Under the pieces are notes generated by a model. That model saw nothing but the letters and a program-made list of their open reading frames with translations, was not told the origin of the DNA and ran no database searches. A stretch of 36,267 bases of DNA, taken from the NCBI GenBank assembly GCA_964570775.1, contig CAZMZI010000001.1, forward strand, positions 1-36,267, given 5' to 3'. The stretch comes from an uncultured Pseudomonadales bacterium. GTDB taxonomy: Bacteria > Patescibacteriota > Microgenomatia > UBA1400 > PJMF01. Shown piece by piece: positions 1 through 36,267 of this stretch. The position numbers were made by a program, and so were the translations under genes. Numbering within the stretch: the first letter of the stretch is position 1; every line of letters starts with the position of its first letter.

Positions 1-132
1 ATTGTTGAGTCACCAATTTATCAAGATGTGCTAGACAACTGGTGGCAACGCTTGGGTAGTAACATTACTATTGAAGAAACAGTACCAATTAATAGTAATT
101 TAGTTGTATATAAAGTTAAAAGAAGCAAATGA
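1..132 (+). CDS. 3' end of a CDS entering from the left edge (43 codons, IVESPIYQDVLDNWWQRLGSNITIEETVPINSNLVVYKVKRSK*). Product not identifiable from the fragment.
   Basis: Frame 1 is open from base 1 to TGA at 130-132. The stop overlaps the ATG of the next gene (ATGA at 129-132), the same coupling seen at nine other junctions in this window. Confidence 0.45.
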   Translation: MVESPIYQDVLDNWWQRLGSNITIEETVPINSNLVVYKVKRSK

Positions 133-1676
133 AAAGCAATAACCTTTTTTACTTTGTTCTTGGATTACTAATTGTTATTGGTTTTGCACTTCGTCTGTAT
201 CCTGGGAGCAACCATCTTATTTGGAGTTATGACCAAGCCCGAGATTCTGTGGTAATTAGATCGGTTTTTGGTGAAAAAAACATACTACTCGTTGGCCCTC
301 AGACAGAATATGTAGGCTTAAGTCATGGTCCTCTTTACTACTACATGCTTGCCCCTTTTTATCATTTAGGTCAATCCAATTTAAACATTCCACTTTTCTT
401 CATGATTTTCAGTAACATTGCTACTATCGTGCCACTGGCGTTGCTAACTCAGAGTATGTTTAAAAGAAAGTCAACAACCCTATTTGTGGTACTTCTCTTT
501 GCTTTTGCCTATCAACAAGTTGAGTATGCTCGGTGGCTTTCAAACGTCTCAATCACAATTCCATTTCTAGCTTGGTTTTTTTACTATATGTGGCAATCTG
601 TTTCAAGGCATACAAACCTACTATTGGCTGGACTTTTTCTAGGACTGGCAATTCAAGGGGAGATTTTTTTACTGTACCTCATGCCTTTTTGCATAGTTTT
701 CTTTTTGAATGTAAGAATGCCGAGTAAAAATAGTATTCGCTTTTTTGTAGGTTTACTTATTTCACTATCATCATTTATTTTAGCGGAACTTCGTTTTGGA
801 TTTTTGGCAACCAACACATTTATTACCTCATTTCTTGGTGACCAAAAAATTGCAGCTGGTAGCCCAAGTACAGCATTGCTTGGGTACTTAGACCATTTAG
901 GCTTAACGGTGTATCAATCTATTGGTGGTTTAACTCCAAGTATGGGCTTACTACTTCTTGGAGGTGGAGTTTTGTGGCTAACACTACTGTATTCTTCTGG
1001 GGAGCTTAAAAAAAATATTCAAGCTGTTTCATTTTTGCTCTTTTTCTTTTTTTCACACAGCATTTTGTTCACGTTTAAATACGTTGATTCCGTCTTTTTA
1101 GATATATCAATTACTATTCCACTGTTTATTTTGACAGCCTTTTTACTGCACAAACTCTTTTTTTCTCGATTTACTGTCCTTGCAGTTGGGATACTTTGCT
1201 TTGGAGTAGTCACTCAACTTTATCAATTATATGCAAACACAGTACATCAAACTCCCATGCAATCGTATAAATTCCACCAAGGTGGCATTTTATTCTCACA
1301 GAAAAAAGAAATTGTGGAACAACTGTATGCAATGGCAGATAACAAGCCGTTTACTTTTGGTGTATTGGGTACCCCGTACGGTGTACAAACAACTTGGGCT
1401 ACCATTTTTGAACAACTGCTTGCTGAGCATCCTACGTATCAAAAACCACAGTGGTTTGGGTTTCAAGCATTAGGATACCCCTATGATTCTTACTTCACAA
1501 AGACAGATCACCCTGGCATGCCTCACTTTGTCATAATTGAAGAGAATATTCTTACTTTAGCTGGAGAATATGTAGTGGCAGACTACATGAAGCAACTTGA
1601 TGCAACAACACAAATGGAGCAAGAGCAAACCATGTATGGATTTAGAATTCAAGTTAGAAATCCTATCCTAAAGTAG
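129..1676 (+). CDS. Polytopic membrane protein, ArnT/PMT_2-like GT-C glycosyltransferase candidate (subtype 2).
   Basis: 515 aa, with about 370 aa of repeated hydrophobic segments followed by a soluble C-terminal domain of about 140 aa. The N-terminal loop SYDQARD...LLVGPQTEYVGLSHGPLYYYMLAPF is paralogous to 12236-13780 (SNDTLRD...PTVGPKASVGNFYLPPLYYQVHLLF). A shared R-W-(L/N)-x-x-(S)I-T-IPF segment follows. Confidence 0.7.
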   Translation: MKSNNLFYFVLGLLIVIGFALRLYPGSNHLIWSYDQARDSVVIRSVFGEKNILLVGPQTEYVGLSHGPLYYYMLAPFYHLGQSNLNIPLFFMIFSNIATIVPLALLTQSMFKRKSTTLFVVLLFAFAYQQVEYARWLSNVSITIPFLAWFFYYMWQSVSRHTNLLLAGLFLGLAIQGEIFLLYLMPFCIVFFLNVRMPSKNSIRFFVGLLISLSSFILAELRFGFLATNTFITSFLGDQKIAAGSPSTALLGYLDHLGLTVYQSIGGLTPSMGLLLLGGGVLWLTLLYSSGELKKNIQAVSFLLFFFFSHSILFTFKYVDSVFLDISITIPLFILTAFLLHKLFFSRFTVLAVGILCFGVVTQLYQLYANTVHQTPMQSYKFHQGGILFSQKKEIVEQLYAMADNKPFTFGVLGTPYGVQTTWATIFEQLLAEHPTYQKPQWFGFQALGYPYDSYFTKTDHPGMPHFVIIEENILTLAGEYVVADYMKQLDATTQMEQEQTMYGFRIQVRNPILK

Positions 1677-1679
1677 GTG

Positions 1680-2387
1680 TTACTTGATTTTGAGCAACAC
1701 TCCAAACTTTACGATTACCCAAACTGCTCGCAACGCATCTTTTAAACCTATTTTTTTGCCTTCTTCATAGGTACGTCCATGGTAAGCAATACCTATTTCG
1801 TACATTCTCAAATTCATGTGCGCAACTTTTGCAGTTATTTCTGGTTCAATGCCAAAGGAATTTTCTGTAATGATAATACTTTGAATAATTTCTCTCCTAA
1901 ACATTTTATACCCAGTTTCCATGTCAGTAAGGTTAACATTATTAAATATATTTGAAAGTAAAGTGAGATAGGTATTGGCAAGATAGTGCCAGAAATAGAC
2001 AACCCTATGTGCTCTTGAGCCAACAAACCGAGTACCATATACAACATCGGCTTTTTCATCCAATAGAGGTTGAAGTAATCTGGGGAGATCTAGTGGGTCA
2101 TACTCCAAATCAGCATCTTGTATTACAACAAAGGTACCCGTTGCTTTAGCAATACCATCTCGTAATGCTGCACCTTTGCCACCATTTTTTGTTCTTAAAA
2201 TACACGTATCTATTTTCTTTGCAATTTTTTTAAGAACATCTCTAGTAGCATCTGTTGATCCATCGTCAACAACAATAATTTCTAGCGAAGGAACACCGCA
2301 TTTTCTTACTGCATCTACAACGTGTTCAATTGTTTTTTCTTCATTAAAGACTGGAATTACTACCGAGAGCAAAGGGTGTTTACTCAT
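1680..2387 (-). CDS. GT2 glycosyltransferase, short soluble DPM1/GtrB/ArnC-like form (candidate polyprenyl-phosphate sugar synthase).
   Basis: 235 aa with GT-A signatures: SVVIPVFNEE, IIVVDDGSTD, KNGGKGAALRDG, DADLEYDP (DxD), TDMETGYKMFRR. ATG at 2387 gives an 8-nt overlap with the upstream small membrane protein gene. Confidence 0.85.
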   Translation of the reverse strand: MSKHPLLSVVIPVFNEEKTIEHVVDAVRKCGVPSLEIIVVDDGSTDATRDVLKKIAKKIDTCILRTKNGGKGAALRDGIAKATGTFVVIQDADLEYDPLDLPRLLQPLLDEKADVVYGTRFVGSRAHRVVYFWHYLANTYLTLLSNIFNNVNLTDMETGYKMFRREIIQSIIITENSFGIEPEITAKVAHMNLRMYEIGIAYHGRTYEEGKKIGLKDALRAVWVIVKFGVLLKIK

Positions 2388-2733
2388 TTTTTTTCTTTTC
2401 TATTTCTTCTAGCTTGGTAAGTACAGCTTTTCTGCGAACAAACTGTTCGACTTTTTTTTCTAGAGTCTTAATCTTAAAGTAGCTCAAAAATAACACAACG
2501 GAAAGAATCATGAATGCCATGACAACAAGTAAATCAAAAACTCGAGCAAAACTAAGTAATCCCGTAATGCCTAAAAGTAAGTGTGGAAATAGAGCTACAA
2601 CGATAAAAAGTATCCAAACTGAAATCCATGCAGATGTTTCAATAGCTGTTAAGTTTTCTTTTTTACGATGTATTGTAACTACGTAAATCATTACGAGTGC
2701 AAACAAAGCTGAGGCTATCTGAAATACTGTCAT
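2380..2733 (-). CDS. Small membrane protein, DUF2304-like.
   Basis: 117 aa with hydrophobic helices (FALVMIYVVTI, WISVWILFIVVALF, LLVVMAFMILSVVLFLSYF) and a basic patch after helix 1 (HRKKENL). The charged C-terminal tail looks like a coiled coil (KTLEKKVEQFVRRKAVLTKLEEIEKKK). It sits between two GT2 genes, with ATGA and 8-nt overlaps, which is the usual context of DUF2304 proteins. Confidence 0.7.
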   Translation of the reverse strand: MTVFQIASALFALVMIYVVTIHRKKENLTAIETSAWISVWILFIVVALFPHLLLGITGLLSFARVFDLLVVMAFMILSVVLFLSYFKIKTLEKKVEQFVRRKAVLTKLEEIEKKKNE

Positions 2734-3407
2734 AACGTTAACCTCCAGAGTACCACACTATGTAGAAAATCAAGAGTATTAAGTAGAGTCATACCCTTGT
2801 CGTGGTCATGGTAAATAGTATCTATCGATACTACAGCGAATCTTAATTTAAATCGAGACACCCTGCACGCAATTTCCATTTCTACTTGATAACCAGGTGA
2901 CACCCAAAGAATTTGTTTGAGTACTTTCTTTTTGAACGCCTTATAGCCAGAGGGAATATCTGGTATGAGTGGTCCGCCAAAAAAAAACTTTACCACTAAT
3001 GAAGCAGCAAAGTTAGATACTCTTTTTATAAACGGCATTGCCGTATCTCTTTTACGTGCGCCAAATACAACATCATACCCTTCATCTAGCTTGTTTTGAA
3101 ATAATCCAAGTTCAGTAGTTGAGTGCTGATCATCAGCGTCCATGAGGATGACAGCCTGAGCACCGCAGTGCTTAAATGCATAGTCACACCCAGTTTTTAG
3201 GGCTGCACCTTTTCCTAGATTAATCTCATGTGTTAGTACATGTGGTGTGTATTTTTTTGCTATATGTGTGGTGTTATCAGTTGAACCATCGTCTACAAAA
3301 ATAACATTAGTGGTAATAGCACTAACCTTACTGAGTACTCTATCTACGTATTTGCTCTCATTGTAACCTGGAATCACCACCCATGTTTTTGTGTTTACCA
3401 CAGACAT
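2730..3407 (-). CDS. GT2 glycosyltransferase, short DPM1/GtrB-like form (candidate polyprenyl-phosphate sugar synthase).
   Basis: 225 aa with WVVIPGYNES, IFVDDGSTDNT, NLGKGAALKTG, LMDADDQH (DxD), PSGYKAFKKK. ATGA overlap with the DUF2304-like gene. Confidence 0.85.
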   Translation of the reverse strand: MSVVNTKTWVVIPGYNESKYVDRVLSKVSAITTNVIFVDDGSTDNTTHIAKKYTPHVLTHEINLGKGAALKTGCDYAFKHCGAQAVILMDADDQHSTTELGLFQNKLDEGYDVVFGARKRDTAMPFIKRVSNFAASLVVKFFFGGPLIPDIPSGYKAFKKKVLKQILWVSPGYQVEMEIACRVSRFKLRFAVVSIDTIYHDHDKGMTLLNTLDFLHSVVLWRLTL

Positions 3408-3410
3408 ATA

Positions 3411-4331
3411 TTACTTGTTCCAGTACTCCACAAAGTACTTCACTGTTTGAGCTATACCTTCATCTAAACTCATTTCTGCGTGCCATCCAAGTTGTGTTCT
3501 AGCTTTGCTAGCATCAGCATATAACTTTCGAGGATCACCAGGTCTATCTGGAAAATGGGTTACTCTAGCTTTTTTCCCCAATACACTTTCAATAGCTGCT
3601 ATTAAATCAAGTACAGTTGAAGGTTTTTGGGTAGACACGTTGAAGTAATGATATTTACCACTTTGGTTTTCACAAAATGGTATTGCTAATAAATGAGCAG
3701 ATACGATATCTTTTATGTGTATGTAGTCCCTTAGATGTTTCCCATCGCCCCAAACCGTTACCTCCTCACCATTGTATATTTGTTTAATGAAACGAGGGAG
3801 TGCGTGTGTTTCCGGTTCATGATGCTCTTCAGGGCCATACAAGTTAAAATATCTCAGAGCAACGCCAGTCATGCCAAATGATGAAACGTATGATGAAATG
3901 AGTCCCTCCATTGCTAATTTTGTCATCCCATAAGGATTGATTGGCAGAGTTCTATCATCTTCTTTAATTGGTATTGAAAGTGGTTCACCATATACGGCAG
4001 CACTAGAAGAAAAAATAAATGTTGGTACATTATTTTTTCGCATTGCTTCAAGAACACTTACAGTTCCACTTATATTGTAATCAACAAATTTTTGTGGATA
4101 TTTCACCGACTCACCTGTTTCAATCAGTGATGCTAAATGAAATACTACATCTACATCTTTAATTTCAGCATCCATCCTTTCGCTATCTCTTACATCTGCA
4201 ATGACTGTATCGAACTCCTTACTCTCTCTGATATCAATATTCTTTACGCTATGTCCGTCTTGTATTAAAGCACGCTGTAAGTGAGTACCTAAAAACCCAG
4301 AACCTCCAGTTACTAGTATACGTTTTCCCAT
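3411..4331 (-). CDS. NAD-dependent sugar-nucleotide epimerase, GalE (UDP-hexose 4-epimerase) family.
   Basis: Rossmann motif ILVTGGSGFLGTHL, SSSAAVYG, catalytic YGMTKLAME (YxxxK), LRYFNLYGP, GDPRKLYADASKARTQLGW. I place the start at ATG 4331 because AGGAG lies 4 nt upstream (complement of 4336-4340). The ORF-track start at 4352 is a TTG. Confidence 0.8.
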   Translation of the reverse strand: MGKRILVTGGSGFLGTHLQRALIQDGHSVKNIDIRESKEFDTVIADVRDSERMDAEIKDVDVVFHLASLIETGESVKYPQKFVDYNISGTVSVLEAMRKNNVPTFIFSSSAAVYGEPLSIPIKEDDRTLPINPYGMTKLAMEGLISSYVSSFGMTGVALRYFNLYGPEEHHEPETHALPRFIKQIYNGEEVTVWGDGKHLRDYIHIKDIVSAHLLAIPFCENQSGKYHYFNVSTQKPSTVLDLIAAIESVLGKKARVTHFPDRPGDPRKLYADASKARTQLGWHAEMSLDEGIAQTVKYFVEYWNK

Positions 4332-4339
4332 ATCACTCC

Positions 4340-5485
4340 TTATGCTACCCAATATCCCTGTACAAAAAGTATCGTATTAATAATAAGTAGTATACCCGAA
4401 ATTACGAGCCATACAGCCAATTGTTTTGGTTTTGATGAAAGAGAGTGTGATACCACCATAAAGAGCGGAAAACATGCAAGGACATATCGAGGAATACTTG
4501 ATAAGCTACCAGTAAGTGTTGGTATTAGTAAGGCTAGTATAGAGAAAAGTAAGTATGAGCTTCGAATTTTTTTTCTTTGCACAAACAGTACAGTTGCAGT
4601 AAGTGTGAACAGCGCAAAATCTTGCACATAAGAAAAATACTTCCAATCAAATGGTCTGTATGTTATGAGAATTTTAATGTATCTATACAAGACCTGTGGT
4701 AACAAAATGATGGATTCTTGTCTACCTGCACCAAACTCGGACTGTACATGAAAAAAATACAGTGCGTCATTGAAAGTTATCTGTAAGTAAGCCATGTACA
4801 CCAAAAGTCCCATTCCTCCTAAACACATTAAAGCCAATAACGGTACTTTTTTACTATAACTTTGTCCTTTTTTTTGAATGAGAACTTCCAACATAAGTGC
4901 AGGAACCAATGCAATCCCCACTACTTTTGTTGCACTTGCTAACGCTGCAAAAAAAACTGCTACTAGCCATAGTCGCTTTCTTGCAAATAGAAAGCTGCTT
5001 ACAACTAAAAACAAAAAAAGTGATTCAGCATACAAAGATGTAAAGAAAAAAGCTGTAGGAAATAGAAGTACTACTGCCACTAGTTTCCAGTTGTTTGTTA
5101 CTTTGTCATCAATTGTTTGTAGTTTTACAAATGCAAACAGAAATGCGACTAAAAATGAAAATGAAACAAACAGACCGCTAGAGATTACAGAAAAGCCCAA
5201 AGAGTACAGCACAAAAAGAAGTACCGGATAAAGTGGAAAAAAAGCTTGTATTAAGCCTGTACCGACATACCCGTTCGTTACAATAGTGATGTAGTGTACT
5301 CCATCAAAATTCGCAAATGAGTAGATACTTTTATCCAACCCTGATATCGCTAATTTTTCTGCAGAATATGGAAAACTCGGCTTGTACTCTAAAAAAGAAT
5401 CTGAGACAAAGCTAACCGAGTGTATAACTACTCTCCACAACACAACGGTAACCAGAATAGTTAATAAAAGTGACCTTGTTTTCAT
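4340..5485 (-). CDS. Polytopic membrane protein, PIG-V-like (GT76-type mannosyltransferase family) GT-C candidate.
   Basis: 381 aa and hydrophobic throughout. The N-terminal external loop FANFDGVHYITIVTNGYVGTGLIQAFFPLYPVLL matches the W/F-D-x-x-(H/W)-Y...GY...AFFPLYP signature I associate with the PIG-V family. ATGA overlap with the upstream gene. Confidence 0.55.
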   Translation of the reverse strand: MKTRSLLLTILVTVVLWRVVIHSVSFVSDSFLEYKPSFPYSAEKLAISGLDKSIYSFANFDGVHYITIVTNGYVGTGLIQAFFPLYPVLLFVLYSLGFSVISSGLFVSFSFLVAFLFAFVKLQTIDDKVTNNWKLVAVVLLFPTAFFFTSLYAESLFLFLVVSSFLFARKRLWLVAVFFAALASATKVVGIALVPALMLEVLIQKKGQSYSKKVPLLALMCLGGMGLLVYMAYLQITFNDALYFFHVQSEFGAGRQESIILLPQVLYRYIKILITYRPFDWKYFSYVQDFALFTLTATVLFVQRKKIRSSYLLFSILALLIPTLTGSLSSIPRYVLACFPLFMVVSHSLSSKPKQLAVWLVISGILLIINTILFVQGYWVA

Positions 5486-7137
5486 ACCAATTTCTTTTTG
5501 ACTTCCTCCTTAAGCCTCAGAACAGAAAGTAAACTGAGTATGATACCTCCCAAGATGCTGATACTGTTCCCAGTAATTCTAGAAAGTGTTGCCTGGGAAA
5601 ATGTAGTATGAATGGCATGTGTTCCTGCGGGTAAATTAAACGCCAGTCTACCTTGTATTTGTTCAGAATCGATATAGGTAACCATATTACTATCTACCGT
5701 TGTTTTCCACCCAGGAAAAAGCATCACAGGTTCTACCACAATAACATCAGTCGAACTTTCAACAGAATAGGTATGGGTAATAGTATTCCAAAAATCTGTT
5801 TTGACACTTCCCTGTCCCCTCAAAATTTTCGCCGTAGGTTCCCAATCGCCAATATCTAAGTAGGTAAAAGTTTTGGGTAGATTTTCATTTTGTGTGGAAG
5901 TACTTTGTGTGTATGCGTCATAGTCAATAATTGTTCTATGAAAGTAATCTATTGGCATAACGTGAGTGCCTATCCATAAAAAGTGAAATGATAGCAATGC
6001 AAGTAAAAAGCGAATCTTTTTTCCTACCATGCTGCTCACTACTGTAAAAACTGGAATGAGACAGATAAAAAATATGAGAGAAAGTCTCCATGGGAACTGA
6101 ACAAACCTTAGCAGAGGCACGGTATTCCATAGCCATTCAGACTCTGTAAGTTGAAGAAAAAGTAGCCCAACACAAATAACAACAAAAAACAAAAGATGCG
6201 TGTATTTGCTTGAAGTCTTTAATCTTAATCTAGACAAAATAAATATTGCAAACAGAACTGTGAAAATGGGCAGCAAACCAACTTGTGTTCCCAAAGAATC
6301 AATCGATCCTTTCTGAGAATAGCCAAAAGTAAGCGGCGCAAACAGTAATTGTTGTATGGTTGCAAAGTGACTAGAAAATGCTGATTGATTTTCACTCTGA
6401 GTAACTACTGTTACCGATGATTCAAGCACTGCAGGTATCCAAAACCATGCTGTAAGTGCAAATCCCAGTAGGAAGGTAAGAAAAAATTGCAAAAGTAATT
6501 TTTTACTTTGCCACAGCAACACGACAGCATACAAAAGTAGTAGGGGGGTTGCTATCAATACAGTGCTATTGTGTGAAAGTAAAAAAAGTGCCCACAATAC
6601 AGATAGCTGTAGAAAAGTTGCCAAAGAAAAACTATTAGTTACTACCTTTTGGATTAAGGCGAACAACCATGGCATTAGCGCGTATGCAGTAATTTCGCCA
6701 ATGCTGCCTCTGAAGTAAATAGTTGAAACTATGTAAGGATTAAAAAACCAAAGAAGTAAGACATTCACTTTAGCCAGTAATGCAGTAGAAAAAAATGATG
6801 AAAACCTTACCGCTCCTATCGCTCCAAGAAAAAGTGAGATCAGAACAATAATCTTAAAAGTCACTTCATAGTTTATTTTTACTACACTGAACGGAAGTGA
6901 TAAAAGTGAAGGTAATGGATAGTTATAGTTAAAAACTGGATACCCATACCTATTAAAAAGTGTCGGAGCAATTCTAGGCGGTATTTGACCTTCTTTAAGA
7001 GCAATTTTATAGTTTGCAAAACGAGCAAGATGGTTTTCTCCGTCATGTGTATACGGAAATCCTTCATGAATATACAATCTTCCAGCAAAAATACTTAGTA
7101 TAAAAGCACAAAAAATCAGTAAAAAATTGGTTTTCAT
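5482..7137 (-). CDS. Polytopic membrane protein, PTPS-related/YfhO-like GT-C candidate (paralogue 1 of 3).
   Basis: 551 aa. Three motifs are shared with 13792-15492 and 30803-32548: the N-terminal THDGENHLARFANYKIALKEGQIPPRIAP...YGYPVFNYNYPLPSLL, the mid motif VQFPWRLSL, and the C-terminal FPGWKTTVD...LPAGTHAIHTTF followed by a terminal TM helix. Confidence 0.6.
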   Translation of the reverse strand: MKTNFLLIFCAFILSIFAGRLYIHEGFPYTHDGENHLARFANYKIALKEGQIPPRIAPTLFNRYGYPVFNYNYPLPSLLSLPFSVVKINYEVTFKIIVLISLFLGAIGAVRFSSFFSTALLAKVNVLLLWFFNPYIVSTIYFRGSIGEITAYALMPWLFALIQKVVTNSFSLATFLQLSVLWALFLLSHNSTVLIATPLLLLYAVVLLWQSKKLLLQFFLTFLLGFALTAWFWIPAVLESSVTVVTQSENQSAFSSHFATIQQLLFAPLTFGYSQKGSIDSLGTQVGLLPIFTVLFAIFILSRLRLKTSSKYTHLLFFVVICVGLLFLQLTESEWLWNTVPLLRFVQFPWRLSLIFFICLIPVFTVVSSMVGKKIRFLLALLSFHFLWIGTHVMPIDYFHRTIIDYDAYTQSTSTQNENLPKTFTYLDIGDWEPTAKILRGQGSVKTDFWNTITHTYSVESSTDVIVVEPVMLFPGWKTTVDSNMVTYIDSEQIQGRLAFNLPAGTHAIHTTFSQATLSRITGNSISILGGIILSLLSVLRLKEEVKKKLV

Positions 7138-8195
7138 TTTTTAAGCACGCTTCTATACATGGCAGCTGTTTCAGCCGCAGCTCTTTGCCAGCTAAACTTC
7201 TTTTCCCACTCTGTTGCTTTTTTTATATGTTCTAAACGTTTCGTTTTTGACCAAGACAACACTGATTCGACTGCTAAAGCCATTTCTTCTGCAACCGGCG
7301 TAGTCACTATTGCTGCCGTACCAGCAACTTCAGGTAACGACCCACCATTAGTTGTAACCACTACAGTTTTACATTTCATTGCTTCTAAAACTGGCAAGCC
7401 AAACCCTTCGTACAGCGAGGGTTGCACGTAACACAGTGCTCCAGAGTATAAGGCTGATAATTCTTTTGAAGAATCTACAAGCACGTCTGTTAGGAAGTGA
7501 ACCCTATCTTCTACATTTGATAGTGCAAGTTGTTGCTCGATCCATTTCCACTCGGGAATTGGCTGAGGTAAAAAATGTTTTCCAACGCAAACTAAATGAA
7601 CATAATCAGGTAAAAATTTTATCATTTTTACTAATTGAGGAATATTTTTGTTGTAATTTATGTCTCCAACATATAGGACATACACTTTTGGTAAATTATG
7701 GAATTTTCTTACTTCTTCAATTACTCTTTCTGGTTGTGGTGCTAAGGAATCACTTGCAGCTAGGGGTACAACCGCTATTTTTTCAGGACGAACATCTAAT
7801 AACGAAACAATGTCTCTTTTTGAACATTCTGAGTCTGTAATCACCGCAGAAACTCTTTTTAAAGCCAACTTTTGTTTCGCTAGCTTTAGTGTACCTTTCA
7901 CACCAGGCTTGTAGTGTTCTGGATATATAAGGGGAATCACATCATGAATAGTCACAATTGTTTTTTTTACAGACAGCAATGGTAAAGTGTCGAAAAAAAG
8001 ATCAAAAAAGGGATAGTGAATAATGTCAACTTTTGGTTTTTCATGAGCTTCAAGAATAGTTGATCTATACACAAGCAGGTCTGGAATCATTTCTAGTGCT
8101 GCAATTAAATTCCTCGTATAGTTTCCAACTCCTCTAATAACATGACCAGATGCCAGTGGATGTGTATTGATGAGTACTTTAAGTAAGTTATCCAT
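7134..8195 (-). CDS. GT4 (GT-B fold, Glycos_transf_1) glycosyltransferase.
   Basis: 353 aa. The C-terminal half carries YVGDINYNKNIPQLV and the E-x7-E motif EGFGLPVLEAMKCKTVVVTTNGGSLPEVAG. ATGA overlap with the downstream gene. Confidence 0.85.
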   Translation of the reverse strand: MDNLLKVLINTHPLASGHVIRGVGNYTRNLIAALEMIPDLLVYRSTILEAHEKPKVDIIHYPFFDLFFDTLPLLSVKKTIVTIHDVIPLIYPEHYKPGVKGTLKLAKQKLALKRVSAVITDSECSKRDIVSLLDVRPEKIAVVPLAASDSLAPQPERVIEEVRKFHNLPKVYVLYVGDINYNKNIPQLVKMIKFLPDYVHLVCVGKHFLPQPIPEWKWIEQQLALSNVEDRVHFLTDVLVDSSKELSALYSGALCYVQPSLYEGFGLPVLEAMKCKTVVVTTNGGSLPEVAGTAAIVTTPVAEEMALAVESVLSWSKTKRLEHIKKATEWEKKFSWQRAAAETAAMYRSVLKK

Positions 8196-8955
8196 GTTGC
8201 ATCTCCCAAAGTTTTAAATACACCACTGGGTGATGTAGTGCACTCATCACAGCAAACACAAAACCAGGTAAACCATCATAAAATCCTTTATGCCGTACAA
8301 ATAGTAGAAAAAAGGTAACTAATGGTTTGTAAATACAATAAATGACTGCATTACTAGGTGTAGGTTTTACTTTCTTGGTATGTAGCTGAGTTGCAGCAAA
8401 GGTTGTGTATGTATTAAACTTTCGTAAATAATCAGCAAATGACGGGTTACCATAATGGATTAAGTGTCCCTCAGCTGTACCAACTACTCCATCTACATGC
8501 ATTTGCTCATGAACGTCCTTTTGTGGTAGTTTAGCTTTTCCCTGTTTGTATAATCTAATAACCGAATCAGGGTACTGTCCACCCTTTTTCAAAAAACTGC
8601 CTAAAAAATAGTTTTTTCGTGGTATCCACCATGCTGCAGCTGGATTTTTTTGTAAATCACTAGTTTTAATCTTAGTAATAAACTCTCCCAGTTGTTTATC
8701 CACGACCTCATCTGCATCTAGTTGCAATACTAACTCACCTTTTGCTGCATCCATGCCAATTTGCTTATTTATATGAAAATTTAACTTATTGGTTGTTTGT
8801 ATAACTCTAGTAGTGTATTTTTTTGCCAACTCAACAGTACCATCAGTAGATTCACCATCTACAACAATAATTTCATCAGCAATATCACGTACAGACTCTA
8901 AACATCTTTTAATGTTCTTTTCTTCATTGTGTACAGCTAAAACAACAGATAACAT
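8188..8955 (-). CDS. GT2 glycosyltransferase, WaaE/KdtX-like subtype (paralogue 1 of 3).
   Basis: 255 aa with LSVVLAVHNEEKNIKRCLESV, IIVVDGESTDGT, LQLDADEVV (DxD). The C-terminal helical segment GLPGFVFAVMSALHHPVVYLKLWEM is shared with 26617-27459 and 28402-29298. AAGGAA lies 5 nt upstream of the ATG. Confidence 0.8.
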   Translation of the reverse strand: MLSVVLAVHNEEKNIKRCLESVRDIADEIIVVDGESTDGTVELAKKYTTRVIQTTNKLNFHINKQIGMDAAKGELVLQLDADEVVDKQLGEFITKIKTSDLQKNPAAAWWIPRKNYFLGSFLKKGGQYPDSVIRLYKQGKAKLPQKDVHEQMHVDGVVGTAEGHLIHYGNPSFADYLRKFNTYTTFAATQLHTKKVKPTPSNAVIYCIYKPLVTFFLLFVRHKGFYDGLPGFVFAVMSALHHPVVYLKLWEMQHG

Positions 8956-8957
8956 GA

Positions 8958-10544
8958 CTATTCCTTAACCTTCCATGTGTTATCTTCCCATGTTAGTAGC
9001 ATTTTCTCAACATTGCTCCTATCACTTTCTTGAGCTATGAAGTGATACTTTCCGAGTTTCTCACCATATCTAAAGCCAATTTTGTCTGGGTTTTGTTTTA
9101 CTACAGTAGTAAAAAAAGTATTTGGATCTAATTTAAGATACCAAGCAACTATAATATAGTGGTATCCTCCTCCATCAATAATTGCTACTTGAGCATCTGA
9201 AGCAGTCTCAGTTTTTGTTAGTGCACTTGAAATGCCACCTTGGTACAAGATTCTCATTTGCTCAGGATATCTAGCAAAATAGGTACTAACGTAGACACCA
9301 AAAAAAATAGTTGAACTGATTATAAAAAGGTAACCCACAAATGATACTGCTCTCTTTTTTTCGTATTTTTTTACTACAATACTGATTCCTTTAACACCAA
9401 TGAGCAGTAACACAACAAAAAAGAAAAGACTTCTTGTGGTATGTGGGGTGTCAACAGTTATTACTGAGGGGAACAAACTCATAAAGAGCAAGGCAACAAG
9501 AAAGAGTTCTTGTTTACACTTCGCTGCTTCCTTAAAGTCGTTACCTATCATTTTTTTTAGCACATAGACGACAACAATAGCAGTTCCAAGTAGGGAAAAT
9601 ATATAGACTGGCCACACAATGTTTCCCCAGTTTGGTAATGTATGCCAAGGATGAGTTCCACCTCGAATTGTAACAAAACTTGGCGAAAAACTTGCCATTG
9701 TTGCTTTTATAAGTAACTGCATGTAATACACGTACTTACTCCCCAAAGTTGATTGTAGATAGGATGGCAAAGACAACCGATATTCAACAGATTTTGCCCA
9801 AACTAACTCATCATTAAAAATAGTGATAGAACTTTTTTGTGCTGTAAGTGGTGCAAGGGTGACAAAAAAGAAAAAAGCTATGAATCCACACATTATAACA
9901 ATTGGCAACCATGCTTTCCAAAGTTTAACTCCATACCAGAAAATGAGCAAAATGGTAATAAATGGAACATATAACAATGGCGTGTTGTAAGTGCCGCATG
10001 CCATAAAAAGTAGTAGACCAGATACAAGTTGTAACCATTTGTTCTCTCTAGCTTTCAATCCAACTGCCAAGAAAAGAACAAACAACACAAGTGCAACATT
10101 GGCTTCAAAAGCTAATCTGGAATAGAAGAAAAAAACAGGCGAAGTGGCAATAAGAAAAGCATATAAAACTCTCCATTTTTTGCTCAAATTAAAACTATCT
10201 GCCAGATAGTAACTGACAACTATAAGCAAACCTCCCGCCAGAGCAGATGGTAAACGAACAATTGCATCGCTATACCCAAAGAGCGTGAAAAGTGGAACTA
10301 AGCTGAGTGGATATCCAAGAAGTTTATAGTCTCCAAAGGACTCGAGCGCCAATGGCCATGACCTGCCCCACTCATCTTTGCCTGATTCTCTTAATAAGAG
10401 TGCGTTGTAGGCTAGAGCTGCTTCATCCCTGTTTAAAATACTCTCAGAGCCCAAATTAAGCCAAACTAACCGTAAGATCACTGAAATACTGGTTATAAGA
10501 ATAAGCAATAAAAGTACACTATTTTTCTTGTGCATAGAGTCCAT
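8958..10544 (-). CDS. ArnT/PMT-like (GT39/GT83-type) GT-C membrane glycosyltransferase, paralogue A.
   Basis: 528 aa and polytopic. Motifs: NRDEAALAYNALLLRESGKDEWGRSWPLALESFGDYKLLGYP, VRLPSALAG, SPVFFFYSRLAFEAN, RGGTHPWHTL, ITVDTPHTTRSLFF, plus a soluble C-terminal domain. An alternative ATG lies at 10535. Confidence 0.75.
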   Translation of the reverse strand: MDSMHKKNSVLLLLILITSISVILRLVWLNLGSESILNRDEAALAYNALLLRESGKDEWGRSWPLALESFGDYKLLGYPLSLVPLFTLFGYSDAIVRLPSALAGGLLIVVSYYLADSFNLSKKWRVLYAFLIATSPVFFFYSRLAFEANVALVLFVLFLAVGLKARENKWLQLVSGLLLFMACGTYNTPLLYVPFITILLIFWYGVKLWKAWLPIVIMCGFIAFFFFVTLAPLTAQKSSITIFNDELVWAKSVEYRLSLPSYLQSTLGSKYVYYMQLLIKATMASFSPSFVTIRGGTHPWHTLPNWGNIVWPVYIFSLLGTAIVVVYVLKKMIGNDFKEAAKCKQELFLVALLFMSLFPSVITVDTPHTTRSLFFFVVLLLIGVKGISIVVKKYEKKRAVSFVGYLFIISSTIFFGVYVSTYFARYPEQMRILYQGGISSALTKTETASDAQVAIIDGGGYHYIIVAWYLKLDPNTFFTTVVKQNPDKIGFRYGEKLGKYHFIAQESDRSNVEKMLLTWEDNTWKVKE

Positions 10545-12213
10545 ATCCTGTTGGGTAACGATCTAGTTCACGGAGTGAAGCAGCTGAAAAAACAGAACTA
10601 ACATAGCCAGGTTCTGCTAGTAACACTGAATTTCCTGAATCACTTAGAAAAGTCTCAGCTCTAAACTTGATGTTTCTTAACTGTAGTTTAGTATCAAAGC
10701 TAGAAAACTCTGTACCAGTTTGACGTATTTGTTGCACTTCGTTAGGTGAGTATTCATACAATAACATCCATAAATACAACCGAGTATCTGGAGTTTGCAC
10801 GTACACGGTTTCATAGGATTTACTTAATTCAACAGCATCATGCGCAATATCTCGATAGGTATCTTGCCAGGATTTTTTACTCATTGTTGGATATATGGTT
10901 CTGTAATAATGAACAAATTGCATAAAGCTAAACAAAGTACCGCAAACAATTGCAAGAGTTGTTGCTGTAATAAAAAACTGCGTTATTTTGTTGGTTTGAT
11001 ATGTAAGCATCCAGAATAATCCAAACCCAAGAATTAAAGAAAGTGGTGCTAAAGCAAAAAGAGAACGCTGAGCATGGGGAACTTCTAACGGTATTGATGC
11101 TGGCACTAAAGCTACTACTAGCCAAAATAGTATAAACAAACTTACTTTGCGACTTTTGAGAATCAGAGAAAGTAGTCCTACTATAAAAAAGACAAATGTT
11201 GGATATAAAAAAAGACCAAATACACCCGTACCATGTCTTAGGTTTTGATCACCGGTAAAAAAAAGGTAACTAGGGTGTAGATGTGTTGTAATATTTGTCA
11301 CAATTTTTTTAAGCAAAAAAACCCTTCTATTAAAGAAGAGACCATCAATTCTCGAGTTTGCAATACTTTGTACTTGGTTTGCCTCAATAACAAAAGTACT
11401 GTTGTTTAGCACTGATGCGGCACTAAGCCTAACTGTTTGACTTGCCGAATATGAACTTGATCTCCACATTGGTACTAATATAGCTGCATACAACAGAAGT
11501 GCCGTGATACTTACACCAATCAACGTGCGTTTGACCGAATTGGAACTCTTGAACCATTCCAAGACTGTAAACGCTATAAATACTAGTGGCCAAATAAACT
11601 GAACAGCAAAATAGGTATAGGTGGCAAAAGCACCGACTAACGCGGAAAGTAGCAGAAAAACTATTTTTCTTTGTTCAAAACTTTTTAAAACAAAAACAAA
11701 AGAAAGTAAAACAAGAAATTGAGCAAAAGCACTTTCAAACCCTACAATAGAATAATGTATAGCCCAAGGTGAGAGTGCAACCATTGCGGCAATAGATAAA
11801 AATAAATTCTTTTCTTCTAGTTTTGGTAGTGACTTACAATACCTTTGGTAGATTGCTACTCCTAACCAAGCAGCCAAAAAAATAGTAGCAACACCACCTA
11901 TAAGATTTGGGAGTCTTACCAGCCAGTCATAATCCGGTAGAATTCGATATAGCACACTTACAACCCAGATATATCCAGGAAGCTTATAATCACCATAAGA
12001 CAAAAAAAATGGTTGAAGCCAAGTTTTTCCATGTATATCAGTTGCAAAATGTGCAACTGATCGTGCATCTACTGCAATAGCCACCTCATCCCAATACAGA
12101 GGTTTTGTTTGACTAATAAACAAACCAATCCTTGTCAAAACTCCTAAACTCACCAAACAGAGTAGTAGTATCCAGATAATTTGCTTATGTAGCATGTCAA
12201 AATTATAACTCAT
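10519..12213 (-). CDS. ArnT/PMT-like GT-C membrane glycosyltransferase, paralogue B.
   Basis: Motifs: YWDEVAIAVDARSVAHFATDIHGKTWLQPFFLSYGDYKLPGY, VRLPNLIGG, SPWAIHYSIVGFESA, FTGDQNLRHGTG, IPLEVPHAQRSLFA. I place the start at ATG 12213 (MSYNFDMLHKQ...) or ATG 12195 (MLHKQIIWILLL...), by analogy with the short N-tails of the paralogues. The ORF-track GTG at 12330 would overlap the divergent gene. Confidence 0.75.
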   Translation of the reverse strand: MSYNFDMLHKQIIWILLLCLVSLGVLTRIGLFISQTKPLYWDEVAIAVDARSVAHFATDIHGKTWLQPFFLSYGDYKLPGYIWVVSVLYRILPDYDWLVRLPNLIGGVATIFLAAWLGVAIYQRYCKSLPKLEEKNLFLSIAAMVALSPWAIHYSIVGFESAFAQFLVLLSFVFVLKSFEQRKIVFLLLSALVGAFATYTYFAVQFIWPLVFIAFTVLEWFKSSNSVKRTLIGVSITALLLYAAILVPMWRSSSYSASQTVRLSAASVLNNSTFVIEANQVQSIANSRIDGLFFNRRVFLLKKIVTNITTHLHPSYLFFTGDQNLRHGTGVFGLFLYPTFVFFIVGLLSLILKSRKVSLFILFWLVVALVPASIPLEVPHAQRSLFALAPLSLILGFGLFWMLTYQTNKITQFFITATTLAIVCGTLFSFMQFVHYYRTIYPTMSKKSWQDTYRDIAHDAVELSKSYETVYVQTPDTRLYLWMLLYEYSPNEVQQIRQTGTEFSSFDTKLQLRNIKFRAETFLSDSGNSVLLAEPGYVSSVFSAASLRELDRYPTGYGLYAQEK

Positions 12214-12235
12214 TCCTGTGTATAATGGAGTCACC
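12214..12235. promoter_or_regulatory. 22-bp divergent junction between paralogue B (minus) and the plus-strand 3-gene block. It contains an RBS for the plus gene and a TATAAT hexamer.
   Basis: GGAG at 12227-12230 lies 5 nt before ATG 12236. A perfect TATAAT sits at 12221-12226, but it is too close to the RBS to serve a leadered transcript. Real promoters must lie largely inside the flanking coding sequences. Confidence 0.2.
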
Positions 12236-13780
12236 ATGAGAATAAGGTGGTTCATAGCTTTTTTACTTTTCATTTCCCTCGCTTTTCGTTTTTGGTATTT
12301 CTCCACACACGTAGTAGTAAGTAATGACACTCTCAGAGACGCACAAATTGTTGAAGAGCTTACAAGATCGGGAAACTATCTACCTACAGTTGGGCCAAAA
12401 GCAAGTGTTGGAAATTTTTATCTACCACCACTTTACTATCAAGTTCATCTTTTGTTTTCTGTACTCTCAAATCACCACCCTTTAACCATGAATGTTGTGA
12501 ATACATTTATCGAAGCTCTAACCCCTGTAGTGGTTTTTTTGCTACTTCTTAAAGTATCGAGCAAACACTTTGCTTTCATTCTTTCACTTTTGTATGTATT
12601 TGCACCACTCCCTGTTATTTTCGGAACTAGAGCATGGAATCCAATAACAATACCTTTTTTTACCTCACTTGCAGTGCTACTTTGGCTGCACTTTTTGGAA
12701 ACAAAAAAAAGATATCTTATTCCTATCATGGTTGCCGCAGTTACTGTGGCACTTCATTTACACTACCAATCCGTGGTAGTTCTTCCCTTTTATCTCATTT
12801 GTTTTTTTTGGTCTATCAAAACATATCCAAAACTGTTGTGGTATTGGTTACTCGGCGCAAGTATAGCGGTACTCTCACTTTTACCCTATGTAGTGGGTGA
12901 GGCACAAAATCAGTGGCAAAACACCTTAGCAATACAAAATTATTTTTCTGGCGAACATTCTCAATACTTTGATAGAGTGTCGAAACCAGAATATATTTAC
13001 ACCTTTTTGCCCGCCTTTTTTGAACGTGTACTCACAAACAGCACAACACAGCAGCATTGGTTTGGGAGAGTCTTAGGACTCTCAGCAGTGAGTTGTTTTG
13101 TTTTGTTACTCAAGAAACAACCGGTGAAGTGGAAAACTCAAGATAAATATCTGTTTTTATTACTTAGCTATGTGATAAGCATAGTAATTGCTCTACGTCT
13201 CTATAAAGGTGACAAAATAGACTACTATATGAGTACGTTGTTCACGGCACCACTTTTCTTTCTTGCAGCCCTCAGTAAAATACATACTAAAGCAGCAATA
13301 GCTGGTGCTAGTATCCTTATTCTTTTTGCATTTAAAACCACTGTAGCCATACCACAATTTAATGATCTAAAAGAACTTGATGCTGTGGTAAAAACACTTA
13401 AACAGCATAGTACTGTGGAAGGCTTTCGCTACTTTTTTTATGATATTCGACAAGCAAACACCTTCAGTTATCTCATTTACAAAAACCCTGAAATAAAAAT
13501 GAATCAGAAAAGCAGTACTATTGTTGACATATTTGAGTCAACAGCAACCATTTCCATATCACCAACTCTATGTAGTAATTCTTATAAAGAAGAGCAATCA
13601 AATGCTGAAAGGTTTTCACAATTTAAATGTGAATATGACTACCAACCCACTGTACCTTCAATGAAGTTTAAAGATTTTGCTATTCAAATTGGAACGGTTA
13701 CTGATACAAATGGAATTGAAGTAAAACATAGTGTTGATTCATCACACGGTACGGATATACTGCTAACAGACCTTTTTTGA
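12236..13780 (+). CDS. Polytopic membrane protein, ArnT/PMT_2-like GT-C candidate (subtype 2, paralogue of 129-1676).
   Basis: 514 aa from ATG 12236, which has a GGAG RBS 5 nt upstream (the ORF-track GTG at 12218 is less likely). The motifs SNDTLRD, TVGPKASVGNFYLPPLYYQVHLLF and TRAWNPITIPFF are shared with 129-1676. Hydrophobic N-terminal two-thirds, soluble C-terminal domain. Confidence 0.65.
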   Translation: MRIRWFIAFLLFISLAFRFWYFSTHVVVSNDTLRDAQIVEELTRSGNYLPTVGPKASVGNFYLPPLYYQVHLLFSVLSNHHPLTMNVVNTFIEALTPVVVFLLLLKVSSKHFAFILSLLYVFAPLPVIFGTRAWNPITIPFFTSLAVLLWLHFLETKKRYLIPIMVAAVTVALHLHYQSVVVLPFYLICFFWSIKTYPKLLWYWLLGASIAVLSLLPYVVGEAQNQWQNTLAIQNYFSGEHSQYFDRVSKPEYIYTFLPAFFERVLTNSTTQQHWFGRVLGLSAVSCFVLLLKKQPVKWKTQDKYLFLLLSYVISIVIALRLYKGDKIDYYMSTLFTAPLFFLAALSKIHTKAAIAGASILILFAFKTTVAIPQFNDLKELDAVVKTLKQHSTVEGFRYFFYDIRQANTFSYLIYKNPEIKMNQKSSTIVDIFESTATISISPTLCSNSYKEEQSNAERFSQFKCEYDYQPTVPSMKFKDFAIQIGTVTDTNGIEVKHSVDSSHGTDILLTDLF

Positions 13781-13791
13781 TACACATACTC

Positions 13792-15492
13792 ATGAACCTA
13801 CATAAAGCATTTCTAAAAATAGTAAAAGAACACAGCATCTATTTGTTCATAATTGGCTGCTTTGCCCTCTTAGGTTCACTGCCTTTTTTTCATGAAGGTT
13901 TGTACACCGCACATGATATTTGGCATCAAGTAGCAAGAATTTTTCACTATACCCAAGCTATCAAAGACGGTCAGTTATTCCCAACCTGGATCAGCACACT
14001 TTCTCAGGGTCATGGCTACCCCTTGTTTATTTTTTCATATCACATGCCATGGATTGTTGGCACGCCACTGGCATTACTTGGGATAGATATTCAACTGGTG
14101 CTTAAAATTCTGTTTGTCTCCTCGTTTTTTGCATCTGGAGTTGCTTTGTATGCAGTAGCATGGCATCTAACTAAACACAAAATTGCTGCCACTACAGCAG
14201 CAATACTGTACCTTTTTGCTCCCTACCACTTCTTAACAATGTATGTGAGTGCAGCAATTGGCACACAGTTTCAATTCGTTGTTTTACCGTTACTGTTCTT
14301 AGGTGCATCCTGGATTCTAGATAAAAAGCCTCGAATTGGAGTACTCTTATTAGCTTTAACAACTGCTGCCGGTATACTAAGTCATCTCATTACGTTTGCA
14401 TTTATGTTTTTTGCTCTCATCTTGTATGTTTGTTACTCATTTAAGTTCACCAACATTCCTCAGCATAGGAAAAGAAAAGTGATAGTATTACTGGTTTATA
14501 GCATCTTTTTAGGATTACTTTTAGTAAGTTTTTACCTCATTCCATTTGTTGCATATAAAGACGCTATTATTGCTTCACTACCTGGAAATGGTTTTACTGA
14601 CATTTATAAAAGTAATTTTGTCACGCTCAAGCAGTTACTCTACTCCAAATGGGGATTTGGACCAATTATAAGTAATGCAAAGGATGGTGAAATCTCACTC
14701 CAAGTTGGAATTGCTCATTGGATTGCTGTGGCTACCACTCTCGGTCTTTCTTTCATTACGATACTCAAGAAGAAGAAAATAAACACACAAGTATTCTTCT
14801 TTAGTGCCCTGTTTATAACCAGCGTAATAGGCATGTTGGATATTTCAAAAAAACTTTGGGAGGTAACAACTCGTTTTGTTGCTTTTGATTATCCTTTTAG
14901 GTTACTTATCATAGCTGTTTTTGCTGGATCGATACTTTCAGCATTCGCGGTATCATTCTTTAAAAAATACAAGTATGTGCCGCTCACCTTAGCACTAGTA
15001 TTTGTACTTATTGCTAGTTATACAAATAGAAACCACATAAGAGTCAACTTATACACAGATGTTGAAACAAGTTTGTATGTACGCTCTGAAACGACTACAA
15101 ACACGTTTCATGAGTACTTACCAAAAGGAGCAAATTCACAACTTCTTTCTAAAGATGCAGACAGTATTATTACTGCACCAGACGCAAGTGTCTCAGCTAC
15201 TAATATAAAACAATCCACAGATACTTTGCTTTTTGATGCATCTGTATCTGCAGACAGTGATGTCGCTTTTCGACAGTTCTCTTTTCCAGGACAAACTTTG
15301 TATGTCGATGGCATTTATACTAACCATACCGTTGACGACAAAGGAAGAATACAAACAAAATTAAACGCTGGTATGCACTCTATTCTAATACAATATGAAG
15401 ATACAACTCCAATTTTGCTTGGGAAAGTACTCACAGTACTTGGTTTATTATTTATTGTTCGATTTGTAATGAGAGAAAGTAAAAAGGAATGA
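13792..15492 (+). CDS. Polytopic membrane protein, PTPS-related/YfhO-like GT-C candidate (paralogue 2 of 3).
   Basis: Motifs: FHEGLYTAHDIWHQVARIFHYTQAIKDGQLFPTWIS...HGYPLFIFSYHMPW, mid FDYPFRLLII, C-terminal FPGQTLYVDG...LNAGMHSILIQY followed by a terminal TM helix. Start is ATG 13792. The alternative is TTG 13777, which overlaps the upstream stop. Confidence 0.6.
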   Translation: MNLHKAFLKIVKEHSIYLFIIGCFALLGSLPFFHEGLYTAHDIWHQVARIFHYTQAIKDGQLFPTWISTLSQGHGYPLFIFSYHMPWIVGTPLALLGIDIQLVLKILFVSSFFASGVALYAVAWHLTKHKIAATTAAILYLFAPYHFLTMYVSAAIGTQFQFVVLPLLFLGASWILDKKPRIGVLLLALTTAAGILSHLITFAFMFFALILYVCYSFKFTNIPQHRKRKVIVLLVYSIFLGLLLVSFYLIPFVAYKDAIIASLPGNGFTDIYKSNFVTLKQLLYSKWGFGPIISNAKDGEISLQVGIAHWIAVATTLGLSFITILKKKKINTQVFFFSALFITSVIGMLDISKKLWEVTTRFVAFDYPFRLLIIAVFAGSILSAFAVSFFKKYKYVPLTLALVFVLIASYTNRNHIRVNLYTDVETSLYVRSETTTNTFHEYLPKGANSQLLSKDADSIITAPDASVSATNIKQSTDTLLFDASVSADSDVAFRQFSFPGQTLYVDGIYTNHTVDDKGRIQTKLNAGMHSILIQYEDTTPILLGKVLTVLGLLFIVRFVMRESKKE

Positions 15493-16223
15493 AAAAAAAT
15501 AATGCAACAGTCATTGCAGTTATGCCTGCATATAATGCAGCCAAAACACTCAAAAAAACGGTAGCAGATATCCCAAAAGATACTGTTGATACCATCATTT
15601 TGGTTGATGACAATAGCTCGGACGAAACAGTCCGCGTTGCAAAAGATCTTGACTTAAAAGTAGTTAAGCATCCCCAGAACAGAGGATATGGTGGCAATCA
15701 AAAAACATGCTATACCTTAGCATTATCAGAAGGAGCTGATGTTGTCGTTATGATCCACCCTGACTATCAGTACGATAGTACGTTAACTGCTGATATGGTA
15801 AAACCCATTATTGATGGCAAGTTTGATGTAATGTTAGGCTCACGAATTCGCACCAGAGCTGAGGCACTGGCAGGAGGTATGCCAAAATATAAATATATTG
15901 GCAACAGATTTTTAACATTAATTGAAAATACTGTACTTGGTCAAAATTTGTCCGAGTATCACACCGGATTTAGAGCATTCAGTAAAAAAGCGTTAGAAAA
16001 GGTTCCCTTTCACACCTACTCGGATGACTTTGTTTTTGATTCGCAAATACTCTTTGGGTGCATAGCAAATAATGAACGCATTGGTGAAATACCTGTTCCA
16101 GTTAGGTATTTCCAAGAAGCTTCTTCAATCAATTTTTGGAGATCTTGCGTTTATGGCTTGAGCATACTCAGAGACTTAGTTCTCTTTGCCCTCACAGGTG
16201 GAACTTACTTTATTCGTCGCTAA
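15489..16223 (+). CDS. GT2 glycosyltransferase, DPM1/GtrB/CsbB-like short form (candidate polyprenyl-phosphate sugar synthase).
   Basis: 244 aa with VIAVMPAYNAAKTL, IILVDDNSSDET, NRGYGGNQKT, MIHPDYQYD (DxD-position variant), YHTGFRAFSKK. ATGA overlap (15489-15492) with the preceding YfhO-like gene. Confidence 0.85.
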   Translation: MKKNNATVIAVMPAYNAAKTLKKTVADIPKDTVDTIILVDDNSSDETVRVAKDLDLKVVKHPQNRGYGGNQKTCYTLALSEGADVVVMIHPDYQYDSTLTADMVKPIIDGKFDVMLGSRIRTRAEALAGGMPKYKYIGNRFLTLIENTVLGQNLSEYHTGFRAFSKKALEKVPFHTYSDDFVFDSQILFGCIANNERIGEIPVPVRYFQEASSINFWRSCVYGLSILRDLVLFALTGGTYFIRR

Positions 16224-17926
16224 TTTTGACAACTATTGTCTGTAATTACAGAGCGAGCATTATATACAAACACATATGAGTGCACTCCATTAGAAGCTTT
16301 ACCTTCATAAAGCAGTTGAGCACCTTCAATCCTTTGGTCGGTAACAAATACTGCATCTACATTCTTCTCTACAGCTTTACAACCAATCGATTCTAAAGAA
16401 TCATTTGTTGCAAATACTCTCCCCAACTCAACAGTATGTTGAAATCCAGATGATTCAAGCTCACCTAATTTTGCTAATTCTTGATACTTCTTAGCAGGCA
16501 TCTTTGTATAGAATGCATAAAACATAAGTGGGTCTGAGTAGAATGGTTTGAAATAGATTTGTGAAGTTTGGGGCAAGGTTTGTAAGTAAGTATGTAAACT
16601 AGGTAAGTAACTTTGGTAGTAGTACTCATTTTTAGTTACATGCACTGAAAAATACTCTGTAAGATACAAAAAACTAAACGCAGAAGTTGTCACTACTAAC
16701 AAGGCAAACATTGCAGGCTGGTACTTCTTTTGCAACCACTGCATAACAAGATCCACACCATAAAGCACTGCAATCAAAACAAAGGGATACCACATTGATA
16801 TACGCACTTTTTGTGGATCACCTACCAAAATAGTTGGTAGAGGTGCAAACAAAACTCCAACGAGCAAAAGTGCTCTTTGATACCGTGCAAATACATTTTT
16901 TGCAGCAAAAACACCTACCACACCAATAATAAAGAATGGATAAAAAATTGGGTAGAGCTGTGCAAACCCCTCAACGGTCAAGAAAGTAAGGTCACTTTCA
17001 CCTACTGAGACCAAGTAGTTTGGTGAGAAAGTGGATAGGTACCTTTCAAGTAAGGTTCTACTAATAAGTACTGGTTTATTCCAAACCATGTCACAAAGTA
17101 AACGAGGATACTGCATGTCACAAAACGTTCTGTTCTCGTTAATTCTCAGTGCCAATCCAGGATCTGAAAGTATGCCAACTTGGTTAAACCGAGTACTGTT
17201 TACACCAACAATACTTGGTGCAAATAAAGGAGCAATGATAAGTAAAAAACTGCCTGCGAACAGCGAGAATTGTTTAGATTTAATCTTTTTTCTAACAACT
17301 AAGATACCTAATGCACAAACCCAAATGAGGGCAGTTACTGGTCTATATGCTATGTAGGCATACCATGTGAGCGCTAAAGCAGAACCAGCAACCAAGAACC
17401 AAGTACTTACATTTGATTTGAGTGCTTTAAATAGTGCAGCCAAACCAATCACTAGTAACAGTAATGCAATATTGGATTCAAACCCAAACCTACTCAAAAA
17501 AAACGTCCAGGGGCTAACTGCCGTAATGAGCGCACCAAGTGCACTGAGGCGTTTAGAAAATGAAAGTTCACGAAGCAACCAATAACTAGCAAGAATGAGT
17601 AGTGTACCTGCTACAACTGAAGGGATTCTGATTGCCAAAATTGATAATCCAAATATAAAAACAGGCAACAAATCTAAATAAGCCATTGCTGGTAGTTTTT
17701 GGTCGCCGAATCCTCTAAACACAAGTGGCAATCGTTGTCCATGTTCATCTGCCCCTGTTTCAAGTAGGGAGTGCGCCAAGTATCCAAAATGAAGTTCATC
17801 AATAAGAGCTCCTTTTGGTGCTGAATCAATTTTCCAGAGTCGAATACCAAAACCAATGAGTGCTATTAACACTACTATTGCAATAGGATACAATAAACGA
17901 ACTGTTGTTTTTTTCTGATTCTTCAT
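16220..17926 (-). CDS. ArnT/PMT-like GT-C membrane glycosyltransferase, paralogue C (divergent).
   Basis: 568 aa with LIDELHFGYLAHSLLETGADEHGQRLPLVFRGFGDQKLPAM, IRIPSVVAG, SPWTFFLSRFGFESN. The VPHxxR motif is degenerate (ILVGDPQKVRISMW). Its stop codon overlaps the stop of the convergent GT2 gene. Confidence 0.7.
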   Translation of the reverse strand: MKNQKKTTVRLLYPIAIVVLIALIGFGIRLWKIDSAPKGALIDELHFGYLAHSLLETGADEHGQRLPLVFRGFGDQKLPAMAYLDLLPVFIFGLSILAIRIPSVVAGTLLILASYWLLRELSFSKRLSALGALITAVSPWTFFLSRFGFESNIALLLLVIGLAALFKALKSNVSTWFLVAGSALALTWYAYIAYRPVTALIWVCALGILVVRKKIKSKQFSLFAGSFLLIIAPLFAPSIVGVNSTRFNQVGILSDPGLALRINENRTFCDMQYPRLLCDMVWNKPVLISRTLLERYLSTFSPNYLVSVGESDLTFLTVEGFAQLYPIFYPFFIIGVVGVFAAKNVFARYQRALLLVGVLFAPLPTILVGDPQKVRISMWYPFVLIAVLYGVDLVMQWLQKKYQPAMFALLVVTTSAFSFLYLTEYFSVHVTKNEYYYQSYLPSLHTYLQTLPQTSQIYFKPFYSDPLMFYAFYTKMPAKKYQELAKLGELESSGFQHTVELGRVFATNDSLESIGCKAVEKNVDAVFVTDQRIEGAQLLYEGKASNGVHSYVFVYNARSVITDNSCQN

Positions 17927-17960
17927 GGAAAAAACTGCTTTCTAGTAACTATTATCACAT
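17927..17960. promoter_or_regulatory. 34-bp divergent control region between GT-C paralogues C and D, with overlapping -10-like hexamers on both strands.
   Basis: Plus strand: TATTAT at 17950-17955, 5 nt before ATG 17961, with no RBS (a leaderless-type arrangement is possible). Minus strand: TGtGATAAT (complement of 17950-17958), an extended -10-like element about 24 nt upstream of ATG 17926. No convincing -35 on either strand. Confidence 0.2.
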
Positions 17961-19739
17961 ATGCCATCAAAGAAAAACATTGTACTTTTTTTACTCCTTT
18001 TCCTACTTATAGTTACAACACGGTTATTCAAAATTTCAAGCGTTCCAAGCGTTATTAGTCATGATGAGATCTATTACCCTGTACAAGCTAAAACTATTGC
18101 GCTAGCGTTTACAGACCCAAGTGGTAACTGGAATCCACTCTCTTTAACAGCAGCACATCCATTATATGCCGAATTACCAGGACTAATCATGGCACCAGCA
18201 AGTTTCTTTTCAGACCCTCTACTTGCAGCTCGGTTTACACATGCTGTGCTAGGCAGTTTACTGGTACTCATTGTAGCTAGAATTGGCTTCCAGGTAACAA
18301 AACAGAGAAGTATTTTTTGGGGAATATTTTTGGTAGGTTTAGTAAATCCATGGCTCTTTCAATTTTCCAGAATGGGATTTGACGCACTATTCAGTTTGTT
18401 TTTTTACTTTTTAGGGATACTACTCTATTTACATCAGTCACCAAAAGTAAGACTTCTTGCCATCGCTAGTTTTATTCTAGGATTTTATCAGTATCAAGGA
18501 CTCAAGCTTGTCTTTATCCCACTCGTACTTGCAGTAACACTTTTTGGCTACTTGTACAGAAAACACCATACTTACTCACATCAACACGAGTTTGCTCAAG
18601 CTGCAACTCTGATTGCAGTAGCACTTCTTCTTAACTTAAGATTTATTGTTGGTATTCAAACTCAGGTAGCACAAGGTAGAACTGGAGATCTCATTTTTTC
18701 AGATCCAACTATACCAGCCCAAGTGCAAGTGCTACGTCAACAAAGTATTGTTTCACCAGTTCAAGAACTCTTTAATAACAAAGCAACCGTTGTTATTCAT
18801 ACATTTCTTACTAACTACGCTGCCAGTTTTAACCCAACACAACTTTTTATCTATGGTGAGCCACTCAGGAATCCCTTTTCTGTCTGGTCAAAGGGTATGT
18901 TTAATCCAGTTGACGCACTCCTTATTTTTATTGGATTGCTATCACTGCTGCTACAAAAAAAGTATCGCTATTTTGGCCTTTTTTTACTGTTCTTAGTGGT
19001 ATTAGCACCACTACCCTCTGCACTTAACGCTAAAGGCATCTGGATAATGTTCAGATCAAGTTTGTATATTCCTACACTCGTTTTGTTATCTGGTATTGGT
19101 TTATCGTATTTACTCAAAAAATCAAAAATTGTAGGATTTGCTCTTTGTTGTATCTACTTACTTTTATCTGTACCCTTTTTCTATGATTACTTTTACCGCT
19201 ATCCTGTTATTGGTACATCAGGTTCATACTTTTCTGAGCGTATAGTTGCAAACTATGTATCTCGTAATTCAGACAAAAAAATTGTGGTTTTAGTAGATGA
19301 AACACAGTTTGTATACAACTCACTCTTACATTTTAATAGATTAGTGACACAACAAAACCTTTCTGAAATTAAACAAAGTTACCAAACAAATCAGTTTACT
19401 TTAGGTAAACTAATTGTAGACAACAGATGTGTGTCGAAGCGCGATATTCAGCAGGGTACTGTAGTCATCGCAGCAGCTAGTATACCTTTTTGTGAGGAGA
19501 CAGAAATCATTAAGTTCACTAAACCGGTACTGACATCAGCAATTCAGTCACTGTTGGACAGTGGTGAGCAATTTATTATATATAACGATGAGATATGTAC
19601 AAACTATGCACTGAACTCTAGTATTCATGTCAAAACTGATGCATTTGCAATTGAATCACTAGGAGAAAAAGAATTCTGTGAGACATTTTTTACCCAAACT
19701 TCACCAGGTAAAAGAATCACTTCTGAAATTATGCTTTAG
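17961..19739 (+). CDS. ArnT/PMT-like GT-C membrane glycosyltransferase, paralogue D (the most divergent).
   Basis: 592 aa. It keeps the loop-1 acidic pair (SHDEIYYPVQAK) and NPWLFQFSRMGFDAL. It lacks the FGDYK and VPHxxR motifs of the other paralogues. Polytopic, with a soluble C-terminal domain of about 170 aa. Confidence 0.6.
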   Translation: MPSKKNIVLFLLLFLLIVTTRLFKISSVPSVISHDEIYYPVQAKTIALAFTDPSGNWNPLSLTAAHPLYAELPGLIMAPASFFSDPLLAARFTHAVLGSLLVLIVARIGFQVTKQRSIFWGIFLVGLVNPWLFQFSRMGFDALFSLFFYFLGILLYLHQSPKVRLLAIASFILGFYQYQGLKLVFIPLVLAVTLFGYLYRKHHTYSHQHEFAQAATLIAVALLLNLRFIVGIQTQVAQGRTGDLIFSDPTIPAQVQVLRQQSIVSPVQELFNNKATVVIHTFLTNYAASFNPTQLFIYGEPLRNPFSVWSKGMFNPVDALLIFIGLLSLLLQKKYRYFGLFLLFLVVLAPLPSALNAKGIWIMFRSSLYIPTLVLLSGIGLSYLLKKSKIVGFALCCIYLLLSVPFFYDYFYRYPVIGTSGSYFSERIVANYVSRNSDKKIVVLVDETQFVYNSLLHFNRLVTQQNLSEIKQSYQTNQFTLGKLIVDNRCVSKRDIQQGTVVIAAASIPFCEETEIIKFTKPVLTSAIQSLLDSGEQFIIYNDEICTNYALNSSIHVKTDAFAIESLGEKEFCETFFTQTSPGKRITSEIML

Positions 19740-21400
19740 TGATTGATATCGAAGAAATACCACACATCTGCACCCACTTCTCCCTCATTTGATTCAATAA
19801 CTAAGTATTTTTTCGCAAACTGTGGATTACGAGATACCAGCAATCCTCTTTTAGCCGAATCAGTTGCAATGCTATCAAGCTGAGCAAAATCATATCGGTA
19901 CTTGTCAAATTGCAAGGCTTTTTTTAGCCCCTCCGAATCAGCCCACACAACTGTTTCTTGAAACACAGTCGGATTTGTTTTCGAATAGAATGCCTGAAAA
20001 ATATAAGATGAGTCAATTGTTCTATTGGCATTGCTAGTACCATCTGAGTCTATAAAAATAACATCATATTTGTGCTCAAGTTCAGAAATTCGCTGGGCAA
20101 CTTTGCGATAACCAGGTAACCATAAAGGATCAAGTTTCCATTGGTGCATAAAAAAGTAACGAGAAATAAATAAAAGATAGGTTGCGCTTAATCCAGAAAT
20201 CAAAAATGAGAGCAAAATCTTTTTGTTCTCTGTTCTCCATAGTGAGTAAATACCAAGAGCAGCAAAAACGGTTACAAGAAAGTGAAAATCAAGTAATCTG
20301 TTAGTAACAGGTGCGTCTATAGTAAGTGCATCTGGGATAGGAGATAGCAATAAGTATCCAAGCAAAAACAATGCCGGTTTTTGCCTTTGAATCGTCCCTC
20401 GTACCACACAATAGCCACCATATAGTGAAAGGGGTAACACAAACCAAGCCAAATTACCAAAACCTATGGGCGATAGTGAGTGCCAACCATTTTTTCCACC
20501 TTCAACAAAGAGATACACAGGATTGAACGCTGCTAGGTATCCTTTCAAAAAATCACGAATAAACTCGAAAATCGGTGAAGCAATAATTTGTCTTGCTCTA
20601 TGACTTTCTACCGGTGTTTGTATAAGCAAAAAGTAGTTGTCGTTATATGTATTCACATATTTTTGTGGAGAAATAATTGTGGTTTCTAGTTTTCCTGAGG
20701 TTACAGCACTCATAGTTAAGTATACACCACCAATTACAAGAAAAATAAGTGCAAAACCAGCCAAAGTTTTGAACTTTCCTTTTTCAAAATATTCTTTTCT
20801 AAACACAAGCAAAGATAAACAAACTAATACTGGTGCCAATAGCAGTGCCACATTATAAAATAAGAAACTGAGCCCCAAAAAAATTGCAGCAAAAAGGTAA
20901 AAAACAACTTGTTTTCTTGCTCTCAGTAAAAACGTCAACCCTAGAACAAACAGTGTTAAACTCCCAATTGGTTCATACGCTGTCCTAGATAGAAACGTGT
21001 GCCAAATCGAAAAGGCAACTAAAAAAGCTGTTGCAATTGAAAAACGTGTCGAAGCAAACAGTTCTTTTACAAATAAATATGAAACTGGTATTAAGAGAGA
21101 TCCCAGCAAAGCAGTGCCTAACCTAGCTGCTAAAGGCGTCAAACCAAACAATTTTATAAATACTGATGTAAAGTAAATCAGCCCAGGAAGTTTATAATCA
21201 CCAAAAGATTCGAAAAAGAAAGGAAAGGGTCCAGCTCCATTTTCATCATAACCTGTCTCTAAAATCGAATATGCAGTATATGCAATACTTAACTCGTCTC
21301 TATGTAGTTCTCTTGGTACATGAGAAAGTGATACAACTCTAGTGAATAACCCAAATGCCGTGAGTAAGGCAAGTAAAAAAGGTATCCAAATTTTCTTCAT
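19736..21400 (-). CDS. ArnT/PMT-like GT-C membrane glycosyltransferase, paralogue E.
   Basis: Motifs: HRDELSIAYTAYSILETGYDENGAGPFPFFFESFGDYKLPGL, SIWHTFLSRTAYEP, VEGGKNGWHSLS, LTIDAPVTNRLL. Start at ATG 21400 (MKKIWIPFLL...) forms an ATGA overlap with the upstream stop. The ORF-track start at 21427 is a TTG. Confidence 0.75.
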   Translation of the reverse strand: MKKIWIPFLLALLTAFGLFTRVVSLSHVPRELHRDELSIAYTAYSILETGYDENGAGPFPFFFESFGDYKLPGLIYFTSVFIKLFGLTPLAARLGTALLGSLLIPVSYLFVKELFASTRFSIATAFLVAFSIWHTFLSRTAYEPIGSLTLFVLGLTFLLRARKQVVFYLFAAIFLGLSFLFYNVALLLAPVLVCLSLLVFRKEYFEKGKFKTLAGFALIFLVIGGVYLTMSAVTSGKLETTIISPQKYVNTYNDNYFLLIQTPVESHRARQIIASPIFEFIRDFLKGYLAAFNPVYLFVEGGKNGWHSLSPIGFGNLAWFVLPLSLYGGYCVVRGTIQRQKPALFLLGYLLLSPIPDALTIDAPVTNRLLDFHFLVTVFAALGIYSLWRTENKKILLSFLISGLSATYLLFISRYFFMHQWKLDPLWLPGYRKVAQRISELEHKYDVIFIDSDGTSNANRTIDSSYIFQAFYSKTNPTVFQETVVWADSEGLKKALQFDKYRYDFAQLDSIATDSAKRGLLVSRNPQFAKKYLVIESNEGEVGADVWYFFDINH

Positions 21401-23058
21401 TTTTTTTCTGCTACTAACAGCTGCCAAACTATTGTACCAGTTAAACTCGATACAGTATCTATCTTTGTGAAGGAGTAATCTTGATTTTGAGACTCAACAC
21501 TTTGCACTTCTTCTGGAGCAGCTACCAGAATACTATCTTGAGTTAGCTTCGGTACCTCTCTAAAAAAACGTTTATTTTCGAAGGTTAAAAACTCACCCTG
21601 ATCCATCACAGCCGTTTTGGCTTCTTGTTGAACACGTACAGGATCTGTTTTGGTATAGAACCAGTAGTACATTGCAGGTCTGCCCTCAAAGCGAGTGATA
21701 TATACCAAGGCGTTTGGGTATGATTTTTCAAGTGCTACCACTTTGCTAATCATCTCTGCATATCCATACTGCCATTCTTCGCCAGAATTAATTGGATACA
21801 CCTTGAAGTAGTAGCGCAAGTACTGTGCAGAACAAACTAGATATACCGCTAGTATCACGCTAGTTGCCACCCAAGTAGGAACAGAGCGTGGAATATTCTT
21901 AAGAAAAGTGGAAATACCAACAGTTATTAAAAGTATAAACACAGGGAAAGCCGGCAGCGTGCGTAAAGCGTGTGGAACAGCTTTAGTAATTGATGCTGGT
22001 AGTAATGCACAGCCCAACCAAAACAGTAGAAAAACACTTACTTTTCGATTTTTTTTCCACAATGCAGCACTACCTACTAGCAATAAGAGACTCTCAAAAA
22101 TATATAACTGACCAACAAAGTGCGTCGAGTGACGTATGTTTTCATCGCCAGTTAAGAATAGATAACTAAATGAAAAGTGAGAAAGAGCATTCTCAATAAT
22201 TTTTTGTCCAAAAAGAACATATCTATGGTACAAAACTCTCGATGCAAAACTAAAATTATTTTGTTCTCTAAGAAAATTACTTCTTTCAATAATACTGCTA
22301 TCACTAAAAATGCTCGTTTCTTGTAAACGATGTGAAAGTTCAGGATCTGAGGCTTTCACAAAAAGTGGAATAAAAAACAAAGCACTCAACCCAACAACTA
22401 GCACAAGCGGTGTAACTGATTTTTTAGATCTAGCTTCTGTAAGATACACAAAAACTGCAGAAGCAAAACAAAGCATGGGAGCAATAAATCTAGCAGCATG
22501 GTAGGTATATCCAGCAAAAATAAAAAGAAAACTGGTTAACACTGCAATCAGTGGCCAATATGCAGTTTTCTTGTACCAAAAATGATGGGTATACATAACT
22601 CCAATAATGCCCCAGACAATTAGTGCTGTTGCAAAGTTTGCTTCCCACATGCTTCTACTAAACTGTAATCCCCAAGGTGAAACAGCTGCTACTAACAAAC
22701 TCCATAGTGCTGATATTCCCCATCTTCTTGCCAACACAGAAATACCAATAACAATAAAAATGCCAGCAATAGCGTTAGGTAGTCTCACCGCAAAATCTGT
22801 TAACCCAAACGTTGCTAAGGATGGTAAAAGTGCATAAAAGTAACCCGTAGGTTTCCAATCACCAAAAGACTTAATGGCAATTACAGGCCATGAAGCACCA
22901 TGATGATCTCTGCCTGTTTGTAACAATGAGTAAGCATCATACCCAACCGCAACTTCTTCCCAATATAAACTAGGAGGAACCTTGGTTAACTGGTAGAGCC
23001 GAAGAAAGCTAGCAAGAACAAGAATAAGCAAGAAGGTGAAAATTTTTTTATTTGTCAT
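21397..23058 (-). CDS. ArnT/PMT-like GT-C membrane glycosyltransferase, paralogue F.
   Basis: 553 aa with YWEEVAVGYDAYSLLQTGRDHHGASWPVIAIKSFGDWKPTGY, VRLPNAIAG, SPWGLQFSRSMWEAN, LTGDENIRHSTH, ITKAVPHALRTLPA. Confidence 0.75.
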   Translation of the reverse strand: MTNKKIFTFLLILVLASFLRLYQLTKVPPSLYWEEVAVGYDAYSLLQTGRDHHGASWPVIAIKSFGDWKPTGYFYALLPSLATFGLTDFAVRLPNAIAGIFIVIGISVLARRWGISALWSLLVAAVSPWGLQFSRSMWEANFATALIVWGIIGVMYTHHFWYKKTAYWPLIAVLTSFLFIFAGYTYHAARFIAPMLCFASAVFVYLTEARSKKSVTPLVLVVGLSALFFIPLFVKASDPELSHRLQETSIFSDSSIIERSNFLREQNNFSFASRVLYHRYVLFGQKIIENALSHFSFSYLFLTGDENIRHSTHFVGQLYIFESLLLLVGSAALWKKNRKVSVFLLFWLGCALLPASITKAVPHALRTLPAFPVFILLITVGISTFLKNIPRSVPTWVATSVILAVYLVCSAQYLRYYFKVYPINSGEEWQYGYAEMISKVVALEKSYPNALVYITRFEGRPAMYYWFYTKTDPVRVQQEAKTAVMDQGEFLTFENKRFFREVPKLTQDSILVAAPEEVQSVESQNQDYSFTKIDTVSSLTGTIVWQLLVAEKK

Positions 23059-24691
23059 TGGTTAAAAAGAATAAAAATCTTGTGCTGCCATCTGCACCTT
23101 TAATACGATGCACAGCTCTTTCTACTGGTATATCTAAATCGCTACCACTTGCAACAATTAAGGCTTTAGGTCGGGCAAAATCGGCAATAGTTACAGGATC
23201 AGCAAAGTGGTAGGTACTAAGTGAACCGCCATGATACGCAATGGGGTTCGTTTTTCTTACAAACAAAGCAAAAATGTAGGGCTGACCATACTCAGAAGTA
23301 AAGACAATTTTATCCACTTTTGGTTTTCCATTTATTCCTAACTCATACTCCCTTGCTATCTGGAAAGCTTCAATATACCCTTCAGGATAGTCATCAACTG
23401 CCAAACCAGGAAAAACGGTGTAGTAGTGGTGTAGATAGGCACTAAAAATAAGAAAGTACACTGCACACAAAGTACCCACCACAGCATCTACTAACGTATT
23501 TTTCTCGCCATGAGAACCCGTTTTTATTGCATTCATTCGACTTCTCTGTAAACATCCAATCAGTCTCTTTGCTCCAATTGCAGCAGCCAAAAAGAATCCA
23601 ATACTTGCAAACAGTGCTCTATTTCCGTGAGGCACATCTTCTGTAATTACTGCTGGAACCAAACCAGTAAAAAGCAATAAGACGATAACAAAATCATACT
23701 GTTTAAAACCTTTACACTTATTAAAACACAACTGTAGTAGTATCTGAGCCAAATACAGCATACTTAACACATAGGTGACAGGATTAAGTACTCCCCAAGC
23801 ACCGCCCGAATGTCTGAAAGTAGTTGTGGCACCTTGCATCATGAAAGCAGGTGAAAAATGAACCACAAAATTTATCACCAGCTGCTGCAAGCTTGATAAT
23901 AAACTTTGCTGACCAAAAAAGGTAACATTTGCTCTCGTTAAACCAGCTCCCCAAAATGAATCATATAGTAGTGGTAGCATACCCACTGCAAAAGTAACAA
24001 TAAAAACACCAATGGGTTTGATGCGGTTTCGAAGGTGATTTCTAAATAGTACTGATAATCCAACCAAAAGCAAAGGAATAACAACTTTTGAACTATGATA
24101 GGTGTACAGAGACAAAACAAAACTCATGCTTGCTAGTAAAAACAAAATGAGCGTCTTTCGAGTAGTTTGCAATCTGATTCCTCTAAAAATAAAAAATAAT
24201 CCCCAGACATAAAAGGTAAAGGCCAAACCAGACTCAAATGCTCCTCTACTAAAATGAAGATGCCAGGGTGAAAAAGTAATAAAACTACCAACAAGTAAAC
24301 TTAATTGCCTACGCTTTTCCTCTCCATAAAACACTTCCAATGTTAACAAGATTGCACCAGCTACAGAAAACACACCGGCAATCACAAAGGGGATCCTCAC
24401 AGCAAATGGCGTTAGTCCCAATACAGCCGTAAAAAAACTGCTTAGATATATGGCAAAAGGTGCTTTATAGTCACCAAACGACTGAAACGAAACCGGGAGC
24501 CTATGCAACCACTCGTCTCTCCGTGTGTTCCAAATTGCAAAACCATTGTATCCAATTGCTGCCTCATCCCAAGTGAGTCCAGTGGGGACTTCGGTAAACC
24601 GATATAAACGGAGCAAAAGTGCAAGTGCTAGAAGCACAACTATACATGAAAAATACCAATGCTTAGTGAGCCAAACTAAAAAAGACTTCAT
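23048..24691 (-). CDS. ArnT/PMT-like GT-C membrane glycosyltransferase, paralogue G.
   Basis: 547 aa with TWDEAAIGYNGFAIWNTRRDEWLHRLPVSFQSFGDYKAPFA, VRIPFVIAG, SPWHLHFSRGAFESG, QGATTTFRHSG, ITEDVPHGNRALFA. Confidence 0.75.
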   Translation of the reverse strand: MKSFLVWLTKHWYFSCIVVLLALALLLRLYRFTEVPTGLTWDEAAIGYNGFAIWNTRRDEWLHRLPVSFQSFGDYKAPFAIYLSSFFTAVLGLTPFAVRIPFVIAGVFSVAGAILLTLEVFYGEEKRRQLSLLVGSFITFSPWHLHFSRGAFESGLAFTFYVWGLFFIFRGIRLQTTRKTLILFLLASMSFVLSLYTYHSSKVVIPLLLVGLSVLFRNHLRNRIKPIGVFIVTFAVGMLPLLYDSFWGAGLTRANVTFFGQQSLLSSLQQLVINFVVHFSPAFMMQGATTTFRHSGGAWGVLNPVTYVLSMLYLAQILLQLCFNKCKGFKQYDFVIVLLLFTGLVPAVITEDVPHGNRALFASIGFFLAAAIGAKRLIGCLQRSRMNAIKTGSHGEKNTLVDAVVGTLCAVYFLIFSAYLHHYYTVFPGLAVDDYPEGYIEAFQIAREYELGINGKPKVDKIVFTSEYGQPYIFALFVRKTNPIAYHGGSLSTYHFADPVTIADFARPKALIVASGSDLDIPVERAVHRIKGADGSTRFLFFLTNDK

Positions 24692-24695
24692 ATCT

Positions 24696-25550
24696 CTAGT
24701 ATACGCTCCCTTGCTTTATACGTTTTAGTAACCAAAAGGGTTTAAAAAGTAGGTGTTGAAGTAGTTGTTTGGTGGTGGCATTTTTTAGTACAAACTTACA
24801 TGCATTTCTCCAACTCATGGCATCAATGCTATTTTTTCCAAATGTAGCTGCGTTAGTAGTCTCATGTTTATGTACCACTACTGCATGTTCTTCAAACAGC
24901 ACCTTCCATCCTTGTAACTTTGCCTGAAACGACAAGTCCACATCTTCCCAGTATGCTGGATAAAATCTTTTATCAAAACCACCAAGTAGTATCCATTTTT
25001 GTTTATCAAAGAGTCCACTTCCACCACTAACCCACGCTGTACTGCCTGTTTTCATGTTACTAGCTTTGGAGTGCATAAACATACCTTTAGCAAACCAAAG
25101 TGCATTTTTTCCAGACACAGTACCAGACTTTGAACCTGCATATTCTTTACATCCTACTGCAAAAACGGTGTTGTCTTCAAAGTATGGCAGCAAATGCCCT
25201 AATATATCTTTTTGGGGAGAGACATCATTGTTTAGTAACAAAACTAAGTCATGCTGAGCTAAAAACACCCCCTCGTTAACAGCAGCAGCAAAACGTACAT
25301 TTGTTGGCATTACAAGTACTGTAATCGATATATGTTTCCCCTGAACTGAATGTACAGACTGAAAAACATTTGATTGCATTTCTTCCAATCTGTACTCAGA
25401 GCAGAGATATGCCACTGATGCATCACTGCTCATATCATCTACTATAAGTAATTCATCACCATCTCTAAGACAATCAATGACACTTGGTAAATGTTTTTTA
25501 AGTAAAGTTACACCATTGTAGTTTGGAATTATGGCTGAAACTTGTTTCAT
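24696..25550 (-). CDS. GT2 glycosyltransferase, COG1216/WbbL-like subtype (candidate rhamnosyl- or hexosyltransferase).
   Basis: 284 aa with VSAIIPNYNG, LLIVDDMSSD, LLLNNDV, SGGSGLFDKQKW, YWEDVDLSFQAKLQGWKV. Confidence 0.8.
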   Translation of the reverse strand: MKQVSAIIPNYNGVTLLKKHLPSVIDCLRDGDELLIVDDMSSDASVAYLCSEYRLEEMQSNVFQSVHSVQGKHISITVLVMPTNVRFAAAVNEGVFLAQHDLVLLLNNDVSPQKDILGHLLPYFEDNTVFAVGCKEYAGSKSGTVSGKNALWFAKGMFMHSKASNMKTGSTAWVSGGSGLFDKQKWILLGGFDKRFYPAYWEDVDLSFQAKLQGWKVLFEEHAVVVHKHETTNAATFGKNSIDAMSWRNACKFVLKNATTKQLLQHLLFKPFWLLKRIKQGSVY

Positions 25551-26620
25551 AGTGAAAAAAGCATTTCTATTCTACTTTTAAAAGTATCTGAATTAAATTT
25601 TCTTGCCTGTGATAATGCGTCTTTGCTGGCTTTTTGACATCGCTGTTCGTCACGAATAAGTTGTGCAGTGAGTGCTGCACATTCTTCCGTTGAGTTCCAT
25701 AAGAATGCAGAAAGGTGTTCTCCAACTACTTCTGGCTGCCCACCTTTTTTGTGCACCACAGGGACAACACCATAAGCCATTGCTTCCAAAGTAGTAATAC
25801 CAAAGTGTTCCACTTTTTCTGGATTTTTGAGTTCATCTACTTCATATCCTGTTGCATGCCAATATATTTGCGCTTTCTTATACCAACTGGTTAGTTCAGA
25901 TTTTTTACAGTCCCTATGTATTTCAACTGCTAAACCTTTGGACATGTTCTGTACATCCAAAAAATAACCCTCGTCCTCTACATTTCCAACAAGTACTAAC
26001 TTCCAGCCTTTACTCTCTTTTGGATACTGTTCACAAAACTTTCTAAATGTTGCAACAACAACATCTTGACGTTTGGAGTGGAGATGCCTAAAAAATCGGC
26101 CCACATTTAAAATAATTTTTTGTTTCTTCTCATCTAATCTTTTTGGTAGTACTACCTTAGGGTAGTGCACTATGTCAATATGTGTATGCCATGCTTGTTC
26201 TACTGTTTGTTTTGTAAATTGAGAGTTTGTATTTTTGTGCTGCCAATGGTGTAATTTTAGTTTCTCCCAAACTGTCAATGCATTCGTAAATGGAATTTGG
26301 ACATGCAAAAACCTGTGTTTGCAGGCAGTTAAGAAAAAACTCCCGTCAGTTACATAATATATAGCGTCAAATAATCTGGTAAATACCAGTTTACTCAGAA
26401 ATGATCCACCAATAAATGGACCTGAAACAAAGGTGAGACTCTCCAAAGACTCACCCATAAATTGAGTATATTCTCGTGCAACTTGTCCAATATCATACCC
26501 ATTAGGAATAGCAACGGTAACTGTGTGTTTTTCAGCTGCCACAAGTGCAGTATCAAAAAAATGTTTTTCGCCACCACCAAAGTGACCGGGAATATAGGGG
26601 GAGAAAAAACATATTTTCAT
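25547..26620 (-). CDS. GT4 (GT-B fold) glycosyltransferase.
   Basis: N-terminus MKICFFSPYIPGHFGGGEKHF and E-x7-E motif EHFGITTLEAMAYGVVPVVHKKGGQPEVVG. Start at ATG 26620 makes an ATGA overlap with the upstream stop. The ORF-track start at 26635 is a GTG. Confidence 0.85.
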   Translation of the reverse strand: MKICFFSPYIPGHFGGGEKHFFDTALVAAEKHTVTVAIPNGYDIGQVAREYTQFMGESLESLTFVSGPFIGGSFLSKLVFTRLFDAIYYVTDGSFFLTACKHRFLHVQIPFTNALTVWEKLKLHHWQHKNTNSQFTKQTVEQAWHTHIDIVHYPKVVLPKRLDEKKQKIILNVGRFFRHLHSKRQDVVVATFRKFCEQYPKESKGWKLVLVGNVEDEGYFLDVQNMSKGLAVEIHRDCKKSELTSWYKKAQIYWHATGYEVDELKNPEKVEHFGITTLEAMAYGVVPVVHKKGGQPEVVGEHLSAFLWNSTEECAALTAQLIRDEQRCQKASKDALSQARKFNSDTFKSRIEMLFSL

Positions 26621-27459
26621 CCCTTTGTTTTCCACTTTTTTTGTAATTCTTTTTCCAAAACTTGGTATCTATCTGAAATACTTGGTTGTAGCTGCAGCTC
26701 CCATACTTGGATGTATACCCACACTCTATTCATTGCCTGAATCAGTGCCTCAACTAACCCTGGCATTCCATCACGATACCCTTCCTGAACAATGGCGCGG
26801 CGAAAAAACTCCATGCTACCCTTACGAACTAAAGTAAAAAAAGTAACTGGCTGTATCGCAGCAGAAATAAAAGCCTCGGCCTCTTTCGGAGTCCATTCTG
26901 CACTCTTCTTTAAGTTACTAACCACTGATCGGTGCGTAAAGTGTAGTAAAGGTGAGTGAAGTACTTCTGCAGAGCCTGTGAACTTTGGACTCTCATGTAT
27001 ATCACCATACCAACCTTCGAGAGCGTCTAGCTTAAAAACTCGAGTAACTTGGTCATGTTGCCATCCACCAAATGAAATTTCGTGTCCAAAGAAATAATTT
27101 TTGCGATGCATGCTAAATACAGAGGCTGTGCTTGTTTCAAGCTTCACCCCAATTTCTTTAGCTAACGTTGGTGAAACTCTTTCATCTGCATCAACATACA
27201 AAATCCACTCCGTCCTAACATGTTTTGTTGCTTCTTCTCGAACACGTGCAAAAGAGCTTGACTTAAAAGAGACGACAGTAGCTCCAGCAAGTTCAGCTTT
27301 TTTTCTGGTTTCATCCTCTGAACCATTATCTAAAACAAGTACTGACTCGCACCAAGTAAGTGTATCTAGACATGCAGTAATCATCTCTTCTTCATTTCGT
27401 GCAATGACAACTGCAGTTATATTTGGAACTTTTGTATTTTCTTGCATATTATTCTGCAT
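26617..27459 (-). CDS. GT2 glycosyltransferase, WaaE/KdtX-like subtype (paralogue 2 of 3).
   Basis: 280 aa with ITAVVIARNEEEMITACLDTL, VLVLDNGSEDET, LYVDADERV, and the C-terminal GMPGLVEALIQAMNRVWVYIQVWE. An alternative ATG lies at 27447. Confidence 0.8.
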   Translation of the reverse strand: MQNNMQENTKVPNITAVVIARNEEEMITACLDTLTWCESVLVLDNGSEDETRKKAELAGATVVSFKSSSFARVREEATKHVRTEWILYVDADERVSPTLAKEIGVKLETSTASVFSMHRKNYFFGHEISFGGWQHDQVTRVFKLDALEGWYGDIHESPKFTGSAEVLHSPLLHFTHRSVVSNLKKSAEWTPKEAEAFISAAIQPVTFFTLVRKGSMEFFRRAIVQEGYRDGMPGLVEALIQAMNRVWVYIQVWELQLQPSISDRYQVLEKELQKKWKTKG

Positions 27460-28369
27460 GTAACACTACTGGCTGTTTCCCAAAGCGCTGTAATACAAAG
27501 TCTACCGCTGCTTGCTGTTCAAAAGTACTACCAGTTAATAAGTAACTCAGCCATACACGTAGTGCCAAAAAAATACTTTTACTTGAACCATGTTTGAAGG
27601 TAAAAAGTAATCTGTTTCTTGCAATATAATAATTATGGGTATCAGAACCAGCACCGCCACTTGATTGTGCATTTTTATGCCAAATCACAGCTGCAGGACA
27701 GAAACCAATACTATACCCAGCTTTCTTAATACGAGCACTTAAATCTACATCTTCAAAATAGAGAAAAAAGCGTTTGTCAAATATGCCCACTTTTTCTAAT
27801 ACCTCTCTCTTTATAAACATACAACAACCTGTTGCATACTCACTCTCTTTCTGAGAATCAAAATGGCCTCTATCCAACTCATCTACTCCTCTATGAAATG
27901 CGGATAAACTTGTCCAATCAATGCTTCCACCTGCATACCACAAAATCAAACCTTTTTGGCTTTTTGTGTATGACGGGTGATACTCATTTCCAGGGTAAAA
28001 ATAAATTTTAGGGCAAATAACTCCATGTTCGGGATACTCAGTGTTGCACTGCAGCAATTTACCTAGAAGTTGTTCATCTACCGTTGTATCGTTGTTAAGC
28101 AACAATAAAAAATCTGAGTTATATCGTTCAACTGCATTATAAATACCAAGATTATTTCCTCCGGTAAAGCCTAAGTTTGCTTCACTTCTCAGAACTTCAA
28201 ATTGCTTGGTATTTAAAGATTCTGGAAGTACATATGGCTCCCTAGAAGCATTATCAACAACTACTACATTGAACTTAACGTCTTTACTGCGTAACTTACT
28301 GAGCGAATGTAAACATTCGTTGGTCTCTTTTGGTGAATTATAGGTAACAACTATTATTGATATATGCAT
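27449..28369 (-). CDS. GT2 glycosyltransferase, COG1216/WbbL-like subtype (candidate rhamnosyltransferase).
   Basis: 306 aa with ISIIVVTYNSPKET, VVVVDNASRE, NLGFTGGNN, LLLNNDTTV, TGCCMFIKREVLEKVG, YFEDVDLSARIKKAGYSI. Confidence 0.8.
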   Translation of the reverse strand: MHISIIVVTYNSPKETNECLHSLSKLRSKDVKFNVVVVDNASREPYVLPESLNTKQFEVLRSEANLGFTGGNNLGIYNAVERYNSDFLLLLNNDTTVDEQLLGKLLQCNTEYPEHGVICPKIYFYPGNEYHPSYTKSQKGLILWYAGGSIDWTSLSAFHRGVDELDRGHFDSQKESEYATGCCMFIKREVLEKVGIFDKRFFLYFEDVDLSARIKKAGYSIGFCPAAVIWHKNAQSSGGAGSDTHNYYIARNRLLFTFKHGSSKSIFLALRVWLSYLLTGSTFEQQAAVDFVLQRFGKQPVVLHAE

Positions 28370-28401
28370 GTAGATACTTTATTATACCGCATTCACCAGG
28401 T

Positions 28402-29298
28402 TTACCACTGTAATTTTCGGCGAACTCTCGCTATCAAAGAGTGTAAAGGTGTGCGGTGTGTTACTTCCCAATCTGATATCCAATAGTTGAGTTCTTTTTG
28501 AAACAATCGTAGCTCTTTTATAGTAGTGGCTTGATCAGCTTGTGTACTCAAGCTACCTTCGGCCTCCCACTGTTTAAGAACAACCACAACTTCAGAGAAG
28601 GATTGTAGAAAACTGAGTGCTAGACCATGCATACCTTCGTCAATAGCTTTTTGTGCAAACAGTCTGCTTAGTAACTCAGTTCTAAATTGCGCAACAACCT
28701 TCGCAACAGTTGCAGTTTCTGATGCACCATTCTGTCTGGCTTGAATTGTTGTGTAGTTGTTCAACCGCTCCACAAATTGAGATATGGAAGTATAGTTAAG
28801 GTGAAAAAGAGCTGCTGATCTGTCTGCAGGAAAGTAGGAACTACTCCCTTTAATAACAGGTACCGAGTGAATTGCATCTGACCACTCGATTACTCCGTTT
28901 TTAAACAGTCTTAGTTGGTAATCTGGCCACCAACCATCACTCTCTATTTCTTTTCCAAAGATTGAGTTTGATCTAGGCAAAAAATATGCGTCTGCCTGGG
29001 GATGTTCAAGCTCTGCAACAATTTTTCTTTTCAATGTAACTGGCAGAACTTCATCAGCATCCAGTATGAGTACCCACTCTGTTTTTACTTTAGACAAAGC
29101 AAAATTCCGAGCAGGTTCTACGTATCCAACATCCTCAAACAAATAGGTTGCGCTTGCATACTTTTTTGCAATAGTTCTAGTTTCATCACTACTGTGCATA
29201 TCTACCACTATGACAGTCTCCGCAAATGTAACAGATTTTAATGCACTTTCAACAGTTTTGGCAGAGTTTTTTGTATGAACAATTACCGTTAGTGACAT
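28402..29298 (-). CDS. GT2 glycosyltransferase, WaaE/KdtX-like subtype (paralogue 3 of 3).
   Basis: 298 aa with LTVIVHTKNSAKTVESAL, VIVVDMHSSDET, LILDADEVL, and the C-terminal GMHGLALSFLQSFSEVVVVLKQWE. TAATG junction with the flippase gene. Confidence 0.8.
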   Translation of the reverse strand: MSLTVIVHTKNSAKTVESALKSVTFAETVIVVDMHSSDETRTIAKKYASATYLFEDVGYVEPARNFALSKVKTEWVLILDADEVLPVTLKRKIVAELEHPQADAYFLPRSNSIFGKEIESDGWWPDYQLRLFKNGVIEWSDAIHSVPVIKGSSSYFPADRSAALFHLNYTSISQFVERLNNYTTIQARQNGASETATVAKVVAQFRTELLSRLFAQKAIDEGMHGLALSFLQSFSEVVVVLKQWEAEGSLSTQADQATTIKELRLFQKELNYWISDWEVTHRTPLHSLIARVRRKLQW

Positions 29299-30806
29299 TA
29301 TCGCAAGCTCCTTATCTCTTGTATCAGTTTAGCACGGCCAACAAGCAACAGTGTTGTTACATATGTTACCGAGATCACAACTCCACCCAATAACATTTCA
29401 TATACACCTCTTTGCCAAAGGGACATACCAGCTATTCCTACTGCAGCCATTACAACAGCAGAAAGTGTTTGTCGCCAAATGGTTTCCAAGAAAGAAATGG
29501 GAACTATTTTTTGTACAAAGTACAAGGGAACAAAGGATGAAAACGAAATTACTAATGCAGCAACTGCAACCCCATTGTACCCAAACAACCAGATGCAGAG
29601 AGGAGTCACAAGCCAAGTTAGCGCTATCCACATTACCATAAGCCACAAAGTTGTGTTTATTTTTCCAATTGCTGTGAGTGCATTTGTTAGCGGCGTCGAC
29701 ACTGCACTCCACCCAATGCTAGCGGTAAACAAGATTAGACTTACAAGTGCAGGCTCCCACTTTGCATATGCCGGGAACACAACAATAATTGGCTTACTTA
29801 GAATTATCATTCCAACTAACATTGGGAAAAGTACTAAAGTAATAAAGAAAAGCGATTTTTCAATTGCTTTTTTAAGTAATAGTGTATGACCTTGCAAACG
29901 TGAAAAGGTGGGAAAAGTGATTGCCATGACATTTTGCACCGTTAAACTGTATGGGTACATAGACCACTGTTTTGCAAAATTAATATAACCAAACTCTTTA
30001 TTTGATAATGATAAACCAAGCACTAAGTAAAAAAGTTGATCTTTAACTCTAGCCAACAGGTCATTGACTTGAAATTTAGCACCAAAGCCAATCAATGACT
30101 TTAATGATGGCTTATTGAGTGCAAAACCTATCTGCCATGGCTGTAACCACAACATAACAACCAAGCCAACTAAAGACCTAAGTACAATTGCATATGCAAA
30201 CGAGATCACACCAAAGCCGCTTATTACCAAGTATAAGAGGCACACCTGAAAAATAATTTGTTCCACTATTTGTGGGATAACTAACTTTGAAAAATCAAGT
30301 TTCCTCTCAAGCATCACCGACGAAACTGTTTTAACTGTAGCTAGTGGAAACGAAACAGCAGTGGCGATAAGAATCCAAAAACCTGCATCACCCGCCTTCT
30401 GCCTAAATACTGGTGTTAAACCAACAAGTAGTGCACCAAAAACAATGACCCAACTTAGTATTTGTTGCAATGTAAATGCCGTTCTGTAATCGGTAAGTGT
30501 TGGCGTTTCTTTTTTCTGAATAAGTGCTGCTGCAAGTCCAATGTCCGAAACAAAAGTAAGGAGTCCAATTACTTGCAACACAATTCCGTACACACCAAAG
30601 TCCTCTGGCGACAAGTACACTCCCAACACAGCCGCAGACACAAAGCCTATGGCATTAATAAATCCTGTCCGAATAAAATAGGATACTGCACCAGATACAG
30701 AACGCTTTTTAATTTTTTGCAATGTTTCTGGCTCAATACTTTCACCATCACCAACACTAAGTAGGACATCCTCTTGTTCACTTAGTTGTGATGGGGTCTG
30801 TGTCAT
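29298..30806 (-). CDS. Wzx/RfbX-type oligosaccharide flippase (polysaccharide biosynthesis protein, MOP/PST superfamily).
   Basis: 502 aa with roughly 12-14 hydrophobic segments. The N-terminal region typical of the family reads SGAVSYFIRTGFINAIGFVSAAVLGVYLSPEDFGVYGIVLQVIGLLTFVSDIGLAAALIQKKE. It lies inside a glycosyltransferase operon, with an ATGA overlap to the upstream gene. Confidence 0.8.
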   Translation of the reverse strand: MTQTPSQLSEQEDVLLSVGDGESIEPETLQKIKKRSVSGAVSYFIRTGFINAIGFVSAAVLGVYLSPEDFGVYGIVLQVIGLLTFVSDIGLAAALIQKKETPTLTDYRTAFTLQQILSWVIVFGALLVGLTPVFRQKAGDAGFWILIATAVSFPLATVKTVSSVMLERKLDFSKLVIPQIVEQIIFQVCLLYLVISGFGVISFAYAIVLRSLVGLVVMLWLQPWQIGFALNKPSLKSLIGFGAKFQVNDLLARVKDQLFYLVLGLSLSNKEFGYINFAKQWSMYPYSLTVQNVMAITFPTFSRLQGHTLLLKKAIEKSLFFITLVLFPMLVGMIILSKPIIVVFPAYAKWEPALVSLILFTASIGWSAVSTPLTNALTAIGKINTTLWLMVMWIALTWLVTPLCIWLFGYNGVAVAALVISFSSFVPLYFVQKIVPISFLETIWRQTLSAVVMAAVGIAGMSLWQRGVYEMLLGGVVISVTYVTTLLLVGRAKLIQEIRSLR

Positions 30807-32548
30807 GTACTCTTTCTTACCAGTTTTCGTGAATCAAATTGATACAGTACATACAAACATACCACCAATGAAACAACTGTTATAACATCACTCGTATTTC
30901 TTATTGGAGTACCTCGCAATTGTATTCCAACCAAATGAGAGCCAGCAGGTAGCTGTAGTGCAATAGTACCTCTACTTGTAACCATATGTGGATACACTTC
31001 ACCATCTACTTCTACAACCCAACCTGGAAAAGCGGCAATACTAAACTCAACCAAGGTTTGAGTTGTAGCATCAACTGTGTAAAGCCGTTCGTGTGTTCTC
31101 TTCACTAACTCTGTCTTTTTTACGCATTCTGGTATGCAAACGATTCCTTCTGAAGGTGGAATTACTATCTGCTCTAGGTTAAGGTCTTTAGAAATATAAT
31201 CAGGCAAAATGCCACTCATTTCTACCTGAATTTTTTCTGGTTGAGCATAGTACAACCCTTTAGGATCGTCTAACACTGCTTCAGGTTTAAAATACAGAGT
31301 GTTACCAACTACTAACAGTGCCATGACAGTAAAAAAGTAACCCATTTGTATACCTTTTGACCGAATCAAGATCAAGGGAGATGCAACGAGTATGCTTGCA
31401 AAAAAGCTGGCAACACTTAAAAATCTCCAGGGAAACTGCACATACTGTAGAAGTGGAATGCTTGCCCAAATAGGTTCAGAACGCTGCAGTGTCATGTACA
31501 GTGACCCTAAAAGTAGAGTTACTGTTCCAGCCAAAATCCATACATGAGACTTGGAAAGCAGGAGTGGAATACTCTTTTGTTTGAAAAAAACTACACATCG
31601 CTTCAAAACAATAATGCCAAAGGTGATGATACCAAACCACTGCCCAAACCCCAAAAAGAAAGATATTGGATCGTCTGGACCCCATTCTGAGCCACCGTAT
31701 CCCCAAGCAAAATCAAAAAACTGGCGAATGTACAAAAAATGTAGATTATAGTTAAAGTAGTCACCAACAATTGCTTCGTTAATTTGTGTAAAGTCTTTTT
31801 CTAGAAAAGCTGGAAATAAGTAAAAAGCACTTACACCAATCGCTAATAAAAATGCAGCTCCTCCAGTAAGTAACTGTTTCCAACTCATACTCTTTTTTGA
31901 ACTGTTCTTGTGTGTATGTTCAGAGAATAGGTAGATAGCAAAAAAAGCAAACAAAAAGGGGACTGCGATGAGTGTTGTCAAATTGTGACTCAAAAAAAGT
32001 ATGCAAAAACTCACCACTAGTATGCCAAACCCCCGATGAAGTGAATGACGAAGACTTAAAAAACCATACACAATCCATGGCAATGCCATCATTCCCCAAG
32101 CCTCACTCACTGCTCCACGCACAAATAAATTTAAAGCTCTATAGGGTGCCAGCGTTAATGCAAATGAAGTCACCACTCCTGCCCAACTGCTATCAAAAAG
32201 CGATTTGCCTAAATAGTAGCCACCAATTACCGTACCAACCGTTGCAATTAAAAAAAGTAGTTTTACCGAGCTAACTAAGGGTATACCTAGCATGTAAAAA
32301 AGCGCACCTAGTAAATAAGGAAGTGGTGCATAAAACTCAAAGAGTGGCATTCCATACCCGTACCCAAAGTTACTACTCCATCTTGCCGGAATATGACCGT
32401 CAGCTAGAGCGCGAGACATTTCAACAATTCGAGCCCCATGCACAAAGTCGTGTATTTTAAACATGCCTGGTCGCAGTAACGCCCAAGAGGTTACAAAAAC
32501 TGCAACACATAAAAATGCCACTGTAAAATAGGGTACAAGTTTTTTCAT
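30803..32548 (-). CDS. Polytopic membrane protein, PTPS-related/YfhO-like GT-C candidate (paralogue 3 of 3).
   Basis: Motifs: MFKIHDFVHGARIVEMSRALADGHIPARWSS...YGYGMPLFEFYAPLPYLL, mid VQFPWRFLSV, C-terminal FPGWVVEVDG...LPAGSHLVGIQL plus a terminal TM helix. Start at ATG 32548 (MKKLVPYF...). The ORF-track start at 32554 is a TTG. First gene of the 10-gene minus-strand operon. Confidence 0.6.
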   Translation of the reverse strand: MKKLVPYFTVAFLCVAVFVTSWALLRPGMFKIHDFVHGARIVEMSRALADGHIPARWSSNFGYGYGMPLFEFYAPLPYLLGALFYMLGIPLVSSVKLLFLIATVGTVIGGYYLGKSLFDSSWAGVVTSFALTLAPYRALNLFVRGAVSEAWGMMALPWIVYGFLSLRHSLHRGFGILVVSFCILFLSHNLTTLIAVPFLFAFFAIYLFSEHTHKNSSKKSMSWKQLLTGGAAFLLAIGVSAFYLFPAFLEKDFTQINEAIVGDYFNYNLHFLYIRQFFDFAWGYGGSEWGPDDPISFFLGFGQWFGIITFGIIVLKRCVVFFKQKSIPLLLSKSHVWILAGTVTLLLGSLYMTLQRSEPIWASIPLLQYVQFPWRFLSVASFFASILVASPLILIRSKGIQMGYFFTVMALLVVGNTLYFKPEAVLDDPKGLYYAQPEKIQVEMSGILPDYISKDLNLEQIVIPPSEGIVCIPECVKKTELVKRTHERLYTVDATTQTLVEFSIAAFPGWVVEVDGEVYPHMVTSRGTIALQLPAGSHLVGIQLRGTPIRNTSDVITVVSLVVCLYVLYQFDSRKLVRKST

Positions 32549-32595
32549 GAACAATACTATTCTAACAACAGTTATATCAGATTAAAAACACAATC

Positions 32596-32623
32596 TTGTG
32601 TGCATACTAAACGCCGTTACAAT
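32596..32623 (+). promoter_or_regulatory. Candidate sigma70-like promoter for the LCP-rfb block.
   Basis: TTGTGT (32596-32601), a 16-nt spacer, then TACAAT (32618-32623). If it is used, the transcript would start near 32630 and the LCP start codon would be ATG 32643, preceded by AAGG at 32631-32634. AT-rich background makes chance matches likely. Confidence 0.25.
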
Positions 32624-33767
32624 GACTACTAAGGCAAAAAACATGAAAAATCACATAGAAGTTGCTAATCAGATCGAAAAACAAACACAACCAAATGACC
32701 ACGTTGAAGTGTTATCAGGCTGGCAATTATTTGTAAAAGCTACCATATTATCTTTGGGCATAACCACAGTCTTTTTACTCATAACTGCAGTTGTACTTAT
32801 TGGTATTGGCTGGTCAAAACTTAACACTTTTTTACAATATGCGGATATTTCATTGAGTGAATTAAAACAAGATATACAGCTTGGACTTGACTCAACTGAG
32901 TATGAAAATAAAGACACGGTAGTCTTCTTGCTTCTTGGTCTCGATTCTCTCCAAACAAGACCAGGTAGTCCAGCACTCACAGATACCATGCTTTACGCTG
33001 TGGTAAACACCAAAACAGGGACCATTACAACAGTTCCGCTTCCTCGAGATCTTTGGAGTGAAGAGTACCAAACAAAAATAAATGCACTGTATCACTATGG
33101 CAAAGAACGCTATCCAGATGCACCACAAACATTTAGCCAAGAAGTTCTCGACGCTTTGTCTGGACTTACAACCACCCACACAGTTGTTGTAACAATGGAT
33201 ACTGTTGCAGAAATTATTGATATTCTTGGAGGCATTACTGTCGACGTGCCGGCTGGATTCACTGACACCGAATTTCCTCGAACTGACGTCGACGTCACAA
33301 AAGTTACAGATCCAAAGCTGCTCTACGAAACAATTACTTTTACTACTGGGTTAGAGCATATGTCTGGAAAAAGAGCACTCCAATACATTCGTAGTAGAAA
33401 AAGTTCTGACGACCAAGGTACCGACTTAGCTAGAGGTCATCGTCAGCAACTCGTTTTAGAGAGCATGCTGCAAACACTCCAAACCAGAGAAGTACTCACC
33501 AACCCTGTTATTATGGGTACACTTTTTGCATTTTACAATTCTCAAGTTGGACACTATATTCCAGTAGAAAGCGTAGTAGCTATGGCAAAAAAAATGTATC
33601 CTGTCAAAAACTCTATACAGTTTAAAAACCTAACACTCACCGTGTATCCAGAGGATAGATATGGAGTACTCACAAACCCACCACTCTCAAAACACAAACA
33701 GTGGGTGTATGAAATAAAAGATCAAAAAGCTTTTTCAGATTTTTTTGCTACAGTACTAACTAGGTAA
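32622..33767 (+). CDS. LCP (LytR-CpsA-Psr) family glycopolymer-to-cell-wall phosphotransferase.
   Basis: One N-terminal TM helix (ILSLGITTVFLLITAVVLIGIGW), then an LCP core: VVFLLLGLDS, TDTMLYAVVNTKTGTITTVPLPRDLW, GKRALQYIRSRK, DLARGHRQQLVLESM. The start is ambiguous between GTG 32598, ATG 32622 and ATG 32643. Confidence 0.85.
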   Translation: MTTKAKNMKNHIEVANQIEKQTQPNDHVEVLSGWQLFVKATILSLGITTVFLLITAVVLIGIGWSKLNTFLQYADISLSELKQDIQLGLDSTEYENKDTVVFLLLGLDSLQTRPGSPALTDTMLYAVVNTKTGTITTVPLPRDLWSEEYQTKINALYHYGKERYPDAPQTFSQEVLDALSGLTTTHTVVVTMDTVAEIIDILGGITVDVPAGFTDTEFPRTDVDVTKVTDPKLLYETITFTTGLEHMSGKRALQYIRSRKSSDDQGTDLARGHRQQLVLESMLQTLQTREVLTNPVIMGTLFAFYNSQVGHYIPVESVVAMAKKMYPVKNSIQFKNLTLTVYPEDRYGVLTNPPLSKHKQWVYEIKDQKAFSDFFATVLTR

Positions 33768-33774
33768 AAACAAA

Positions 33775-33987
33775 ATGCTCTCTTTAGAAATTACCCATCT
33801 AACAAAAATCAGAGTACTAACGGCACTTGTTGTTGTGTTAGCGTTGCTGGCTGGCATTTACCATGAAAAAGCATCTCAACAAGAAAAAATGTATAATAGA
33901 CTTGAAGATAAGTATGTTCGCGTTCGTAGTCAGCTTGGTGTTGAAGAAACACAAAGACTCATTGATCTAAGCTATAATCAACAATAA
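33775..33987 (+). CDS. Small single-pass membrane protein, unknown function.
   Basis: 70 aa with one hydrophobic helix (VLTALVVVLALLAGIY) followed by a charged helical tail (QQEKMYNRLEDKYVRVRSQLGVEETQRLIDL). It fills the gap between the LCP gene and rfbB exactly (7 nt and 8 nt spacers). No family recognised. Confidence 0.4.
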   Translation: MLSLEITHLTKIRVLTALVVVLALLAGIYHEKASQQEKMYNRLEDKYVRVRSQLGVEETQRLIDLSYNQQ

Positions 33988-33995
33988 GGGACATC

Positions 33996-35024
33996 ATGAC
34001 ACATTCTGGAAAGAAACTACTTGTTACCGGCGGCGCAGGATTTATTGGTAGTAACTTTATTCTTTATTGGATGGAAAAGTATCCAGAAGACCAAATTGTC
34101 AATCTTGATGCGCTGACCTATGCAGGTAACTTATCCAACCTTGTTTCAGTTGCAGACAATGAAAACTATACGTTTATTGAAGGAAATATCTGCGACCCAG
34201 ACATAGTTAACCAGGCAATGTCTGGTGTGCATACCGTTGTCCACTTCGCTGCAGAATCACATGTTGATAGATCAATATTGAATCCAGGTGCATTTGTCCA
34301 AACAAATGTTATTGGTACACAAGTGCTTTTAGATGCAGCACTGACACATAAAGTTGCACACTTTCACCACATTTCTACCGATGAAGTGTTTGGCTCACTC
34401 AGACTTGGTGAAACAACAAAATTTAACGAGCACACACCCTATGATCCCCGCAGCCCGTACTCTGCTAGTAAAGCTGGCTCAGACCACTTAGTACGCGCAT
34501 ATGGTGAAACGTATGGCCTACCCTACACCATTACTAACTGCTCAAACAACTATGGTGAGTATCAATTTCCCGAGAAACTCATCCCACTAGCAATCACGCA
34601 CTGTATTGATAGCCTAAAAGTACCCATATATGGTGAGGGCAATCAAATTCGAGACTGGCTTTATGTAAAAGATCACTGTAGTGCCATAGATGCAGTGCTC
34701 CAAGCTGGACCAACGCAAAGTACCTACTTAGTTGGTGGACTATCTAAAGATATCCCTAATAAGACTGTTGTTACAACAATACTTTCTTGCATGCACAAAG
34801 GTGAAGAAATGCTAGAACATGTGCCAGATAGAGCAGGACATGATGTGAGATATAGTGTTGATTGGTCTGTTATACAAACAAAGCTTGGTTGGAAACCATC
34901 TGTAACCTTCGAAGAAGGTATTCAAAAAACAGTTGAATGGTACATAAACAATGAGGCATGGTGGAGACCGCTCAAAACAGCAGCCGCTGGATTTTTTGGT
35001 ACAAATTACACAAACAGAAAGTAA
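33996..35024 (+). CDS. rfbB: dTDP-glucose 4,6-dehydratase.
   Basis: 342 aa with LLVTGGAGFIGSNF, HFAAESHVDRS, ISTDEVFG, YSASKAGSDHLVRAY (YxxxK), ITNCSNNYGEYQFPEKLIP, GEGNQIRDWLYVKDHC. AAGGGA RBS lies 4 nt upstream of the ATG. Confidence 0.95.
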   Translation: MTHSGKKLLVTGGAGFIGSNFILYWMEKYPEDQIVNLDALTYAGNLSNLVSVADNENYTFIEGNICDPDIVNQAMSGVHTVVHFAAESHVDRSILNPGAFVQTNVIGTQVLLDAALTHKVAHFHHISTDEVFGSLRLGETTKFNEHTPYDPRSPYSASKAGSDHLVRAYGETYGLPYTITNCSNNYGEYQFPEKLIPLAITHCIDSLKVPIYGEGNQIRDWLYVKDHCSAIDAVLQAGPTQSTYLVGGLSKDIPNKTVVTTILSCMHKGEEMLEHVPDRAGHDVRYSVDWSVIQTKLGWKPSVTFEEGIQKTVEWYINNEAWWRPLKTAAAGFFGTNYTNRK

Positions 35025-35085
35025 CGTCCTGCACACAGTTTTTAAACCCTCCCCTACTGATCTTGATGAACAGGGCATAGTAGCT

Positions 35086-35643
35086 ATGCCTATACCAGGC
35101 ATGTTCTTTGTTGCAAGCAAAAAACATATTGATGACAGAGGTTACTATAGTGAACTATCACGTATACCAGAGCTAGACCCACACCTTCCACAGCCACTGG
35201 TGGCAAAACAAGTAAACTTAGCTCGTTCTGAAAAAAATGTTGCCCGCGGTATTCATGCTGAGGACTGGAATAAGTTAGTAACCGTAACTCATGGTGTATG
35301 TTTTTGCGCTTTTGTAGATTTACGACCCACCTCACCCACCTTTACACAGGTTACAACTGTTGTTCTAGGCCATGGTACTGATGCAACTTTTGGCAGTGTA
35401 TATGTACCAACTGGTATTGGTAATTCACTCTGTGTTCTTGAAGGACCAGTAGACTATCTATACATTGTTGACCGGTTATATAAGGAGCGTGACCCAGCTG
35501 GTGATCAAGCATTCTCACTTTTTGACCCAGATTTAGCTATTCCTTGGCCACTTCCAATTGATCAGATGATACTGTCACAGCGCGACAAAGCTTCAATCAC
35601 ACTCAGAGAAAAGTATCCCGACCACTTTGGAGGGCAATCATGA
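35086..35643 (+). CDS. rfbC: dTDP-4-dehydrorhamnose 3,5-epimerase (RmlC-type cupin).
   Basis: IPGMFFVASKKHIDDRGYYSEL, VARGIHAEDWNKLVTVTHGVCFCAFVDLRPTSPTFTQV, VYVPTGIGNSLCVL, DPDLAIPWPL. I prefer ATG 35086 (185 aa, normal RmlC length) to the ORF-track ATG 34951, which would overlap rfbB by 74 nt. Confidence 0.8.
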   Translation: MPIPGMFFVASKKHIDDRGYYSELSRIPELDPHLPQPLVAKQVNLARSEKNVARGIHAEDWNKLVTVTHGVCFCAFVDLRPTSPTFTQVTTVVLGHGTDATFGSVYVPTGIGNSLCVLEGPVDYLYIVDRLYKERDPAGDQAFSLFDPDLAIPWPLPIDQMILSQRDKASITLREKYPDHFGGQS

Positions 35644-36267
35644 ACAAATCACCAATTATTGTAACTGGACTCAACGGTCTGATTGGTTCTCGATTCAAGC
35701 TCGATTATCAGAATAGCTATGAAATTACTAGTTTTGATATCTCTGATCCTCAAAATCCTGTTGATATAACCAAAAAGGAGCAAGTACTTAAAGCTTGTGA
35801 AGAAAGCCCAGCATCGCACGTTGTGCATTTTGCCGCATACACAGACGTGACAGGTGCATGGAAACAAAGGGATGATAAAAGCGGTCCAGCGTACCAAGTT
35901 AACGTTGTAGGTACACAAAACATTGTTGAAGCCTGCAACAAGACCAACAAACACCTTATTCATATTTCTACAGCCTACGTTTTTGATGGAAAAAACGAAT
36001 CTCTCTACACAGAAAATGACCCTATCAATCCAATAGAGTGGTATGGCTATACCAAAGCACAAGCTGAGCAGGTAGTACAATCAAGTTCAACTAACTGGAC
36101 CATTCTTCGTATTGATCAACCTTTTCGATCAGATATAGTTGAAAGACCAGATATTGTGCGAAGAATTGTGACTGGTATTAAAGAGAATAAACTACCACCT
36201 CAATTTACCAACCATACGTTTGGTCCCACCTACATTAACGACTTTTGTATAGTAATAGACAGGGTAA
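35640..36267 (+). CDS. rfbD: dTDP-4-dehydrorhamnose reductase, 5' part (runs off the right edge).
   Basis: My own translation, not in the ORF track because no stop is reached: MNKSPIIVTGLNGLIGSRF..., HFAAYTDV, HISTAYVFDG, YGYTKAQAEQ (YxxxK). GGAGGG at 35629-35634 lies 5 nt upstream. ATGA overlap with the rfbC stop (35640-35643). Confidence 0.85.
   Translation, partial: MNKSPIIVTGLNGLIGSRFKLDYQNSYEITSFDISDPQNPVDITKKEQVLKACEESPASHVVHFAAYTDVTGAWKQRDDKSGPAYQVNVVGTQNIVEACNKTNKHLIHISTAYVFDGKNESLYTENDPINPIEWYGYTKAQAEQVVQSSSTNWTILRIDQPFRSDIVERPDIVRRIVTGIKENKLPPQFTNHTFGPTYINDFCIVIDRV

Follow-up and report, generated by a model that had tools for sequence, protein, structure and literature searches.

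A 36-kb locus of an uncultured Patescibacteria bacterium encoding a battery of GT-C membrane glycosyltransferases

What does an uncultured ultra-small bacterium of the Patescibacteria (CPR; Microgenomates/Pacebacteria-like) make with 13 membrane glycosyltransferases encoded side by side? The window, i.e., the whole 36,267-nt stretch of DNA that was analysed, contains 13 intact polytopic ORFs of 381 to 592 aa that sum to 21,111 nt (58.2%) in the ORF listing, and Kyte-Doolittle scans find 7–11 hydrophobic segments in every one of them. All-against-all BLASTP divides them into four groups, called A, B, C and D, of seven, three, two and one members. The preliminary description of this DNA had counted the same 13 ORFs (about 21 kb, 58%) and proposed the same grouping, and both were reproduced.

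Both ends of the window cut genes, namely rmlD at the right and a 14th GT-C gene at the left (g00, 1–132, + strand), of which the C-terminal 43 codons and the stop are present. The translation of this fragment is the end of an intact 501-aa gene in a 97% relative (L011:8499-10004), which matches the g01-family profile with E 2.6e-32 and the g12-family profile with E 1.9e-19; g00 is therefore a group C paralog. The window probably (about 60%) covers most of a super-locus of at least 46 kb for the biosynthesis of a cell-envelope glycan, which would work as a scaled-up multi-component transmembrane glycosylation system. Since 13 membrane glycosyltransferases and donor-making enzymes are found in 36 kb, this tiny cell appears to devote an unusually big share of its genome to a sugar coat outside the membrane.

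GT-C identity of the four groups

Independent evidence places each of the four groups in GT-C: Pfam for groups A and B, and AlphaFold models plus the Pfam matches of homologs for groups C and D. Single-sequence Pfam searches recognise 4 of the 13 proteins (PMT_2 on g10, g15 and g17; PTPS_related on g13) and give no direct match on the window members of groups C and D. AlphaFold modelling covered two proteins, g01 (group C) and g06 (group D), groups A and B resting on Pfam and profiles, and both models (pLDDT 92–93) match GT-C structures only. Profile-profile comparisons link A to C (97–98%), the two C members to each other (99.8%) and A to B (88–90%). Every group keeps, immediately behind TM1, an acidic residue that is invariant or nearly so. 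It would lie in an outward-facing loop, and the N-termini are rich in K/R, consistent with an N-in topology; such residues suggest catalytic potential in all groups. The preliminary description would have been contradicted if most of these proteins had been assigned to non-glycosyltransferase folds, but Pfam, profiles and models all point to GT-C.

The group A paralogs (g10, g11, g15–g19) share 21–31% identity, with BLASTP E-values down to 1e-56. When window members and orthologs were searched one by one, PMT_2 was matched by 21 of 30 and PMT by 7 of 30, and the group A profile matched ArnT (5ezm, E 7e-4) in the PDB. The product of g15 (16220–17926, - strand) exceeds the cut-offs of both PMT_2 (33.3 bits) and PMT (28.2 bits); that of g17 (19736–21427, -) exceeds the PMT_2 cut-off (30.0 bits) and matches PMT as well. 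The PMT_2 match of g10 (8958–10544, -) is slightly under the cut-off (2.8e-5; 24.8 against 26.1 bits), and its assignment is completed by paralogy (E to 1e-37) and an RDE motif after TM1. The longest ORF of g11 (10519–12195, -) has 603 aa, and the ATG at 12195 (558 aa) fits the gene calls of relatives; g11 is 30% identical to g18 (E 1e-56), carries a WDE motif and belongs to an ortholog clade that spans five genomes. Paralogy also identifies g18 (21397–23058, -; WEE at the motif position; E 1e-33 to 1e-39 to g19) and g19 (23048–24691, -), a core GT-C of module 2 whose ortholog holds the same position in the related loci L003, L004, L005 and L006. The most divergent member is g16 (17961–19739, +; 592 aa), which has no Pfam match and is placed by BLASTP (E 7e-20 to g18, 1e-13 to g11) and its HDE motif; its L003 ortholog is 61% identical.

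Group B comprises g07 (5482–7137, -; 551 aa), g13 (13777–15492, +) and g26 (30803–32554, -), which match each other with BLASTP E-values of 1e-23 to 1e-34 (1e-29 to 1e-34 for g26). As judged from sequence, this group is GT-C on the basis of its PTPS_related and YfhO matches (6 and 2 of 11 window members and orthologs, respectively) and of the modest profile link to group A mentioned above. The PTPS_related match of g13 (2.3e-8) clears the cut-off of 26.4 bits with 33.4. The orthologs of g07 in L002 and L009 also bear PTPS_related, and H31-D32 of g07 is invariant. The other core GT-C of module 2, g26, is flanked by LCP and Wzx genes in L003–L005.

With respect to group C, g01 (129–1676, +; 515 aa) and g12 (12236–13780, +; 514 aa) match with a pairwise E of only 3e-4, yet profile against profile they reach E 6e-28. 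No match to g01 was found in Pfam or NCBIfam. Its model (pLDDT 92.8) has an ArnT-like fold, the best Foldseek match being ArnT 5f15 (E 2.9e-8, TM 0.59) and the top 26 matches all being GT-C; 16 of its 43 homologs carry PF13231, and D35..R38-D39 after TM1 is near-invariant. PF13231 is carried by 25 of 41 homologs of g12, some of them named GT39 or ArnT-like, and the g12 profile matches group A at 97.3%. The single group D protein, g06 (4340–5485, -; 381 aa), is PIG-V/Gpi18-like: its homologs are named Gpi18-like mannosyltransferases and many carry PF04188. The top 37 Foldseek matches of its model (pLDDT 92.0) are all GT-C, with a weak best E of 1.4e-3, and include STT3/PglB, ALG12/9/3/6, GPI-MT-I (TMq 0.54), ArnT, Emb and PimE. 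F60-D61-G62..H64-Y65 of g06 is invariant.

Donor supply, cytoplasmic assembly and export genes

Three short GT2 enzymes, read in the preliminary description as DPM1/GtrB/ArnC-type, are encoded by g02 (1680–2387, -), g04 (2730–3407, -) and g14 (15489–16223, +). All of them match Glycos_transf_2 (1.3e-35 for g02, 4.1e-22 for g14) and have no predicted TM segment, and further searches bear that reading out. The best PDB match of g02 is the P. furiosus DPMS (5mlz), ArnC, GtrB and other GT2 enzymes being matched too, while g04 matches DPMS, ArnC and GtrB exclusively; no PDB match was found for g14 at 1e-5. In NCBIfam, the top three models for g04 and g14 are PpgS, AglJ and Dol-P-hexose transferase. 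AglJ and PpgS are the best for g02, with Dol-P-hexose transferase and ArnC among the best and PgfS also matched. All these scores are far below the equivalog cut-offs, including the full-length PpgS match of g04 (3.9e-33; 114.8 bits against 370). The three proteins are supported as putative polyprenyl-phosphate-sugar synthases, g04 being PpgS-like.

Between g02 and g04, and overlapping both, g03 (2380–2733, -) encodes a small 3-TM protein of the DUF2304 family (PF10066, 2.7e-14; 53.7 bits, cut-off 25.5). This family includes activators of the GacJ and Rv3632 type (Rush et al.; PMC3485146), and by analogy g03 probably acts as the membrane activator of g02 and g04. The PpgS-like g04 is adjoined by g05 (3411–4331, -), a GalE-like NDP-sugar 4-epimerase (Epimerase, 1.3e-61) whose match to TIGR01179 GalE (5e-65, 219.5 bits) is under the cut-off of 262.

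The cytoplasmic glycosyltransferases include g08 (GT4; 7134–8195, -; Glycos_transf_1, 1.6e-23), with MshA and GlgM-type enzymes as best PDB matches, and g09 (GT2, 255 aa; 8188–8955, -; Glycos_transf_2, 3e-22), which adjoins g08 in every related locus. A second block (24696–29298, -), identified by Pfam GT2 and GT4 matches, consists of g20 (GT2, 24696–25550), g21 (GT4, 25547–26635), g22 (GT2, 26617–27459), g23 (GT2, 27449–28369) and g24 (GT2, 28402–29298). In NCBIfam g23 matches GlfT1 and, weakly, the rhamnosyltransferase TIGR01556 (4e-14). This block is collinear in L003–L005; L006 starts inside the g22 ortholog, and g22–g20 alone are visible there. It is followed by g25 (29298–30806, -), a Wzx/MOP-family flippase (Polysacc_synt_3, 7e-48) with NCBIfam matches to MOP flippase, O-glycosylation flippase and TuaB. 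An LCP (LytR-CpsA-Psr) glycopolymer-to-peptidoglycan transferase is encoded by g27 (32598–33767, +; PF03816, 1.1e-26; TIGR00350, 77.3 bits, cut-off 62.3). The right end carries rmlB (33996–35024, +; TIGR01181, 460.5 bits, over the cut-off of 365), rmlC (34951–35643, +; PF00908, 5.7e-30; true start probably later) and the N-terminal 209 aa of rmlD (35640–36267, +; PF04321, 1.5e-36; TIGR01214, 2.5e-34), which runs off the window.

Neither an initiating phosphoglycosyltransferase nor RmlA, Wzy or an ABC exporter is found within the 36-kb window. To carry both a PP-linked primer and three P-linked sugars across the membrane, the window offers a single Wzx-type flippase and no GtrA-type flippase. 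Both points count against the pathway proposed below.

Conservation of the locus

The genes could have been scattered in related genomes, which would have spoken against a locus. Instead, gene order is collinear in a relative with 49–85% protein identity, where 12 of the 13 GT-C genes are retained one-to-one, and two modules recur in more distant Patescibacteria with fewer or different GT-C genes. L009 and L010 keep module 1 (g02–g11) together as one unit, with neither Wzx nor LCP; its four GT-Cs are co-conserved in fixed order across distant genomes, and g09-g08-g06 is a trio found again in L005, L007 and L008. The g12–g16 middle block is variable, and clear orthologs of g16 and g17 are confined to the closest relatives; one L007 protein falls into a group with g15 as well. 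Among relatives, the same scaffold holds from 1 (L006) to 12–13 GT-C genes.

Each group A paralog forms a separate ortholog clade across genomes; the GT-C genes are old paralogs that have been individually maintained. Against the 97% relative, five GT-C genes have dN/dS values of 0.12–0.36 and are under purifying selection, and g10 is identical there. Old paralogs with clades of their own, conserved gene order and purifying dN/dS argue that the battery is not due to chance. Between strains dS is mosaic, ranging from 0 to 0.25 in neighbouring genes, a pattern suggestive of recombination. Neither slippage tracts nor repeats resembling invertible promoters were seen.

Proposed pathway, alternatives and known systems

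Donors, acceptor, sugars, order of action, wall attachment and the choice of assembly over decoration only are inferred here, as is a rhamnose-containing, Wzx-exported primer. RmlBCD and the GalE-like epimerase would supply nucleotide sugars, from which g08, g09 and g20–g24 would assemble a lipid-linked oligosaccharide, no initiating enzyme being present in the window, and g25 would carry the lipid-linked material across the membrane. Monosaccharides would be loaded onto polyprenyl phosphate by g02, g04 and g14, with the probable help of g03. At the outer face, the 13 GT-Cs (14 with the truncated one) would elongate and branch the glycan from lipid-phosphate donors. Some of them probably polymerise or ligate it as well, since the window has neither a Wzy polymerase nor an ABC exporter. 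The LCP enzyme g27 would join the product to peptidoglycan.

Other products are conceivable. It is unlikely that module 1 makes a membrane-anchored lipoglycan, analogous to PIM/LM/LAM, rather than a wall-linked polymer, with g08 and g09 priming a glycolipid at the inner face and g06, g07, g10 and g11 extending it outside with the polyprenyl-P-sugar from g04 and g03. Mycobacteria offer the precedent of GT4 priming followed by GT-C elongation (PMC3485146). The occurrence of the module and the g09-g08-g06 trio in the genomes cited above would fit, as would GPI-mannosyltransferase I and PimE among the structural neighbours of g06 and the weak matches of g08 to a GlcN-phosphatidylglycerol synthase model and MshA-type GT4 enzymes. 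However, g08 matches generic GT4 far under the cut-offs, nothing points to a lipid acceptor, and the Wzx/LCP module adjoins module 1 without a break in this genome. Somewhat less likely still are proteins as main acceptors, i.e., that the PMT-like group A and other enzymes use polyprenyl-phosphate sugars for the O-glycosylation of pilins, S-layer proteins or extracytoplasmic regions rich in Ser/Thr, as PMT does in actinobacteria and the Pgf system in streptococci. In streptococci, Ser/Thr-rich disordered regions are reported to be glycosylated in one study (PMC12041528). The PMT and PMT_2 matches, both of which g15 and g17 have, fit protein acceptors equally well, and the PgfS and AglJ matches of g02 and the O-glycosylation flippase match of g25 go in the same direction. 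However, ArnT-like transferases of lipids and glycans also belong to PMT_2; among known structures, those closest to the modelled proteins are ArnT and ALG enzymes, not PMT, and the group A profile likewise matches ArnT and not PMT in the PDB. Moreover, the LCP ligase and rml genes of the locus are of a kind typical of wall polysaccharides, and no gene for a candidate acceptor protein is present in it.

The GT-Cs might also form a choice of side-chain decorators, independent and largely interchangeable, of which only a subset matters at any time and which diversify the surface (for instance, for phage or host-recognition variation) instead of catalysing consecutive steps on one product. The changing GT-C number, the variable middle block and the mosaic dS agree with this improbable alternative, whereas the age of the paralogs and their one-to-one retention, the purifying selection on the five measurable genes, the fixed order of the four module 1 GT-Cs and the lack of visible invertible-promoter-like repeats and slippage tracts are against it. 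It is very improbable that several or most of the 13 are inactive GT-C-fold pseudoenzymes or scaffolds, as PIG-U is in the GPI transamidase, or flippase-associated proteins, as Agl23 is: both g06 and g01 have PIG-U among their structural matches, and g12 weakly matches Agl23 (E 1e-4), but the structural neighbours are mostly active enzymes, the acidic residue after TM1 is kept in every family and three donor synthases are encoded alongside.

The transmembrane glycosylation system that we favour has counterparts in its parts. The preliminary description stated that this gene composition could not be matched to a characterised system; this does not hold for the parts and does hold for the scale. 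The four-component GacI/GacJ/GacK/GacL system follows the same logic as parts of this locus, the Lactococcus Wps system has a GT-C polymerase and ligase (WpsI, WpsJ) that are a precedent for the GT-Cs described here, and mycobacteria possess a GT-C battery fed by polyprenyl-P donors (PMC3485146). The scale of the GT-C battery in this locus is without a characterised counterpart.

Glycosyltransferases encoded in the window

The window has a GC content of 36-42%, is nearly all coding and holds 30 genes plus two partial ones according to the ORF listing (genes are called here g01 to g27 from left to right, followed by rmlB, rmlC and rmlD). Thirteen ORFs are polytopic, each with 7-11 hydrophobic segments in a crude Kyte-Doolittle analysis, in agreement with the approximately 8-13 transmembrane helices of the GT-C superfamily. 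Their summed length is 21,111 nt (58.2% of the window), which bears out the share assigned to them in the preliminary description, where at least 13 GT-C-like enzymes in four groups had been tentatively read as an extracytoplasmic glycan assembly line. The four groups were reproduced in an all-against-all BLASTP comparison. Group A consists of g10, g11, g15, g16, g17, g18 and g19 (21-31% identity, E down to 1e-56), group B of g07, g13 and g26 (E 1e-23 to 1e-34), and group D has g06 as its sole member. Group C is formed by g01 and g12, whose pairwise similarity is weak (E 3e-4 over 62 aa) and whose family profiles align over 360 columns with 99.8% probability (E 6e-28). The latter group does not belong to a rare family, since g01 homologs alone account for 886 cluster representatives at E<=1e-30.

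Direct Pfam matches were obtained for four of the 13 GT-Cs. PMT_2 scored above its cut-off on g15 (33.3 bits) and g17 (30.0 bits) and slightly under it on g10 (24.8 bits), and PTPS_related matched g13 (33.4 bits); the remaining nine, searched as single sequences, gave no match up to E 10. The GT-Cs of the window include members of sizeable families that are detected weakly or not at all by Pfam and, with so few direct matches in this locus, the GT-C content of the Patescibacteria (CPR) is probably under-annotated. For g12 and g06, single-sequence searches against a profile lacked the necessary sensitivity, and family alignments were used instead. When orthologs and paralogs were scanned individually, PMT_2 was found in 21 and PMT in 7 of the 30 group A members, PTPS_related in 6 and YfhO in 2 of the 11 group B members, and PF13231 in 16 of 43 g01 homologs and 25 of 41 g12 homologs. 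The homologs of g06 are named Gpi18-like mannosyltransferases and many of them carry PF04188. Profile-profile comparisons connected group A with group C (97.3-97.7%) and with group B (88-90%), and the alignment of the g06 family connected it weakly with group A (56-57% probability).

Searches against the PDB gave ArnT as the sole real match of an enlarged group A profile (E 7e-4), nothing at E<=1 for the small paralog profiles A1 and A2, and no meaningful match for an enlarged group B profile. With the Pfam PMT model, g15 alone exceeds the cut-off (28.2 vs 22.7), and g17 scores weakly. A DE motif occurs in group A; the group A profile match and the structural neighbours of the modelled GT-Cs favour ArnT-like enzymes over PMT.

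AlphaFold models were obtained for g01 and g06, the two least-supported members, the other 11 being linked by sequence or profile. Both models (pLDDT 92.8 and 92.0, respectively) are all-helical membrane bundles that resemble the GT-C superfamily. The best 26 Foldseek matches of the g01 model are all GT-C enzymes, with ArnT at E 2.9e-8 and a TM score of 0.59. The best 37 matches of the g06 model are likewise all GT-C, the best E value being modest (1.4e-3, probability 1.00), and its structural neighbours include STT3/PglB, ALG enzymes, GPI-mannosyltransferase I, ArnT, Emb and PimE.

A conserved acidic residue is present right after TM1 in all four groups, as in the modified DxD motif of GT-C enzymes. 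Group A shows D/E-E, in which E41 is invariant among 30 sequences; group B an invariant H31-D32; group C a D..R-D that is at least 90% conserved; and group D an invariant F-D-G..H-Y. The N-termini of the GT-Cs are rich in K and R, which fits an inside location; with this orientation the motif would be on the first loop outside the membrane, where known GT-Cs have it.

With respect to gene boundaries, a fourteenth GT-C gene (g00), a third group C paralog, is cut by the left edge of the window (1-132, + strand). In a 97% relative this gene is intact and encodes 501 aa (L011:8499-10004); its end shares 4 nt with the beginning of g01. At the right end, rmlD starts at 35640 (+) and runs off the edge at 36267, hence its absence from ORF listings. 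A 143-aa ORF at 35649-36080 (-) lies inside rmlD on the opposite strand; it was therefore not accepted as a gene and is probably spurious. The longest-ORF start of rmlC is probably too early: it overlaps rmlB by 74 nt (34951-35024), and residue 46 is the first one covered by the Pfam match. For g11, the longest ORF (603 aa, with 12196-12330 as the extra part) is probably also too long, as it runs into g12; an ATG at 12195, giving 558 aa, corresponds to the gene calls in relatives.

Five 26-nt direct repeats (10315-10340, 11975-12000, 21183-21208, 22844-22869 and 24456-24481) are 73-92% identical. Because they encode the conserved SFGDYKxPG motif of five group A paralogs, this family reflects paralogy still visible in the DNA, rather than a repeat of mobile or regulatory nature. 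The repeat search revealed neither invertible-switch-like nor slippage elements, and phase variation was therefore dropped as an explanation. No tRNA genes or Rfam families were found in the window, and promoter and terminator scans were uninformative, promoter-like sites being fewer than in shuffled sequence.

Candidate genes for donor synthesis, export and wall attachment

The three small GT2 ORFs noticed at the outset (g02, 1680-2387; g04, 2730-3407; g14, 15489-16223) were recovered at the same positions and have no predicted TM segment. These putative polyprenyl-P-sugar synthases are co-encoded with the GT-Cs, for which they are candidate makers of lipid-phosphate donors. The best PDB match of g02 and g04 is the Dol-P-Man synthase (DPMS) of P. 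furiosus; ArnC and GtrB were also matched, and the matches of g04 are limited to these three types. No PDB match was found for g14 at 1e-5. The top NCBIfam model is PpgS for g04 (114.8 bits, full length) and AglJ for g02 and g14, and all these best matches (DPMS, ArnC, GtrB, PpgS, AglJ) are far under the equivalog cut-offs.

Between g02 and g04, and overlapping both, lies g03, which has the features of a DUF2304 activator (PF10066, 53.7 bits against a cut-off of 25.5) and three TM segments. The DUF2304 family includes GacJ, which binds GacI, an Und-P-GlcNAc synthase, and stimulates it (Rush et al., bioRxiv 10.1101/180810), and Rv3632, which stimulates the polyprenyl-P-GalNAc synthase PpgS (PMC3485146). 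The g02-g04 set is adjoined by the GalE-like g05.

GT2 and GT4 enzymes are encoded by g08, g09 and g20-g24. A comparison of g08 with the PDB, as a test of a glycolipid-primer idea, gave generic GT4 matches only, and a weak TIGR01556 match of g23 is the sole rhamnosyltransferase signal. The only Wzx/MOP flippase of the window is g25. The LCP ligase g27 scored above its cut-off and RmlB above its equivalog cut-off. RmlC is present, as is part of RmlD, so that both dTDP-rhamnose synthesis and an LCP enzyme are represented. Within the window there is no initiating phosphoglycosyltransferase, RmlA, Wzy polymerase, ABC exporter or GtrA-type flippase, the last having been sought among ORFs of at least 100 aa.

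Conservation and variation among relatives

The named homologs and related contigs belong to Candidatus Pacebacteria, Woesebacteria, Beckwithbacteria and "Patescibacteria group" (NCBI phylum Minisyncoccota). Some NCBI labels of related loci (L002 and L003, both from CAZKVV010000002.1, as well as L005 and L008) and of homologous proteins (P0018, P0109) read Pseudomonadales, Gammaproteobacteria or Vitreimonas. Since gene content and nearest relatives are those of Patescibacteria, the taxonomy of these MAGs is probably mislabelled. Two proteins of the window gave no result when looked up by exact sequence, and the contig from which the window comes (50,147 bp) was reached through protein P0121 only.

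The 97% relative (Logan SRR8893622) is collinear with the window from g01 to g13. To the left it carries g00 and then a divergent operon (L011:1-8460; also L002:13876-21194) that encodes two SDR epimerases/dehydratases, a GT2, two GT4, a Methyltransf_21 protein, a UDP-GlcNAc 2-epimerase and a UDP-sugar dehydrogenase, after which a pectate-lyase-like gene is found. With this leftward continuation the glycan locus reaches at least 46 kb. A more distant contig, CAZKVV010000002.1 (49-85% protein identity), is collinear from g02 to g28 and holds 12 of the 13 GT-Cs one to one, g01 alone being missing.

Two modules recur in other relatives. Module 1, g11-g10-g09-g08-g07-g06-g05(-g04-g03-g02), is collinear in L009 and L010 at 31-63% identity, and its g09-g08-g06 trio is found again in L005, L007 and L008. 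Module 2, rmlB-LCP-g26-Wzx-GT2x3-GT4-GT2-g19, is kept in L003, L004 and L005, and its visible g22-g19 part in L006. The g12-g16 block is variable between relatives, and the number of GT-Cs on the scaffold varies: one in 14 kb in L006, six in L005 and about eight in 21.5 kb in L007. Four extra polytopic proteins of 415-646 aa in these loci, L005:11457-13397 (-), L009:13975-15537, L009:18116-19660 and L007:4724-5971, had no BLAST match to window proteins (E<=1e-4 to 1e-5); one matches GT87 and three are without Pfam match. They may represent further GT-C families swapped into the scaffold.

In a neighbour-joining tree, most group A paralogs fall in their own cross-genome ortholog clades, which argues that the duplications are old and the copies individually maintained. 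Of these paralogs, g11, g10 and g19 are widespread across genomes, clear orthologs of g16 and g17 are found in the closest relative only, and g15 also clusters with one L007 protein. Five GT-C genes show purifying selection, with dN/dS of 0.12-0.36 against the 97% strain, a set that excludes g13, whose L001 ortholog is truncated, and g10, which is identical. Values of dS against the same strain (L001; window 129-13780) form a mosaic from 0 to 0.25 (g10 0, g09 0.006, g11 0.20, g02 0.25), and such differences between neighbouring genes suggest recent recombination within the locus between strains.

Proposed glycan assembly and comparison with known systems

The observations made here concern which genes are present, their folds and families, conserved motifs, synteny and purifying selection. 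Beyond them, we infer a route by analogy with multi-component transmembrane glycosylation, the scheme that the part list of the window appears to match. A GT2 enzyme, one of three candidate donor synthases, would make a polyprenyl-P-sugar with the assistance of the DUF2304 activator, a flippase would carry it over the membrane, and one of the 13-14 GT-Cs available would move the sugar onto an envelope polymer outside. As neither Wzy nor an ABC exporter is encoded in the window, polymerisation or ligation of lipid-linked oligosaccharides is probably the task of some of the GT-Cs, by analogy with Lactococcus WpsI and WpsJ, and g26 and g19, being conserved in module 2, are the best candidates for these functions. 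The other GT-Cs would add or extend branches, like the PimE/Mpt/Emb/Aft battery that in mycobacteria uses few polyprenyl-P donors. From the LCP enzyme and rmlBCD, the product would be a polymer with rhamnose that is joined to peptidoglycan; acceptors may be a wall glycan, a lipoglycan (in connection with module 1) or proteins.

Patescibacteria have genomes of about 1 Mb (1.0-1.4 Mb for the related contigs here), and the cultivated members live in attachment to other cells. Very little has been established about what their envelope is made of. With at least 46 kb and 14 predicted outward-acting glycosyltransferases, the conserved locus corresponds to about 3-4% of such a genome, which implies that these cells invest heavily in a complex surface glycan. 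The source organisms are uncultured and the locus is useful for CPR envelope biology: it offers biochemistry concrete targets in its three candidate donor synthases and its four families of GT-C enzymes, and a conserved scaffold on which the number of GT-Cs varies constitutes a natural system for studying the evolution of glycan complexity.

The locus is clearly real and coherent, and its proposed mechanism is of a familiar type: it would work like the GacIJKL, Wps, CsbB-YfhO and mycobacterial systems and is a member of none of those loci. Unusual are the scale and the setting, since a single conserved locus in a genome of about 1 Mb holds 14 GT-Cs of four families; a literature search found no paper on GT-C batteries in Patescibacteria/CPR.

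The likeness to GacI/GacJ/GacK/GacL, of the S. pyogenes group A carbohydrate (bioRxiv 10.1101/180810, PMC9574508), is one of parts: its small Und-P-sugar GT2, DUF2304 activator, Wzx-family flippase and GT-C have candidate counterparts in g04, g03, g25 and the GT-Cs of the window. Both loci also have rml genes and an LCP enzyme, which attaches the streptococcal product to the wall and would do the same here. However, Gac has one GT-C and one donor synthase, whereas the window has 13-14 and three candidates, and the streptococcal backbone is ABC-exported and GacO-primed, neither feature being encoded in the window. Since Pfam detected no ABC transporter domain in any of the 30 ORFs, and g23 gives the only, weak, rhamnosyltransferase match, the window shares the logic of the Rgp/Gac/Rha-CWPS loci but is not one of them. 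The Rha-CWPS/PSP of Lactococcus lactis is made with WpsA/B, the Wzx protein WpsG, the GT-C polymerase WpsI and the GT-C ligase WpsJ, and decorated by CsdA/B (PMC9574508). This system is of interest because its GT-Cs, besides adding single sugars, polymerise and ligate lipid-linked oligosaccharides outside the membrane, a possible role for GT-Cs in the window, where no Wzy is encoded. Its GT-Cs are few, some are encoded elsewhere in the genome, and the host is a Firmicute.

Glycosylation of teichoic acids by CsbB/GtcA/YfhO in Bacillus and Listeria (PMC8035078, PMC7389260) resembles the window in that group B belongs to PTPS_related/YfhO-like families and a candidate GT2 donor synthase is co-encoded. 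However, no GtrA/GtcA flippase or teichoic acid genes were detected in the window, and group B has three paralogs. As for the ArnC/ArnT lipid A system, ArnT is the best structural match of g01, and g02 and g04 have ArnC among their best matches, but identity to ArnT is about 12%, no other arn genes are present, and the neighbouring LCP, rml and Wzx genes indicate a wall-polysaccharide context.

Mycobacterial arabinogalactan and PIM/LM/LAM are assembled by PimE, MptA/B/C, EmbA/B/C and AftA-D with donors from Ppm1 and the DPA pathway, together with a PpgS-Rv3632-Rv3779 system (PMC3485146). The window resembles this arrangement in three respects: a GT-C battery with few polyprenyl-phosphate donors would make most of the polymer outside, a PpgS-like GT2 (g04) is paired with a DUF2304 protein (g03), and Emb, AftA, AftB, AftD and PimE are distant structural neighbours of the modelled GT-Cs. 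It is possible, at perhaps three chances in ten, that ultra-small Patescibacteria independently evolved a mycobacteria-like assembly line, with most glycosidic bonds in a major envelope glycan made outside from three polyprenyl-phosphate sugars by fourteen dedicated GT-Cs, and with a lineage-variable surface glycan relevant to host attachment; such a glycan may include a membrane-anchored lipoglycan from the widely conserved module 1. The families themselves are different: no ORF matched the Emb/Aft Pfam families at E<=0.01, nor did the nine GT-Cs without Pfam match at E<=10, the window has no DPA-pathway genes, and its GT-Cs are PMT_2-like, PTPS_related/YfhO-like and PIG-V-like. In addition, mycobacterial GT-C genes are spread over several loci, whereas those of the window are gathered in one locus of a small-genome CPR bacterium.

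Follow-up and report, generated by a model that had tools for sequence, protein, structure and literature searches.

The window, by which we mean the whole 36,267-nucleotide stretch of DNA analysed here, which belongs to a tiny uncultured bacterium of the Microgenomates (CPR), carries seven old and individually maintained paralogues, A to G, that are predicted to adopt the GT-C glycosyltransferase fold with an architecture nearest to that of ArnT. They are embedded in a cluster of polysaccharide-type genes, and their probable role is the extracytoplasmic decoration of a wall-linked glycopolymer, dependent on lipid-phosphate-sugar donors.

Seven intact and ancient paralogues

Between positions 8958 and 24691, the seven ORFs announced by the original prediction are all intact, with the same starts, and encode proteins of 528-592 aa. 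A (8958..10544, 528 aa), B (10519..12213, 564 aa from the ATG at 12213), C (16220..17926, 568 aa), E (19736..21400, 554 aa), F (21397..23058, 553 aa) and G (23048..24691, 547 aa) lie on the minus strand, D (17961..19739, 592 aa), the most divergent, being the sole copy on the plus strand. The longest ORF of B begins at a GTG (12330) upstream of this ATG, and that of E likewise begins further upstream (GTG/TTG); for E, the start retained here is favoured because the L001 orthologue is of 554 aa. In all-versus-all BLASTP, the proteins are 22-30% identical pairwise, most pairs having E values between 1e-8 and 1e-57; D is an outlier (E 0.006 with A, no significant match with G). A-G are thus true paralogues.

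Known profiles recognise them poorly. C alone exceeds the gathering score of PF02366 (PMT; 28.2 vs 22.7 bits) and also passes PMT_2; E passes PMT_2 and stays below the PMT cut-off, and A is just under the PMT_2 cut-off (24.8 bits). PF02366 does not match A, B, D, F or G, and of these five all but A escape every Pfam model in our scans. Among NCBIfam models, that of ArnT matches none of A-G, and TIGR03663 (Agl23) matches A and C weakly. The family is large in public data, where clustering at 50% identity gives 6,300 clusters or more, and F has hundreds of orthologues at 40-47% identity.

The copies had been described as old and individually maintained, and this view is strengthened by our results. 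In the nearest genome, 1:1 orthologues are 48-69% identical, as compared with 22-30% between paralogues, a range at which substitutions are saturated; dN/dS was therefore taken on orthologue pairs. For these, dN is 0.23-0.33 (0.33 for D) and dS, of 2.2 or more where it was computable, is saturated, so that the resulting dN/dS of about 0.1-0.15 is an upper bound only. Furthermore, when the family was sampled in about 80 species, nine subfamily clusters were obtained, and the seven genes of the window fall into seven different ones. The codons of the FGDxK motif differ synonymously between copies, as had been noticed.

The gene order G-F-B-A is found repeatedly in Microgenomates/Pacebacteria genomes. 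F orthologues have 2-6 family members less than 10 kb away in 49 species; the A-type subfamily counts 48 members among the neighbours of F orthologues and the B-type subfamily 51 members. G-F-B-A is the conserved core array of the Microgenomates lineage, and E, D and C are accessory genes that arrived with an inserted block. The multiplicity of such GT-C arrays is routine in Microgenomates, and the system is of a known kind. The original prediction had set its reading against a family of routine multiplicity and already defined product: the multiplicity is indeed routine in this lineage, but neither a characterised family member nor a defined product was found in the literature, and a search of it for GT39, GT-C or ArnT-like expansions in CPR/Patescibacteria returned nothing relevant.

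Conserved motifs and their loss in accessory copies

In a MAFFT alignment, the motifs of A-G share the same columns, and their positional equivalence is thus confirmed. The claim that all seven proteins share a four-part signature was overstated: the acidic pair of motif 1, [DE]E, is present in 7/7 (EE replacing DE in F), but the full set is found only in A, B, F and G, while D, and partly C and E, deviate. In A, the strings are DE, FGDYK, VRLP, SPV..YSR..FE, GGTHPWH and TPHTTRSL. The second half of motif 1, [FY]GD[YWQ]K, is present in 6/7, including C (FGDQK) and E (FGDYK), and is replaced by AAHPLYAE in D. Motif 2 had been mis-spaced as [VIA]R[LI]P-x3-G, the true spacing being R-x6-G (VRLPxxxxG), and its Pro is missing in D (ARFT) and E (ARLG). 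Motif 3 is found in its strict form only in B, F and G, and in a relaxed form in 7/7, with an invariant final E/D. Motif 4, PHxxR, is restricted to A, B, F and G, and Arg is its sole invariant residue across A-G, C having PQKVR, D WIMFR and E PVTNR (within APVTNR); the His is absent from C and E, with Val in its place in E.

Two features had been overlooked. A fifth conserved motif, G[DG]x[NH]x[RW]H, likewise external, occurs in A, B, E and F; G retains only its RH, and it is absent from C and D, being deleted in the latter. In addition, a Tyr (Y186 in F numbering, used hereafter) is invariant in A-G. Among 230 assigned members of the family, [DE]E, D51, R92, R135, [ED]139, Y186 and R366 are universal. 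D retains all of these positions (DE, D51, R92, R135, D139, Y186 and R366) and is devoid of FGDxK, of the G-D-x-N-x-R-H motif and of PH (W-I/V instead). These losses are kept in 11 D-type orthologues and, more generally, the deviations of C, D and E are conserved inside their own subfamilies. The OST-type WWD motif is absent from A-G.

Fold, topology and C-terminal domain

Assignment from sequence alone was dropped, the Pfam and NCBIfam matches being weak or nil and those to ArnT marginal (E 0.018-0.035 in PDB profile searches). The AlphaFold model of F (pLDDT 96.4, pTM 0.94) was compared with the PDB using Foldseek. Its best match is ArnT (5f15/5ezm; E 2.5e-7, TM 0.54-0.55, 12% identity), followed by STT3, PglB, AglB, ALG12/9, Pmt4 and AftA, and the top 30 matches are all GT-C enzymes. 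Pmt1/2 are also among the matches, PMTs having TM values of 0.30-0.47 as compared with 0.54 for ArnT; AftA, EmbB, AftD and AftB match more weakly. Together with the weak PMT_2/PMT matches of A, C and E, the model supports the proposed assignment to the ArnT/PMT class of GT-C enzymes.

From the helices of the F model and the distribution of K/R, the topology is predicted to comprise 11 TM helices, with the N-terminus inside, the C-terminus outside and all motifs on the external face, as had been proposed; in particular, the positive-inside count places loop 1, which carries [DE]E, outside. The model also has an external C-terminal alpha/beta domain (F 425-553). The soluble domain attributed to all seven proteins is thus real, but the quoted Y/F...K..P strings align in only 6/7 copies. 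The largest such domain is that of D. When the isolated domain was used in a fold search, a check suggested with the original prediction, no significant PDB match was obtained, the domain of ArnT included; the best matches are DHFR and methyltransferase-like alpha/beta folds (E ~0.05, TM 0.3). Its identification as a CBM, a lectin or a solved fold matching the periplasmic domain of ArnT was rejected on this basis.

It is in the external loops and the C-terminal domain that identity among orthologues is highest relative to identity between paralogues. This lends some support to the idea, already put forward, that the seven proteins could have seven distinct specificities and that the C-terminal domain may be an acceptor-binding module. 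The divergence of external regions between A-G also fits the published view that GT-C components are diverse in sequence because they specify the acceptor (PMC9574508).

Comparison with ArnT

ArnT (GT83), known from C. metallidurans (5ezm/5f15), E. coli, Salmonella and Burkholderia, is the best full-length structural match to the family. In both, the N-terminus is cytoplasmic and the long first external loop carries an acid, with an acid-Lys-Pro/Leu string about 25-30 residues after it (YFEKP in ArnT, FGDxK[PL] here). TM2 has a conserved Arg at its outer end, the TM3/4 turn holds an acid, and the soluble domain at the C-terminus is external. They differ in that RYA and YFEKP are not found as such in the family, which has [DE]E-x-A-x-x-Y and FGDxK[PL], so that the correspondence is confined to the Lys and, loosely, to the acid before it; moreover, 11 TM helices are predicted here instead of 13, and seven paralogues stand where ArnT is a single gene. 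Among the residues of ArnT, D158, H265/H267 and R270 have reportedly been assigned roles.

In profile alignments, K69 (FGDxK) aligns with chain K88 of ArnTCm, which is K85 of the literature, and E139 with chain D161. K85 is a ligand of the lipid phosphate (PMC7801869), and D lacks this Lys. ArnT function also requires the loop-1 RYA, YFEKP, a loop Arg and the C-terminal periplasmic domain (PMC5377068). Sequence comparison with E. coli ArnT carries less far: hhalign gave a low probability, with an alignment unreliable past loop 1 and TM2, and a homologue search yielded, among the 120 matches listed, only proteins of at least 76% identity, by which the profile was not deepened. The counterpart of motif 4 in ArnT or OST is ambiguous.

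Gene context and proposed pathway

The donor and the acceptor of A-G are suggested by the genes that surround them. On the minus strand, 1680..3407 encodes two short GT2 (235 aa, 1680-2387; 225 aa, 2730-3407), candidate polyprenyl-phosphate-sugar synthases, and between them a DUF2304 protein (117 aa, 2380-2733; PF10066, 53.7 bits vs a cut-off of 25.5), a candidate small membrane activator of the GacJ/Rv3632 type, for which a role as activator of the synthase has been described (bioRxiv 10.1101/180810). A third short GT2 (244 aa, 15489..16223, plus strand), whose best NCBIfam models are AglJ, PpgS and Dol-P-hexose transferase, sits within the block inserted between F and B. The best matches of these three GT2 are DPMS 5mlz, ArnC, GtrB, PpgS and AglJ, all below equivalog cut-offs. 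The cluster also encodes a Wzx-type flippase (29298..30806, minus strand; Polysacc_synt_3/Polysacc_synt), a LytR-CpsA-Psr (LCP) ligase (32598..33767, plus strand), of a family that joins glycopolymers to peptidoglycan, RmlB, RmlC and several cytoplasmic GT2/GT4. No GtrA-type flippase was found among the ORFs scanned, and no priming phosphoglycosyl transferase in the window.

Beyond A-G, six further large membrane proteins are GT-C-like. X3 (5482..7137, minus strand) is paralogous with 13777-15492 (plus strand), which matches the Pfam model PTPS_related, and with 30803-32554 (minus strand). X4 (12218..13780, plus strand), a polytopic membrane protein paralogous to 129-1676 (plus strand), weakly matches TIGR03663, the same model as A and C. 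The same gene context is found in relatives.

In the pathway that we propose, each of A-G is predicted to span the membrane about 11 times, with its N-terminus in the cytoplasm and both its active site and its C-terminal alpha/beta domain outside. At the cytoplasmic face, polyprenyl phosphate would be charged with single sugars by the DPMS/PpgS/AglJ-like GT2, assisted by the GacJ-like DUF2304 activator, and the polyprenyl-P-linked sugars would be flipped outward; the single Wzx-type protein of the cluster could equally flip the main repeat unit. With polyprenyl-P-sugar as donor, each paralogue would then transfer a single sugar, or form a single linkage, to an acceptor at the outer face. Catalysis may involve the [DE]E acid of loop 1 and the E/D that is invariant where TM4 begins, and the lipid phosphate may be bound by the Lys of FGDxK together with the Arg that is invariant in the late loop. 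The most likely acceptor would be a cell-wall glycopolymer linked to peptidoglycan and begun in the cytoplasm by the GT2/GT4 of the cluster; the Wzx flippase would export it and the LCP ligase would join it to the wall.

Such a pathway would parallel the three- or four-component transmembrane glycosylation of Gram-positive bacteria, of which the four-component scheme comprises a GT-A, a small activator, Wzx and a GT-C (PMC9574508; bioRxiv 10.1101/180810), as well as mycobacterial wall assembly. With GacI/GacJ/GacK/GacL of S. pyogenes and lactococcal CsdAB/CsdCD and WpsJ, the cluster shares GT2 synthase, DUF2304, Wzx, GT-C, LCP and dTDP-rhamnose genes, a likeness in gene content. In those systems a single GT-C serves each modification, and a genome usually has 1-3 of them, whereas seven of one family and six other suspected GT-C large membrane proteins are found here in 36 kb. 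In the mycobacterial set (EmbA/B/C, AftA-D, PimE, MptA-C and Rv3779, with Ppm1/PpgS-Rv3632 for donors and Lcp1), numerous GT-C paralogues work outside the membrane with polyprenyl-P-monosaccharides, building or decorating a polysaccharide that is linked to peptidoglycan, and the window has an equivalent of the PpgS and Rv3632 (DUF2304) pair. The mycobacterial enzymes nevertheless belong to other families (GT53, GT85, GT87 and others), are larger and not in tandem, and are less similar in fold than ArnT.

Alternative functions

A-G could alternatively be PMT-style (GT39) protein O-glycosyltransferases that use polyprenyl-P donors and whose targets would be surface or secreted proteins such as those of the S-layer or pilins, each paralogue having its own class of target or its own sugar. 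They have the loop-1 DE in common with PMT, and the Pfam matches of C, E and, just under the cut-off, A point in the same direction, as do the presence of Pmt4 and Pmt1/2 among the fold matches of F and the name "glycosyltransferase family 39 protein" given by NCBI to one homologue. The loop 1 of C (DELHFG) is PMT-like, its DE-x-HFG having a matching string in PMT loop 1. We nevertheless consider this role unlikely, as ArnT and OST subunits fit better than PMTs, as no MIR domain was found in A-G by Pfam scans, the soluble domain being C-terminal as in ArnT, and as Wzx, LCP, Rml and many cytoplasmic GT2/GT4 make up a typical wall polysaccharide locus. That A-G are true ArnT orthologues placing aminoarabinose on lipid A is hardly credible, even though ArnT is the top fold match and several homologues are labelled "4-amino-4-deoxy-L-arabinose transferase-like" by JGI: besides the 12% identity and the differences in motifs and topology, comparison of the ORFs with the E. 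coli arn context revealed no arnA/B/D/E/F and hence no arn operon in the cluster, and seven divergent paralogues at one locus are ill-suited to a single lipid A modification. Lipid A is not expected as the acceptor; LPS synthesis is not known in CPR/Microgenomates.

A role restricted to some copies, D especially and perhaps C and E, would be that of ligases or polymerases of lipid-linked oligosaccharides (WpsJ/WpsI-like), or of non-catalytic partners of the G-F-B-A core. In keeping with it, D-type proteins conservedly lack RH, the Lys of FGDxK and the His of motif 4, C and E lack this His, and D has the largest C-terminal domain and lies on the opposite strand; moreover, some lactococcal GT-C enzymes are known to act as transferases or polymerases of oligosaccharides (PMC9574508). 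We regard it as rather improbable, since D retains the loop-1 DE and all the other universal residues, and since its dN of 0.33 against a saturated dS is as an active enzyme would show.

Decoration of a wall-linked glycopolymer by A-G thus being preferred, a bolder and more speculative extension of it is possible. In a Microgenomates cluster of about 35 kb, as many as 13 enzymes of GT-C type, drawn from four families, might form an extracytoplasmic assembly line that builds most of a complex peptidoglycan-linked heteropolysaccharide from polyprenyl-P-monosaccharides, with an invariant G-F-B-A core and accessory modules such as E-D-C. It would be an arabinogalactan-style assembly of the mycobacterial kind, independently evolved in ultra-small episymbionts, in which the unmatched C-terminal domain might read the growing acceptor.

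In kind, A-G are divergent members of an enzyme class that is well understood, and their type of pathway is a familiar one. The envelope of CPR/Patescibacteria is biochemically almost uncharted and yet mediates attachment to the host; the G-F-B-A core and the subfamily-specific external motifs provide targets for heterologous reconstitution and for annotation. Although these genomes are tiny, about one third of the 36-kb window is devoted to large GT-C-type membrane proteins. Microgenomates genomes are of about 1 Mb.

Seven old paralogues with a partly shared signature

The seven ArnT-like ORFs of the original prediction are all found intact, at 8958-10544 (A), 10519-12213 (B), 16220-17926 (C), 19736-21400 (E), 21397-23058 (F) and 23048-24691 (G) on the reverse strand and at 17961-19739 (D) on the forward strand of a gene-dense window of about 37% GC. 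Paralogy of their products (528-592 aa) is real but old, with 22-30% identity and E values of 1e-8 to 1e-57 in all-versus-all BLASTP. D is the outlier, matching F at E 6e-20 and A at E 0.006; no significant BLASTP match between D and G was found in this comparison.

As the motifs originally described share the same columns of a MAFFT alignment across A-G, their positional equivalence holds. The four-part signature claimed for all seven ([DE]E and FGDxK, VRLP, SPW..FSR..WE, PHxxR) is however found in full only in A, B, F and G. D has AAHPLYAE in place of [FY]GDxK and WIMFR, devoid of PH, at motif 4; this last position reads APVTNR in E and PQKVR in C, and the Pro of VRLP is missing from both D and E. 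These departures are kept within their own subfamilies: C, D and E are functional variants rather than decayed copies. The spacing of the second motif has to be corrected from x3 to R-x6-G, and two elements had been overlooked, an extra external motif G[DG]x[NH]x[RW]H (304-310 in F) and an invariant Tyr (Y186 in F). The synonymous codon differences in FGDxK between copies are confirmed. The initial observation holds for the most part, but claimed too much for D, C and E.

Fold, topology and correspondence with ArnT

Pfam yields weak matches (PMT_2, PMT) for A, C and E only and nothing for B, D, F and G even at E 5; the NCBIfam scan returns only Agl23 matches, all sub-threshold, and ArnT is matched at E 0.018-0.035 when PDB sequences are searched with a profile. 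F was modelled by AlphaFold2 from 87 sequences, with very high confidence (pLDDT 96.4, pTM 0.94). Compared to the PDB with Foldseek, the model retrieves ArnT at the top (5f15/5ezm; E 2.5e-7, TM 0.54-0.55, 12% identity), followed by STT3, PglB, AglB, ALG12/ALG9, Pmt4, AftA and Pmt1/2. A-G are therefore GT-C enzymes and fall into the ArnT/OST/PMT structural class, ArnT being nearest, in support of the assignment first proposed.

From the helices of the model and the distribution of K/R, we infer that F has 11 TM helices, its N-terminus inside and its C-terminal domain outside: the short cytoplasmic loops hold 14 K/R in 58 residues and the short external loops 4 in 35, three of these four being conserved motif residues. 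The published topology of ArnT comprises 13 TM helices and a periplasmic C-terminus (PMC5377068). In this predicted arrangement of F, every motif is placed in external loops or at outer helix ends, namely [DE]E, D51 and FGDxK in external loop 1, R92 at the outer end of TM2, SPW..FSR..WE in the external TM3/TM4 turn, Y186 in the external TM5/6 turn, the RH motif in the long external loop 4 and PHxxR in the external TM9/10 loop.

In HMMER alignments, K69 and E139 of F pair with K88 and D161 of the ArnTCm chain, whose numbers are 3 above those of the literature (K85 and D158). D158 was reportedly shown to be catalytic by Petrou et al. in 2016. As for K85, it touches the lipid-carrier phosphate and, in apo ArnT, the metal is contacted by E84/K85 (PMC7801869). 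In Burkholderia and Salmonella ArnT, the loop-1 RYA and YFEKP motifs, as well as a loop Arg and a Glu of the periplasmic C-terminal domain, are needed for function (PMC5377068). Taken together, the loop-1 correspondences and these functional motifs suggest that the family string [DE]E...G.D...FGDxK[PL] is a divergent version of DE.RYA...GDW...YFEKP of E. coli ArnT. The invariant late-loop Arg (R366 in F) could be equivalent to the phosphate-binding Arg/Tyr of GT-C_A enzymes (PglB R375, STT3 R404/405, ArnT Y345; PMC7801869), tentatively so because the hhalign mapping is ambiguous there.

In the model, residues 425-553 of F form a compact domain of alpha/beta type (pLDDT 93.6), for which the fold search gives no significant PDB match (best E 0.048, TM 0.3). 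This C-terminal domain is strongly conserved inside the F subfamily (WQYGY, GRPAMYYWFY..DP..VQ, DQ.E). In the whole family, the ratio of within-orthologue to between-paralogue identity is highest in the external parts, reaching 2.0-2.3 in external loops 1 and 4 and the C-terminal domain versus about 1.6 in TM segments. These ratios fit a specificity located on the outer face, acceptor binding not being thereby proven. Seven distinct specificities and an acceptor-binding C-terminal domain, as originally suggested, are plausible.

Gene context and proposed function

Judging from its genes, the window is a single long glycan-synthesis cluster. It encodes three short soluble GT2s, the best matches of which are polyprenyl-phosphate-sugar synthases (DPMS 5mlz, ArnC, GtrB, PpgS, AglJ), with a DUF2304 protein encoded between two of them. 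This GT2-DUF2304-GT2 module (1680-3407, reverse strand), also present in a more distant relative (JBGTEY010000013.1, 19102-20820), resembles GacI/GacJ and PpgS/Rv3632, in which the DUF2304 proteins GacJ and Rv3632 stimulate, respectively, the Und-P-GlcNAc synthase GacI and the polyprenyl-P-GalNAc synthase PpgS (bioRxiv 10.1101/180810). The cluster further encodes a Wzx-type flippase, an LCP ligase, RmlB and RmlC homologues (read from translations), one more NAD-dependent epimerase/dehydratase-family protein and seven more GT2/GT4 enzymes. Six other large polytopic membrane proteins belong to three families: those at 5482-7137 (reverse), 13777-15492 (forward; Pfam PTPS_related match) and 30803-32554 (reverse) are paralogues of 24-26% mutual identity, those at 129-1676 and 12218-13780 (both forward) are weakly related, the latter matching Agl23 weakly, and that at 4340-5485 (reverse) has a weak match to a 'cell surface glycopolymer formation' family. 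Should all six be GT-C, 13 of about 30 window genes would be GT-C enzymes. The sheer density of GT-C-type genes within a reduced genome is the most notable point.

In Gram-positive bacteria, three-/four-component transmembrane glycosylation systems, which decorate wall polysaccharides, combine a GT-A synthase and a small activator with a Wzx flippase and a GT-C transferase; their GT-C components are sequence-diverse and mainly recognised via structural similarity to ArnT and AglB (PMC9574508). The window cluster has the same layout, and on this basis we propose that each of A-G would act on the outer face, transferring a sugar from a polyprenyl-P-sugar to a wall-linked glycopolymer. Alternatively, A-G could be protein O-glycosylation enzymes, or the divergent members could be oligosaccharide ligases or polymerases. 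In kind, A-G form a new, divergent group of members within an enzyme class, and a type of pathway, that are both already known.

Age, distribution and locus order

Orthologues of F are found by the hundreds in MAGs of Patescibacteria (Pacebacteria, Woesebacteria, Microgenomates, Beckwithbacteria), with identities of 40-47%. The cluster is shared with the nearest genome, GCA_964556485.1, where B-G each have a 1:1 orthologue (48-69% identity); for these pairs, dN is 0.23-0.33 and dS at least 2.2 or not computable. Such a low dN compared to a high or saturated dS shows that purifying selection acts on every copy compared, D included. Among GTDB species representatives, each of the 49 loci that have an F orthologue at their centre and span 20 kb or more contains 2-6 family members (mode 5). 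The 291 members form nine groups at 30% identity, the seven window proteins being in seven different ones; together with the 1:1 orthologues and their dN, this supports the original view that the copies are old and have each been maintained separately.

By best hit, members are assigned to F (104), G (64), B (51), A (48), D (11), C (9) and E (6). The recurrent order in relatives is G-F-B-A, contiguous in most species. Between F and B, the window has a block on mixed strands (12218-21400) encoding E, D, C, a GT2 and the large membrane proteins X5 and X4, found only here and in the closest relative when compared with the more distant one and the other loci. This block looks like an inserted accessory module, with its own putative sugar-lipid synthase.

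Searching with a profile built on the seven proteins retrieves, from clusters of 50% identity, 6,314 representatives at E <= 1e-30 and 14,490 when the cut-off is relaxed to E <= 1e-10. Multiplicity of the family is routine in this lineage and homologues are already labelled GT39 or ArnT-like in databases; in the literature on CPR/Patescibacteria GT39/GT-C/ArnT-like expansions, we found neither a characterised member nor a defined product. Many MAGs carrying the Patescibacteria-type cluster (loci L003, L007, L008 and others) are publicly titled 'uncultured Pseudomonadales bacterium', and a few Methylococcaceae or Limisphaerales, which suggests wrong taxonomic labels in the source entries.

Gene packing and ORF boundaries

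Genes adjacent on the same strand overlap by 4-26 bp all along the window, which suggests tight operon packing. In the convergent pairs GT2 (15489-16223, forward)/C and D/E, the 3' ends of the two genes share 4 bp (16220-16223 and 19736-19739). Of the divergent pairs, B/X4 has start codons 4 bp apart as called (12213/12218), whereas use of an upstream GTG of B at 12330 would give a 113-bp overlap with X4, and C/D is 34 bp apart (17926/17961). With almost no intergenic DNA there, either the promoters would need to be within coding sequence or some of the starts have been wrongly called. The RmlB-like (33996-35024) and RmlC-like (34951-35643) ORFs, both forward, share 74 nt in the ORF listing, so that the RmlC start probably lies further downstream. 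At the right end of the window, GC rises up to about 0.41, and the last ORF (35649-36080, reverse; 143 aa, Cys/Phe-rich, TTG start) looks non-genic.
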